DNA from: Macrostomum lignano
Taxonomy: Eukaryota
DNA: 64,000 bases
Assembly (NCBI GenBank): GCA_002269645.1
Contig: NIVC01000419.1
Location: forward strand, 62,001 to 126,000
Reading direction: 5' to 3'
In this document: piece by piece, positions 1 through 64,000 of the stretch
Layout of the letters: the number at the start of each line of letters is the position of its first letter
Numbering within the stretch: the stretch's first letter is position 1
Translations under genes and position numbers: made by a program
Notes under the pieces: model-generated
Database searches by the model: none
Seen by the model: only the letters and a program-made list of their open reading frames with translations
What the model was told of the DNA's origin: nothing

Positions 1-289
1 CTTCCGACTACAGTGACGATTAAATGCGTAATATAGTTAAAGTAGTATCAGAAATGTGAAAGCCTATAGGCTAATTAAGGTGCTTTTGTAAGATATTGAG
101 CTTAGAAGAGTTGCTGCTTAGTTTTGCATAGATACGCATAGGTCCGGGGTTTCAAGTCGGTAAAATAGGGTGGGGGACCTCACATCGTTCATTTGTTCAT
201 TTGTTCCCCTATTTGATTAAAAACTTCTGATCGTTGCACGGGCCGCTACTGTTGCTGGCTGAAGTGGAGGAAAGTTAACAACTGACTCG

Positions 290-520
290 AAGTGTCGGAT
301 CTGGAATTTCATTTCGGGGGTCCCAGTGTGGGGGCGCCAACAAGAGTATGAGGGGCGCCATTTTTAAGCCAGGGGGGGCGCAAAAAGTGTGTTAAAAGTA
401 AAAAATTAAGCTAGGCACAAAAAACTTAGGTTTTTAAACTTAGGTAAAAAAAAATATTTTTTATCAAGCTATTTTGATAGGGGGCGGCCGCCCTAATGCC
501 CCCCCCTAAATCCGCCCCTG
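290..520. mobile_element. hAT-like MITE (degenerate)
   Basis: The right end ...TAAATCCGCCCCTG is the reverse complement of CAGGGGCGGATTTA, and the left end AAGTGTCGGATCTGG is a degenerate match. Flanks ctgactcg (282-289) and ccgactcg (521-528) match 7/8, consistent with an 8-bp TSD. Terminus type is the same as the elements at 44973 and 61422. Confidence 0.55.
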
Positions 521-1515
521 CCGACTCGCTTCACTTCTGATTTTGCTAATATTCATTTGTAATTTCTTTTTAAAAGAATTATTGCGCTTATTTATAAAAT
601 GTTTTAATGCCTTAAAATACTTGCAAATAATTAAAATACACGAACTACCTATGACTTAAATATACATTACGGAGTTGCCTGCACCAGTAGGAACAAAACG
701 AAGCGAACAAGTCTTTTAATCATTCTAATAGCCTTAATTACGAAGCCAGTGATCGCTAATATCCCAAAATCGAAAAATCCAAAGAGCAGAAAAATCGTGA
801 AAAAAATGCTGAGTGAATGCAGCAAAAAAGAAATTTGTGCTAATTCTACTACTAATAGTAGGCTTATGAGCAAATTTCATCAGGCTCCGCCCGGCGGCGC
901 CGCCCCGGACGCCGGGGCGGAGGTCACGTAGCTCCATGGGGCGGCCGTCGCCCAAAAAAGGGCGGAGGCGCGGGCGGACATCGGGGCGGACGGAAAAGTC
1001 CCACTGGGATTGTCGTGCCGCTATATGTTTCGTATAAAACATGTATTCTAGAATTTTTCTTCGCTCTTCGCGTATGCCAATTATGGTAAGGATCTAGAAA
1101 CTCCTCCCCCGCGCGCACCCCGAGTCTATTATGTTCTTTTACTAAAAAAGTACAACAGTACAAAGTTCAAAGTTCAAACCATGGTTTTTGTATTAACATA
1201 AAAGTACGCTCGCATACTCATATATAAGTATTTGTATTTGTGGCAAAAGTGTAATACGGTCTTAGTATAGGAAAAATAAAGCAAAAAAGTTTGCAGAAAC
1301 GAAATCTTATTAATTAGATTTCTTCTGGACACTGAACTGGTATAGGCGTCTAAGCGATGCGCTCTTTGTAGGATTTTAAAAAGAAGTATCTGAAGTAACC
1401 ATAGCGCAAATTAGTAATAAAATTTCATTATAGAAAATAGAAAGTAACAATCTATGTACGCAAGCTCAGTTGCCTGTTCAAAACAGCTTTGCAAATTGAA
1501 TTTTATCAGCTGACA

Positions 1516-2256
1516 TCACAGGAAATAACGCCACTTGATAATATCAGTAGCTTCCAGATCGTGTTTCAATTTCTTGTTTTCGGTGTCGCGACTGAAGAAT
1601 ACGCCGCATGTGGGCTTCTGGAAGGTCCGGAACGGAGCAACGTCGTTCTTCTTGCGCTCGCTCTCCGTGAAGAAGCTGCTGCCTTCCAGGGAGGGCAGCA
1701 GAGCGCCAAGCGGCGTGGGCTCCGGCAGTCGCTGACCTACCGGTTGAAAGTCCAGCACCCGGCAGACGTTGTAACGTCTGGACAGTTTGCTGCTCAAGCC
1801 CATCTGGTGCAGCCGCATGTGCTCGAGACGTTGCCAGCTTCGGAGTCGCGGATCCGGGTTGAAGCTGAACACCATTGGTGTTCGATCTACTAAAAGTGGC
1901 TGCTTAGCCCTTTGCTGGCGTTTCTGCTGCTGCTGCGGCTTCGAAAGCGTTGTAGCCTGCGGTGCCTGCGCACCGGACACGGCAGTCTTCGGGCGAGCGG
2001 ATAACAGCCGCTGAGATGATGCCGACGCAGCTGCTGTTGCAGGACGTTGTTGCGTCTGTTGCTGAGGCGTCTTTGGAGAGCTTCTAGAGGAGATGGGACG
2101 CTGCTGCTCTTGCTGCTGTTGAGGTGTCTTCGGAGTAGTGGGCTTCGCACAGCTGCCTGACGATACGGGCCGCTGTTGTGGCGTCTTTGGCGGTTCGACC
2201 GGCTCGACACTTGCAGGAACGTCTTCCGTCTGGGTCCCAGTCTCAAGTTGTTGCAT
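1516..2256 (-). CDS. Hypothetical protein (probably a terminal exon) with a Q/P/T/S-rich low-complexity N-half
   Basis: 246-aa ORF with PKTPQQ x3 and RPVSS/RPISS/RPATA/RPKTA motifs, followed by a more ordered C-half. The 5' end is uncertain; there is a donor-like CAG|GTAAAA at 2395/2394. Confidence 0.55.
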   Translation of the reverse strand: MQQLETGTQTEDVPASVEPVEPPKTPQQRPVSSGSCAKPTTPKTPQQQQEQQRPISSRSSPKTPQQQTQQRPATAAASASSQRLLSARPKTAVSGAQAPQATTLSKPQQQQKRQQRAKQPLLVDRTPMVFSFNPDPRLRSWQRLEHMRLHQMGLSSKLSRRYNVCRVLDFQPVGQRLPEPTPLGALLPSLEGSSFFTESERKKNDVAPFRTFQKPTCGVFFSRDTENKKLKHDLEATDIIKWRYFL

Positions 2257-3365
2257 GTCAATGTGTGCTAGCGCAGCTAAGGATGCAGAAGACAGAGGGA
2301 GAAAAAGCTTGTCAACGGGTGCTTTAAACGTAGAGGTGACAGCAGATGTTTAGCAGCTGTTGTCTTCTTCAGGTGCTCAGAATTTTATTTTTTACCTGCC
2401 CTGTTGTCTGCCGCTGTGTCTCAGTTAGCGGCGGCACTGGAGTGAGTCGGAGTTTGAAGCGCAGACGAAAAGACTCAAGAGTATAGGGAGAGCTGGCCTG
2501 AGCTGCAGACAGCCTTGGGTTAGAAATAAGAGAAATACTCAGGCCGCAGAACATCTCTCTCTCCCTTTGTGCTTTCGTAACTCTGGAAACGGCGACTAGG
2601 AGCTAGCGGTGGCTTCAGGCTTAAAGCGGTCTCTCTGGCATAGTGGGGACTCCGCCATAGGCCATATAGCGGCTCTCAGTGCGTGCCTTTTAAATCTCTT
2701 TCCACACTTGTTCGTTTGTTCTTTTTTGATGCTAGATTTTTCTCTTCAGCTAGCTAGCTACCGTGTATGCCTGTCTGTCTGACTGACCAAAAACGTTAGA
2801 GGAGGTAGGATTGAATTGTAGCTCTTCTACTCTTTTATTAATAGAAATCATCTTTAAATTGAAGTAACTTGAAGTAACTAAGTAGGTTGAATCTTGCAAA
2901 GAAAAAAACAGGTAAAAGATTTCGCTGGTTGTTTGATACAGTTAATACAAGGAAATCTATGCATATCCGGCTGTCTACTATTAGTAGTGTTCATTGAATT
3001 TATCCGAAATCAAGATTGCCCGGGAGTACAAAAAGCGATTTTTATATGTATAACCATATTTCAATATGGAGATTTCCGTGAAAACGACTGCAAAATTTAA
3101 TATAGCAAAAAATCACTTTTATCATACTTTTATTTACAACCCATCGTAAGGAATTGGAAATCAAGACAAAAAGTTACAATGATTTAACTGTCTTTTTTCT
3201 CAGAACTGCCCGGTAAATAAACTGACGAGGCGCAAAGCGGGCACACCTTTCGAAATTTTGTATAAAAATAAATATTTTGAGATTAAATTCGGTTAATTCG
3301 CTGGCATAAGACTTTGAGGTTATGAACGTTAATTATTGCATGTATCAAACCCAATCTTCTCATGC

Positions 3366-6300
3366 CTACTCAGCCCGATGCTTCGCAAACAGGTCGCATT
3401 CGGAGGACGTCTCAGCTTCGCTCTCAGCCTCCACCTGATCAGTCAACCCAGCAGGTTGCATGGCTCGCCTCAGACTTCTCTGCGCCTCGTCCAGTTGCCT
3501 CTGCAGACTAGCGCAGTGGCCGCGGTCCCTGGCCTGAGCCAGTCTTAAGGTGGCATGGTCCGCCTGAAGCTCCGAGTGCTCCTGCCTGAGTTCGGTAAAC
3601 TGCCGCGACTCAGCCAGCAGTCTGTTGCGCAACTCTTCGGCCACTTCAATCACCGAATCCCGCTGACGGTTGCATTCGTGCAGCTGCTTGAGCAGTCCAT
3701 CGTTGACAGCTTCGATGTCCTCCGAGTATCGTTGCAAATCTGAATCGTAGTCTGGAGCCGGGGCATGTAGTCGGAGTCTAAATTGTTGAAAATAAAGTCC
3801 TTATCTTGTTGCCAATGCTTCTAAAACTGCTTTTCCTCCAGCTTCTTCTCGCTCTCCTCGGCATGAGACTCGTTTCTCTTATTCAGCTCATCAATGGTTT
3901 CCCTCAGCTGAGACTCCAAATCAGCCTTCTGCTCAATCAGCTTTCTGTGCTGCTCCAAAGCCTCTTGCTGTGCTTCGCAGTCCTGTCTCAGTCTCCCGAG
4001 CTCTTTCTTGCTCTCATCTGACTTGGCAAGAACTTGTCGAACAGTCTCGTCGCTATCTCTGCACTGCTTTCTGAGTTCATCCTCCAACTCCTTCATCTTG
4101 CGAAGCTCTTCAGTCAGCTTTGCAACTTCAGTCTCTGCGGCCTGAAGCATCTTGGCTTTGAAAAAGTTTTCATTACGCGCTGATTTAATTTCCATGTGCA
4201 TCTGACTGAAAATTGGAAATGAATGCACGGAGTGTGATGGAGTATGACAACTGAAAATTGATTAATCTACTTACTTTGCCATATTCTTGTCAATTTCAGC
4301 CTGGCTCTTCAATTCCCTGATCTCCTGCTGCAGTTTTTCTGTCTGCGAGTTGCCTTGAGCAGAGCTGAAAAGCCGAGAGGTCGGGAGTCATTGCTTGCGC
4401 TAACAAAAGCCGCTAATAAAAGAGTTTAAGACCCGTATGCATACCCGCTCTCCAGAGTTTTTATTTTCTCATTCAGTTAGTAAACTTTGTGTCGAGTCTC
4501 ATCAAAATCTTGGAGCACGCTGTCCAGCTCACTCTGCTTCTGCTCCAGCTGCTTTTGCAGCTTGGCCGCCTCATCAGCTTGCTGCATGCTGTTGGCTTCA
4601 GCACCACCGTTCTTGACTCCTGTCTGGCCTGGACTGGCATGCATGCCGCTATAAAATTCATTGGAAATAGTAATTAAAAACTTTTTTAAGCTTATTAGTT
4701 TGTTCAGATCTCCTGGCCAAGCTTTACAAAATCGGTAGGGAGAGATTCTGTGAGATGTCTGAAGGAAGGGAGTGGACACAGCAACCTGAAGGAGGTGTAA
4801 GGCGTAGCAAAGGATCTGGGTGATTAGAGGGTAATAGGACCACCGGAATGATCAGGGAAGGGACAGCAGAGGCCACTGGAAGGTTCAGGGAGGGGGCACT
4901 GAATGCCACCTAAAGGATCAGGGAGGGGGCACCAGATGCCACCTGAAGGATCAGGGAGGGGGCACCAGATGCCACCTGAAGGATCAGGGAGGGGGCACCA
5001 GATGCCACCTGAAGGATCAGGGAGGGGGCACCAGATGCCACCTGAAGGATCAGGGAGGGGGCACTGGATGCCACCTAAAGGATCAGGGAGGGTCACCAGA
5101 TGCCACCAGAAGGATCACGATGACTCAAAGGATTTCTATCCTAAGCTCACCGATTCTCGTAGTCCTTGACCTTCTCATTCAGCTGGTAGACTTTATGCCT
5201 GGTCTCGTCCAGATCTTCAGTCAAGCCGTCCAGCTCTTCCTGCTTTTTAGGCAGCTGAGTCTGCAGCTTGCTGACGTCTCCGTCGGCTCGAACGTTGGCG
5301 ACGTTGTCGCGACGGTCGCTTCTGGAATTTGGAAAAACAAATAAATTTGTTATAATGAAGCGACGGACCCGGATGTGAATATATGGAAAATAGCCAATGC
5401 TCTACCGTCTCTCGTAGTCCTTAATCTTCTCGTTGAGCTCGTAGACTTTGTGTCGAGTCTCGTCAAAATCTTCGAGCACGCTGTCCAGCTCCACCTGCTT
5501 CTCGGCCAGCAGCTTCTCCAGCCTGCCGGTGGCGGCGGCCCGCTGCTCCGCCCTGGAGATTGGCGGGTTTCGTCAGCTCCCGTAGAAACTCACTGACTAA
5601 TAAAGTCTAATGATTATAGTACGTTTGCACAATAAGGGAATCCACTTGTTGGAGAGCAGCAGGTTAATATCAAATGCATATGCGAAACAGGAAGTTTCCT
5701 TTTTTGCATTTTAAGACCAATGTCTCACCTTCTGGACTACCGAATTCCAAATCATGCAGGTTTTTCGTGCGTATGTGTGAACTGTGCAAGCAAAGTTCTG
5801 ACTAAATTTCAACTTTTCCTATTTCGCTCAGACGGGACGAAACCCATCTAACTTTGGAGTTTAAACTGGTTAACTGAAACGAGCTGTGTGAGTTTTTTCT
5901 GCCTTCGCAAACGCGCTGCAGCCCCTGCTACTCAATCCGCAAGAAGAGAAATTCAGCTTTGCACCAGTCAGCATAGCCGACGTTGTGACGCTCTGCAGAC
6001 AAATCACCGGGCTGGAAAACGCTGGGCGCAGACGAGGTGCCCATCGAAGCATTGCGCATCCCCTGTGTGGCTAGTAAGGTCTCCAAGTGATGAAACGCTT
6101 ACTAGCTCTTCGGTGAGGCGGCGCCTAACAAATGTACTACGGCACACATCGACGCTATTTTCTGAGAACGCGTTCCAGCCCCATTGCGGCACAGTGGTTT
6201 CAGATTTTAGTTTTTCGCCAAGACATTGAGAAGGCGGGAAATACGACAGTTGATCCTGATTGTTGTCTTCATAGATTTCAAAAGGCATTCAACTTGGTTG

Positions 6301-7074
6301 TCAGAGCCATGCTCCCAATGGTGGTACATTGCGTGCAGCGTGCACAACTTCCGCGAAGTAAAAAATCGTCTACCTCAGCAGTCTGGTTGCCTTGCCCCTC
6401 TATTCTGTGAAGGCGGTCCTGCAGTCTGACGCCCTACCTGATCGCCGGAGGACAGCGTTCCTCTGAGAGGTGGTCGAGACCGTCCTGCTTTACAGCATCG
6501 AGATCCGCTGGGGACAGACAAGTTGACGCGGCCCACAGCAGTTCGAAGATAATTTGAAAAGCTTCTAAGTACACATGAAATCCTCTTTCCCCTCTATCCC
6601 CAATTATCACCACTGGGGAAGCCCCTTGATACAAGATACATGCAGTCAAGGAAGGCTTTTGATTTTCTTTTTAGAGACTGAATTTTTAGCGTTGGTTCTG
6701 TTCTATGACTTATCGCTTCAAAATGAGCCCCAAGTTCGCACATATTTTGTGTCGTTCTACTTAAGTTGTCTAGGTCTGTCTTTCGACCTAAACTTCCAAA
6801 AATTCCAAACCATGAAAACTTTGTTCACTTACAACTTGAATGCTCAAACAGTGGTCTCGTAAATGTTTTCTCCACTCTGTAAATCAAACATCGCTTACCG
6901 ACTCTTGTACTCCTTGACCTTCTCGTTGAGCTGGTAGACCGTGTGTCGAGTCTCATCAAAGTCTTGAAGCAAACTGTCCAGGTCCATCTGCTTCTCCTCC
7001 AGCTGTTTACGCAGCTCCCGGATTGTTTTATCTTTTTGAGCATCAGAGTTCTCGCCTTGCATCGCTGGCCTCAT
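3366..7074 (-). CDS. Coiled-coil family gene C (7-exon model, one in-frame TAA; possibly a pseudogene)
   Basis: Exons 7074-6899, 5552-5406, 5321-5151, 4648-4445, 4364-4275, 4205-3828 and 3777-3366 join in frame via GT-AG phase-2 introns, giving about 525 aa. The last donor (GTTTTA, 50-nt intron) is weak. In-frame TAA at 4479-4477. The start is uncertain, and a degraded copy of gene A sequence lies at about 7160-7290. Confidence 0.6.
4878..5112. repeat. 33-bp minisatellite, about 7 copies, intronic
   Basis: Unit GAAGGATCAGGGAGGGGGCACCAGATGCCACCT in tandem without spacers. It explains the MPPEGSGRGHQ and CPLPDPSGGIW repeat ORFs. Confidence 0.95.
5880..6560 (+). mobile_element. Degenerate non-LTR retrotransposon reverse transcriptase fragment (RTE-like), in an intron of gene C
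   Basis: Pieces across frameshifts read HIDAI, NAFQPHCGTV, QILVFRQDIEKA, VVFIDFK/KAFNLV and AVLQSDAL/PYLI. These match the RT motifs QxGFR, FxDxxKAFD and QG in the expected order. Confidence 0.6.
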
Positions 7075-7756
7075 TCCTCGATTCCCATAATGCTTGAATT
7101 TCCTAGCGGGCTAAAATTATTAATGACAGTTTTTTGTTCACTACCTCGACACATACTCTTGGATGCTTTGAGCATTTTCGAATACCGCTTCATCTTTTGT
7201 AGTCATTCAGACTGGCCTGCAGCTGACTCACCTGACTACTCTGCTCCATCTTCTGCAGGTCAGACTCCGACAATGATGAGGCAATTTGAAAATCAAAAAC
7301 TGTTCAAATGAATTGCAACGATGTCTTTTTCATTTAACATGCGCTCGTAATGTTTGGGCTAACAACTCACGCTGGTTGTGCATATTCTTACGATAGTGCC
7401 ATTTAAAATTAATTAAAGTAAAATATAATACGAGCGTACCATGCACTTATCTATCTATTTTGTTGAACAAGGTACTAAAAGAGGCAGAGAACTGAAGAGA
7501 AACTATACATAGCCTACTTTGGATGTACAGCCAGGAGTGAGAGCTACGCTTGTACTCGAGTTTCTAGGCCTTTGCGCGTGTACTGATCGCCACCTTGCGA
7601 AACGTACGTTGCCTTTGCAAATTTATAAATGTACACTACAAATGTACACTTTCGATTGTACGGACGTATAAAGCGATTGTCTGCAATTTTTTTTAACTTA
7701 CGCTCATAAAAGCCAGATATAGAATCTAGCAGGCCAGAGTGCGCATGACTGCGGGC

Positions 7757-7925
7757 CAGAGAGAAGAAGAGAGAAGAAGAGAGAAGAGAGACGAAAGAGG
7801 GGAGATGAGAGAGGAGAGATTAGAAGAGGGGAGAGAGGAGAGAAAGGAGAAGAGAGAGGGGACAGAGTGGAGATGGGGGATAAGTATAAAAAAGGGGAGA
7901 GAAGAGATGAAAAAAGAGAGCTGAG
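7757..7925. repeat. Purine-rich (GA) low-complexity tract
   Basis: Almost exclusively G/A on the plus strand (gagaagaagagagaagaagag...). Confidence 0.85.
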
Positions 7926-8529
7926 AAGTGACAAAAACTTTGAGCAGGCCCGATTGCAATTGTGAAGGTCTCAAAGGACCCAAGGGCTGGATAGAGAGGC
8001 TTCGCTGGTCAGAGTCTGCCGACCCCTGGAACTTTGCACTAAATAATAAATTTGTCCTGGAGCGCTGTTGACTTCATTCTTGTTTAAGTGCGTTACAGCA
8101 CGAAAACTTCCAGAGGGCGGAAATTCGCAGTCACGTCCACTTTTCAATACAATTAAGGATTAAAAAGCCGAGAAATACAAAACTATTAGTTCTTTCTGAC
8201 AAAGTTTACGTAGTTTTGTATCTTATTGATTTTATTTTTTACAATATTTAGGGTTGCTAAAAGTCATGGCATTTATTATTCAATAAAATATTGAGTGGGA
8301 ACTTCTAGTGAGACTTTTTATTCCTTAGCAAAAGAAAATGTCTTTCTCTAAATTGGAATTATTTACGAGTAGCTCGTAATTCGCCATCTGCCAAATTATT
8401 GTTTTCAAAGCCTAGTCGACGTGCTTATTCACAATAACGTCCTTAAAGTAGAATGTTTCACAGTGACCTTCAAATGCCACTGGCCAAGTCTCATCGCCCG
8501 ACACACTAGGAATTAGAGGGCCTCCCAGT

Positions 8530-9465
8530 CTAGAGTCTAGTCTCAGCCAATTCCTTCTCTGCCTCGTCCAGTTGCTTCTGCAGACTGGCGCAGTGGCTGC
8601 AGTCTCTGGCCTGAGCCAGTCTCAGAGTGGCATTGTCGGCCTGCAGCTCCGCGTACTCCTGCCTGAGCTCGGTGAGCTGCCGCGACTCAGCCAGCAGTCT
8701 GTTGCGCAACTCTTCGGCCACTTCAATCACCGAGTCCCGCTGACGGTTGCTCTCCTGCAGTCTTCGGTGCAGCCTGTCGTTGACAGCTTCAATGCTTTCT
8801 GAGTACCGCTTTAAATCCGTGGCGTACGAGAGCTGTGAAGCCTCGACTTGTCTCGTTTGAACTTCGGGCTTCGTCTTCCTGCAAGAAGTGTCACCTGTGA
8901 AAGAGGCACTCTCGAAAAGAAAACTAGAAATTTAAATTTAAATTACTCACTGTATCGTTCTTGTACACATTGAGTATCTCATTGAGCTCTTTGACTTTGT
9001 TTCGAGATTCTTTTAAGTCCTTAAGCAGTTTGTCTAACTCAGCTTGCTTCTCGTTCAGTTTCTTTAGTAGCATGGAATACTGTTGAGTCTCAATATCAAA
9101 CGCATTGTCATCAGGATCAGTTTGAACACAACAGTCATCAGTGTCAAGCCATGTCTGAAATAGATTTGATACAATAGTTCAAGTACTCATCATACTATGC
9201 TATATCTCAGATAAAATATGATCTATCGCAGCATATTTCAAACATTGACGCCTAGTTTACTTGAGCACAATTTTCTTGACATAATGGCTCGAATTGGATC
9301 CCGGCATTACTGAGCTCGATCGGCAAATCTATTTCTTCAGTCTGAAATGGATTTGATACCCACAATAGAGTTTAAGTACTCTGTTGTGTTTCAGGTAAAA
9401 TATAAATCGATCATTTCAAACTTTTACACATAGTTTACCTGAGTAAAGGAATCACGGAAATCCAT
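8530..9465 (-). CDS. Coiled-coil family gene B (4 exons, about 226 aa)
   Basis: Exons 9465-9439 (MDFRDSFTQ), 9341-9261, 9154-8951/8947 and 8894-8530. Encodes KQAELDKLLKDLKESRNKV (paralogous to the gene C cassettes) and ESNRQRDSVIEVAEELRNRL (near-identical to the last exon of gene C). The last junction is in frame only with the weaker donor 4 nt downstream. Confidence 0.6.
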
Positions 9466-9915
9466 ACCGAACTGAGAGCCTGTGTCAGCAGTCCCTTGGG
9501 CAGCTCGCTTTTAAGAACTGGTGCTTTGAAATCCAGGCCTGCGAACTTTGTAGTTTTGAGAAGTCATAATGACTCTACGCTCGTAAAGCCTCAATTCTCG
9601 ATCTCCAACGGTTGCCACCCAGTCCACTGATCGCAAAATACATCTTTTTATGTAAGCAACGCTAAGCACACTCGTAACAAGGTACCAACTGCCGAAATAA
9701 AGAAAGTAGCGCTGAGAGCTATTTTTCCAGTTCGAGTACAGTCGAAAGCTAGCATTGTCTGCATTGAGTACTCATTTTGAGCTTATTTTCCAACTTCTAT
9801 CCTACTAGTAAATGCCAGATGTTCAAACCTTCTGCAAGTGCCGTAGCCTCTATAGTGAATTGATATAAGCTATTCCTCTAGTATCCAGGAGGACGCTGTG
9901 TTGCTTTTTACATCT

Positions 9916-9931
9916 ACTACTACTACTACTG

Positions 9932-10029
<98 letters not shown>
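9916..10029. repeat. (CTA)n microsatellite, about 38 units
   Basis: Direct reading; one CTG interruption. Confidence 0.97.
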
Positions 10030-10030
<1 letters not shown>

Positions 10031-10407
10031 TTCTTAATCTTTGGTAGTGAGTCTAAAAGGAAGCATGGATGCTAATATTAAGATAAGCTGAGTTTTTACA
10101 TTGTTTACAGCAGAATCGTAATTACGAGTATTTGGATCGATTTGAAAACAAAATATTAGACAAGCTTATTGCAAATTGAGTTGCTCTTTAAACGACGAAC
10201 TGCGTGAAAAATTGCTGTACAAAATTTATAAGCATTCTGGAATATATATAGATTCGCATATGAAAACAGAACACATCTCAACCCTTAGATCCCTGTTTAG
10301 AAGTTTTGAAGATTCACTAGCTACTCGTAATACGACAAAAAATTGAATTCGACAAATATTACGCGTTAAAGGTTATCATAAAAAACTGTTGAGTCACACA
10401 ACCATCC

Positions 10408-12637
10408 TCAGGTTCGTCTTTGAGCCTTCAGAAGCTCCTGCTTCACTGATTGGTATTTGGCTTTGAGCTTCTCCATCTCGAGTCTGGTCTCTTCCAGTTT
10501 CTTATTGGCCAAGTCTGCAGTCTCCGCAGCCTGTGCCAGGCCTCTCTTGGCTTCGTCAAGGCGTCGGTTGAGGCTGGCGATCTCGGAGGCGTCACTGACC
10601 TGAGCCAGTCTCAGCGTCGCGTCTCTGCACTGCAGCTCCGAGTTTTCCTGCCTCAGGCTGGCCAACTTCGTCTCCAACTTCGCCACCCGTCGCGCCTCCA
10701 ATATGAACTTTTCTCGAATCTCCTCGGCCACTTGGCTGACGGCGCTTATCTGCTTTTTATGCCCCTCGATTTCCTTGTAGAGGTCGCAGTTGGCTGCGTC
10801 AACTTGATGAGAGCAGCGCTGCAAGTTCTCGGAGTATTCGCTTGACTGTTGCAGCTGGGACCTCGCCTCCACCAGCTCCTTGGCTATCGAGCTGGCTTTC
10901 TTGCGGAGTTGTACGCTGAAATCAAAATTGAATCTTGTGAAATATTGGAAAAATTGATTACACCTGCCCTAATAGGCTATTGCGCGGCGCATCTGAAGGC
11001 TGCGTACGGCTGTTCAGTCCAAGAACAACGAGGGTAGCCACACAAACCCCCTGACCTTTCAGTCGTGAGTCAGACGCTCTAACCACTGGGCTACAACCCC
11101 CTTATATATCTAAGTGGTTATGTAGGGATTGTTATAAAGCCAACCTGTCAAGTAGAACATCGCTTTGTGACAGAAAACAAAAGCTGTCAATGCTGGCTGG
11201 TTGGCTTTGAGCCTCCCTGCTCGTTTCCGCTCCTTGACCAGCCCTTGCGCCACTGGAGCCTAAGCTAATGCGCTCGACAAGCTTAAGCGTCTCGGCAGAG
11301 GAGTCGGTCATCGTGCCAGCATCGTTGCTTCTGAAGTTATCGGTTGAGAAGCTACTCAAACCAAACTGCTTAACCAACTCAAACATCTCGGCCTTCTCTG
11401 CCTCGTGCTTCTCGCTGAGCTCCTGCAGTTCCCGCCTGGCTTCCTCGGTCAGCCTCTCCTGCTCTCGGATTTTCTCCTCAAACTCCTTCCTCATCGCTTC
11501 AATAGCGCTCGAGTGCTCAGCAACAAGTCTGTCAACCTCTGCTCGACATCTCTCCCGCTCTGAGGTCAGCGCCCGCTCATTCTCAGCTTGAGCAGCCTGC
11601 AAGTTGCCTTCATTTTCCTTCTTTGCACCTGTCAGCTCCAGGTGTAGCGCTTTGACCTCAGCAGCATGATTGGTCTGCAGCTCAGCCAACTCCTGTTGCC
11701 ACTTGTCTCGCTCAGCCTCCACCGCTGCGCTTCGTTCTTCATCAAACTTGGCCTGCAGCTTCTGAGTCTCAGCTGCCAGCGTCTCATCTCTGCTGCGCTG
11801 CAGGTCGGCCTTCTCAGACTCCAGGCGCTCCTTGGTGTTGGTCAGCAGGTTGTACTGGTTCTTCAGTTTCTGGTAGTCTTCGCTGGTCTGCTGCCACTCC
11901 TCCTCTCGGGTGCGCAGCCTCGCCAACTCGGCCTTCATCTGCTCACTGCTGGCTAGCAGAGTCTCGCACTGCTCAGTCTTTTCTCCCAGCTCAGCATCCT
12001 TGTCCTCCAGCTTCTTCTTCATCTCGGCTTGCCGTTCCCGCATCAGGTTGCGAATCTGCTCGATACTTCCGCTGTTGTCTCTCAGGCTGTCGTGCAGGCT
12101 GGCCTGCTGCTGGCTCACCTGGCTGATCTGCTGGGCCATCTTCTGCAGCTCAGACTCCGATGATGATGAGTCTAGGCCTCCTTTAGGCTGATTGGGTACA
12201 CTTAGTCGGTTATTCTCTCCTTCTTGTGTAGCCTTGAGTCTTTTAAGCTCTTCTCTGGCTTCAACAAGCGCCGAATCCTGATCTCGAATTTTGTCCTCGA
12301 ACTGCTTTTGCGTTGCCTCCATTTCTTGCTCCCATTTCGCTCGTTCTGCTGCAACTGCCGCAGCCAGTTCTTCATCAAATTTGGCTTGAAGCTTCTCCGT
12401 AGCCTCCACCATGGCTTGATCCTTGACTTTCTGCAGATCTGCACTCTCCAGTCCATTCCTTCTCTGCCTTGGAAGCGACTGAGAACGATATGGCTGCATG
12501 CTCTCCGCTTCCTTTAGCCGAATTTCCAGCTGCGACACTTTAAACTTGAGCTTTCGACTTTTTTCCCTTAATTTCTCGCACTCTTTAGTCTTTTCTTCAA
12601 GCGACTGCCTGTACAGTTCGTTGTTATCGTCCGCCAT
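10408..12637 (-). CDS. Coiled-coil family gene A (2 coding exons, about 666 aa)
   Basis: Exon 12637-11145 ends GACAG|GTTGGC (phase 2). The acceptor tttcag|C at 10915 continues in frame (SVQLRKKASSIAKELVEARSQL...) to TGA at 10410-10408. E/K/Q/L-rich heptad protein that shares DATLRLAQ...LDEA with genes B and C. Confidence 0.8.
10961..11100 (-). mobile_element. tRNA-derived SINE, copy with large internal deletion, in the gene A intron
   Basis: The minus strand reads GGGGTTGTAGCCCAGTGGTTAGAGCGTCTGACTCACG, then jumps to the tail CTTGGACTGAACAGCCGTACGCAGCC shared with the copies at 56058 and 59898. B box and CORE are absent. Confidence 0.75.
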
Positions 12638-14685
12638 TTGAAGTACTTAACACTGGTCCGGGTTTGATGTTCTTGAAAATTCAGCAAAAGCAATTGTAAT
12701 TGTCTTAAATTCTTGTCTGCGTTGGCTCTGAGCTATGATACTGCACAAGCTTCATAGTTATAAGGCTATTTTCAACTGTACTGGGCAAGACTGTACAACC
12801 TATGTAAACGTATTGTCAGCCACCTTATCTTAGAGGGTTAAGGAGTTGACAAAATCATGCACACTGCTGTGCAGCCATTTTGCTTTTTATTTTAGCCTTG
12901 ACGAATTGCTCACAAAAAACAGCGAGGGTTGAAACTGTGGGCCCAGGCATAACTAGACAATTTGTTGAAACGAAGAACGAAAATGCTAAAATTATATTTC
13001 CAAATCCGTAGCAGTGAATAAGTATTGTACAGAGACAAAGTTATTCACTAAAGATAATTCTTTTTTTTCACTTGCCAAGCTGCTAGCATCGGAAGGCTGT
13101 AATTTCTGTAAACCTGCTGTGAGTTTGAGTAGCAGAAATCAGCAGTTAGCATTGGAAGGCTGGAAGTATCACAACCCCTGGTTACATATGGGACCCTTCT
13201 CGCACTGTTAGTAGTTTTTTTACCCAAGCATTTCGTCGGTCACATTCACAATAGATCCCCTGTTGAGAAGTCCTTGGGTTGGTGCAGCAGACTCTCGATG
13301 AACACCCAAGCAGAGTCCTATCTTCGGATAAAGGCAACCTCGATCCGTGGTCCCTTTCAGCGGCCCGGCGGCACCTTAGCTTGTCGGATAGGTTGGTATA
13401 GAGACTTGCCCTCAGGCAATGTTGCGTCAAAGTTGCTTTCATGAATTCTTTCATCTGCTTCCACAACGTCATGAACAGATTGGCAAGTTCAATAGCGTCG
13501 AGTCGCTTTAGTTCTTCTTGAAGTTTAGGTGGTGATGTAGTATTGCCGTCCTCTTTGCCAAGGTTGTCCTCAACTAACGATAGAAAATCCGTCGTTTCGA
13601 CGTCGTGGTTTTTCCCCGCGTTAATACGTCGTTTTGACATCGTATTTATGTCTTTTCGATGTCGTATGTATGTCGTTTCGACATTGATGGAACGTCGTTT
13701 TTATATCATATGTACGTCGCAATGTCGTATCGATGTCGTATTCATTTGTATGTATAGGTTCTGCATGCCGATGTCATTAAGTAGATTAAGGGATTTGCGC
13801 TGTATATAGTTAGTGGGGCTAGCAAATAGCAATAAAAGTGCCGATCTAAAAAGCAGGAACTTAAGGGTTCATAGTAGATAATTTATTGCGCTCTATTTCA
13901 TCAATGTTGCTGCTGGTGAAGCTTTTCAATTCTATATCCATATCTGCATGCATTTCAATTTCGTAAGCTTGAAAACACGGCATCGTCGAAAATTCCTCGG
14001 GCTTGACAAATAAAAAAGGTATAATCGATAAAAAATAAGTTGCGTTGAGTCTACGTCGTTCTAAAGCGTTTCATGAATACGACCGCAAAATTGGTCTTTT
14101 AATTAGGCATGAAAGTTTGCATCAAATTATCACCATTTTCTCAGGTTCACTGACGACCTATTCTCGCAGATTTGGTAATGCGCACACCATTAGCAATACC
14201 ATACAGCTGCGATCTCCGTTGGAGGGAGGCTGCTGTTACCATAGAAACATGGATTGGTTTCATTGGGCCAGCGGGGTAGACAACAGGATAAGCGAATTCC
14301 AGGAAGAGTGCCAATTTATAAAATTAATACATGTATAGAAGCGCGAAGTACTTAAGTTATCTCGTACTGCGGTCTGAGCCAGTTTATTTGCTAATGGTCT
14401 AACACTTAGTAGGAGCAAGACTCATCAACATCAAATAAAGTTTCAAAACTCATTCTCAAATTGATGCCGATGGGGCAGTAAATCGCCAAAACTGACAGGT
14501 ATTGCATACATGCTTTTCGGCTATATAACTCAGAAATTTAGTCGAATATTTCGACATAGTACCTACTTCAAACACGTTGGTGTTAGAAACAGAAAAACTA
14601 TTATGGGCTACAAGCTGCGGTAAGTCAAACCTGCATATTTCTGCGAGTTCATGCAAACAAAAATAAATTGACTCTCCACATTTTA

Positions 14686-15015
14686 GAGTGGCATTGCTCT
14701 ATGCACTGCTGCAGCTGCTTGTTCCTCATGGAACTGCTCAGGACGACTGTTCGAACGAGGTTTCTTTCAAACCAATCAATGGATTTTTCTGCATCAACCC
14801 TGAGTTTGTGCAGACCTTCGGCATGGCTACCGATAAGCTCTCTTGCTCGCTGATGTGCAGCCGCAAACGGTGCTGTCAAGCGTCACGGTGTGAACGCCAC
14901 CGAGATGAGCCACATGGAGACGATCTACAGCAAATAAAGCGCTGGATTCACCTTGTGGCAACCAGCCGGCTGGCAGCACCGAGAAACGAGGCGGCTGGTA
15001 CTGAGTCGGTCGGTT
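14686..15015 (+). pseudogene. Pseudogene of the PAN/Apple + C-type lectin gene (about 250-bp internal deletion, stops)
   Basis: Hydrophobic leader, then GFFCINPEF...CSLMCSRKRCCQA, joined directly to VNATEMSHMETIYSK* and QPAGSTEKRGGWY*VG. Collinear with 18837-19580 (GYLCIRSDF...CATLCSRNPRCQA; VDASEMSHVDSIY; QPAGSPEPAGGWYWVG). Confidence 0.8.
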
Positions 15016-15067
15016 CGATGAGCTTGGGGGTGTTGGCCGTACATTGTTTAACTCTCTGACCCTAAAG

Positions 15068-15460
15068 TGTACAATGCCTGCCCCGTCACTCTGCAGCCAA
15101 TCAGCTTGCACGCTTCTTGCTTATCAGGCGCAACTCCACCCCACGCAAATATTGATTTCTAAATATATATTGGCGCTCAAAGCCGCGCAGTGGCCAAGCC
15201 TTTTCTTACCCCTAAAACAAATCTACATTGGCATCGCTAGCAGGAATGTCTGTGCCTCTACAACTGCCCCCACCTGAGCCTTTCGATACTCAGAAAGAGC
15301 CACACAACCTCTCAGCACGGTGGGCAGAATGGGCCAACCGATTCAAGTGCTTTGTGACTGCAAGCGGCATGACAGATTCAAGTCAACAACGAGAGATTCT
15401 ACTTTACGTCGGCGGCAAACAGGTGGCTGAAGCGGACAAAACTTGGCCAGATACGAGCTA
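15068..15460 (+). mobile_element. Gypsy LTR retrotransposon 5' remnant (candidate LTR, PBS, gag start)
   Basis: TGTACA...CTACA (15068-15227) is followed by PBS TGGCATCGCTAGCAGGA (15229-15245), whose layout fits a tRNA 3' end with a GCAGG T-stem (Ser-like; inference). Then gag N-terminus LPPPEPFD...RWAEWANRFKCFVTASG...REILLYVGG. The LTR start cannot be confirmed without a second LTR. Confidence 0.75.
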
Positions 15461-17250
15461 TGTGACGCAGCCTAAAAATCTGCAAATTTGCTCCGTCTTT
15501 AGACGTGAGGTATTCGACGTCATTTGGCCTCGTCATCTCCTTGATTGCTTTGAATTTCATCGGGTCAGCACGTAATCCTTCAGAGCTCAGCACATATCCC
15601 AGGTAGTTGAGTTCTTGGACGCAAACTCGCATCTTCTCGCAGCTTCCAGCGATATCGGCCAAATGGAGTGTGGAATGTTGTCAAGAAAGAACTTTCGTCG
15701 TCGAGTTTCAGCTGATGGAAGCTCTCGTTCGCGTCAAATGAGCTGTACAGGATGGATGGCTCCAGCGGTCGCAGTTCGCACCTCCTTGGCCGTCAAAATT
15801 GGATGGTACTCACGAACGATGAACCTATTCAGGTATGTCGGATCCAGGCACAGCCACATGGATCCGTCCTTCTTCCACACGATGGCCACATTGGAGACCC
15901 ATTGTTCCTACTCATCAACTCTCAAAATGGTACCTTCTTTCTCCATTCCCTCAAGCTCACACTTAAGTGGTTGATACGCAGCGAACGGCACCTTGCGAGG
16001 TTGCTGCACTTTTGGAGCGGCGTTGTCAGAAAGCCGGATGGTGTACGGTTGCTTCATGCAGCCAACGCCATTGAATACTTCAGGGTATGCGGCTTTCAAC
16101 TGAGAGGCTGTGAGTTCTGACACCTGCTGTTTTTGCACTTTGCAAATAGTTTCTTGACCAACTGAAGCCCCTTGATTGCTGATTTCCAACCGATAAACGG
16201 TGTAGAGTTCTCGCCGATGACTAAAAACTGAAGTCTGACATTCTTACGGCAGGGCGATGACACTGGGTCAGCTGTCTCAGAGGAATCACATTGACATCCG
16301 CCCCAGTGTCTACATTGAAGCGCAGTTTTCTTCCGGAGTCTGTGACTGACAGGCAAACCATCATAGCCGAGGCATCAGTCTGCAGCTTGGGCTGGCGAGC
16401 ATTCGGCTTCTCCACCGTCATGATAGCTGCTGCCGGAGCATCGCCAGCACAGTCAGCCTTGAAGTCCTCCACCAGCTCGTGACATTCGCTGAGCGGCTCA
16501 CGGACGCAAAATGATTTTTGAAATTGTGCGACCACAATTATTGCAGGTCTTACCGAAGGCCGGGCACTTGCGCCGCTCATGCTGCTGTCCGCAAAATCCG
16601 CAGCTTCGAGCCGATCTGGCGTGGCCGACTGTCGCTTTGGCTTGGTTTTGCACGGCATCGACAGACGTTGGCGCGGGTGCAGGCGCCGCTCGGCTAATCT
16701 GCTCAGTGGCCAGGGTCCGAGCCTGCGGCTTCGAAGTCTCGGATGTTCGACCCATCTGGATGGCGCGATCATCTGGATGGCGTTTTATTTGACAGAGGCT
16801 CGCAGTAGTTTTAAATGCCTCGACTACTTTGTAGTAAATAGCTACCTTGTCTGCAGGAAACATGGAGAATATATCTTGACTGTCGGATCCCAGGGCGGTT
16901 ATCAGAATGGCAATCCTAACATCGTTGCTTTGTTCAGTTCTTTTCGTAGCTTTTATATAAAGATCGAACGATTTGATCCACCTTCTCCAGTTGTCCGCCC
17001 TTTGGTGTCAAAAACCATAGGCTCTGGCGGCCTTAATCTATGCTTGCCAGACTGGACAGGTAGGTAGTTTAGACTTGCGACGCCATGTTATGAAATAAGC
17101 CAAGTCATGATAGTTGCAATTAGCTACGAAAACTCTTAGACCCACTGTACATGGAAGGGGTGTGGGAAGTGTACACAGAAGTACACGAAACTGCGAGAGT
17201 AAATATTATTACTAGCACACAAGACACACAACAATCGTCAGATATGTACA
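15461..17250 (-). mobile_element. Gypsy LTR retrotransposon, degenerate and 3'-truncated (LTR, PBS, gag, protease, partial RT)
   Basis: Candidate LTR 17250-17086 (TGT...ACA) and PBS TGGCGTCGCAAG. Gag LRPPEPMVFD...DLYIKATK, zinc knuckles CGFCGQQHERRKCPAFGKTCNNCG, protease LRFNVDTGADVNVIP, RT WVSNVAIVWKKDGSMWLCLDPTYLN and ELNYLGYVLSSEGLRADP. Several frameshifts and an internal RT deletion. Confidence 0.92.
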
Positions 17251-18836
17251 CTTGGAGGTTGGCCCTCAATGGATGCGAATTGCATGACAATCAACTGTCG
17301 AATTGCTCGTGCACAAGCCCCAAATGAATATGGCCACACGCACGGAATCGAGTTCCCTGGTGACTCCTTCCGCCGAACCTAATTCGTTTGCGATCCCTAT
17401 CTGAGCTAGCTTGAGAGCCTCTATCACCTGGTCAACCATTTTGATACAAAAAAATGCTGGAAAAAACAATGAAAACCGGGCGGAAGCTTCAATCCATCCA
17501 TCTTCGCCCTCCGCTCTTCCCAATCCCTCTTCACCCAGCCCAGCTCTGCGTCGCGTGGCGCAAGTTGCGTCACTCAAAAGTCAATACTGAGCTGGAATTT
17601 ACTGCGCTCTCTCAAAGTGGCGACTTTTTAATGTTGTTGAGTATACTTGCTCTTTTGATTACAGTTATTTGCTGCAGATGCGGAAGTGACACAAAGGTTC
17701 ATACCAAGTTCATTCTTGCATCCGCAAATAAACCGAATGCACTATTTTGTATTCAAAACAGCAGAAGCGCACTTAATTTGCATGCGCGTATTATTGTAGC
17801 AGATTTGCGTATTTTAGCGTCAATTTAACCGCGTACTCAGTCGAAACATTGCCTGTCGCAGGCTGAGGTGGATAATCCTAGAGAGCGAAGCCTAGTGGTT
17901 GTAATTTAGCGCCAGAAGTACAAGAAGTAAGCTCGTACTTTAGCGATAGCGCCGACCACACGATTAAAAGCATTTTAATTGGTGGGTATCAGCAGGACGC
18001 CTGCTCAGGTACAGCAATAGATGTAACTTTCGTCTGACCGGCATTGCTGCTAAATTTAGGTGGTTGTGAGTAGCGTAGCTACTCTGAGTTAGCGAACACG
18101 TCCCAGGGGGGGGGGCGCCCCCGGGCCTGTGTGGGCTCTCCGTTGCGCGTGCTCTGTCTGGCGGGGTGGTGGGGGCTTGAGTCCCCCACCCGGCCCTTTG
18201 GGGGTTTTTTAGGCCGCGCGGGGCTGCTCTGGCACAGCTACCCTGCTCAATTTTTTATTCTTTTCCCCCCTTTTAAAGGCACATTTGTCTTTAAATCGCC
18301 TTCGTACTCAGCTCATTAATCTATATTCGACCAATCACAAGGGCGCCTGTTCCGCCCGGGTTCGTCTCCCTCCCCCGTGACGTGCCTTCGCCTTCCTTCC
18401 TCGGCGTCGTTCGCTAAAGCTAAATATAATTATGAATGGCCCATGTGGGTACTGGGTCGACAAATTATTGGATATTGCATGCATAATTCATAAATCAACG
18501 AGCTCCATCAACAGTGGAGTAGGACACATTAAACTTTACGGGGTGAAAAGACAGACAGGAATCATAGCTTTAATGATGAGCAGGATGAAAACGGCTACCC
18601 CTCGTAGTATATTAAGGAATGGCTTGTGACTCATGCACCACCTGTGCTGCATGGCGGGGGGGGGCGTTGCAAGCTAAATGTTTTGACTGTTTGTCATGGT
18701 AGCAATGGACCATCCTCAAGCGATATTTTAATCTAGCATTGGCCAGTTAGGGGAATATTACCCTTTCCTTGCCCCCAGAAAGACTAGAGGGTAATAGAAG
18801 TTTTTTACGATACATTACAAAGCGATTAACTTCAAG

Positions 18837-19580
18837 ATGCTCAGCTCCGGAGCTCACGTCAAACTGGCAATCATTCTGCTGGCTCTGCAAGCTCCAGCTG
18901 CGATGCAGGACGCCTACAACCTGATCACCGGCTACCTGTGCATCAGGAGCGACTTCATTGAAATTCCAGGCGACTCGAACTCTGAGATCGGGTGCGCCAC
19001 TCTGTGCAGCCGCAATCCGCGTTGTCAGGCGTTCAGCCTGGCTGACGGTCCGTGCCAGCTGTTCGTGTTCGACAAGTGCAGCAAGTCGGTGAGGGACTGC
19101 GGCTGCTCCAGGAGAGGCCGGGTGTTTGTGAAGCAGCAGCCGGGACTCGAGGCGGGCGCGCTGTGTCCGTCTGGCTACAGAGACGACCTGTGCAGAGTAA
19201 AGTACGAGCTGCACTTTAACGTCGATTTCTGGTGGCCGAGCAGACGCCTGTGCGAGTCGGAGAGCGGTCTGGTGATCATGGCCGACGTTGTGGACGCCTC
19301 CGAGATGAGCCACGTGGACTCGATCTACGACAGCCGGGCGGGCGGCACCTCGTTCTGGCTGGGCGGCCTTCAGCCGGCTGGCAGCCCGGAGCCAGCAGGC
19401 GGCTGGTACTGGGTCGGCTGCAACATCTCCGTTGACGCCACCCTGTGGGGCATCGGCGAGCCCGAGGATCCGCAGAATCCTATCGGAAGGTGGTACGCTC
19501 ACAACAAGCTGTCTGACTTCAGTGAGGTCTCTGCTACCCCGCGAGCCGTCCTGTGCGAATGCTGGTCTCCCTTTGACTGA
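18837..19580 (+). CDS. Secreted PAN/Apple + C-type lectin domain protein (single exon, 247 aa)
   Basis: Signal-peptide-like VKLAIILLALQAPAA. PAN-like CATLCSRNPRCQAFSLADGPCQL. CTLD hallmarks SRRLCES, FWLGG, WYWVG, LWGIGEP and terminal LCEC. High GC3. Confidence 0.88.
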   Translation: MLSSGAHVKLAIILLALQAPAAMQDAYNLITGYLCIRSDFIEIPGDSNSEIGCATLCSRNPRCQAFSLADGPCQLFVFDKCSKSVRDCGCSRRGRVFVKQQPGLEAGALCPSGYRDDLCRVKYELHFNVDFWWPSRRLCESESGLVIMADVVDASEMSHVDSIYDSRAGGTSFWLGGLQPAGSPEPAGGWYWVGCNISVDATLWGIGEPEDPQNPIGRWYAHNKLSDFSEVSATPRAVLCECWSPFD

Positions 19581-20741
19581 GAGACGCAACTAAATCAAGT
19601 ATGAAGTGCAAGAAGAAAAACTAACTTTGTATCTGCGTAGAAGCTATGCCTATCTTAGTACAGTAAGTTTTGACTCCGCAAAAAGGATTCTTCAAAGTTT
19701 TCTTGTGCTTTAACTTTTTTTCATTTTGCCTGTCGATTAAAATAATATTTACAAATTTTCCCGCAAGAACAATTTGTCCTATCATAGAAATCGTTTCAAA
19801 CAATTTTTGTATTTAGCACCCAGAAGTGTTACTAATTTTTTTTCAATTACAGATGTTCCGTCGATAGTTGAGTTCAAGAAATACAAGTTTGCATTTCCGA
19901 TTTTAGTGTCGATCTCCGACTGCTTTTTAGAGCAGAGGTGAGTGCACTCTCTAATCGACGGTTTCAAGGATCCACTTGGGGAAATAATGCGAAAGCTATC
20001 CTGCATGTGTTCCTCCAACAGTCCTTAGTGAATAATTCAGCGACGAGGTCAACTTCCGCGAACGTTAGGCCGTCTAGAATATCGACGGGACGGTTACCAT
20101 GGTGTTGCAACCTGACACCGGTAACCAGTTTGATCCATCTTCTCGATGCTCCGTCGTCTGCTCCGTCAACTGCTAGTTCACAGTTGGTTGACTAGCTGTC
20201 TAGCCCTCATTTTACAGTGCGTGACAATCAAAATCATTCTAATAAAAGACAATGATTTCAAAGTCTCTTTTCACCCGTTCTATGGTAATTACGCGGGATA
20301 CTTTTTATCTAGCTATGGTTAAAATGCGATACAATGACGATCTAGGACGTACCACACATACTCGTATCATATTATAGCATATACATGTAGCTATAGCATA
20401 TCATAGAAGTCAATTCAGGTTTATTGTCATAGACTATGTCTGTGTGACAAGCAAACTCAGACTGCAAGCACGCAATCTCAGCCAAATCATGGTTGCAACA
20501 ATGACAATATACAGCACATTTGACATTTCTTAACTCAACTTGCGCGCCCTACTTTTCTGCCTCCACACGGAAATTGCCCCTATTAACATGCTGAGAGACA
20601 ACCACAATCATGGTTATTCCTATCAGATATCTATCATAACATGAGACTGCCCAATCAAAGGCTAACCTGCTCCGAGCTTGACTGAGCAGCAAATCTCTCA
20701 ACTTACAGCGGAGTAAAGCAGATTTGTTCACTTTGAACAAA

Positions 20742-21571
<830 letters not shown>

Positions 21572-21589
21572 TTTTTTTACGGAATTCAC

Positions 21590-21893
21590 TGTCTGCAATT
21601 GCGTGTGACTATACTGGCTCTGTACTTGAGTCGCAGCTCAGTTACAGTACTGCAGTTCAAAGTTAGAGGGACATTAAAACGTCTAATATATGTACAGCAC
21701 TAGAGTGGTCCCAGAGTGTACAACACAAAGCGAAAACTCATAGCTTGTATACACATACTACCTCAAACACAATGCTCCTGTCTGTCTCTCCTTGCTTTCT
21801 TCTGTCTTATCGCAATAAAATGGTAAAAAAGAATCTCATTAAGAATTTAGTGCAGTTGGTTCTTCCAGCATTCAAAGCGGCACACTGAGTAGA
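21590..21893 (+). promoter_or_regulatory. Conserved upstream block of the U-type genes
   Basis: The blocks GCGTGTGA..TACTGGCTCTGTACTTGAG and CACAAAGCGAAAA(C/T)TCA recur upstream of U2 (about 29830-30228), U4 (38090-38478), U5 (42080-42372) and U6 (48055-48313). Function is inferred from position only. Confidence 0.5.
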
Positions 21894-23322
21894 ATGAGTT
21901 CCAGCTGTGCAAATCATGGATCAGAACTTGACAGTATCGAAATATTAACCATTTTGCTTGAAAAGGTTTTTGATGGCGACATAGTTCAGGCAGAAACTGA
22001 CATCGGCACCTTGTGAGTTTCATTTCTTATATTAGCTAGTACAGGTTGTCGGCCTAATTACTGCTGTCAATATGAACTTTTTACTTTTCCAGGCTCACCG
22101 GCAGCGCTTCCTCATCTGAGCCATCAGATTCTGAGTAAGTTTTTTGCACGAGTCCACCTTATCTGTAGCTTCTTTTGAAGCTGAATTTGTGCAACTAAAT
22201 TTAACTTTTAAAATTATTATTCTTTACTAATGTTGTTGCCCCATTTTTAGTCGATCTTCAGACGGACAAATCGATATTTCAATTCCATCAATGAAAGAAG
22301 TGGCCACCGAGACAGTTGAACCAACAGAACACGAATGCCTGTCACATATTCGACAAGAGCGAGACGGATTGAAGGCTCAATGCTTAGAACTGGAGCAGTG
22401 CATCAATCGAATGCAAGATGAATTGAGGGAACTTGAGGAAGTGAAGCACATCAACGGCTTACTGAAATCCCAGTTGGAGAACAAGGCTTGGAATGTGACC
22501 AACCTGCAGGCTTCAAAGCAAAGCTTGGAAAAACAGTTGAAACAGTCGTCTCAGGAAAATCAGGTACTGAAGTCGCAGCTGGCTGACTTGTCCGCCCAAT
22601 TTGACGAGAGCAGAAAAAATGCTGAGCAAGCTCAAGCCATGGCCGAGAAAACAAATGCTAAACTGGCAGATTTGCAGCAATTGTGCGATGCACTGCAAGA
22701 GGCTCTGAACCACAACAAGACTCAACTGGAAGCCAAGGCAGCCTCTGAGCAGCAGCTGAGGCGAGACATCGAAGACCTCTGCAGGGAAAGAGAAACAGAA
22801 AAGAAGACTCTACTCGAAAGTACTGAAGCCGAAAAAAAGAGAACTACGGACTTAGTTGCACGGCTAAATATGAAACAGGAGGCCTTGCTTCACAAAACTC
22901 AAGCTATGGAAGAGCAGGAAACTGCCAATCAGAGTTTACAGCAGACCGCACAGAAGCTGACAGAGAAAAATCAAATGCTCCAATCTCAGTTGAATGAGGA
23001 ACGGTCGGTTTCTGCCGAAATGAAAAACAGGCTGATTGCGCTATTAAGGAATTTTGAAGCTCAAACTAAATCCCTAGATAATAGTGAAAAGACAATAATG
23101 TTGCTAGAAACCCAGCTTCAAGATAAGGACTCAGCTTTGGCAGAGCTGGAAACTGAGAGTCAAAAGCTTAAGAAAGACTTGACGGAGGAAAAACAATTTT
23201 CAAGTTTTATGCTATTTACATGTGTACTCGTACTTGCTAGCTCTTTATTCGATGTATTCTATCGCAGTTTAGGAAGCTCCAGTCAAGAGACCACAATGGA
23301 GAAGAAAAATCGAGCAACTTAA
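21894..23322 (+). CDS. Coiled-coil family gene U1 (3 exons, about 410 aa, hydrophobic C-terminal segment)
   Basis: Exons 21894-22012, 22093-22134 and 22251-23322, with GTGAGT/GTAAGT-AG phase-2 introns, in frame. N-terminus MSSSCANHGSEL; C-terminus FMLFTCVLVLASSLFDVFY. Confidence 0.85.
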
Positions 23323-24924
23323 TTCAAGCCAATGTTGACAGTATGGTTAAAAATTACTATGAGCTACAGACTGATCTGAATAAAGTTACACAGGACCTTG
23401 ATCAAGGCTGCTCTTGAGCGACAACTGTATTATACAATCGCCCGTTCTGCATAAAAGACTCAACGAAACACTCAAGAACTTCTTGCAGTAAAGGTGCAAC
23501 AAAGAAAACTTGTATTAAGATAAACTTTGTCATGAAACTATAGGCGCTTAAAATCCGTTAAAATCATGTACAGGTTCTTCCGGCTAGTTTATTCCGGATT
23601 CTTTAAAGATCGACCATTTCGATTTAAAATTCGAAGTTACAAGCGAAGCTGTCTATCTGCGGTTTTTTATGAGGCTTTTCATTAGTATTCACTCCAGAAT
23701 CAGAGTCTGGAAAAGCATTAAAATCCATATACATATACGAGCGTACTTTTGTTAAGAAATAATCAGAGCGAAACGAAAAATGTCGAACAGATTTTAGATT
23801 CTTGAATGGCCAATATAAAGAGCCGCTATGATAAAGTTTTTAAGTGTTAATAAATTGATTTTTTATCATAATGAGGCAGGCTCGCTAGTTTTATAATACT
23901 TATGTATATTCTATTTTAAATCTACGCCAAAAAAGGCCTAACTACGTATTTTTGTTTAAATGATGTATTTGTTTTAACGAATGATTTTATATTTAGGAAA
24001 ATATTTTGTTTAAGTCGATAAAAGAAATTTGTTATTCACAGACCCGCGCACCCATCCTCCCCTAGTAAAACCTATAAATACAAGCGTTTTCGGGAAACTT
24101 TTTCTTTGCCCGCCGTTTCTCCGATTCGGTTAAGAAAGCAAATCGTGTTGGCTCAGTTACTTGGAAAGCATAAAGGAGAGAAAAGCTGTCAGAAGCCAGG
24201 AGAATAAAGAAGAAAAAAGCTGTGAGAAGCCAGTGAAAGGGGAAGTAAGCGGTCGGCTAGTTGGGCAACGCCGTTATCTCTCAGTATCGCCACCGTGTAG
24301 TTTGCAGTTGCTCACTTTGGAGCTTAGTTGCACTTTTTCTTAATAGTATCGAGACTATATAGAGTCCGCGCTTGTTGTATTCACCTTTTGATTTACTCAA
24401 TAGCAAAAAAGATAGCCGCAGGATCTTCTGCTACAGCTGCTTACGAGTACATGTATATGCCAGTCAGTCAGTTTTTTCTCTAAAAATGATAACAATTTCT
24501 TCACGTTGAAAACTTTGCTTGACCTTTGCAAAGCGCATGAATTATTCGAATTTTCAATCCCCTTAGCACTGAGCTATGTCAACTTAATGCGACTTGCATT
24601 GAATCCGAAAAATTTAAATTGTTCCAACACTCTAAATAGTCGATTGCATACAAGCAAGCAACACGCATGCGAGTATACGCGCGTAAATACAATTCATTTT
24701 TAACATATATGAGCCAGAAGATAGAACAATTCGGTGACGATAATAGATAGTATTTTAGCATATAGGATATTCCAAAATACGCGTACAATATAGAATACAT
24801 TATACAATCTAAAATATACGTTACATTATACAACAGTAGCAGCTGCAAGCACAACTTTGGTGTCATTTTAAAGCGGTACATCCGGCCTTCTTTCCAATGA
24901 ATTCAGTCTTGTGTATTTTGGTGA

Positions 24925-27900
24925 TGTAGTAGGGCATTAATTTAGGGGGAGAATTAGTACCGGGAATTAGTGGCAAGCAGATATGCTTTTACGCTACTAT
25001 CAGTAGTTTCAGCCTGGGGTAATTAGAGTAATTAGAAAGTAATTAGAGTGGGGGTAAATCGCTAGTTTCCGGGATTCTTTAGAAGTATAGAGCAGTTTTG
25101 GGGCGTGGAAAAGCTTTTTGGGCACGGGCTTCCTGACTGGTACGTCGAATCCTCGCTGTCCCCGGGGAGGTTTAGATAAGCCAATTGGGTTTGGGGTAGG
25201 CGTACGCTCTGAGGGTCGGGGGTAGGGGGGCACTTCATAAGACCTAAATTTCACAACGCCTAAAGCACATGACTTCACATCACCTAAATTTCATAACGCC
25301 TAAAATCGAAATTGCAGCCTCCTTCACAACGCCTAAATTTCACATCGCCTAAATTTCATAGCGCTTAAAACCGAAAATGCATCCTACTTCATATCGCCTA
25401 AATTTCACAACGCCTAAAAATCTGCATGCTCTTTCATATCACCTAAACTTCATATCGCCTAAATTTCACAACACCTAAAACTGAATGTGAAGGAGAGAAG
25501 CAAAGATTTTAGGCGTTGTGAAATTTAGGTCTTATGAAAGCGTCCCGGGGGTAGGACCCGCTCTCGGCCTGACTGGCGCCGCTTACCCGGCTCGATGTAC
25601 AGTCCTCTTAGTTCCAATTAGGATTTAAGTGTACACATTATTACACTCCCAACCTGGAAACCTTATTTCACTAGTGGCGTAAGAGCCTGTTCAATGGCTG
25701 AGGCGCCAGATTTACTTATTTTAGTTTAGTTTAGGGCGTAGAAAAGCAGACGCGTGCCGCGGGAAGTCTCAGAAATTAGGAATAGGTAAGAGGCGGGGAA
25801 AATATTGAGAAATACGTAAAACTGTTGGAGGTAGTCGATGCCAAAGACAATGCCTAGCTTGTCGCACAAGTAAAGTAACAATAACCATTGCCTGCTGATT
25901 TTCTCTTTTTTTGAAGTAATAAAGTTTTGTTAAATTGATGAGGACGCACTTTTTTTCCAAATCCCGCGCTAGCACATGGGCTCTAAACTTACTAGCCTAC
26001 TGACAGCAGGCTAAGGGCATTTTTATCCTTTTTCTGCGAATTGTCATAGAATCTATACTAGATATAATGTTTGGTCATACTAGTAGTCATAATAACATAG
26101 GCGCAGCTTTTTGGGTCATAAATCATCGCTTTCGAAGCTGGTCTGACAGCCACCTGCGTCTCACTCAGTGTTGAGGCGGACGCCAGATGGTCTGAGAGGA
26201 TGCGGGCAGTAGCTTTTTTCTGACCATTTTGACAGGCCATCAAGATTTATGAGGTCAGAGCCTATTGTTCGTGTTCACTCAAGCGTGTGACAGCTTTGAC
26301 AGCTATGCGTTTTACCCTTAAAAGTACTCGTACTTTGGGATTAGCGATTAGTGATTTCTCTTCATTATCTTCACTTTCTATTTAATAAGAGCTTTCTAAT
26401 GTATATTTTTTCATTAATTTCTGTCAATCCTACGCGAAAAGTCATAAATCAATTTGTTGCGATTTTGATTGATTTATGACCGCACCTGTCATTTTTTACG
26501 ACCCTGTGGGAACTGATAGGATCTCCCGGTCACGTGATTCTGGGTAGCAACAAGCTTAGCCAATCAGAAAATTCGGCGCTCATTTTAACAAAACGGCTCA
26601 GCCAATCAGAATCGACGTGTTCCATTATAACAAACTGCGGTCCAGTTGGCGGCTATTTAAACCGGTGTTTTTGGGCCGCTCGGACCTCAACCGGCTCTCC
26701 CGCGGAGGAACCTTCCCGACATTTCTGGTTCCCGGAGCCCGACCGTCGTTTCTTGATCCCCGGATTGCGACTTCCCCCTCATCATCAGGGACGAGTCCCC
26801 CGTTCATCAGCAGCGAACATCAAAGTTAAGATCATCACCTGCTGGCTATCAGCGAAGATTGTGTCAGCATCATCCCTAGTCTACAGCTGCGAAGCATCAA
26901 GCCGATTCGGTCACTGTGGATTTCCTGGTCTCCGGCTGTTGAGTTTCTGATTGGTTGGGTGAGAGGCTACCTAGACTTGCTTGATTGGGTGATCCCTTAT
27001 CTGTCCCCTGTTTCAGTAGCTGAATTAGGCGCACACTTTTGCTCACTTTGTTCAGTAGTGCTGTTGCTGAGGCAGAAGTCATTCAATAATACTGCTAGTA
27101 GTCTAAACTCCAATTCAATCTGAAGTGTGAAGTGATCTAAGGAGAAGGTTAAATCTAACAGTTATTTTTATCGGTTTTATTTCTTTGTTCGCCGATGGCT
27201 CAGATGAGTAGCTAAGCTAGTAGGCGCCGGTCACAGTGGACCAATGGCAAGGCAGTTCTCAGTCGATCAATCTATCAAATCAGTTAGCGAAGCTGCCAGG
27301 AGTGCAGAATCGGCGCCAGAGATGTACTTTGTGCACTCTAGGTTAGCCAAGCGGCTCGGGGATTGAATCATGCGGTCTCTGAGGTTCGAGTTAGCCTATC
27401 ATCAGCGCTATGAGAGGCTAGTTGGCGCGTCGAAGGCCAAAAGTACAATTCTTCGCATTTAGCAATGTAATAGTACATGTAGCTACCCCATAGCCTCGCC
27501 ACTATAAGAATCCCCTGCACAAGTCCCCTCTGTACCTGCATGGCCAATGCGATCTAGTCCCAGCAGTGTCCCTTATCATCGGCTATGACTTCGAGATAGA
27601 CAGCAAAAAGACACTAGTTGGCAGGTAAGTGCAAAGCCCCTTCTAGTCGGAAGCCCGATTTCGAGAGTCCCGGTGTGGTGAGCCAGGGCGCACGGGCTGG
27701 TGGCAGCGAGTTAGTTGATCTGCGGATTAGCTAATTTCTACTTTCAAAATTCTCCCTGCTCATCTCTCGCTGTCCCTCTCTTAGCTATAGGACCTAGACT
27801 GCTCGCCACACGATCAAGCTACCATGGGGCTGACCATCAGACAGGAGTGGGGGGCCAGGACTCTAATTGATTTATTTCTGAGACCTGAGGCCCGAAGGCT

Positions 27901-28107
27901 TCCCCAGGAGGGGGCCGAAAGGCCGAAACCCATCAAAATATTTGGTTTTCCTGTGTCACTCCTTATCACTAAATTAATAGGAATAGGGAAGCAGGAAGCC
28001 TGGTGGCAGCAAACCTACCAAACCTCAAACAATAGCAAGTAAAATCCACTAAAAATCCTTAGCGAATAGAAAACCAGTAGCCCAAACCGCAAGAAACGCC
28101 CATTCCA
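24925..28107 (+). mobile_element. LTR-like element (expanded solo LTR with nested inserts)
   Basis: Begins TGTAGTAGGGCATT, ends ...ATTCCA, and is flanked by 4-bp TSD GTGA (24921-24924, 28108-28111). The first ~190 bp and last ~130 bp match the 553-bp copy at 55457-56009. Confidence 0.7.
25227..25546. mobile_element. MULE/Mutator-like MITE with internal CCTAAATTTCACAACGCCTAAA repeats
   Basis: TIRs GGG.C.CTTCATAAGACCTAAATTTCACAACGCCTAAA and the reverse complement at 25507-25546. 9-bp TSD GGGGGTAGG (25218-25226, 25547-25555). Superfamily inferred from TSD length and GGG termini. Confidence 0.75.
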
Positions 28108-28461
28108 GTGATTTTATACAAAATTTATGTGTGAAAAACCATCGCAATACCACAAGTGTTCTGTTCTGTCCTCAAAGAAACGAATTGTACGATCGAGTCA
28201 TTCATCATAATCATCAACCTTCAAGGCAGCCTTCTCAACATTGTCTCTATCTGTAGCAACACACTTTTCCCCATCGCTTGAGCATTCCGTCAATCGCACT
28301 AGAGTAGCATTTTCTTAAAAGATCATGGGAGAGAATGCGCCGAACCTTGTCTTCCAAATGATCCCAGTGGTAGACAGTACAACGTCTCACTGCATCTAAC
28401 CCATGAATTGATGTCAAATGGGAATGGATCCCTGCACCCTTATTTCCGATGCTTCAAGGTA

Positions 28462-29429
28462 CTTCGGGTGTGTCATAAGTAATGTCACTGCAGGCCTCTG
28501 TCTAAAATATGTAGGCACATGGACTTGTGGGTAGTGTAGCTGCAAAGTATACTTAGTGAAGCAATAGCAGTGCATTTGAGACGTGCATAGGTTGTTTATG
28601 GCCCAAGCTATCGAAAGAATACGCCAAGCAGATTTAGCAAGTGCAACGCGATGAAAAATCGTCTATGCAGCGAACAAAAATCATCATGAATCTCGACATG
28701 ACGCCTGCACCAAGCAGATCCGCAAGGTGTTTAGCAGCCAGGGCTTGAATGACATCCTAAACTGCCTGGTTGCTGAGGATGAAAGCTGGCTCCACCTGGA
28801 TGGCAAGGGCAGCAAGGCAGATAATCGCTGCTGGTTGGGAGCTGGGGACTTCAGGCCGATGGTGACTAGGAAGTCCATCTCGGACAAGAAGACCATGCTG
28901 CTGGTAGCCTTCACGCCAAACAAACGAGTCTCCATCTGCACAACTCCACCGAACACCAAGGTCGATGGCCAGTACTTTATCGACTTTTTCCGGCACACTG
29001 GGGACCTCTGGTGCACTCTCCGGTCAAATCCATGTCACCTGGACGAGGTTCTGTGGCAAATGGACACCGCACGGCTGCACACCTGAAGGCTGTTTCGAAT
29101 TTTCTGCCTGCACGGCAAGTGAATATGCTCTGACAGTCCCTACAGCCCAGACTTCAACTTTTGCAAGAGATTCCTGTTCAAATGGCTGAAGGCTGACTTT
29201 TCCAAGAAGAGTTTCGCAAACCATGAAGAGGTAAAACAGGCTGCGTTGCACTGGTTATGGCAGTTGGAGGAAAAACACCTGCAGGCTGAGGTGGACAAGC
29301 TGTATGAGCATTGCCAGAGGGTGATTGATATTGGGGACTCTATGCTGTTGAGTGGTACAGTTTTGTTCATCTGCGATTGCAAGTTCGTCTGTTTTCACAT
29401 CAGTGACATTACTTATGACACACCCGAAG
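28462..29429 (+). mobile_element. Internally deleted mariner (Tc1/mariner) transposon
   Basis: Perfect 29-bp TIRs CTTCGGGTGTGTCATAAGTAATGTCACTG with TA on both sides. Transposase motifs LVAEDESW, WQMDTARLHT and YSPDFN are present, with a stop and frameshifts; the third catalytic D is not seen. Confidence 0.92.
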
Positions 29430-30228
29430 TATAAGTATTCCGTGTCTTTGGCCTACTTTAGATTGCACACTCATGAAGATGTACTCCTACTTGTTATGAA
29501 CTTCAACTTTTACTGTAAGACTGTCTGTGACATTGCGATGGTTTTCACACATCAATTTTTTAAAGAAATGACTCAAATACACGCGACTTGATTCATTGGA
29601 AAGAAGAAACGTGCCGCTTTAAAATGACATCAAATTAGTGCTTGCAGCTGCTACTGTTTTTGTTTTGGGATTTAAAGTGTCAGAAATTTCCGGACACCCC
29701 TCGTAAAATATATTGTGACGACTGATCAGGTCAACTTTCGCAGACGTCAGACCGTTTAGAATATCGACCAGACGGTTGCCCTAGGGTAGCAAACCTAATA
29801 CAGTAGCCCATGCCCAGTTTTGCACAGTCTACTGGATTCTACTGTCTCTGTACTTGAGTCTTAGCCCAGTGCAGTACTGCAGCTTTACGGTAAGTACAGT
29901 ATATACACAGAGGAAGAGTTAAAACCGCCGCCACCCTAGATAAAGAATTGGCAGAGCGATTGACTTCAACTCACTATACTGCAATACACTGCAAGGCTGA
30001 CTGAGTTTCGGGTGGCAGTTTTGTCTGTTGCTGACTGTATGTACGAGTACAATCCATACACTATACAGTGGTCCCAGAGTGAGCACCACAAAGCGAAAAC
30101 TCATATACACTAACTACTAATACGCTCTGTGAGTACTTCACACGTAACGTCCCTGTTTCTCTCTCTCCTTGCTTTCTTATCTTTCGTAGTGAAGTTCTTA
30201 AAATTTTCTGAGCGGCATATCGACTAGC

Positions 30229-31784
30229 ATGAGTTCTAGCTGTAACAACAGCGGATCAGAATTATTAGACAGGATTGACTCATTATCCATACAGCTTGTG
30301 AAGGTTTTCTATGGCGATCTAGTTCAGGCAGAACCTGGCATTGGAACCTTGTAAGTTTTATAGCTTACATTAGTTAGTAAGGATTGTGTCGGCCTACTGG
30401 TAATGAGTTCTTTTCTTTATTACTGCTGTCAATACTCGTATGTACGCTCGTAATTTTTATTTTCCAGACCCAGCGGCAGCGCCTCTTCATCTGAGCCATC
30501 GGATTCAGAGTACATGTAGGTTATTTGCATTAGTCAACCTTGTTTAAAGCTCTTTCCGCAACTTCATTTGCGCTCCAATTTTCATTCTTAAATTATAGTT
30601 TTTCACTAACGTTGGCTATTTTCAGGTCTTCTCCATCAACGAAAATCGTTGGATCAACAGAACACGAATGCCTGTCACACATTCGACAAGAGCGAGACGG
30701 ATTGAAGGCTCAATACTTAGGAATGGAGCAGTGCATCAATCGAATGCAAGATGAGTTGAGGGAACTTGAAAAATTAAAACACATCAACGGCTCACTGAAA
30801 TCCATGTTGAAGCGCGAAACTTGGAAAGTGACCAACCTGCAGGATTCAAAGCAAAGCTTGGAAAAACAGTTGAAACAGTCGTCTCAGGAAAATCAGCTAC
30901 TGAAGTCGCAGCTGGCTGACTTGTCAGGACAATGTGATGGGAGCAGAAAAAATGCTGAGGAAGCTCAAGCCATGGCCGAGCAATCAAATGCCAAACTGGC
31001 AGATTCGCAGCACTTCTGCGATGCACTGCAAGAGGCTCTGAACTACAACAGGACTCAACTGGAAGCCAAGGCAGCCTCTGAGCAGCAGCTGAGGCGAGAC
31101 ATCGAAGAAAAGAGTCATATGGTCTTATTTGCACGGCTCAGGGCGCAAGAGGAGGCTCTGCATCAATCTCGTCAGGCCAATAGGTCATTGGAATCAGAGA
31201 TGGATCGCATGACTCAAGCTATGGAAGAACAGGAAACTGCCAAACAGAGTTTACAGGAGACCGTACGGAAGCTGAGAAAGGAAAATCAAATGCTCCAGTC
31301 TCAGTTGCAGACTCTCAATAAATCTAAAACATTTTCTGATCAGAATTTCGAAGAGATGAGGAAAAAAATTAAGAGTGTATTGATTGACTTCGAAAAGCAA
31401 GATGAGGCTCTTCATAATGCAAAGAAGCTGAAAAAATTGCTGGAGACCGATGTCAAGGAAAAGACGTTGGCCCTTGTTGAGCTAAAAAATTCTGAGAAGA
31501 GGACTCAAGCAGAATTAACGGAGGCGCGGTTGGTTGTTGCCAAATTGGAAAACAGGTTCTCTGCTCTATTGAGGGAATTCGAAGCTCAAACTAGATCCCT
31601 AAACCAAAGTAAAGAGTCGACAATATCGTTAACAACCCAACTTAAAGGTAAGGACTCAGTCTTGGCAAAGTGGGAAACTGAGCGTCAAACTCTTCAGGAT
31701 GAGTTGATGCAGAAAAGGCGAACTTTAAGTTTTATGCTATTGATACTATTTATACTAGTCATTTTATGGCTAAGAAAGCCATGA
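30229..31784 (+). CDS. Coiled-coil family gene U2 (3 exons, about 440 aa, tail-anchor-like C-terminus)
   Basis: Exons 30229-30350, 30468-30509 (weak donor GTACAT) and 30626-31784, phase-2 introns, in frame. Ends RRTLSFMLLILFILVILWLRKP*. Confidence 0.85.
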
Positions 31785-32929
31785 GCTGCAGACTGATCTG
31801 AATAAAGTCACGCAGGACCTTGATCAAGGCCGCTCTGGAGCGAAACCTGAATCATACAATCGCCGTTCTACAATTTGCATGAAAGACTCAACAAAAGATT
31901 CTAGAACTTGTTGCAGTGAAGGTGCAGCTATAAGAAAACTTGTATTAGATCTTAATTTATTCATTTGTGACAAGCTGAAGAGACTGTTAGAATAAAATAC
32001 AGTTTAACCAATTAAAACGATGGTGTAAAATCCCTAATCCTATAACTACACTGTATATCTTTGATTTTTCAAATTAGAGTAACAACCACAGCTATGAAAC
32101 CCATTCTGAAAGAAAGAAAAAATGTCATTAAAAGTTCTGAAAAGATTTTGGGTCTGGAATTGTTAATATGAAAAGCCCTTCTTCACAACCGAAGTTTGAA
32201 GCTATTGAAGTTCGATTTTGCCATCACAGATTTACAAGTCTGTGGAAATGTTCCGATTTTCAAGAATTTTCTAAATTTGTACATGTATTCAAAGTACTAT
32301 GACCAATAAAAAATATCTCTATTTTCGGCGCCGCGCGCACTTTGAATGTCATTTTCCTCATTTTATTTAGCCATCACTGTGTAAATTATTTTTTGTCTGA
32401 TTATACCTAACAGCCACTGCGGTTTAACTAATATATATTCTATTCATTTCGGTACACGACAATATAGGTAATTTATGGCTTCTCTGCTACTCGTTACTTA
32501 TTGAAAGGGCTTTGAAGCTACCTTCATAAAGGAGAGCATTGTCGTTTACAGTGCGATACTACGCATAACTTGTTGTCTTGTGGTCTCAAAATGGGATACT
32601 GCTTGCCTAACAAACTCACTCCTTCCAGGATTTTTTACCCCTTTTAGGATGAGCCCGGTTTCAATGATTGTACAATATGGGCGTATTTTAAAATAATGCA
32701 TACTAGTGAATAATTTATGCGATTTCTCAATAAAATATATTCGATTTTGTCTATTTTATTTCGATAATAGATCATTTATTCATGTATATTAAGAATCTCT
32801 CTGATTAATTTATTCAATCAACAATTGAGTCTTCAACAAAAATTGGACAATCTCGCTCTGAAGACGCATCTTGTCTGTTGAGTCGAGTAGAAGATGTTGC
32901 TGACGCTTGCTGCGGGTTTTCGAGTCGTT

Positions 32930-33110
32930 GACAGGACCTTTGGCGCATTAAGAAAAACTGTAGGCACAGCATCGAGCTTCAGATACGTATCGCTTTTGCA
33001 CGCCGTTGTCTCTGATCTTGCGCAAATGCTAAAGGAGTCGGCCTGAGACGTTTCAATGAAATTTTGTCCGAAAAGTGCAATAAGCATATTCGGATGTACT
33101 TTGTAAATTC
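32930..33110 (-). pseudogene. Frameshifted THAP zinc-finger domain remnant (probably DNA-transposon derived)
   Basis: IRICLLHFS (33092-33072 region) and, in another frame, YLKLDAVPTVF (32970-32953 region) match the THAP CxxHF and AVPTIF motifs in the expected order. Confidence 0.55.
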
Positions 33111-33402
33111 TTTAAAAGAATCTATGAAAATTGTCCCTATTGGCACGCTGAGAGAAAATCAACTTACAGAGGAGTCGAGAGAAGACTTGAACAGGTTGAG
33201 CAATCGAACCGATCGTTGGAAGAACAGCTGGCAAATCGAGCTCAGGACGACCCATGAGCGTCTGTCGAGACTAAATCAAAGGTTGGAATAGAACTTTATT
33301 AGCTGAGACAAGAGAGCCAGTGCCTGTTATCGCTGCTAGATGACCTGATACAGCAAAGGTGATGAAGCGCTACAATTGCCAGATGTACTACTTAAAATTA
33401 TT

Positions 33403-35072
33403 GCCATCGGATTCTGAGTAAGTGTGCATGGCGGAGACAATAGAATATTGGTCTGTTTTAGTCCGTTTCAAGCAAAAAATTTCGCCGAAGAAACGTCCCA
33501 ATTATATCCCCAGGGTTTTGCATTAGTCTACCTGGTTTGTAGCTTATTCTGCAGCTGAATTAGCGCAACTATTTTACTCGTAAAGTGATTGTTTTTTAAC
33601 AACGTCGACTCATTCTCAGGCGATCTGAGGAGGAACCAATCGACATTTCAATTCCATCCACAGAAGAAGTGGCCACCGAGACAGTTGGATCAACAGAACA
33701 CGAATGCCTGTCACACATTCGACAAGAGCGAGACGGATTGAAGGCTCAATGCTTAGAAATGGAGCAGTGCAATAGTCTATTGCAAGATGAATTGAGGGAA
33801 CTTGAAAAAGTGAAGCACATCAACGGCTCACTGGAATCCCAGTTGGAGAGCAAAGTTTGGCAAGTGACCAACCTGCAGGCTTCAAAGCAAAACGTGGAAA
33901 AAGCGCTGAACCAATTGACTCAGGAAAATCAGCTACTGAAGTCGCAGCTGGCTGACTTGTCGGCCCAATGTGATGAGAGCAGAAGAAATGCTGAGGAAGC
34001 TCAAGCCGTGGCCGACCAATCTAATATTAAACTGGCACGTTGGCAGCAGTTGTGCGATGAACTGCAAGAGGCACTGAATCGCAGCAAGACTCAACTGGAA
34101 GCCAAGGCAGCCTCTGAGCAGCAGCTGAGGCGATCCATCGAAGACCTCAGTAGGGAAAAAGAAGGAGAAAAGACGACTCTACTCAAAAATAATGAAGCCG
34201 AAAAAAAGAGGAATACGGACTTAGTTGCGCGGCTCAAGGTGCAAGAGGAGGCTCTGCGTCAATTTCGTCAGGCCAAGACGTCGTTAGAGTCAGAATTGGG
34301 TCGTATGACTCAATCTATTGAAGAACTGGAAACTGCCAAACGGAGTTTACAGCAGACCACACGGAAGCTGAGAAAGGAAAATCAAATGCTCCAATCTCAG
34401 TTGCAGATGCTCAATAATTCGAACAAAGTTTCTGAGCAGAAATTCGAAAAGTTGAGTAAAGACCTTGTTCAAAAGACTACTCTGGAGCGACAACTGAATC
34501 ATACAATCGCCGCTCTGCATGAAAGACTCAACCGCCATGCTGAAGAGTCGGACAACAGGCTGAAGGAAGCGAAGCGAATTCAGAATGAGCTATACGGAAA
34601 AGTTTGCGAACATCAGAATCTCAGACAGAAATGCGAGAAGGAACTTGTTGCATTGAAGGTGCAACTGGAACGCAATAAACGTCAGTTGCATATGGCGCAG
34701 AATCGGATGCGACAAGCAGCTGCGTTGCTTTTGGATACAACTGATTCTGGACCTTCTGCTTAAATTTTTAAGCGGGAAAACTTCGAAAACCATGATGTCA
34801 TGAAACATAATAGTGAATCTCTGGCTGAACGCTCAGCGACGCATTCTAGAGAATAGGACCTGAAACTGTTTCAGGTGCAGGATAATCTAGATCCGGCTGT
34901 CCAACTCTTGCTGCTGTCAGATGAACGCTTTCAACAATCGCAAGAAGTGGCAGATGAATTCCATTGTTATTCGGATGACTTGGAAATTGAAATGGATGCA
35001 CTGAAACAGCAGCTGCTTGAAGTCAAACGACGACTTGGTGACGTTGTTGCGACGTTCAAATCGGTGCGTTAA
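33403..35072 (+). pseudogene. Coiled-coil family copy U3 (5'-truncated, internally deleted, premature stops)
   Basis: Only the last 15 nt of exon 2 remain (gccatcggattctga|gtaagt). Exon 3 starts at 33620. A large deletion fuses KVSEQKFE to QKTTLERQL. TAA occurs at 34761-34763 and 35070-35072, where U4 and U6 have Gln codons. Confidence 0.8.
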
Positions 35073-37008
35073 CGACTATATGATGAACTGAACTCTGAAC
35101 TGAGCTAAACAGTTGCATACGTCCTGTTCCTAAAACCATTAAAATGGCACGACTCAACTCATTGGTTTTATGAATCTATTTTGCCATTCTTCGCTCACTG
35201 TGTAACAATCTGTGTAACAGAGATGATAAAATAGATTCATAAAACCAAGATACAAGCTCATTTTCTAATTTTTAGGCACAGAAAATGCACCTAAAATAAA
35301 AAATTAACATGGAATAAATCTTTTTTCTGAACGAAAAGCTCTGTGAATATCAATCAATATAGCTGTAAGAAAGGCACAACATATCAAGAGATAAACATTG
35401 GTCTGCCTCCTATCGAAGGCATTAAAATTTTGTGTTGAAAGTAAGAAAATTTGTCCTTGTTTCCCAAGTTGTCCTTGGGAAAAGCATATGATTCAACAGA
35501 TATTTTCTGTCTGAAATTAATTTTTGTCGATAGCAATCTCATAGCGTTTTCATTTGTAACCAAAATGTCAGCTATTCAAATCACAGAAACAATTTATTCT
35601 TAGAAACGCAGAAACGCTATCAACACTATGCTCTGAAATCCTCAATCCTTTATCGGTCCCTAAAAAATTTCAAAAATTGAAGAGCTGAATCAGTTTTGAA
35701 ACCGATTCTGAAAAATGATAAAAATTTCAAAAGTTCCTAACAGATTTTGTTTATTGAAGCGCCAATGTGAAAATCTCCTTATAACAGCTTCTACAATATT
35801 ATCCACAAGCATGCCCCTTTCGTGGTCAATGACCGCGGTCGGGCACCGCCCGTTTGTGCTCCGTTCCTTGCTCTGTCCACTCTGCTTGCCATGTGTACAA
35901 CACAAGCTTAATTTCTACTCCTCCGTTGCTCGCCGCCTACCCGTCTTTCTGCCCCCGAGCGCACCCAGCCCCCCTCAGTTCTGGATAAAAGGCCTTCTCT
36001 GGTTGTTCTGGCTCGCCTTGTCTGTTTGCGCGTAGTCTTTTTATCCTCTGTGGTCTTTTGTCCTTATTCGTATTTCTACGCTTTTTCCTTAACTCTGTTC
36101 ATCGCTTTTTTACTGTTTTTAATCGTTTTTTACTCCCCTAAGTCTAGAGGGCTTCTTTTGATCGCTTGTGCGCTTCGTTCCCCTCATGTTGGTGTTCGTG
36201 TCTCTTCTTTTGTGCTCCGACCATGGCGTTGATAGCTTCGCTATTGCAAAATGTTCCAAATCACAAGAATTTTTCTAAATGTTCATCCAATCTAGGACAC
36301 TTAAAAAAACATTTTCTAGATTTTCGGTCAGTTAAAAATATCAACCTACACTTAAAATGTTATTTCACTCATTTTTGTCACTTTTCACTGTTAAATATTT
36401 CAAACAGTAGTTTTAAACAGCAGTAGAGGCTTTATTGAAAAAATACTGCTTACATTTTGCTGATTTTTGTACACAACTATATCTATACAGGTATCGAATT
36501 TATTGAGGGCTTGTGAAATGACCTTCATAAATTAGAGCACTGTCAACTGCAATGACCCAAAATAACCCAAAGAACTGAGGTCTTAGAATTAGAATGAAGC
36601 AGCTTCTTATAGCTAGACAACTGGTAATGCAGCAGAAAGCCATCGGAACACTGTGTGCTTCACAAATTCACCCGACCCCCTCCAATTCCTCCAGTTCCCA
36701 CGCGTGACCCATCTGATGATCAGACTTTTAGAAACAGATCACGGGCGTTAGGAGACTGGAAGCCAATTAGACAGAGGAAGACATGACTCAATCACATTGG
36801 AGTTCGGAACGTGACCGACCTTTTTAGGACTATATTTTAGCTGAGGACTCTGCGCTCAAAAATCCTCAGACGTCCGATTTTTATCGAGAAGCGGGGCCCG
36901 TTTTTCTCCCACGTTTGATTTTGATCCACAGCTCCTGACTCCGATTTGAGTCCAGTCCACTTCAGGAACCGTATCAGCTACGACATCGATTCTATTGAGA
37001 ACAGTAGC

Positions 37009-37410
37009 AGCACCGCCGTCAGCGAGTCATCGGTCCTGCTGAGGACAGTACGAGCTACCAGCATCGTCGTCAGCGAGTCATCGGTCCTGCTGAGGACAGT
37101 ACGAGCTACCAGCATCGTCGTCAGCGAGTCATCGGTCCTGCTGAGGACAGTACGAGCTACCAGCATCGTCGTCAGCGAGTCATCGGTCCTGCTGAGGACA
37201 GTACGAGCTACCAGCATCGTCGTCAGCGAGTCATTGGTCCTGCTGAGGACAGTACGAGCTACCAGCATCGCCGTCAGCGAGTCATCGGTCCTGCTGAGGA
37301 CAGTACGAGCTACCAGCATCGTCGTCAGCGAGTCATTGGTCCTGCTGAGGACAGTACGAGCTACCAGCATCGCCGTCAGCGAGTCATCGGTCCTGCTGAG
37401 GACAGTACCA
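37009..37410. repeat. 51-bp minisatellite, about 7.9 copies
   Basis: Unit AGCATCGTCGTCAGCGAGTCATCGGTCCTGCTGAGGACAGTACGAGCTACC; no spacers. Confidence 0.95.
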
Positions 37411-38478
37411 GCATCGCGGTCAAGGAATCAGACTTAACCTTCTAAGACTGAGACTCAAGACATCAAGCTTAACCCCCTTGGTGATTTTGTTCTGCTACGA
37501 TTGTCAGTTGCGTGGCTAGCCGCCAAGTGCTGAGTTCTCAGTTCTTTAGAATCTCTTGTTAACAAGAGTCCCATCTTCAGCTATAGGCCAGTCCGTGGTC
37601 GGCTCAAACAGCCCTGGTCATCAGTGTGGATTCCAGCCTCGTTTCAGTGGGAAATGTCAATGAGCCTGCTCAGAAGGGGGTGGTTTCAGACTCCGTGTTT
37701 TCTTACGGCGTCCCGCAAAGGCACCTTAGCAGCGTCATGCGTCCCGCAAACCTAGATGTGTTAGAGCCTTGCCTTCACGCCATGTTGCGCCATAACTGCT
37801 TTCATGTTCTTTCATCCGCTTTCGCAAACTCATAAGCAGATACCACTGAGTCACTTAAGCTCATCTTGAAATTCAGGTGGCAATGTAGTTTTGCCGCCCT
37901 TTTTACCCAAGCTTTCCTCAATGACCGATAGAAAATCTGAGATAAATCTGTCTCTCCGATAGTCGTTAGTAATCGAAATCCACTTTCGCGGATGTTTGGC
38001 CGTTTAGAATATCGATTTAGCATAGGTGGATGGGACGGTTGCCCAAGTGTAGCAACCTAATACAGTAGCCCCAGTCTTGAACAGTCTGGAACTGCGTGTG
38101 ATTCTACTGGCACTGTACTTGAGTATCAGCCCAGTGCAGTATTGCAGCTTTAAGGTAGAGAGATATTAAAAAGTACATTTAGCAAGATCCAAGAACAGCC
38201 ACCCAAGATAGAGAATTTGCAAAGCGATTGACTTCAGCTCACTACACAACAATACACTCAATGGCGCACTGAGTCTGGGGTAGCGGTTTCAACTGTTGTC
38301 AAGCGTATGTACAATGCATACGATACAGTAATGACAGAGTGTACACCACAAACAGAAAACTCACACAAGAAATACTTTAAACCCAACGTTCCTGTGTCTC
38401 TTATGGATTTCTTCTGATCTCGTAGAAAACTTCTGTGCATTTGGTTCTTCAAACTTTCTAAGCGGCACACCGAGCAGC

Positions 38479-39862
38479 ATGAGTTCCAGTTGTAACAACT
38501 GTGGATCAGAATTATTAGACAGGATTGACTCATTATCCATTCAGCTTGTCAAGATTTTCGATGGCGAGAATGCACCAGCAGAACCTGGCATCGGCAGCAC
38601 CTTGTGAGTTTTACTGGTTATACTAGTTAATAAGGGTGGTGTCAGCGTACTGTTAATGAAAAGTTTCTGTAATTATAGTTGTTATTACGAGTTTGTACTT
38701 TTTTACTTTTTCAGGCCCAGCGCAAAGGCTTACTCACCTGAGTCATTTGAGTCAGAGTAAGTTTTTGCATTAGTCAAACCAGTTTTAGACTCGTTTTGGA
38801 ACTGACATACTGCAAAAAGTTTAGTCTAAAACTATTGTTTTTGCCAACTTTAACTCAATTTTATTCTTTAGACCATATGCGGACGAACCAATCAATATTT
38901 TAAATCCCTCAATGAAAGAAGTGGCCACCGAGACACTTGAACCAACAGAACACGAATGCCTGTCACACATTCGACAAGAGCGAGACGGATTGAAGGCTCA
39001 ATGCTTAGAATTGGAGCAGTGCATCAATCGAATGCAAGATGAATTGAGGGAACTTGAAAAATTGAAACACACTAACGGCTCACTGAAATCCATGTTGAAG
39101 CGCGAAACTTGGAAAGTGACCACCCTGCAGGCTTCAAAGCAAAACGTGGAAAAAGCGCTGAACCAATTGACTCAGGAAAATCAGCTACTGAAGTCGCAGC
39201 TGGCTGACTTGTCGGCCCAATTTAAAGAAAGCAGAAAAAATGCTGAGGAAGCTCAAGCCATGACCGAGCAATCAAATGCTAAACTGGCAGATTCTCAGCA
39301 TTTGTGCGACGCACTGCAAGAGGCACTGAATCACAGCAAGACTCAACTGGAAGCCAAGGCAGCCTCTGAGCAGCAGCGGAGGCGAGAGTTCGAAGGCCTC
39401 AGCAGTGAAAGAGAAAGAGAAAAGACTCTGCTCAAAAGTAATCAAGCCCTAAACAAGAGGAATATGGACTTAGTTGCACGGCTTAAGGAGCAAGAGGAGA
39501 CTCTGCATCAAAGTCGTCAAGCCAAAACATCTTTAGAGTCAGAGTTAGATTTTAAGACTCTAGCAATGGAAGAACTGGAAACTGCCAAGCAGAGTTTACA
39601 AGAGACCGCACAGAAACTGACGGAGGAAAAGCAAATGCTTCAGTCTCAGTTGGAGACTCTCAGTGACGTGAATAAAGTTTTTGAGCGGAAATTAGAAGAG
39701 TTGAGGAAAAAATTCAACAGTTTATTGACAGAATTTGAAAAGCAAGATGAGGCTCTGAACAATGCAAAGAAAATGAAGGATTCGCTGGAGACCGAAGTCA
39801 AGGAGAAGACGTTGGCCCTTATTGAGCAAAAAAATCGGAGAAGAGAATTCAAGCAGAATTAA
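38479..39862 (+). CDS. Coiled-coil family gene U4, N-terminal ORF
   Basis: Exons 38479-38603, 38715-38756 and 38872-39862, phase-2 introns. A 1-nt deletion near 39835 relative to U2 and U6 shifts the frame to TAA at 39860-39862. Confidence 0.75.
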
Positions 39863-40890
39863 TGCAGGCCCGGTGGGTTACTGGTGCATTGGAAAACAGG
39901 TTCGCTGCGCTACGGACGGAATTCGAAGTTCAAACAAGATCTCTAAACGAAAGTAAAGAGTCTATACTGTTGCTAAAAACCCAGCTTAAAGATAAGGACT
40001 CAGTTTTGGCAGAGCTGGAAGTTAGGCGTCAAAATCTTCACAGAGACATGACGCAGGAACGCTTAGAAAAGCAAAAGTTGAGTTTTATGCATCGGTGGCT
40101 CCAGTCAAGTTATAATAGCAGTTATAATAGCGAAGAAGCAGTTCAGCAGCTTCAAGCCAAGAATGAAAATATGGCTCAGAAAAACCACGAGCTACAGGCT
40201 GATCTGAATAAAGCTACAGAGACCCTTACTCAAAAGACTGCTCTGGAGCGACAACTGAATTACACAATCGCCGCTCTGCATGAAAGACTCAACCGCCATG
40301 CTGAAGAGTCGGACAACAGGCTGAAGGAAGCGAAGCGAATTCAGAATGAGCTATACGGAAAAGTTTGCCAACATCAGAATCTTAGACAGAAATGCGAGAA
40401 GGAACTTGTTGCATTGAAGGTGCAACTGGAACGCAATAAACGTCAGTTGCTTTTGACTCACGATCGGATGCGACGAGCAGCTGCGTTGCTTTTGGATACA
40501 ACTGATTCTGGACCTTCTGCTCAGCATTTAAGGCCGGAAAGTACAAGAAAGAAAGTCGAAAACAATGATGTCATGAGACATGATAGTGAATTATCGGCTG
40601 AGCATTTGGCGACGCATTCTAGAAAACAGGAGGTGAAAACAAAACTGTTTCAGGTGCAGAATAATCTAGAACAGGCAGTCCAACTCTTGCTGCTGTCGGC
40701 TGAACGCCTTCAACAATCGCAGGAAGTGGCAGATGAATTCCATCATTGTTCAAATTACTTGGAAACAGAAATCGATGCACTGAAACAGCAGTTGTTTGAA
40801 GTCAAACGACGACTTAGAAACGTTGAGACGTTTAAATCGGTGCGTCAACAACTCTGTGATGAACTGAACTCATCGACTGGCATTAGGTAA
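39862..40890 (+). CDS. Coiled-coil family gene U4, C-terminal ORF (342 aa) starting at overlapping TAATG
   Basis: Intact ORF collinear with the C-half of U6. ATG 39862-39864 overlaps the upstream TAA. Contains a 12-bp tandem duplication AGTTATAATAGC (40108-40131). Independent translation is unproven. Confidence 0.55.
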   Translation: MQARWVTGALENRFAALRTEFEVQTRSLNESKESILLLKTQLKDKDSVLAELEVRRQNLHRDMTQERLEKQKLSFMHRWLQSSYNSSYNSEEAVQQLQAKNENMAQKNHELQADLNKATETLTQKTALERQLNYTIAALHERLNRHAEESDNRLKEAKRIQNELYGKVCQHQNLRQKCEKELVALKVQLERNKRQLLLTHDRMRRAAALLLDTTDSGPSAQHLRPESTRKKVENNDVMRHDSELSAEHLATHSRKQEVKTKLFQVQNNLEQAVQLLLLSAERLQQSQEVADEFHHCSNYLETEIDALKQQLFEVKRRLRNVETFKSVRQQLCDELNSSTGIR

Positions 40891-42372
40891 AATGCTCACT
40901 GACTTGGAGCTACTCAACTTGTATTAGAATAAACTTTGTCAAGAGACTAGGCTTACAATCCCCGGGCATTGTTCTGGTTCCTCTGGCTGGTTTGTTCCCA
41001 TTGCTCAAAGGATTGTCAAAGGATTGGAAAATTTGAAGATGCGCTGTCTTTATGAGGCTTTCAGAAATAGCTACTCCAGAACCAGAATCTGTTAGGAAAT
41101 ACATCGAAAGATCTGCAGATATTTTCTATCTCTGAAAACCTTTTGTATCTTAACAATCTGTTATTTCAATAATTCTAGTCCAAGTGGCAAATAATTCAAT
41201 TCCAGAAACAATTATTTTGCTAGAATTACAAAACCATAAGAAAATTTTTTGTTTGAAATTTTTAATCCTTTTAAGCTCTTATTTTTAGCCCTAAGATCAC
41301 GCGTTACGTGATCACGTGAGCGTGATGCGTCATATTGAAGGCCGTGACTTGTCCTCAACCTCCGTTATCATGCAAGCAACCCTGGTGACGTCACCCACCA
41401 GCCGCGCTGCAATTGGACGAGAAATCGGAGAGGGCGAAGCAGAAAAAAATTATTTATGATGGAGGATTACGTAACAGGCAGGAAAAAGCTTCGGGAGATA
41501 GGCGGTCATAAAACTGTCACTTGCACGACTGATTTCGAACAATAGAAAGGAGGTGGGGTTGGTGCGCGGGGAAGTGAGTGGGCGATAAGCAAGGCACATA
41601 ATTCACAGGGGAAAAAGGGTTGCGCAATAATTCCAAATCTCTGTATTTTACGTATTGAATGTGTTATTTGTGACACTTTAAAATAATTGTACTACGCGCT
41701 CGTATGTTGTCATTAGGTGAAAACAGCAAGTTTTACTTTTTCACTGTGTTAATTAATTTTTTCTTCGTACCAAAGAGCCACCTTCCAAGGTTTTATTATA
41801 ACAATATTGTGTTGCTTTCGGCACACGTCTATACTTTTACAGGGTTCATCTGCTCAGAATTGTCTTAGAGTTAAAATAAAACAGATTCTTAGCTAGAGCA
41901 CTGGCCATGGAGCTGAAGCAACTGGAACACTGCGTGCTTAACAAGCTCACCACGACCCCTCCAATTCATCCAGTTGGTTCCCAGACGTAGTCCACGTAAT
42001 CATTGGCATTAGGTCAATAATAAAAAAGAGGAGGCCAATAAAAAGAAAAAGGAAGTCATGACGGGGAAGTCTGGAAGAGCGCGTGATTCTACCCGGCTCC
42101 TCTTCTCACCCCAGTGCGGTACTGGAGCTCTAAGGTAGAGAGACATTGCAAGCTACAGTTCACACTGTACAATGCATAATGTATGGCGGTTGCAGAGTGT
42201 ACACCACAAAGCGAAAATTCATATGCACGAACTACCTCAACATATACTGTCCTGGTCTATCTCTCTCTCTCTCTCTCTTCTGGCTTTCATCGTGAGAAAG
42301 CTGTAAAAAACTTGTATCAACAATTTTTCCCAGTTTAGTTCTCAAAACTTTTAAATCGTCACATCGAGTAGC

Positions 42373-43701
42373 ATGAGTTCCAGCTGTGCGAATCATAAAT
42401 CAGATTTATTAAACAGGATTGAGTCATTGACCATTCAGCTTGTAAAGGTTTTTGATGGCGAGAGAGCGCCGGCAAAATCTGGCATCGGCACCTTGTGAGT
42501 TTTACTCGTTGTACTAGTCAGTACGCGAAGAGTTCCATCAGCCGTATCATCCGTAAATGGAGTTTTTTTGTAACTAATGCTGTTAATGCATTAATTAACT
42601 TTCAGACCCAGCGACAGGGCTTCCTCATCTGAGCAACCGGACTCTAAGTACATTTTTTGCATTGGTCTACCCCTTTTTGCAACTTAATTAATGCAATTAA
42701 ATTTACTCTTCAAATTTTTAATTTTAAACAAACGTTGGCCCATTTTTAGACGATCGTTGAACGAACCAATTGACATTTCAATTCCACCAACGAAAGAAGT
42801 GGCCACCGAGACAGTTGGATCAACAGAACACGAATGCCTGTCACACATTCGACAAGAGCGAGACGGATTGAAGGCTCAATGCTTAGAACTGGAGCAGTGC
42901 ATCAATCGAATGCAAGACGAATTGAGGGAACTTGAAAAAGTGAAGCACACCAACGGCTCACTGGAATCCCAGTTGGAGAACAAGGCTTGGCAAGTGACCA
43001 ACCTGCAGGCTTCAAAGCAAAGCTTGGAAAAACAGTTGAAACAGTCGTCTCAGGAAAATCAGCTACTGAAGTCGCAGCTGGCTGACTTGTGCGCACAATG
43101 TAACGAAAGCAGAAGAAAAGCTGAGGAAGCTCAAGCCATGACCGAACAATCAATTGCTAAACTGGCAGATTTGCAGCAATTGTGCGATGCACAGCAAGAG
43201 GCTCTGAACCACAACAAGACTCAACTGGAAGCCAAGGCAGCCTCTGAGCAGCAGCTGAGGCGAGACATCGAAGAAAAGAGTCATATGGTCTTATTTGCAC
43301 GGCTCAGGGCGCAAGAGGAGGCTCTGCATCAATCTCGTGAGGCCAATAGGTCATTAGAATCAGAGACGAATCGTATGACTCAAGCTATGGAAAAACAGGA
43401 AACTGCCAAGCAGAGTTTACAGCAGACCACACAGAAGCTGAGACAGGAAAATCAAATGCTCCAATCTCAGTTGCAGGAGGCCCAGTCGGTCGCTGATGAA
43501 ATGGGAAACAGATTCACGGTGCTGTCGACGAAATTTCAAGCTCAAACTAGACCTCTAAACCAAAGCGAAGAGTCGATAATATTGCAAGAAACCCAGATTA
43601 AAGATAAGGATTCGGTTTCGGCAGATATTGAATCTGGGCCTCAAAATGTTGAGAAAGATTTGACAAAAGAAAAGGGAAGGTCAAGTTGTATTCCATCGTA
43701 A
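42373..43701 (+). CDS. Coiled-coil family gene U5 (3 exons, about 371 aa, truncated, no hydrophobic tail)
   Basis: Exons 42373-42494, 42606-42647 (donor GTACAT) and 42750-43701, phase-2 introns, in frame. A degraded remnant of the C-terminal coding sequence follows the stop. Confidence 0.8.
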
Positions 43702-44972
43702 TTTGAAAGTTCGAGTCAAGTGATCGATCTGGATAGTGAAGAATATTCAGCAACTTATTTCAAGCCAGTGCTGAACTTGTGACAAAGAAAAGCCATGAGC
43801 TATAGGCTAAGCTGTATAAAGTAGTACCACTGGAGTGACAACTGAATTATACAATCACCGTTCTGCATGAAAGACTCAACGAAGTACTCAACTCAATAAC
43901 TTGTTGCAGTGAAGGTGCAACTAAGAAAACTTGTTTTTTGAATAAAATTTGTTGATATCTGGCTTAAAATCAACATATCAATACTTTAATCCTGTTCCAT
44001 TTTATCTGGCTGTTGCATTCCTGTTTCTTTAATGACTGTTTCGATTGAGAAGTCGAAGATGCACTGTGTAACTGCGGTTCTTTATGATGCTTTTCATGAG
44101 TATTTTTCTTCGGAACCAGAATCTGAAGCAAAAGGGAAAACATAAAAGTCTACAGAATATTTTTTTATTGTAAACAAATTTGTTGGAAATTATCTTCGCA
44201 ATCTCTTATTCTAATATTTTCTTAGATTTTTAGATTTCTTAGATTCTTATTTCTAGCCAAGGCTTCAAATAGCCATTTGCCCGAAACAAATTGGTTGCTA
44301 GAACACAGAAACTCAATATCAGGACTAGCTATAGTGCGAAATTCTTAAGGGGGTTTAAAATATGGTCGGGGGAAGGTTCCCACTACAGAACTGTAAGTTC
44401 TGTGGTTCCCATATATCTTGTATAGCAACCTAATATTGTGGCCAGCTTGATGGGTCTTTTCTATGCTCAAGGTGATTTATTGAAAGCTTACTCTCAGTCG
44501 CTTCACTAGCTGTCTAACTTAAATGTCTAACTTAATTTTACAGTGACAATGCAAATTGTTTTAGCCATAGACATTTTAGCGCGCGTGTCAAGCAATGACT
44601 GCTGAGTTAACAGCTTCAGCCGCCTTTCACTCGAGTCGCAGATGGTGCCAGCGGTCTGCTAGGAGGTCTTAAAAGCCCTAAAACATTTGCTGCGTTTTCC
44701 ACCCCTTTGAATAACAGAATGAATAAATAAAAACTCCGTAACTCCAGTTTGTCACGATGCACTTTAATGGGTGGTCTGCACGAGCCGACCCGGCCATGCG
44801 ACCTCCGGGTCCACAAGTTCAAACCAGTCTGATCTAAGTAGACAGTGTGAACTCCTGGAGCTAAGTGGGAGCATGAAGCTAGCCTAACTTTCTTCTGGCG
44901 TCCTGCCAGGCTTTCCACTCGGTTGGTGTTCTGGCGTACATGTACATCCGTCCCCTCTTTAGAAAGTTTGAC

Positions 44973-45284
44973 CAGGGGCGTCGCCATGGATTTTATGGGG
45001 GGGGGGACAAAGCAATGAATTGTACACATACATGTACATGACTAAATTTCTACTATGTACATTTTTTTGAGAACCGGTGTTGTCAGCGCTCATTTTGGCA
45101 TCGCAGGCACTCATTTTAGCACCGTAGGTTCAATATTTTAGCGCCCTGAAACAAAATTATTGCTTTACACAGAGAAGAGCATTATCACCTTCCCCATAGC
45201 CTTCACTGGGGGGGGGGACACATGTCCTTGCTGCCAACAACAATGGGTGGTTGGGCCTTTATGGTCAAACTCAGGGGCGTCGCC
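44973..45284. mobile_element. hAT-like MITE whose right end is inverted
   Basis: Left: AGTTTGAC|CAGGGGCGTCGCC (44965-44985). The right TIR plus TSD appears reverse-complemented as GTCAAACT-CAGGGGCGTCGCC (45264-45284). Confidence 0.75.
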
Positions 45285-45552
45285 AAGGCCCAACCACCCA
45301 TTGTTGTTGGTCAATCAAACGTTTTAAGACTCACATGCGGCTTGGCAGGAAAGCGTCCGACCGGCTTCTCAGTCACCGATTTTGGCGTCAGAAAAGGATT
45401 TCGTTTGCTGCACCTGCAAAAATTTCGTATTTCTGCGTTCATTTTGCAGATTTTTTCCCTGTGCCCTCTGCGACACAAAGCTTCCAACCTGCGGCTTGTT
45501 GGAACATTGACCGAATGCAGTGAATAGAATTTTTCGATACTCCTAACAACAC

Positions 45553-45914
45553 TTTCATTAGAACGACATGTTTCGCCTAACTTTAGGCATCATCGTCGTC
45601 TACCAATTCCAGTGCTCTGTTGATCAGAGAGTTACCTACCTAGGTAAATCGAAACGGCATTTGTATGTTAGGGGCAGAGAACACTGGTTAAAGCCATCAG
45701 CAGTGCAAGACCATCTTATGGCCTGTAGTGAATGCGCCAACAGTGAACAAAAGGATAGGTTTACTATCATACACAGTTGCAATATCGATCATCGCCTTAA
45801 GATTATTGAAGCTATGTAAATTAAAAACTGGCAACCAACTTTAAATAAACAGTTGGGTTATTCCGGGGCCGGTGCTCTCCTGAGAGTGTTCTAAACGTAC
45901 ACCCACTACCCGGC

Positions 45915-45945
<31 letters not shown>

Positions 45946-46120
45946 GTCTCGGTTTTGATCTGTTGACTCCCCCCGTGTTTTGTTATTACAATCTTGTGCA
46001 TCACTGACTATCTGCCACTGAAATGTATTTATACTCTACGTTTTGACTTAAATTAAATAAATTCCAATCTGCCCGATGATGCCTAAAGTTAGGCGAAACA
46101 TGTCGTTCTAATGAAAATGC
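45553..46120 (+). mobile_element. Penelope-like element 3' remnant: GIY-YIG endonuclease end, pLTR and inverted pLTR fragment
   Basis: VVYQFQCSVDQRVTYLGKSKRHLYVRGREH...SAVQDHL...LKIIEA*..PTLNKQL matches the PLE GIY-YIG C-terminus. The 43-bp segment at 46074-46116 is present inverted at 45553-45595, fused to the 5' truncation point. Confidence 0.85.
46073..46110 (+). ncRNA. Minimal type I hammerhead ribozyme-like motif (PLE-associated)
   Basis: CCGATGA-T-GCCTAA-AG-TTAGGC-GAAAC-AT-GTC: a 6-bp stem II, the GAAA core, a palindromic mini stem III (ACATGT) and a GUC site ending at 46104. The core has C where U is canonical (CUGAUGA), and stem I is weak. Confidence 0.55.
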
Positions 46121-47682
46121 TCGCAATCTCCTTTCTTTTACTTCTCATTATCAAGCGTGCTGTTCTACCAGAATCCTAACAACACTGATGCCAATACAGC
46201 AAGTGGGATAAAAAGTCCCTCGCTAATGCCGAGAAGTTCAAGAGACCATGTGTAGAGTGTTCTACCTCCCGTTAAAAAGGTAAAAAGAAGATAATCGTAT
46301 AATGCTACTATAAGTAAGTAGTACACGCATGTGCGCCTAAAGCTTTGAATGAATCAAGCTACCAGGAAAAGATGTTACCAGAAAAATACGCCATGAGCCA
46401 TTTTCCCCTTTTAGCGCAACACGTGAATTGTAATGTTGCTATTTTGGATAAAAAAAGTCGCCTATAAATACAAGCGGTCCGAAGCGGACCAGGAGCCAAC
46501 TCCCGACGAGAGGAGAAGCTCCGAAGAGGAAGCCTTAGGAGGACTTCCTGATCACCAAGTCAATCGAGACTCGGTCGAGTCGTTGCGGTAAGCCTTCCTT
46601 ATTTGCGCCCGTTGTGTTAGAGACGTCTCGCTCAAGTCTAGTGTGACTTGAGTCTAGTTGAGTCTGTTGAGACTCTTGAGTCTGTTTAGACTCCACTGGC
46701 TGCAGTCTCCAGAAGGACTGCCCCTGATAGATCTTAGGAGATTATCAGTGGTTTCCGGAGCTATACCTAGAGTGCATAGAGGCACTGCTAGAAGAAGGAG
46801 GCTTAATTCAAACCGCAGTTTGGCGCAGGGATCCCATTGTTAATTTGGAAGCTTCCCATTGGTCCGAGCAACAGAATCCGGCCGGAACTATTTGAAGAAA
46901 GAAAGAAGACTCGGACCCGACCTACGAGCGACAGTCAGAAGAGACTACAGACGAGATCTACCCGAGATCAACATTGAAGAGATATCTCATAAGGACTCAA
47001 GGTAATTGAATACCTTCTGTTGACTTACTGGGTGGCCTAGCTACTGAGCTAGAAGTGATTGTTCCTTGATTATCGAAAGTCGGGTAATAAGGAACACATC
47101 ACATGCAGCATCTTGAGGGTAAGCATGAACTCTGGCTGAAAGTGCAAGACTCGAAGGAAATTATGCGATCTTGACATTGAAACTTAGCGCTAAAAATGAG
47201 GCTTTCACTGAAATCAAGCAGGTAAAAAAACAATCGCTGCAAGAGTGTTCAAACTCAGAAGAAAGCTGCTATAAACTGGTGTTAGGTCAAGCAAAGAAAT
47301 CGTAAAAAGTGCGATAGTTGAGGACAGAATGCCAGGTTTAAGAATAGGCTCTGAGGCGAAGCGGTAAGGTTTTTTTCAGAAGGTAAAGGTAAACGGGCAG
47401 CTGTGACGCGCCATCATCAAGCTCGAGTGTCAGCTCGAATCGTCAAAGAAAGATTAAGATGGCTATAAAGCCATCGACGCATCTAAGCCCTGGGTTTCAT
47501 TTTTATAGAAAAGTCTAAAGGATATACTTGTTTCCAGGAATGCAACCAAATTTATTTAAAATACTGTGTCGCTTAAGTCATTCAAGTAATTTTGCTGTGC
47601 TTATTCTATAAATGCTCGTACTTGCGTCATAAAAATTAAATATACGGACTGTGGCCGAGACATTAAAAGCCAAGCGACGCTA

Positions 47683-47710
47683 GTAGTAGTAGAAGTAGTA
47701 GTAGTAGTAA

Positions 47711-47806
<96 letters not shown>

Positions 47807-47808
47807 AT
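47683..47808. repeat. (TAG)n microsatellite, about 41 units
   Basis: Direct reading; two interruptions. Confidence 0.97.
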
Positions 47809-48313
47809 GTAGTGTTTTTCTTCACTTTTCTAAGATTGGAGGTCGCACGCATTTTGCATTTAATTTTTTCGTTTTTGAAATAAATTTATTGACTGTCTGT
47901 TTGGAGCAAAAAAAGTTACGAACTATCTTTCATATTTAGTTTAGGACACAACATAATTTTTAAGCAACTTTTAACTTTTAACAACGATATGAAATTTACT
48001 AAGAAACTGAATTGATAAGAAACTAAATTTATTCTTTTCTGGTACGGCTCGCTCAGTGTGTGGAATTGCGTGTGATTGTACTGGCTCTGTACTTATGAGT
48101 CACCGCAGTGCAGTTTTAAGGTAGAGATTCTCGTACATTAAAAAACACAGTATATATGTACAATTCACACATTAATTTAGTCCCAGACCAGCGAAAATTC
48201 ATACGATACGCGGATACACGAACTACCCAAAACCGCTAAACCACGCGAGAGAATACTGTATTAAGAATTTGGCAGTCGGTTCTTCAAACTTTCAAAGCGG
48301 CACTTTGAGTAGC

Positions 48314-50720
48314 ATGAGCTCCAGCTGTGCAAATCATGGATCAGAATTATTAAACAGGATTGAGTCATTGACCATTCAGCTTGTAAAGGTTTTTGATGGC
48401 GATATAGTACCGGCAGAACCTTGCATCAGCACCACCTTGTGAGTTTTACTGGTTTAATTATCTAGTAAATGTTGCGTCAGCGTATTGTTTATGAATTTTT
48501 TTGTGTAGTTAATTCTGTTAATATGTGCTTTTTTACTACCTTAGGCTCAGCAGAACGTCTTCCTCACCAGGGCCTTGGGATTCTGAGTAAGTTTTTTGCA
48601 TTAGTCTACCTTATCTAAGTCTCTTTTCACATTTGAATAAAAGTGCAATTAATTCTACTTTTGAAACTATTGTTTTTCACCAACGATGGCTGATTTTCAG
48701 GCCATCTGCGGAGGAACCAATCGACATTTCAATTCCATCAATGAAAGAAGTGGCCACCGAGACAGTTGAATCAACAGAGCACGAATGCCTGTCACGAATT
48801 CGACAAGAGCGAGACGGATTGAAGGCTCAATGCTTAGGAATGGAGCAGTGCATTAATAAAATGGAAAATAAATTGAAGGAACTTGAAAGAATAAAACACA
48901 TCAACGGCTCACTGGAATCCCAGTTGAAGCGCGAAACTTGGCAAGTGACCACATTGCAGGCTTCAAAGCAAAACTTTGAAAAACAGTTGAAACAGTTGAC
49001 TCAGGAAAATCAGCTACTGAAGTCTCATATAGCTGACTTGTCGGCCCAATGTGATGAGAGCAGAAAAAATGCTGAGGAAGCTCAAGCTATGGCCGAGCAA
49101 TCAAATGCCAAACTGGCAGATTCGCATCAGTTGTGCGATGCACTACAAGAGGCTCTGAACCACAGCAAGACTCAACTGGAAGCCAAGGCAGCCTCTGAGC
49201 AGCAGCTGAGACGAGACTTCGAAGGCCTCAGCAGTCAAAGAGAAAGAGAAAACAATACTCTGCTCAAAAATAGTCAAGCCCTAAACAAGAGGAATACGGA
49301 CTTAGTTGCACGGCTTAAGGAGCGAGAGGAGGCTCTTCATCAATGTCGTCAGGCCAAGACGTCGTTGGAGTCAAAGATAGATCGTATGACTCAAGCTATG
49401 GAAAAACTGGAAACTGCCAAACAGAGTTTACAGCAGACCGCACAGAAGCTGAGAAAGGAAAATCAAATGCTTCAATCTCAGTTGCAGACTCTCAGTGACG
49501 TGAATAAAGTTTCTGAGCAGAATTTTGAAGAGTTGAGGAAAAAATTCAACAGTTTATTGACAGAATTTGAAAAGCAAGATGAGGCTCTTGTTAATGCAAA
49601 TAAGCTAAAGCAATCGCTGGAGACCGAAGTTAAGGAAAAGACGTTGGCCCTTGTTGAGCAAAAAAATTCGGAGAGCAGAATTCAAGCAGAATTAACGGAG
49701 GCCCGGTCGGTTGCTGGTGAATTAGAAAACAGGTTCACTGGGCTATGGAAGAACTATGAAGCTCAAACTAGATTCCTAAACCAAAGTAAAGAGTCTATAC
49801 TGTTGCTAGAAAGCCAGCTTAAAGATAAGGACTCAGTTTTGACGGAGCTGGAAATTAGGTGTCGAAATCTTCAAAAAGATTTGACGCAGGTTTGCTTAGA
49901 AAAGCAAAAGTTAAATTTGATACATAGCAGGCTATGCCGCGATAGTGAAGAAAAGATTCAGCAACTTCAAGCCAAGATTGAAAATATGGCCGAGAAAAAC
50001 CACGAGCTGCAGGATGAGCTGAATAAAGCTACACAGAACCTTGATCAAAAGACTGCTCTGGAGCGACAACTGAATCATACAATCGCCGCTCTGCATGAAA
50101 GACTCAACCGCCATGCTGAAGAATCGGACAACAGGCTGAAGGAAGCGACGCGAATTCAGAATGAGCTGTACGGGAAAGTTTGCCAACATCAGAATCTTAG
50201 ACAGAAATGCGAGAAGGAACTTGTTGCATTGAAGGTGCAACTGGAACGCAATAAACGTCAGTTGCATTCGACCCAAGATAGGATGCGACGAGCAGCTGCG
50301 TTGCTTTTCCATACAACTGATTGTGGACCCTCTGCTCAGCCTTTTAGGCCGGAAAGTACAAGAAAGAATTTCGAAAACCATGATGTTATGCAACAGGATA
50401 GTGAATTGTTGGTCGAGGACTTGGAGACACATTCTAGAAAACAGGAGGTGAAAACAAAACTGTTTCAGGTGCAGAATAGTCTAGAACAGGCAGTCCAACT
50501 CTTGCTGCTGTCGGCTGAACGCCTTCAACAATCGCAGGAAGTGGGAGATGAACTTCATCATTGTTCGGATGACTTGGAAACAGAAATGGATGCACTGAAG
50601 CAGCAGCTGCTTGAAGTCAAAAGACGACTTGGTAACGTCGTTGAGACATTTAAGTACGTGCGTCAACGACTCTGTGATGAACTGAACTCATCAACTGTCA
50701 TTGGGCAAAATGCTCACTGA
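48314..50720 (+). CDS. Coiled-coil family gene U6, full-length (3 exons, about 728 aa)
   Basis: Exons 48314-48438, 48545-48586 and 48701-50720, canonical phase-2 introns, no lesions. All other U copies align to subsets of it. Confidence 0.9.
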
Positions 50721-51443
50721 CTCGGGGCTACTCAAGAAAACTTACAATCTTGGCTGACAATCTTAAAACATCAATTCTGTTCGTGTTCATCCGACTAAGT
50801 TACTCCGGTTTCTTTAAGGATGTTTTCGATTGAAAAGTCAGAGATGCACTGTCTATCTGCAGTTCATTATGAGGCTACTCATGAACATTTACTCTGGAAC
50901 CAGAATCTTTTGGGAAAAGAAAAGGCAGAAAAATCTACACATATATGTGCTATCTGTAAATACTTTTGTTTGGAACCATCCTTATACAAATCTCTTAATT
51001 TATTTATATCTATCGACTGCGACAAATACTCGTAATTAAATGCGGGAAACAATTTTGTTGCTAGAATCACAATGCCACAATCAAGACGATGTTTTGAAGT
51101 CGTAATCCTTTAAATATCCTTTAAAGAAAAACCCTTTTTTGCGACGTCTGAAGCTGTTGAATTTCGGTTTTGCTTGTTATTTTTAGACTTACAAGCAGAA
51201 AGTGTTCCAAATCCAAATCACAGGATTTTTTGTGCCTTCGTAGCAGATATGATATTTTAAAATACATTTTCCTTTATGTTCGGTCAGATGAAAACAGGAA
51301 ATTACACTTGGAATGTCACTTCACTCGTTTTTTTCTGTCAATGCGTTAAATTACTTTTTTCGGATTTTCAAACTGGACTGCTGACTGACTTACTGCAGCG
51401 CCTGACCGCCACCCCAGAGTATTGGCAGAGCGGTTGACTTAAC

Positions 51444-52112
51444 GGTTTACCCCCGATTCGCCGAATCCCGATTTGCCGATTCCCTGCTCGCCGAATCCTG
51501 ATTCGCCTATTCCCGATTTGCCGAAATTCCTGATTTGCCGAAATTCCTGATTTGCCGAAATTCCTCATTTGCCGAATCCCGACTTGCCGATTTCCTGATT
51601 CGCCGAATTCCCGACTCGCCGAATTCACTATTAGGCCAATTCGTACTACGTCGAATCTCTGGTAATGCCTGTGCCTGTGGCTCCATTCTTTTCTTGAACG
51701 TTTTGTACATTTTTGCTTGTTATCATTTACTCTATTATTTCTTGAGTATTAGTATTAGTAAAGTCACTAAGAAATAGTAGAGTGAATGAAACAAGCAAAA
51801 TATACACAAGGTTCGAACAAAGAATGGCTTATCTATTAGCTAGCACAGGCCACAGGCATTACCAGAGATTCGACGTAGTACGAATTGGCCTAATAGTGAA
51901 TTCGGCGAGTCGGGAATTCGGCGAATCAGGAAATCGGCAAGTCGGGACTCGGCAAATGAGGAATTTCGGCAAATGAGGAATTTCGGCAAATAAGGAATTT
52001 CGGCAAATCGGGAATAGGCGACTCGGGAATTTCGGCGAACCAGGAATCGGCGAATCAGGATTCGGCGAGCTGGGAATCGGCAAATCGGAATTCGGCGAAT
52101 AGGGGGTAAACC
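51444..52112. mobile_element. Foldback MITE (Merlin-like termini)
   Basis: GGTTTACCCC...GGGGTAAACC with 8-bp TSD GACTTAAC (51436-51443, 52113-52120). Arms of about 240 bp are built from GCCGAA-core subrepeats around a ~170-bp AT-rich spacer. Superfamily inferred from GG termini and the 8-bp TSD. Confidence 0.85.
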
Positions 52113-52540
52113 GACTTAACAGCTCACTAAACAGTATACGAGTATACATGTAATAAAGCTTTCGTTTCCAGCAAAATGCTAGCTCGTATAAAGTACAATT
52201 TATTGAGTTTCGAAGTATTGGGTAGAATGCATAGACAGATACAGACGTACCAGTGTGCAATGGAACAGTGTACTCCGTATGGAACAGTGTACAAGACAGA
52301 GTTTCTTCTACCCTGCACTGGACCCTGGCTGTACAACAATGTACTCGTAGATAACGTACACGTCAAAAACTAAGGCTAAAAAGGAACTTTGCCGGAATTA
52401 TTTTGTTTTTTTCATGTATACACTTTAGGAATGCACCCACTAGCATAAAAAGTCTGCACAAACTCAGCTACCAATACCGACTGTGTTCTATCATTTTTGA
52501 AAGTTTGAAAGACTTGACTTACACAAATCATAACAGGAGG

Positions 52541-53825
52541 ATGATTGAATCACTGGTGAGCCAGTTGACCCAGTCGAATGACCTGATGAAATCTCAGTGA
52601 GTTAAATTTTATTTATATACCTTCATTTTCTAGTGATTTCTTTTCTATTATGACTCATTCAACTCTTTAGACTCGAGCAGCTGCGGAAGGAGTGTACAAA
52701 GCTGCAATCTGATTCAAGGTAAGTGAGATAGTTGCTATCACTACTGAACTTTTCTCTGCGACCTTAAAGCCGAATTGAATAGCTTTTTAACTTCTTAGAA
52801 ATTCGATTTTCAGTCTAAGAGCGCACACAAATGACACCCAGCAAAAGTTGGAGGAGATATTCGAATTCGAACGGAGACTCAGGCTCAAGGACATGCAACT
52901 GGAAGAGCAGTCTCGCACACTGCTGACTCTAGAAGCTCGGATATCCTCATTGGAAGCCGAGATTGAGAAGCAGAAGCAGAATTCTCGAAGCCTGAGTCAG
53001 CAGCGAGATGAAGCATTGGAGCTGGCAGAGCAGCTGCGACAGCGTCTGGACATGAATGACGGCAACGCAAATGGCGGTTCAGTGGATCCTGGGAGCAATG
53101 CTTTAGTATCGCAGAGCACTTCCGATGATGAAACCAGAGAAGTTGAAAGCCTCAGACAGCAGCTGCTCGAGTCCAATAAGAAGCGCGATGACATCATCAA
53201 AGTGGCCGAGCAGATGCGTCAGAGGCTTGAAGAAGAGTTGGGCAAAACACAGAATGCAAATATCGAGCTGCAGGAGCTGAGGCAGCGCAATGCTCAGCTT
53301 GATCAACTGAGACAGCAGTTAGAACAAGCAAACAGCAAGTTGTAGGACTCTGAGAAGTTTGCCGACGATTTACAAAGCTACTCTGACGGAGTTGATAGAG
53401 AACTTGAAAACGTGAGGCAACAGTTCACAGAGTGCAGCGAAAAGCGCGATGACCTCATCAAAGTGGCCGAGCAGATGCGTCAGAGGCTTGAAGAAGAGTT
53501 GGGCAAATCGGCGACTGCTCATACCGAGCTGGAGCAGTTGAAGCTTGAGCACGCAAAGCTGCGCAATGACTACTCAGGTATGGAGCGGACAATGACCGAA
53601 ATGCTGACTAGAGAGCACGAGTTGAACACGCAGCTGGCAGAGGCTCAGGGGAAACTGAGACAGGCTGAGGAAGCAATCGGATGGTTCAAGCAAGAGCTGC
53701 CTCGAAAAGATGGCGAAATCGCGAATCTGACTGATGAGGTTCACAAGCTGAGAGAGAGATCCAACACCCTGCTTGAGAACCTGGCGGCCCAGGAGCAGCT
53801 CAATAATTACCGGTCCGGAAACTAA
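52541..53825 (+). CDS. Coiled-coil family gene D (3 exons; in-frame TAG at 53343-53345)
   Basis: Exons 52541-52596, 52671-52718 and 52814-53825, phase-2 introns. The frame continues past TAG for about 160 codons. Internal duplication of KRDD(I/L)IKVAEQMRQRLEEELGK. The start is uncertain. Confidence 0.65.
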
Positions 53826-54295
53826 CAGAGCTCCATGAATCGTCATGGCGGTGGCAACGTGTAAATGATAATTTTTTCCAGTGGAAATTACAAGCTTATC
53901 TGGCGAATAGCAAATTTCAGGGATGTTTTTATTATTAAATAAAAATTAAATTATTGGTTATTTTATTATCAATGAATTTTTTGAAAAACGTGTCTTAATG
54001 ATCAAATACAAACGTAGTAGTTTTTCTTTACTGCCGCTCAACACTAGGCTATAAATCTCTGTTTTGATAAAAAATTTTGACTTATGCGGTTATTTAACCT
54101 ATCCTAGTCTAAATTTATGACAAGCCATTTTGCGTAAATAGAGCTTAAAGATGTAGCAGGACCTTTTACAGCGACGATGTATAATTTCGGGTTGGTGGTA
54201 CTCTAGCGTTTTGAAATTTCGGGCCTATGAAAGTGTCTTTCGACTCTGTGACAATACGGCATTTCGAAACACTCATATTCCGAGGACGGTGCCTT

Positions 54296-54636
54296 CAGGA
54301 CAGTGTCCCTAGGAAACTGCCCCTAAGACACTGCCCCTAGGACACTGCCCCTAGGACACTGCCCCTAGGACACTGCCCCTAGGACACTGCCCCTAGGACA
54401 CTGCCCCTAGGACACTGCCCCTAGGACACTGCCCCTAGGACACTGCCCCTAGGACACTGCCCCTAGGACACTGCCCCTAGGACACTGCCCCTAGGACACT
54501 GTTCCTAGGACACTGCCCCTAGGACACTGCCCCTAGGACACTGCCCCTAGGACACTGCCCCTAGGACACTGCCCCTAGGACACTGCCCCTAGAACACTGC
54601 CCCTAGGACACTGCCCCTAGAACACTGCCCCTAGGA
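54296..54636. repeat. 14-bp minisatellite (GACACTGCCCCTAG), about 24 copies
   Basis: Direct reading; the palindrome CCTAGG recurs at unit junctions. Confidence 0.95.
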
Positions 54637-55234
54637 AAGTTCCCGCAGGACATCCTTCAAAAGCTCCAGGAAAGCCAGCATCGACTGTGAACCAGTATCT
54701 CAACGCTCTCTGCATGCATACTATAATTGTCAATTAATAAAAATTGACACTTTTTGAGTTAGCACCCAGTTTTGTTAAAATGTACGCGCACATCGTACCT
54801 TGTTCTTGTACTCACTGAGGTTAACTTGGTGTAAGTATGGATAGGTGGAAACGAAATTACTGCACAAATTTCTATTGCAACTATTAACGAACGAGTTTGT
54901 TCATTGCTTTTGCAGCGTCAAAATGTCTACTCAAAGCAGACAGAAGCTCAAATAATGTGCGTTAGCAAACAGGTCCAACCGCTTAACTATTCGACCGAGT
55001 ACAGGTGTACAAGTACTCAAAGAAGGCGGTGCAGTCTGTAAAGGCAAAAAATGTTGTACACATAAAACTATAGTTTTTGACGCTAAAACTGTCTCCAGAT
55101 AACACTTAGAAAGCGGGGTTAAATAAATTAAAACACAAACTGCTCCGTTGACTGTCTTCTTTCGTAGCTGTTCTATAGAATTGACAAAATATTGTTTTAA
55201 AACTACACTAAGATTCAAGGACGCTGCCTTAGGA

Positions 55235-58200
55235 ATGAGCCATAACAGCAGCGATTCCCAATCTGACATCCTTGAATCATTAAGTTTGCAGCTGAAAGAG
55301 TTAAACAGTTCGAGTTTGCAACTATTCGATGCAAGGTAAGTAGCTTTCAATCCAATTCATAAAAATCGGTTACGACCGTAGTAAATGTATCAATAACATG
55401 ATGTAACAATATAAGTTATAGAAATATACACAATATTATTTAAATGCAAGCATTAATGGACAAGCCGTGTACCTCGCGGTTTAGGCTACTGGTTTTATAT
55501 TAAGGATTTTAAGTGGAGTTTACTGGTTTGAGATTTTGGTAGTTCGCTGCCACCAGGTTCCTGCTGTTCCCTAATTCTAGCTTTAGGCTTAAAGAACTCA
55601 GTCAGGACACCAATAAAGTTAGTTAAAACAAGTTTACTAAAAGAAGTAATTAAATGTTACGGTACAAAAGGTTGGTCTTCTTTTACAGTAACTCCCTATT
55701 TCCCTATGTGCTCTGGGCAAGACCCTTAATTAGTTTTAGAGGCAAGACTCCTCTGTTCAAGCCTAATTTATATCCCTTCTTTTACTTCCCCTTCTTACAC
55801 TTCCTTTCGTGAATTTTCTAAGTTAAATGTCCGAGGACGGGAGGAGATGCTTTCCCAAGAGCCCAACTGCTATGTAGTTCTAAAGGAATCCCAAAACTAG
55901 CGATTTTCCCCTACTCTAATTATTTCCCCGGGCTGAAGCTACTGATAGTAGGCAAAAAGCATATTTGAACCCACAATAATTCCCGTTCCTAAAATAATGC
56001 CCTACTACATTAATAAAAATCACTCTTCGAGTATTTAATCTCCTTTAGCATTGATTAGGGGGTTGTAGCCTTGTTTTTAGAGCGTCGAACTCGCGACTTG
56101 AAGGTAAGGGTTCGATTCCCTATCCCACTGAAACAATTTGTGCCAAGCTGTAAAATGGGTGCCAGCATTAGCTGGGGTAATTGAGGGTGTGTGTGGCGAC
56201 CCCCCCCCCCCCCAGTCATTGGCTGAAAAGCCGTACGCAGCCTTCAGATGCACCGCATGCACGATTGCTGCGGCTGAGCTGTCGGTTGCACATCTACTAT
56301 TATTAGCATTCGGCAATCTCTTAGCCATGACACATTCACCGAATCTTAAAAATTTCTTATTTATTAGTTCAATTTTAGTGAAAAACAGTTGATATAGTTT
56401 TTTTCCGAAAAATCAGTTGCCTATCCAGATAGACAGCCGCAAACAGTTGCCATTTTCGGATAAATGAGAGAAATTATACAGGGCTTCGTACTTACAGTAC
56501 TAGCTTAACAATTTCAAACCTTCCCGACATACAATGAGCAATTAAAAACATAAAATACTTGGTCTGGTAGTTTATAAAACTTGATTCACATCTGCATTAG
56601 CTTAATTTAAAAAAATATCAAGAAACGCAGTTTCTTGGAACTCAGTTTTCAAAAACAAAAATTTTCAGTGTTTCGACGTGTTTTATTGAGTTTCACTCAT
56701 TTCAGATTTCATATTTTAGAACCGAGCAGCCTGAGAACGAGCCGAAGCAGAAAATTTCCGATGCATTGAGCAACCTTGACTCATTTGAGTACGAGTAAGC
56801 TGCACTGGTTAACTTTTAACCCAGCGTCATCGCATTTTATCACCTATACTTCCACTTATTTTTCATTTTAGACAAAGACAAAAAAATCAGCATGCTCAGA
56901 ATTCCATGAGACAAGCAAGAGATGAAGGAAATGACACTGCAGTATCTGATTCGTTAAGGGAGCTTTCAGAGAAGCTCGAGAATCAACTTAAAATGAAAGA
57001 TTACCAGCTGGAGCAGCAAAGCCGCAAAATTCAAGATCTGCAATCAAGAATATCCTTTATGGAAGCTGAAGCTGAAAAGTTGCGACGCGATTCAACTGTT
57101 CAACGCGACGAGTCGATGCAGTTCACTAAGAAGCTTGGAAAGCGACTTAATATCGATGTGGGCAGCTTAGTCCCAACTGCCGAGCTGAGACCTAAAATGA
57201 ACCAGCCGAATCCACAGAGTTGTACCAAAGACAATCCTAGACAGATGCCGAAGGTGATGATGTCTGCTTGTATTTCCTCGCGATGTGAGGTGGAAAAATA
57301 TCCTGATGAGCCGATGTCCATCAACTTAGGGAAGATTGAAAGACGTAAGCAATTGACAAAATCCTTTCATTCTGAGCAACAGACTACACAACTGGCAGTT
57401 GATGGCAAGTTTCAAAAGGAAAAGCAGAAAGAACAAGTCGCTGATCTTGAAGCTAAAAACCTGAAACTACAAGCTGAAGTGACGCGATTGCAAGCGGAAA
57501 ATGATCGGTTAAAGACGTCGGAGACTCAAGTAACAGATCAGTCAACTGAATTCAAGAACGCTATTCAGAAAATAGAGTCCCTGGAAATGCAGCAGAAAGA
57601 ACACGCAGACGAACAAGAACGTCTATCAAAGCAGCTAGGTGAACTTGAAGCAAAAAATATTGGTCTAAAAGAAGAACTGCAACGACTACAAGAGAAAAAC
57701 AATCAGTTGAAGTCGTCCGAGGCTCATTTGACAGAGCTGAGCACTCAACAGCAGGAAGATATCCAGAATAGCGAGGCTTTGATCGAGCGACAGAAAGAAC
57801 AAATTGCTCGCGTTGAATCAAAAAATGTTGAAGAATTGAAGCGACTGCAAGAGGAGAACAATCAATTGAAAGTTTCTGAGACTCAGCTAAAAGAGCAGTG
57901 CACTAAGCTTCAAAGAGATATTCATGGTAGTAAGACTGTAATTGAGCAGCAGAAAGAACAGGTAGGTCAACTTGAAACCAAATACGTTGAGCTGCAAGAA
58001 GAACTGAAGCGACTGCAGAAGGACAACGATTTTTTAAAGTCATCAAAGACTCAAATGGAAGATCGGATCGCTGAATACAAGAAAGATATTCAAAGCAGCA
58101 ATACTCAGCTGGAGCAGCAGAAGGAACAAGTAGCTAATCTTAAAGAAAGAAACCTAAAACTACAAGCAGAACTGGATCAGTTGCACAATAATTACCATCA

Positions 58201-59762
58201 GTTAAAGTCATTGGAGGTCCAATTAAAAAAAGCAGTGTATCGAATACCAAAAAGCTGTTCAAGATGGCGAGTCTGTGGTGAAGCAACAGAAAGTAGATCA
58301 AGCCTCTGAGCACGAGTCTCTTATGAAACAGCTGGCTGAAGTTGAAGCAAAAAATCTCGCTCTTGGAAACGAATCAAAGCGAGTGTGTGAAGATAACGAT
58401 CGGTTGAAGTCCTCCGAGGCACAAGCAATGGAGCAGGTCTTTCAATGCAAAAAAGATGTTCAGAAAAGCGAGTCTGAAATGGATCAGCTGCAACAACAAA
58501 TCGCGGACCTTGCAGCAAAAAATCTGGCTCTTCAAGAACAGGTGAATCAGGCTAGTCTGAATAGTGATTCCTTGATGAAGCAGCAGGTAGATAAAATTGC
58601 TGACCTTGAGAATACAAACCTGGCGCTACAGACAGAGCTGAAGTCAATGCAGGAGGATAAAGATCGTTTATTATTAGCTGAGACTCAACTAAATCAGCAG
58701 ATAACTGAATATATGGAATCCACCAAGAACATCGAGACACTGATGGCGCAACAGAGTGAAAAAGTAGCTCAACTGGAATCAAAAAACCTTGAGCTACAAG
58801 AAGAGCTGAAGCAACTGCAGGAGGATATCGAGAGGTTAAAGTTGTCTGAGGCTCAACTGAAGGAGCAGTGCGCACCGCACAAGGAAGATATTCAAAATAG
58901 ACAGACTCAAATGGAACAGCAGAATAGTCAAGTTGCTAAACTTGAAGCCTCAGGTCTGGCTTTAAAAGAACATTTAAAACTACTGCAGGAGGATAACGAG
59001 AGGTTAATATTATCTGAGACACAACTGAAAGAGCAGATTACTGAATACATGGAAGCCATCCAGAACATTAAGACACTGATGGAGCAACAGAGTGGCGAAG
59101 TATCACACCTTGAATCAAAAAATCTTGAGCTACAAGTCGAATTGAAGCGACTCCAAGAGACAATTTCTGGGGCTCAGCTAAAAGAACAGTGCACTCAAAC
59201 CAAAGAGGCTACTCAGAATAGCATGTCAGAGATGGAGCAGAAGAAAGATCGAGTAAATGAACTAAAAGCTACAAATCTAGCGCTGCAAGCAGAACTCGAT
59301 AGATTACAGGAGGAAAACGATAGTTTGAAGTCGTGGGAGGCCCAACTGAAAAAGCAGTGCACCGAATGCAGGGAAGAAATTCAAAAGGAGCGCACCAAGT
59401 CCAGCAGCGCGCAACAGGAGCTGGCGAAGTTCAAAGAAATCTGTAGAACGCAGAGGACCTACATGGATCGGTACAAAAGCGAGCTGGAAAGTAGCGTCTC
59501 GATGACACGCGCTCGCGAAATGGAAAGCACCATTGCCGAATTGACCGATCGGCTAGGTCGGCATGCCGAAGAGTTCGACAGCAAACTGATGGCAGAGAAA
59601 CGAAAACAGGAGCAGCTTTATAAGAAATTTTGCGAGCAATCTGATCTCAGGTTGAAAGCGGCGCAACAGTTGATCAAACTGAATGACGAATTGGCTAGAG
59701 TACGGCAAGCAGCTGCTCAAGTCGGGGAGCTGAAGCAGTCAACACTTGAAAACGATGATTAA
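55235..59762 (+). CDS. Coiled-coil family gene E (3 exons, about 1020 aa if the +1 A at 58225-58231 is removed), about 12 x 56-aa repeats
   Basis: Exons 55235-55335, 56720-56794 and 56872-59762, phase-2 introns. The two track ORFs (56906-58309 and 58275-59762) join if A7 is read as A6, restoring LKKQCIEYQK as in sister repeats. Confidence 0.8.
55457..56009 (-). mobile_element. Solo LTR-like element in intron 1 of gene E
   Basis: The minus strand begins TGTAGTAGGGCATT and ends ...GTCCA, with 4-bp TSD TTAA (55453-55456, 56010-56013). Both ends are homologous to 24925-28107. Confidence 0.75.
56058..56262 (+). mobile_element. tRNA-derived SINE, partial CORE deletion
   Basis: tRNA-like head with B box GGTTCGATTCC, then GCTGTAAAATGGGTGCCAGC and the shared tail. 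About 45 bp of the CORE are missing relative to the 59898 copy. Confidence 0.8.
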
Positions 59763-59897
59763 TTAAAACGACTTAAATGAGAAGTGAATTTTGTTTTTAT
59801 TTTAACATTATAACAACAGCTAGTAGGTTTTTTAGAATAGTTACGAACAGTATCCCTGATGTATCCAGGCTAGGCAAGTATCTAATCTAATCAGGCA

Positions 59898-60142
59898 GGG
59901 GTTGTAGTCTAGTGGTCAGAGCGTCGGACACACGACTAAAAGGTCGGAGGTTCGATTCTCGATCCACTTGGAACAATTTGTGTCCTTGAGCAAGACACTC
60001 AACTCTGCATTGCTTCAGTTCACCCAGCTGTAAAATGGGTGCCAGCATTAGCCGGGGTAATTGAGGGTGTGTGTGGCGACCCCCCAGTCCTTGGACTGAA
60101 CAGCCGTACGCAGCCGTCAGATGCGCAGCGCAATAGCAGGTG
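59898..60142 (+). mobile_element. tRNA-derived CORE-type SINE, most complete copy
   Basis: A box TAGTCTAGTGG (59905-59915) and B box GGTTCGATTCT (59949-59959). TGTGTCCTTGAGCAAGACACTCAAC...CAGTT...CTGTAAAATGGG (59979-60039) resembles the MIR/CORE consensus as I recall it. Confidence 0.8.
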
Positions 60143-61421
60143 TGGTCAATATTCGTTTTTATCTATTCAAATGCGCCTCAATTAGCTTCGGTTTAAAATT
60201 GTAAAATTGCCCTTCTGTAGAAAAGACTCTTTTCGATGTGAAGACACGTAGCACCCAGCAACATATTTCGAAAAATGATTCGTTTTTGTGGAATTGTAAT
60301 CTGACTGTAATACAATTGCTCTCTTTGACATGCTATACATAGGTACTACTGTACACTGAGAATAAAAAGCATTCGATATGGTCCTAAAATAGAGAAGTAA
60401 TGAAGAATTAATTCAAGTGTAACAAAAACAATTATTCTGTGTACCATGTTGATCAATCAAGTGGATAATTCCATTCAAAATCAGCACCAAGTTTAGGTAG
60501 TTAACCAAAAAAACTTGTTTGCTATTTTCAAATTGATTCTCGTTTAACCGGAGAGCGAGAGAGATTCTTAAACGGCTGGTTTGGAATGAAATCTGTGAAA
60601 GTTCCAAAGTTGTGAAAGCTGGATTTTTATCAGTTTGATTTACTTATTGTCTATGGCCGAGAGCAGTTTTGTGGCAGTGGCTGCTACAGTACTACATGTA
60701 GTAATCAAAGCGTTTCATCCGTATATATACTAACTGGTTATGGTTAGGGTTCAATCATAAAATTATCGTCGGATCAACCATACGTAAAATATTAATGGGG
60801 GAATTGCTGAGATGCATGTACCTAGAATCATGAGGAGATCGCTGAAATGGCTCAGGGGGAATCGCTGGAATGTCAAGCTTTATAAAGGGGATTTTAGAGA
60901 TTTTAATGCTCATGGGGCATTGCTAAAATTGCTAAAACCAAAGCTCAAAGGGAATGCTGGAATCTTAGGCTAGATGGCTGGCTTTCAGATTTTTGCTTCT
61001 AACATCATTTTACTGAAGAGATTAACAATTGTGACTGCACAAGGTCAAAACCTACATGAGAACTTTTCCAGCATTTTATAATTTAGAAATGTTTTTAATT
61101 CTAGAGTTTAACGTTTAGCTCAGACAGGTCGAATGAAAAATTTGCAAATGTACTTGAGCAGCCTACAGTCTACAAGCGTATGGCCAACTTTCTTCATGCG
61201 CTGACAAACTCCAACAAGTGTCTAGGAAGTTTTTTGTGTCTGTCTGTGAAGCTCTGGGTGTTTGTGCAGGGCTTGTTTTAGTTTTCAATTGAGTTTATGG
61301 TTTTGGCACTCACCGGTCATTGCTATCTGATATTCAGCGCTTCTGCGCATTTTGAGCGTGGGTACTGCATGGCTTCAAGCTTCAAGAGGTTAAAGAAGCA
61401 GCCGTACAAGGAACTTCTGTT

Positions 61422-61918
61422 CAGGGCGTAGCCAGGAATTTTGATTGGGGGGCCGTGAGTTAGGGGGCGCCAGCTTCTTATAGGGGGGCGCCAGTTTCTT
61501 TTAGGGGGGGGGCGCCAGTTTCTTATAGGGGGGCGCCAGTTTCTTTTAGGGGGGGGCGCCAGTTTCTTATAGGGGGGGGCGCCAGTTTCTTATAGGGGGG
61601 GGGCGCCAGTTTCTTATAGGGGGGGGGCGCCAGTTTCTTTTAGGAGGGGCCGGGGCACCAGTTTCTTTTAGGGGGGGGGGCGCCAGTTTCTTATAGGGGG
61701 GGGGCGCCAGTTTCTTTTAGGGGGGGGCGCCAGTTTCTTTTAGGGGGGGGGCGCCAGTTTCTTTTAGGAGGGGCCGGGGCACCAGTTTCTTTTAGGGGGG
61801 GGGGCGCCAGTTTCTTATAGGGGGGGCGCCAGTTTCTTTTAGGGGGGGGGGCGCCAAGGCCAGAGTTGGTGATTGGGGGGGCATGGCCCCCCTTGCCCCC
61901 CCTCTGGCTACGCCCCTG
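61422..61918. mobile_element. hAT-like MITE with internal ~24-28-bp tandem repeats
   Basis: TIRs CAGGGCGTAGCCAG / CTGGCTACGCCCCTG with exact 8-bp TSD CTTCTGTT (61414-61421, 61919-61926). About 15 internal copies of GGGGGGCGCCAGTTTCTT(A/T)TAG. Confidence 0.9.
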
Positions 61919-62489
61919 CTTCTGTTAGACAGTATTCGATCGTATTATATAATACTAATTTGTCGTCAATAAATTGTGAAACAAAACGAGCTATGTAATG
62001 GATAACTTTATTGGGATTATTACTACTATTTACTAAAAACGGTGTGAGTCAATTGCTTAATACCGTGATATACTACTAAAAGCAGTAATAACGATCCTGC
62101 CAGTACTTTCAGTCTTCTATGCATCTCTGCATGTCTATCCAGAGCTTCAGTACCTTGAAATTTAGGAGTACATTAGTCAGGAAAGACAGGAGAGTATGAA
62201 GAATAGAATTATGGAAACCCATTTGAACGCAAAACTGAGCGCACTGAGCGCTCTTAGATGTACAAAAGAAGCGCCAGTTTAGATGTACATGTACTACAAT
62301 GCTGCGAACCCAAACCTCTCACCCATCTAGCATTGTAGCTGCAGTGTCCATGATAAATGCTTGGCGAATGAGCGGTGCAGAGCCCTTTTTAGTTAATCTT
62401 TTATAGAAAATTGAAGCATACCTAATGTCCAATGACAAATTTTCTGACTGCAGCATCTCAACATCCTTCTATAAGCTTGATAAATGCGA

Positions 62490-64000
62490 ATGGCTGCAGA
62501 AGTGACAGTTGAAAGCGAAGAAAAAACTGATTTGATCAAATCGTTAACCCAAATTATGGGCCAATCTAAGAGCCTTCAAAACTCTCAGTCAAGTTCTGTG
62601 TAAGTCGCTATATTTTGAATTGTTTGTTAAATTTTTTGTCTATTTGTCGACCTCTTTGATGAGTTAGCTTAATTAATAAACATTTATTTGTTTTCGTTTC
62701 TTTCCGTATCTTACTGCTCTTGTGTGTCTTGACGTCATGAATCTTGTTGTGGATTTTGTTATTATTTTCGTGGTTGTTTTTGAGTTTTTGTGATCTTAGT
62801 CGTTTTTTGTAGTCGTAGTTATTGTTTAACTGTTGTGAACTTGACGCATATTGCCAGTTTGATACTCGATTTTTAGAGAGCATGAAGGCGTAAACGAACC
62901 TAATCGGCAGTTGACACAACAACAATGTTCTGCTACGAGTATATCAAATTCATTGGAGTCATCCGAGGGCATGTAAGTTCTGCGTTCATTTACTGATCCA
63001 AACCGTATGCATATTAAAGATCAAAGAGATATTAACGACTTTTTAGACAGAAGCCAAAACAAGAAGAAAAAAGACATCATGAGGACTGTGTGGACGTTAG
63101 AACAGATGATACTCTTAGCGAAAGTCTACTCAACGAGCCAATAGAGGGAAAACAGAAAATGGAGAAGTTGGAACAGGAAAACTCCCTTTTAAACAAAAGA
63201 ATAAAGAGTATGGAAAGTGAAACGTTTCGCTGCGAAGCCCCTGTGAATGAATTGGAACAAAACAACCGTACAATTATGGCTGAAGAGCAGAACGAAGTTC
63301 AAGAGAAGCCGAAGTTGACGGATGCGCAGCTTGGTGATTCGAAGCTCTCAGAACTTCAAGAGCTTCGGGACCAGCGTCTTTCACAAGAAGATGATTCCTG
63401 CAAAGAATCCAATTCCACGAAAACCAGCATCCCGCAAGATGGAAACGAATCCGGTTTCCGTGAATTGCAGGCTCCAACGTCGTTATCTTTTAGTCAAGAA
63501 TCTGAGACACGCGTTAAGCCACAAAGTCCTCCCACGAACGTGTTCCATGATCGACTGACCAAAGCAATTTATTCTGACGAGCATCAGACTCAGCCCCCGG
63601 CAGATGACAGCAAGTCTCAGTTGAAGCAACTATCGCAAGAAAAAGCTGACCTTGAAGCAAGCAAACTGCAACTGCAGACAGAACTGGACCGGCTGCGAGA
63701 AGAGAACCACCAAATTAAATCTTGGCAAACGCAACGTAAAAAGCAATGCGACGAGTACAAGGAGGCTATTAAAAATCAGCGTACGGAACTGGAAAATAAG
63801 CAGCGAAGCCTAGAAGAATTCAAACAAATCTGTCAGAATCAGAAAATTCATTTAGCTGAGTACAAACGTCAAGCTGAGGAGGATCACTCTCTGATGCTGA
63901 ACATGAAGGGCACTATTGGCGAGTTGATTAAGCGGCTCGAACAGCACGCGGACGAGTTCGACAGCAAACTGATGGAGGAGAAGCGAAAACAGGAGCGTCT
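62490..64000 (+). CDS. Coiled-coil family gene F (runs off the window end)
   Basis: Exons 62490-62599, 62877-62972 and 63047->64000, phase-2 introns. The frame is open to the window end, so it is absent from the ORF track. C-terminal part TIGELIKRLEQHADEFDSKLMEEKRKQE is paralogous to gene E. Confidence 0.8.

Follow-up and report, generated by a model that had tools for sequence, protein, structure and literature searches.

A tandem cluster of modular coiled-coil genes in Macrostomum lignano with an apparently lineage-restricted distribution

Organization of the locus

The DNA analysed here, a stretch of 64,000 nucleotides from Macrostomum lignano (hereafter the window), is one of three copies of its locus, the other two lying on GenBank contigs NIVC01001245.1 and NIVC01001246.1; copies of the locus labelled L001 and L002 were used for comparison. 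Across about 60 kb we found 12 coiled-coil loci, counting both genes and gene remnants, in two opposed arrays that flank a central island of transposable-element and lectin sequence, a count and layout that a preliminary description of this DNA had given correctly. The gene called E in that description comprises two ORFs (56813-58306 and 58227-59759) of a single gene, here E+F, with a +1 shift of frame at an A7 run splitting them, while its F is the gene starting at 62484, which we name G. The features are as follows, with m1 to m5 denoting the sequence modules discussed below.

3.4-12.6 kb, minus strand: array of A, B and C
3369-7110, minus strand: gene C (Mlig034174-type)
3369-3800, minus strand: m3 exon of C
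3824-4261, minus strand: m4 exon of C
4480-4851, 5150-5401, 5405-5572 and 6898-7110, minus strand: the four m5 (KQxELD) exons of C
8533-9178, minus strand: locus B, an m5 exon (8927-9178) and an m3 exon (8533-8931) and nothing else
10411-12637, minus strand: gene A (Mlig010584-type, about 666 aa), intact
12637 to about 11147, minus strand: exon 1 of A
about 10917 to 10411, minus strand: exon 2 of A, with an m3-type domain
13000-21600: central island between the arrays, holding the next three features
about 15.4-17.0 kb, minus strand: LTR-retroelement gag/protease/RT fragments
18798-19577, plus strand: PAN plus C-type-lectin-like ORF
20742-21571: 830-bp (TAG)n microsatellite
21.9-64 kb, plus strand: array of U1-U6, D, E+F and G
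21894-23319, plus strand: U1, exon 1 with degenerate m1, main exon with two internal deletions
30229-31781, plus strand: U2, exon 1 (m1) and main exon
33600-35069, plus strand: U3, m4 present, internal deletion of about 170 codons
38479-40887, plus strand: U4, full length (about 714 aa) except for one frameshift
42373-43698, plus strand: U5, exon 1 (m1) and main exon with two deletions
48314-50717, plus strand: U6, about 715 aa, with m1 and m4; exon 1 at 48314-48439, main exon from about 48690 to 50717
52541-53822, plus strand: gene D, exon 1 (m1) at 52541-52597, main exon with m2 and m3
55235-59759, plus strand: gene E+F (Mlig010330-type), exon 1 (m1) at 55235-55336, exon 2 at about 56721-56795, exon 3 from about 56861
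62484-64000, plus strand: gene G, continuing past the window end; exons at 62484-62600 (DLIKSLTQI), 62878-62973 and 63042 onward (m4, HADE variant)

The two-exon model of A, which includes a 501-aa ORF in the window and an intron holding a tRNA-derived SINE, is confirmed by the proteins P0012 and P0015 (97-100% identical). B probably arose by duplication of part of C at its 3' end; the m3 exons of B and C are 74% identical, and B is not called as a gene in L002. A hybrid paralog, Mlig031107/Mlig012931, combines an A-type middle with C-type repeats. In E+F, m2 is followed by about ten repeats of ~66 aa and then by the m4 C-terminal domain.

The U subfamily lacks any gene model in the GenBank Mlig_3_7 annotation, the older gene models fuse neighbouring genes by read-through and bear names that mislead (CCDC150, bicaudal D), and the Mlig gene IDs of the cluster had no match in the supplements of the published papers that we checked.

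Modules shared between the gene classes

We sought the five motifs of the preliminary description in the six-frame translation and estimated chance occurrence from DNA shuffles and from residue shuffles of the coiled-coil ORFs. All five are present at the loci proposed for them, apart from the exceptions below, and far above chance (0-0.08 expected). The m1 motif, [LI][EDK]SL..Q[LI], gave 7 matches against 0.08 expected in shuffled DNA; it sits in exon 1 of U2, U4, U5, U6, D and E, and the seventh match, at 58202, is an internal repeat of E. G has an m1-like DLIKSLTQI at 62484-62600. The proposal that m1 occurs throughout U1-U6 thus holds for U2, U4, U5 and U6, but in U1 the motif is degenerate (LDSIEILTILL) and in U3 an exon 1 was sought and not found. 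Expected counts of m2 to m5 were 0.0 under both kinds of shuffle. As had been described, m2 occurs in D and E, m3 in B, C and D (twice in the last) and m5 in B and several exons of C; m4 is found in U3, U4, U6, E+F, G and C as claimed, albeit as a HADE variant in G and one residue off in C.

Cross-class similarity was assessed with Smith-Waterman scores against 400 heptad-preserving shuffles. The modules tie the classes together at z of 3-20, and most cross-class pairs beat every shuffle (F-U 8.1, F-C 8.8, D-E 12.8, D-C 11.0, and A-C 20.5, the last in the m3 domain), and composition-corrected BLASTP between classes gave values of 1e-10 to 1e-20. The likeness between classes thus extends well past the short motifs, and past composition and heptad pattern. 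Heptads rich in E, K, Q and L are common to coiled coils in general, and the pair of truncated G and U6 reached a z of only 1.2, as one would expect if the modules were chance likenesses among unrelated coiled-coil sequences. However, most cross-class pairs lie above all 400 shuffles (z 5-20), the motifs are absent from residue-shuffled coiled-coil ORFs, exon-1 position and intron phase are common to the members, and the full-length G protein (P0003) matches the family profile described below at E=6e-17 against 1.84e9 proteins. With profile search, shuffles and motif counts in agreement, chance resemblance is already refuted and deserves practically no credence.

The members are homologous as a network and not end to end. 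A domain of ~130 aa containing m3 is common to A, B, C and D, and it is through this domain that A (10411-12637, minus strand) is also a family member; the N-terminal m2 region is common to D and E+F; the C-terminal domain (pre-m4 plus m4) is common to C, E+F, G and the U genes; and the short first coding exon with m1 is common to the U genes, D, E+F and G. Where the donor was examined, in the U genes, D and E+F, this exon ends in a phase-2 GT donor (GTGAGT/GTAAGT), and annotated proteins bear out the splice junction. Single exons have also been duplicated, as in the KQxELD exons of C and the 66-aa repeats of E+F. Along the U loci the nearest neighbour switches, and the U paralogs are recombination mosaics. 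The cluster has evolved by tandem duplication, exon shuffling, internal deletions, gene conversion between paralogs, segmental re-use and decay. The arrays are recent (dS 0.16-0.28), mosaic, laden with transposable elements and SINEs, and rich in pseudogenes, a picture that, SINEs aside, the preliminary description had anticipated.

Disrupted copies and selection

Most members are disrupted in the window, where the intact ones are A, U6 and probably G. U6 is the sole intact U gene and served as the subfamily reference. U1, U2 and U5 are truncated before m4, with out-of-frame remnants downstream of U1 and U2 and a hydrophobic tail at the end of U2; the C-terminal part of U3 (34857-35069) lies in a different frame; and U4 is interrupted at an A7 run near 39826, a site across which the protein P0001 from another assembly is in frame. 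The window copy of D carries a ~261 bp tandem duplication, the source of its second m3, and an in-frame stop at 53343-53345, and D in L001 is a single open ORF of 320 aa. E+F is split at an A7 run at about 58228, and the L001 sequence is identical in this region. C has a nonsense codon at about 4477-4479 (GAA>TAA; L002 has GAA) and is without an extra m5 exon between m4 and m3.

Such lesions raise the possibility that most of the cluster consists of decaying duplicates that now do little, a graveyard of copies freed by the redundancy that followed recent polyploidisation in M. lignano. The nonsense substitution in C, the internal duplication with its stop in D, the fragment B, the truncated U1, U2 and U5, the deletion plus frameshift in U3 and the frameshifts in U4 and E+F all favour this reading, as do dN/dS values of 0.8-1.0 for several members and the absence of the U genes from the GenBank annotation. 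On the other hand, U6 retains a 665-codon ORF in two copies, with a dN/dS of 0.36 against its L001 copy (20.5 synonymous and 28.5 non-synonymous differences), and A has a dN/dS as low as 0.27 (0.27-0.36 against its L002 copy). Furthermore, sister contigs carry intact D (320 aa), E+F (1062 aa, protein P0011), C (586 aa) and G (423 aa, in L001), and both A7-run frameshifts, in U4 and E+F, could be long-read homopolymer errors. We consider this graveyard reading rather unlikely.

The preliminary description had also suggested a fast-evolving reproductive or genetic-conflict family, for example of gamete-specific filament proteins, which we considered together with positive selection as the driver. 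The tandem, mosaic and TE-rich arrangement, the differences in copy number and exon number between locus copies, and dN/dS values raised relative to the neighbouring gene CIMIP3 (0.10) are in keeping with this. The ratios gave no evidence of positive selection, however: dN/dS among the U paralogs is 0.40-0.87 and below 1 wherever it is reliably measurable, and the sole value above 1, that of E, comes from too few sites to carry weight (1 synonymous and 13 non-synonymous differences). The high ratios of truncated copies are accounted for by pseudogenisation, and the proteins have neither signal peptides nor other features that mark reproductive proteins for secretion. With 0.40-0.87 between U paralogs, and 0.27-0.36 in the intact genes U6 and A, which evolve under purifying selection, the ratios show relaxed constraint but do not demonstrate positive selection; the pattern fits relaxed or purifying selection plus decay, and a conflict-driven family seems clearly unlikely.

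Affinities and possible role

With a U/F/G/C profile, which spans only 277 positions with about 25 of them in m4, we ran an exhaustive hmmsearch of 1.84e9 protein representatives, a set that draws on UniRef. At E<=1e-6 it retrieved M. lignano proteins only (P0001-P0004); the next matches, at 1e-4 to 1e-3, were generic bacterial coiled coils, and no non-Macrostomum protein fell below E=1e-4. A phmmer-type search with U6 returned P0001 only, and gene A as a query returned M. lignano proteins only. No Pfam family reached its cutoff for cluster members, a PDB sequence search gave only generic coiled coils (NRBF2, 0.014; MYH7 rod, 0.0013), and Foldseek found nothing above threshold (vimentin, E=8.3, TM 0.08). 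The AlphaFold2 model of U6 is a series of four long helices of ~105-165 residues each (19-173, 186-348, 370-529 and 554-660) with no globular domain. The earlier characterization of the family as unrecognised therefore survives Pfam and PDB sequence searches; its description as coiled coils accords with the all-helical rods predicted for U6, and its label of lineage-specific appears apt, as profile and structure searches gave neither a relative outside M. lignano nor a fold match.

These are tandem paralogs with significant mutual homology and no outside homolog at the sensitivity used, the pattern of a taxon-restricted tandem gene family. Judged by database sequences, the family appears restricted to M. 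lignano, with other Macrostomum species apparently absent from the databases searched. Coiled coils diverge fast, and relatives may be missing because their similarity has eroded beyond detection and not because the family is truly new.

We also considered whether the cluster comprises divergent members of a known metazoan coiled-coil family such as CCDC150, bicaudal D or liprin-alpha. The UniRef names of P0001 (CCDC150) and P0014 (bicaudal D) point that way. However, UniProt assigned both names automatically: CCDC150 went to the U3-U4 fusion model A0A1I8G9K9, in which read-through joins two genes and a translated 51-bp tandem repeat into one chimera, and bicaudal D went to an A-B-C fusion model; the two names disagree for demonstrably paralogous genes and so look like spurious coiled-coil matches. 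CCDC150 is likewise long, mostly coiled coil and poorly characterised, but it has no significant co-linear similarity or other detectable sequence relationship to the cluster proteins, and the hmmsearch retrieved no CCDC150; we know of no Pfam model for it. The bicaudal D family (PF09730) had no match in the A ORF (E<=1) or in P0012, P0013 and P0014 (E<=0.001). Since hmmsearch, Pfam, PDB and Foldseek all gave no supporting match, both labels are unsupported. E is similar to liprin-alpha coiled-coil 2 in its N-terminal m2 region (LENQLKMKDYQLEQQSRKIQDLQ), scoring 30.7 bits on LIP-1 (PF25526), but the gathering threshold is 34.1 bits, neither D nor full-length P0011 (E<=0.001) shows the match, and no member has SAM domains by Pfam, with helices only in the U6 model. 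The profile search, with no non-Macrostomum protein below E=1e-4, likewise counts against a known family, which we regard as very unlikely.

Intermediate-filament and keratin clusters are lineage-specific tandem expansions of cytoskeletal coiled-coil proteins, and macif1 is a flatworm intermediate-filament protein of the M. lignano adhesive organs. Like them, the present cluster encodes segmented alpha-helical rods, consists of tandem paralogs that undergo gene conversion and probably has a structural role. In contrast to the fixed head-rod-tail plan of intermediate filaments, its members shuffle modules between them and lack the rod signature (PF00038 at best 12.6 bits, in D, against a cutoff of 40; vimentin E=8.3 by Foldseek). 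Tropomyosin reached 21.8 bits with P0011 against a cutoff of 38.6, and the myosin tail was represented only by a MYH7 rod fragment in the PDB search (21.5 bits, E=0.0013). Mlig-sperm1 is another multi-copy M. lignano family without a Pfam match, found in free-living flatworms only (Grudniewska et al., bioRxiv 10.1101/167346; Sci Rep 2018). Its proteins are described as combining a single beta sheet with several helices, with 48% of positions disordered, and as having planarian homologs and a conserved N-terminal domain (bioRxiv 10.1101/167346), whereas the cluster proteins are all-helical rods for which no non-Macrostomum homolog was found, a distinction drawn from the published description only.

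We favour, with a probability of roughly 0.6, a taxon-restricted superfamily of rod-shaped, near-pure alpha-helical coiled-coil proteins encoded in one tandem cluster in M. lignano. The proteins would be cytoskeletal or scaffold rods forming homo- or hetero-oligomers, with the conserved modules nucleating pairing or docking partners, so that members with a common module might assemble together. Redundancy from the recent doubling of the M. lignano genome may have left individual copies free to decay. Going further, the cluster could be a Macrostomum-specific kit of co-assembling rods, its modules interchangeable pairing or docking units, that builds a lineage-specific structure (sperm bristles or shaft, stylet, or epidermal or adhesive-organ cytoskeleton) tuned by rapid exon shuffling and copy turnover, but we offer this as a long shot.

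Animal genomes commonly contain coiled-coil families restricted to one taxon, and by itself this cluster has no bearing on a long-standing open question. It does show how, in a neopolyploid genome, an entire cluster can decay along different lines in its sister copies, and it supplies a defined set of unannotated or mis-annotated genes, open to correction and testing, in a model organism with transgenesis and RNAi. If the intact members are expressed, the superfamily would be a compact natural example of new structural proteins built from a few coiled-coil modules by exon duplication, segmental re-use and gene conversion.

Coiled-coil loci and their shared modules

The cluster occupies a stretch whose sparse ORFs and GC of 38-51% mark it as eukaryotic, and holds 12 coiled-coil loci, which share five modules: m1, (L/I)(E/D/K)SLxxQ(L/I); m2, LK(M)KDxQLEQQSR; m3, ESNxxRDxxIxVAExxRxRL; m4, TIxxLxxRxxxHAEExDxxL; and m5, KQxELDxxLxDxxExRxKV. 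The loci named in the preliminary description were found again, but its E proved to be two ORFs of a single gene, E+F, and its F corresponds to G; here F means the second ORF of E+F.

Coiled-coil loci, with supporting M. lignano database proteins (P numbers) and the state of the window copy
A, 12637-10411, minus: two-exon gene, borne out by P0012 and P0015; intact
B, 9178-8533, minus: two-exon fragment
C, 7110-3369, minus: multi-exon gene, borne out by P0004 (586 aa); nonsense substitution GAA>TAA at about 4477
U1-U6, 21.9-50.7 kb, plus: exon1-exon2 junction borne out by P0001; U6 intact; U1, U2 and U5 cut short ahead of m4, followed by remnants that are out of frame; U3 with a large deletion and a frameshifted tail; U4 with a +1/-1 frameshift in an A7 run at about 39826
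D, 52541-53822, plus: internal duplication with an in-frame stop at 53343
E+F, 55235-59759, plus: one 1062-aa gene of three exons, borne out by P0011; +1/-1 frameshift in an A7 run at about 58228
G, 62484 to window end, plus: three-exon gene, borne out by P0003 (423 aa); probably intact, the window ending within it

The longest coiled-coil ORF (48633-50720) has a sole match among 5.8e9 proteins, M. lignano P0001, which aligns to U3 and U4 of the window at 92-96% identity; the GenBank annotation has no gene model for the U subfamily.

Regular-expression searches of the window matched m1 seven times, m2 twice, m3 four times, m4 six times and m5 three times, where shuffled DNA is expected to give 0.08 matches for m1 and 0.0 for m2-m5, and residue-shuffled coiled-coil ORFs at most 0.04 per module. 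The five modules are thus present well above chance at the loci to which they had been assigned, except that m1, ascribed to all of U1-U6, is degenerate in U1, and exon 1 of U3 was not found in the window. A coiled-coil-like short ORF (…LEQVEQSNRSLEEQLANRAQ…) lies just upstream of U3 at 33016-33288 on the plus strand, where the absent exon would be expected. C and G are one residue off the m3 and m4 consensus.

The likeness around the motifs spans 60-170 residues. In composition-corrected BLASTP the classes are connected by matches of 1e-10 to 1e-20. Between-gene Smith-Waterman scores also beat those of shuffles that preserve heptad register, with z = 8.1 for F-U, 8.8 for F-C, 12.8 for D-E, 11.0 for D-C, 20.5 for A-C and 6.0 for the m4 exon of C against the N-terminal part of U. 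The m1 helix always lies within a short first coding exon, which in U, D and E+F has an ATG start and a phase-2 GTGAGT or GTAAGT donor at its end, and this common position and donor phase provide independent support for common ancestry. A MAFFT alignment suggests an as yet unproven correspondence of m5 (KQxELD..L.D..ETRHKV) with the post-m4 segment KQEQLYKKFCEQSDLRLKA. Uniting m3 with the segment after m4 was rejected, as hhalign of the corresponding alignments (A3 vs A4) gave a probability of just 1.7%.

Domain sharing among the classes forms a network and does not run end to end.

Domains shared among classes
m3 domain: A, B, C and D
N-terminal m2 region: D and E+F
pre-m4/m4 domain: C, E+F, G and U
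m1 exon: U, D, E+F and G

Within the U genes, common indels are distributed in a non-tree-like manner and the nearest paralog switches along the gene, with U1 and U5 94% identical in one 200-bp block, U2 and U5 93% identical in another, and U3, U4 and U6 93-97% identical around m4. Such mosaicism indicates gene conversion or unequal crossing-over, and together with the domain network it bears out the mosaic structure first proposed for the cluster. The window copy of D carries a 261-bp internal duplication that is absent from the sister copy L001, and the window copy of C is without one m5 exon that the C-type protein P0004 has. In the hybrid paralogs Mlig031107 and Mlig012931 (L003 2882-6231; contigs of 164 kb and 619 kb), a unique N-terminus precedes a middle of A type (96% identity with A), which leads through a Ser-rich acidic region into five C-type KQxELD repeats and the beginning of the m4 domain. 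Since these paralogs lie outside the window, the family reaches beyond it.

Relation to known families

The proteins are of typical coiled-coil composition (E+Q+K+L about 40-49%, proline about 1-3%, cysteine 1-2%), and no signal-peptide-like N-terminus was seen by eye in the start regions read (e.g., MSSSCANHG..., MSHNSSD..., MADDNNE...). AlphaFold2 predicts the U6 main exon as four long helices (19-173, 186-348, 370-529 and 554-660) with short breaks between them and no globular domain, at a mean pLDDT of 69.5 and a pTM of 0.26, confidence peaking around m4.

None of the ORFs or annotated models of the cluster passed the cutoff of a Pfam model. The nearest, LIP-1 (liprin-alpha CC2), scored 30.7 bits against a cutoff of 34.1 at the N-terminus of E and did not recur in D or with the complete E+F protein, and a liprin-alpha identity is unsupported. 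Sequence searches of the PDB returned generic coiled coils alone, and Foldseek with the U6 model (pTM 0.26) found no match there. The decisive test was an hmmsearch that covered 1.84e9 representative proteins exhaustively, with a 277-position profile built from U, F, G and C sequences and having few positions in m4. It recovered four proteins at E<=1e-6, all from M. lignano; the hits that followed, at 1e-4 to 1e-3, were coiled coils of bacteria, unrelated to the family. Gene A as query likewise recovered M. lignano proteins alone. With an HMM of the C-terminal-domain alignment (A5), M. lignano family proteins scored 1e-55 to 1e-81 offline, and a word-indexed search with A5 recovered nothing, missing these proteins too and so failing its positive control. 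The cluster had been called unrecognised and lineage-specific, and both terms hold in that the profile-HMM and structure searches yielded no conserved family in distant taxa; the databases searched seem to contain no other species of Macrostomum.

Two automatic UniProt names are unsupported: CCDC150, given to the older gene model A0A1I8G9K9, and bicaudal D, given to a read-through of A, B and C. A0A1I8G9K9 reads through from U3 into U4, translating even the 51-bp tandem repeat (37008-37412) as coding and so fusing the two genes, and is probably an annotation chimera. The published flatworm-specific Mlig-sperm1 is set apart by its described architecture, which is unlike that of this family. Look-ups of Mlig010330, Mlig034174, Mlig010584, Mlig031107 and Mlig012931, and of the accessions in UniProt and GenBank, found no mention in full texts or in supplements of M. 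lignano papers and linked no cluster member to published expression data.

Sister copies, flanks and mobile elements

A protein in GenBank (GCA_002269645.1, contig NIVC01001246.1) matches the F ORF at 100% identity. The window is not identical to that contig, however, as their DNA shows just 96.7-98.5% identity, and gene A has matches among the proteins of two more contigs, at 97% identity on one and 99.4-100% on the other, which is the 619-kb contig. The window is therefore one among several sister copies of the cluster locus in M. lignano, a neopolyploid flatworm.

Flanking genes
Window 1516-2256, minus, left flank: CIMIP3 (ciliary microtubule inner protein 3) homolog (PF22581, 59.6 bits), with a long P/Q/T-rich N-terminus ahead of the domain
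L001 16688-18936, minus, about 3-5 kb past the right end of the window: DRC1/NYD-SP28 axonemal protein gene

Cilium/flagellum genes thus stand at both flanks, which may be coincidence. The picture of two arrays diverging from a central island of transposable-element and lectin-like sequence was correct, and the TE load attributed to the cluster is supported.

Repeats and mobile elements of the window
15400-17010, minus, between the arrays: LTR-retroelement fragments with a gag zinc knuckle (CGFCGQQHERRKCPA), a weak aspartyl-protease match (PF13975, 14.5 bits) and an RT-like stretch
18798-19577, plus, between the arrays: PAN/C-type-lectin-like ORF, a weak PAN match (E=0.0013) and after it a WIGL...GEP motif resembling that of C-type lectins; the 280-aa ORF opposite is probably spurious
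20742-21571: (TAG)n/(CTA)n microsatellite, 830 bp, 277 units, boundary of the central island
9914-10029 and 47681-47806: (TAG)n/(CTA)n microsatellites of 39 and 42 units
10840-11110 (A intron), 56050-56420 (E+F intron 1) and 59880-60190 (downstream of F): three copies of a tRNA-derived SINE-like element
28655-29431, plus, between U1 and U2: mariner/Tc1-like transposase remnant recognised by eye (DESW..., ...SPDFNFCKRF), without Pfam confirmation
37008-37412, between U3 and U4: 51-bp tandem repeat, 7.9 copies, 97% matches
4840-5117, inside the C gene region: minisatellite, 33-bp x 8.5
54297-54636, between D and E: minisatellite, 14-bp x 24
61463-61856, between F and G: minisatellite, 24-bp x 16

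All three (TAG)n/(CTA)n microsatellites are very long and perfect. The SINE-like element has a tRNA-like head (GGGGGTTGTAGCCTAGTGGTTAGAGCG...GGTTCGATTC) with A- and B-box-like motifs; ARAGORN called no tRNA genes in the window, these copies included.

Copy decay, constraint and interpretation

Stops, frameshifts, deletions and truncations in most window copies support the presence of pseudogenes. The E+F frameshift also occurs in L001 and is absent from the copy encoding P0011; both homopolymer (A7) lesions, in U4 and E+F, could be assembly errors. The truncated ORFs of U2 (about 31720-31781, SFMLLILFILVILWLRKP*) and U1 (about 23170-23260, SFMLFTCVLVLASSLFDVF...) end in strongly hydrophobic stretches that look like tail anchors; these could have arisen as by-products of frameshifts, or could mark a genuine short isoform anchored in the membrane.

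Among themselves, the U paralogs have dS of 0.16-0.28 and dN/dS of 0.40-0.87, lowest between U4 and U6, the two full-length genes.

dN/dS of window genes against their sister copies
U6: 0.36 (20.5 synonymous, 28.5 non-synonymous differences)
A: 0.27-0.36
G: 0.63
D1: about 1
C m4 exon: about 1
CIMIP3 (neighbour gene): 0.10

Judged by these ratios, the intact genes are constrained and others are relaxed. Calling the cluster fast-evolving is fair relative to CIMIP3, but neither the comparison among U genes nor that with the sister copies gives sound evidence of positive selection, and the proposal that the cluster is conflict-driven finds no backing in them.

The best-supported reading is that the cluster represents a superfamily of modular rod proteins that is restricted to its taxon. 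On this reading it evolves through tandem duplication, the duplication and shuffling of exons, gene conversion and the decay of copies, the last being allowed by polyploid redundancy. We infer that the proteins may be cytoskeletal or scaffold rods whose conserved modules would mediate pairing or docking; a reproductive or conflict interpretation remains a guess. Taxon-restricted coiled-coil expansions are already a known kind of thing, and the practical value of this one lies in a corrected M. lignano annotation and a tractable set of targets for RNAi and transgenesis.

Follow-up and report, generated by a model that had tools for sequence, protein, structure and literature searches.

Hydrophobic C-terminal tails on truncated tandem copies of a coiled-coil gene in Macrostomum lignano, probably young and incidental

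Tail-anchored golgins (giantin, golgin-84 and CASP) are long coiled-coil rods with one C-terminal transmembrane domain. In other systems, it has been reported that tails encoded by non-coding or frameshifted sequence tend to be hydrophobic and undergo BAG6 triage (Kesner et al., bioRxiv 10.1101/2022.07.20.500724; PMC10364623), that thymine-rich DNA readily encodes transmembrane segments (Vakirlis et al., 2020; PMC7005711) and that de novo C-termini arise often, with stop-codon loss into the 3' UTR as one route (2015; PMC4494051). Here, we have analyzed a window of 64,000 nucleotides from the Macrostomum lignano assembly Mlig_3_7 (GCA_002269645.1, contig NIVC01000419.1, positions 62,001 to 126,000), which carries six tandem copies (U1–U6) of a two-exon coiled-coil gene; all features described below lie on the forward strand and are numbered within the window. 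Two copies, U1 and U2, end in hydrophobic segments. We suggest that these tails are probably young, incidental C-termini on truncated copies, produced by insertion or slippage in an unstable linker, rather than selected anchors.

In predicted architecture, U1 and U2 are similar to golgins: a long coiled coil, one hydrophobic stretch at the very C-terminus and no N-terminal signal. However, golgin homology was not found either by Pfam or by an HMMER search of representative sequences, the two tails are not conserved and the proteins are much shorter (396–426 aa). As in the tails triaged by BAG6/TRC, the new C-terminus comes from out-of-frame or filler DNA, its hydrophobicity from U/T-rich codons, and the predicted fate, here from sequence alone, would be degradation or membrane insertion. 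Those tails are readthrough or lncRNA products, whereas the present ones belong to duplicated truncated paralogues, and one of them arose by amplifying hydrophobic codons that already existed. The de novo transmembrane segments described previously (PMC7005711; PMC11384008) also show T-rich sequence (47–50% T here) giving a C-terminal transmembrane-like segment, but they sit in whole new ORFs from yeast intergenic DNA, whereas the present 47-bp insertion and 9-bp repeat are found within an old flatworm gene. Finally, as in other de novo C-termini (PMC4494051), the end of an existing protein has been replaced through a change of stop or frame; in contrast, the changes here are frameshift, slippage and nonsense in a decaying former coding region, and the protein is shortened.

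The repeated gene is specific to Macrostomum and evolves fast, and its copies form a tandem family. Exon 1, with its ATG and a GTRAGT donor, is homologous in U1, U2, U4, U5 and U6, with lengths of 119, 122 or 125 nt that are identical modulo 3, and the family's own intron spans ~240–275 bp. MKEV was rejected as the translation start; the start codon sits in exon 1 (MSSSC...), which had been overlooked earlier. The intact long type is represented by U6 (48314–50720; exon 1, 48314–48438; exon 2, 48701–50720; 714 aa), whose copy on a paralogous contig is likewise intact. U4 (38479–40890; exon 1, 38479–38603; exon 2, 38872–40890) is also of the long type, with its ORF split by a 1-bp deletion at ~39834 that adjoins an A7 run. 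In U1, exon 1 (MSSSCANHGSE...; 21894–22012), recognized by homology to the other first exons, ends at the donor TT/GTGAGT, and exon 2 runs from the acceptor TTTTTAG/T, in frame with exon 1, to the stop (22251–23322), giving a spliced product of 396 aa; its indels relative to U6 (42, 210 and 9 bp) are each divisible by 3. U2 (exon 1, 30229–30350; exon 2 to the stop, 30626–31784) encodes 426 aa and, compared with U6, has lost 27, 15, 60 and 9 bp without a change of frame, and U5 (exon 1, 42373–42494; exon 2, 42750–43701) encodes 357 aa ending in ...SSCIPS. U3 consists of exon 2 only (33620–34763), an exon 1 for it was not found within the window, and a 495-bp in-frame deletion has taken out its tail site. 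Thus, the proposal that one array encodes long (U6), short untailed (U5) and short hydrophobic-ended (U1 and U2) versions was borne out at the ORF level.

Both long-type copies read on past the site at which the short ones end, U4 from KQKLSFMHRWL (S at 40081; SFMH, 40081–40092) and U6 from KQKLNLIHSRL (~49914; LNLIHSRL, ~49911–49934), as the sequence-only reading had noted; its figure of about 290 further residues was corrected to ~268. The 14-mer that it found common to U1 and U2, AGTTTTATGCTATT, starts at 23203 and 31728, respectively. In agreement with the same reading, U1 continues as S-FMLFTCVLVLASSLFDVFY (23206–23262) and a 19-residue tail, RSLGSSSQETTMEKKNRAT, with its stop (23263–23322), U2 ends in LSFMLLILFILVILWL (31725–31772) followed by RKP and a stop (31773–31784), and U5 halts at the homologous place without a hydrophobic segment (SCIPS, then TAA at 43699–43701). 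Indels within ~40 bp of the site differ in every copy: U4 carries an exact 12-bp tandem duplication (AGTTATAATAGC twice, 40108–40131), U6 a deletion of 18–21 bp and the short type a 9-bp in-frame insertion. On the basis of these alignments, the tail site is a hypervariable, indel-prone linker.

The three short copies have in common deletions of 9 bp (U6 positions 49890–49898), 97 bp (50109–50205) and 209 bp (50247–50455), and share in addition a 4-bp insertion, other indels and the sequence after the break. Judging from these common junctions, U1, U2 and U5 derive from one ancestor that had been truncated beforehand. What was once C-terminal coding sequence can still be recognized as a remnant in each of them. 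In U1 (23259–23530) it is now out of frame and has a 2-bp deletion, with junctions at 23464/23465 (97-bp deletion) and ~23505 (209-bp deletion), and it contains the present 19-residue tail and stop. The decayed remnant of U2 (31765–31950) has the 2-bp, 97-bp and 209-bp deletions of U1, with a junction at 31892/31893, and that of U5 (43702–43952) is interrupted by several stops in the ancestral frame, with the junction of the common deletion at ~43880. All three frames shut shortly after the tails. One ancestral copy lost its conserved C-terminal module through the 2-bp frameshift and the 97-bp, 209-bp and further deletions, and its duplication then gave rise to U1, U2 and U5. Each has kept its frame up to the variable linker (...KQ.LSFM...), is free of constraint past it and later gained its own disabling change within it. 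The tails had been thought to be gained de novo at the same site, and they are indeed new, copy-specific, unrelated in sequence and placed at the same position; however, the coincidence of site is explained by a single truncated lineage with a hypervariable linker.

With regard to the origin of each end, U1 carries a specific, T-rich (47% T), frameshifting insertion of 47 bp (23212–23258), which supplies most of FMLFTCVLVLASSLFDVFY and includes a microduplication (GTACTC-GTACTT); its exact placement is ambiguous, with CTAT microhomology at the flanks. Without these 47 bp, U1 regains an open frame, SFMLSQFRKLQS...QANVDSMVKNYYELQTDLNKVTQDLDQGCS and stop, homologous to U4. In U2, a 9-bp tandem repeat (31731–31766) reads TTTATGCTA, TTGATACTA, TTTATACTA and (GTCATTTTA), encodes FML-LIL-FIL-VIL and forms the core of LSFMLLILFILVILWL. 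Tandem Repeats Finder (TRF) reports it at 31731–31757 (period 9, 3.0 copies, 83% matches), the fourth unit being a manual reading with 5/9 matches. The repeat begins on the ancestral 9-mer TTTATGCTA (F-M-L) and adjoins a net deletion of ~55 bp. Thus, of the 'different AT-rich inserts' proposed previously, that of U1 is a true insert, whereas U2 has none and its tail goes back to slippage at F-M-L codons that were already present. In U5, a nonsense change has turned CAG into TAA at the codon homologous to CAG of U1 (23265–23267). No donor copy of the U1 insert or of the U2 tail sequence was found elsewhere in the window. The disabling changes are a frameshift by 47 bp of T-rich filler in U1, three- to fourfold amplification of the resident 9-mer by slippage with a net deletion in U2 and a nonsense substitution in U5.

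Hydrophobicity was then compared with chance expectation. In a Kyte–Doolittle scan, the maximum 19-residue mean was 2.03 in U1 and the 17-residue mean 2.91 in U2, and all other segments of these proteins stayed at or below 1.05, so that each has the single hydrophobic segment of a tail-anchored protein, followed by 19 (U1) or 3 (RKP, U2) residues and hence within the 30–40 C-terminal residues where such anchors lie. Summed Hessa-type free energy was −5.6 kcal/mol for the U2 16-mer, which is strong but short, and +1.8 kcal/mol for the U1 19-mer with its internal Asp (−1.7 for its first 15 residues). A tail anchor is therefore predicted strongly for U2 and marginally for U1. When read-through into the non-coding DNA of the window was simulated, a 19-residue mean of 2.0 was reached in ~1.1% of trials, so that the tails are atypical of read-through. 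When the base composition of the tails themselves was used (47–50% T versus 28.7% in the background), however, ~13% of simulated tails reached 2.0, that is, 27–32% of those staying open long enough. In U2, all 12 repeat codons have T at the second position. Hydrophobicity is therefore largely due to the T-richness (~50% T) of the new sequence, which translates into stretches rich in Phe, Leu, Ile and Val. It should be noted that two observations speak against an incidental origin: a transmembrane-like tail in two of three short copies is unlikely at a naive ~1–2% each, and the coding strand is T-rich in the new sequences of both U1 and U2. Pure chance is an uneasy account of the two tails, and selection for hydrophobicity is conceivable. 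All seven differences among the U2 repeat units spare second codon positions (neutral chance (2/3)^7 = 0.06, from a manual count), which may be a weak hint of constraint.

Several other explanations have to be considered. A single hydrophobic insertion in the ancestor of U1 and U2, with the two tails as its diverged descendants, would account for the presence of AGTTTTATGCTATT in both copies and for the similarity of the following nine bases (U1, CTATTTACA; U2, CTATTGATA and CTATTTATA). We consider it very unlikely. The question of one origin or two, raised by the sequence-only reading, was checked: past those bases the U1 insert and the U2 filler align no better than shuffled sequences (Smith–Waterman, p 0.2–0.45), whereas the flanks are 75–84% identical. 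The 14-mer itself is partly ancestral, CTATTG of U2 being short-type CTATCG after a CpG-to-TpG change; U1 keeps the ancestral CTATCGCAG after its insert, and CTATTG of U2 aligns there and not to the insert, and local 9-bp slippage accounts for the U2 tail. It is still harder to believe that the extra sequence is a short spliced-out intron or an assembly artefact and that the tails are absent from the mature protein, even though the U1 insert ends in a pyrimidine-rich, acceptor-like ...TTCTATCGCAG, Mlig_3_7 is a long-read assembly and the U4 frameshift adjoins an A7 run. Candidate donors (GTTTTA, GTGTAC, GTACTC and GTACTT) are unlike the GTGAGT/GTAAGT of the family, and the intron would span only 38–64 nt, compared with the family's own intron and with the reported species average of 1.1–1.4 kb (PMC5730564). 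Splicing could give only another short end since all frames close downstream. Errors of the homopolymer type do not take the form of a 47-bp insertion or a 27-bp repeat, and the hydrophobic codons directly continue the upstream frame.

A somewhat unlikely but weightier alternative is that the short copies, or even all copies except U6, are untranscribed or dying pseudogenes whose tails are never made. U-family genes are absent from the GenBank record and protein collection of this assembly and from the annotation of both this contig and a 98.8%-identical one, although neighboring genes are annotated and the annotation was built from a transcriptome assembly (PMC5730564). This absence is weak evidence because the pipeline dropped transcripts overlapping repeats (PMC5730564). 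The frameshift in U4, the lack of exon 1 in U3, the high dN/dS among short copies (0.56–0.73) and their plainly decayed 3' parts agree with such a fate. On the other hand, dN/dS is below 1 and near the 0.42 of the long pair, U1, U2 and U5 keep exon 1, ATG, donor and acceptor intact, and all eight indel events in their coding part are multiples of 3, compared with only 6 of 25 within the intron or 3' of the site (Fisher p = 2e-4). No stops occur over 357–426 codons at ~15% divergence; were half of the divergence from U6 neutral, the chance of this would be ~1% per copy. Frameshifts and stops throughout, with neutral evolution, are thus not seen in the N-terminal 340–410 codons but are seen 3' of the site, the short copies being genes that were truncated and whose 3' remnant has decayed. 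The N-terminal frames look to be under frame-preserving selection, and the short forms are therefore plausible proteins; gene conversion among units could mimic such maintenance. The same frames might suggest adaptive convergent birth of tail anchors, in which membrane tethering of the truncated rod was favored twice and U1 and U2 would be functional tail-anchored tethers that may co-assemble with the long forms. Consistent with this are the occurrence of hydrophobic tails in two of three short copies versus ~1% of random read-throughs, their being the sole hydrophobic segments, 3–19 residues from the C-terminus and followed by basic residues, the variation of U2 repeat units at first and third codon positions only, and the insertion of yeast de novo proteins with a C-terminal transmembrane domain via GET/SND (PMC11384008). 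However, we regard it as quite improbable: T-rich composition predicts hydrophobicity, indels cluster at the site in all copies, the U1 segment is marginal (Asp, +1.8 kcal/mol), each tail is one sequence, the sibling U5 has a plain stop and the family has no annotated member in the assembly.

If incidental tails of this kind were nevertheless expressed, their fate might differ between copies. Translation of a U2 mRNA would yield a very hydrophobic stretch of 16 residues and then Arg-Lys, which could be captured post-translationally by the tail-anchor triage machinery (SGTA, BAG6, TRC40/GET3) and directed to membrane insertion or to the proteasome; the weaker, Asp-containing segment of U1 would more likely be a degradation signal or inert. 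If translated, the U2 tail could credibly serve as a tail anchor or as a degradation signal. Membrane insertion of the hydrophobic-ended forms is a prediction. There is only a slim chance that a tail-anchored coiled-coil protein has recently been born and is expressed from U2, and perhaps from U1, with an anchor made in situ by slippage (U2) or frameshifting filler (U1); it would represent a natural, datable birth of an anchor, by which a soluble rod came to tether membranes or to act on the long forms as a dominant-negative partner. Were the tails functional, the locus would show stepwise gain of an anchor by a soluble coiled-coil protein, with the unanchored U5 and the long parents U4 and U6 adjacent for comparison, in an animal for which transgenesis exists. 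As an incidental case, the locus is a worked example of a known phenomenon, in which truncated duplicates gain arbitrary new C-termini that come to resemble transmembrane anchors through T-rich filler or the amplification of hydrophobic codons. When young paralogues are annotated, a tail anchor seen at the ORF level should not be equated with a targeting signal unless expression and conservation support it.

Database relatives of the family are few. Pfam gave no family above threshold for U1, U2 or U6, and an exhaustive HMMER scan covering 1.84 billion representatives matched only P0001 (M. lignano A0A1I8G9K9), the downstream gene of the window itself and a single fragment of 101 aa (E = 6e-4), the sole candidate for a relative outside Macrostomum. 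The family therefore behaves as lineage-specific. UniRef names P0001 CCDC150, a putative assignment; Pfam gave no hit, and HMMER no relatives beyond Macrostomum except for the fragment. P0001 is 77% identical to U6, and its model fuses one U3-like with one U4-like unit.

We compared six tandem copies of a two-exon coiled-coil gene (U1–U6) at the linker position at which the hydrophobic tails of U1 and U2 begin, U5 stops, and U4 and U6 read on (referred to as the site). What the sequence-only reading had stated about the sequences of U1, U2 and U5 was correct throughout. In U1, AGT at 23203 is followed by FMLFTCVLVLASSLFDVFY (23206-23262), 19 further residues and a TAA ending at 23322; in U2, LSFMLLILFILVILWL (31725-31772) is followed by RKP and a TGA ending at 31784; U5 ends with ...SSCIPS and a TAA at 43699-43701. 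The long copies U4 and U6 do continue past the site, for ∼268 residues rather than 290. The tails were the sole hydrophobic parts of these proteins, with maximum Kyte-Doolittle means of 2.03 in U1 (19 residues) and 2.91 in U2 (17 residues) and values of ⩽1.05 in all other segments. The hydrophobic ends of U1 and U2 and the plain stop in U5 were thereby borne out, but not the proposal that anchors had been gained de novo on two independent occasions. Instead, U1, U2 and U5 are sibling copies of one truncated gene, each broken in its own way within a linker prone to change; the breaks in U1 and U2 read T-rich or amplified hydrophobic codons.

A conserved exon 1, overlooked before, was identified in five of the six units, with its ATG (MSSSC...) at 21894 in U1, 30229 in U2, 38479 in U4, 42373 in U5 and 48314 in U6. 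It has a GTGAGT or GTAAGT donor and is followed by an intron of ∼240-275 bp and the large exon 2, which is preceded by a pyrimidine-rich acceptor (TTTTCAG or TTTTTAG). Since exon 1 carries the start ATG, MKEV is not the start codon, and it is immaterial that U2 and U5 lack it. The spliced products are 396 aa (U1), 426 aa (U2), 357 aa (U5) and 714 aa (U6) in length; that of U4 is just 371 aa because a 1-bp deletion splits its ORF. This deletion lies at ∼39834 after an A7 run (CAAAAAAATCGG vs CAAAAAAATTCGG in U6), leaving ORF halves at 38912-39862 and 39862-40890, and may be a genuine inactivating change or else an error of long-read sequencing beside the homopolymer. U3 (33516-35350) is a partial copy truncated at its 5' end, lacking exon 1 and the larger part of the intron; a 495-bp in-frame deletion takes out the whole site, and its stop (…DSGPSA*) comes earlier than that of U6. 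The sole database match of U6, which was also used as query for annotated tail-bearing proteins, was the M. lignano protein P0001 (A0A1I8G9K9; UniRef name CCDC150; 77% identical). The gene model of P0001, a paralogous one that stays in frame where U4 has the 1-bp deletion, is a U3-like unit fused to a U4-like unit. A 51-bp tandem repeat is located between U3 and U4 (36946-37437), and the older (ML2) model of P0001 takes this repeat as a coding exon (…IAVSESSVLLRTVPASR) joining the two units; this use of the repeat probably reflects faulty annotation or transcription reading through both units. A Pfam search of the U family returned nothing but sub-threshold coiled-coil noise.

The relationship among the short copies was analyzed by self-comparison and a six-way alignment of the units. 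In all of U1, U2 and U5, the site is directly preceded by a 9-bp deletion and followed by a 4-bp insertion; also common to the three are a 97-bp deletion that takes out RHAEESDNRLKEA...RQKCE, and a 209-bp deletion with more losses as far as the 3' flank. A 2-bp deletion also marks the short type, the stretch concerned being itself gone in U5. A single motif is common to the U family and the large coiled-coil gene next to it (62 residues, 44% identity), and its core is lost with the 97-bp deletion. These common deletions therefore point to one ancestor that had already lost its C-terminal module and, as judged from the alignment, U1, U2 and U5 are one truncated lineage rather than two unrelated paralogues.

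The short-type ancestral sequence at the site has been kept in U1 after the insert (CTATCGCAGTTTAGGAAGCTCCAGTCAAG) and in U5 (CCATCGTAATTTGAAAGTTCGAGTCAAG), which has TAA in place of U1's CAG. In U1, a frame-shifting 47-bp insertion (23212-23258) has CTAT microhomology at its flanks and includes a microduplication, GTACTC-GTACTT, coding V-L-V-L; its in-silico removal gives back SFMLSQFRKLQS...QANVDSMVKNYYELQTDLNKVTQDLDQGCS*, a sequence with homology to U4. The AT-rich insert described for U2 proved to be no foreign DNA: a 9-mer has been amplified (TRF, 3.0 copies at 31731-31757: TTTATGCTA, TTGATACTA and TTTATACTA; possible fourth unit, GTCATTTTA), multiplying the ancestral F-M-L codons to FML-LIL-FIL-VIL. 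The repeat abuts a ∼55-bp net deletion, and the remainder is thereby out of frame. The 14-mer reported as common to U1 and U2 is present, yet it is partly ancestral because CTATTG in U2 is the ancestral CTATCG after a CpG-to-TpG change. Some 40 bp at the site were unstable in every copy, other events being an exact 12-bp tandem duplication in U4 (40108-40131, SYNSSYNS), an 18-21-bp deletion in U6 and a 9-bp in-frame insertion in the short type. Thus, the 'same site' of the two tails is an indel-prone linker edging a constrained region.

Other origins of the tails were also considered. Whether the tail sequences had one origin or two had been raised before, and homology of the U1 tail to that of U2 was rejected, as the two aligned no better than shuffles (p 0.2-0.45). 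A transposon or other copied source of both inserts was likewise abandoned after a blastn-short search against the window that gave chance matches of ⩽17 nt only. The earlier possibility that the U1 insert is spliced out as an intron did not hold either, since its donors are poor and every splice still meets a nearby stop. The 22-bp filler of U2, tried as a diverged relic of the 77 bp that it replaced, had no similarity to them. Short palindromes are unusually frequent in the U1 insert (two of GTAC and one each of CATG, CTAG, AGCT, TCGA, ACATGT and GCTAGC) and might reflect hairpin-mediated or templated repair; this reading is not robust, and a hairpin or excision footprint was set aside because the excess is just marginal (six tetramers, p = 0.03 by shuffling; hexamers, p = 0.10).

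Up to the site, all eight distinct indel events in the coding part of the short copies (3, 3, 42, 210, 9, 27, 15 and 60 bp) were multiples of three, compared with 3 of 14 indels in the intron and 3 of 11 downstream of the site (Fisher p = 2e-4). If half of the divergence from U6 is assumed to be neutral, the chance of a copy staying stop-free is ∼1%; beyond the site all three frames are soon closed. Within the short group, dN/dS was 0.56-0.73, and the U6-U4 pair had a value of 0.42; with all pairs at 0.42-0.77 this measure was not decisive for telling long from short copies. On the basis of the in-frame indels, the lack of stops and dN/dS, the N-terminal 340-410 codons look like real coding sequence, though fast-evolving, and it is plausible that the short forms exist as proteins. 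A caveat is that gene conversion takes place between units. The U6 copy on a second, paralogous contig (NIVC01001245.1) has a U4-like tract of 19 clustered substitutions (window 50340-50429; 92.7% match to U4 vs 82.9% to U6), which indicates conversion among array members; such conversion cannot account for the in-frame deletions specific to the short type.

The T content of the new DNA was 47% in U1 and 50% in U2, compared with 28.7% in the non-coding DNA of the window, in which just 2.5-4.7% of windows were equally T-rich. Random read-through into this non-coding DNA reached a 19-residue mean of ⩾2.0 in ∼1.1% of trials; in simulations with the tails' own composition, ∼13% reached 2.0, a share that rose to 27-32% when just the tails staying open for long enough were counted. 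All 12 codons of the U2 repeat have T at the second position, and none of the seven differences among its units falls there (chance ∼0.06), a weak hint of constraint. Two T-rich events among three siblings are a modest coincidence, explained in part only. The T-rich tails of U1 and U2 are in line with published observations that transmembrane segments are readily encoded by T-rich DNA (PMC7005711), that tails from non-coding sequence are typically hydrophobic and are caught by the BAG6 triage complex, to be degraded or directed to membranes (10.1101/2022.07.20.500724; PMC10364623), and that new C-termini are frequent (PMC4494051).

Both U1 and U2 fit a tail-anchor architecture by the position and uniqueness of the segment. 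The U2 16-mer is very hydrophobic, with a Hessa-type sum of -5.6 kcal/mol, and is followed by Arg-Lys; the U1 segment, which includes an Asp, was borderline, its sum being +1.8 kcal/mol over 19 residues and -1.7 over the initial 15. That the tails, mainly that of U2, might work as anchors is no more than a possibility. With regard to expression, the protein collection contained no U-family protein of this assembly (0 of nine predicted products by exact look-up), and neighbouring genes on both contigs were present; no gene had been called over the locus of the intact U6 copy on NIVC01001245.1. A search with the U1, U2 and U5 alignment found no match and was uninformative, as it missed P0001 too. 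The GenBank annotation was built from a transcriptome assembly, and its pipeline removed repeat-overlapping transcripts (PMC5730564); the missing U family is thus no more than weak evidence that its genes are expressed little or not at all.

NIVC01001245.1 was 98.8% identical over the stretch compared (window 44721-53280), and its U6 copy (L002 3050-5460, equal to window 48314-50720) was intact, with 20 aa changes and a dN/dS of 0.45. The downstream large coiled-coil gene (52244-59762) is annotated as two genes, of 320 aa and 479 aa, the latter being P0002, placed exactly at 58323-59762 on contig NIVC01001246.1 (GCA_002269645.1, Mlig_3_7); by this placement, record coordinates equal window coordinates + 30213. 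On the paralogous contig, it corresponds to a 302-aa gene and one protein of 1062 aa, P0004. Two ORFs of the window that overlap here, 56906-58309 and 58275-59762, are not in the same frame, and the window copy may thus contain a frameshift or an unrecognised intron. The C-terminus of the large gene carries a 62-aa motif (TIAxLxxRLxRHAEE...) common to U3, U4 and U6, the core of which is lost in the short copies.

The window contains microsatellites and few ORFs, in keeping with a eukaryote. A (GTA)n microsatellite of ∼0.83 kb (20742-21571) lies directly 5' of U1 and, when read on the minus strand, gives a poly-Tyr ORF of 349 codons; the repeat recurs in shorter form 5' of U6 (47681-47813, +) and at ∼10 kb (9914-10029, -). 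U1 and U2 are separated by a 7-kb gap, in which an ORF (28727-29086, +) had no Pfam match and resembles by eye a degraded mariner-type transposase (…WQMDTARLHT). Downstream of U6 (51458-52100), an imperfect large inverted repeat (51458-52000 vs 52068-51524, 86.9% identity) is made of short tandem units. The leftmost part of the window holds an ORF (1516-2256, -) with a clear CIMIP3 (ciliary microtubule inner protein 3) domain (Pfam E = 3e-16).
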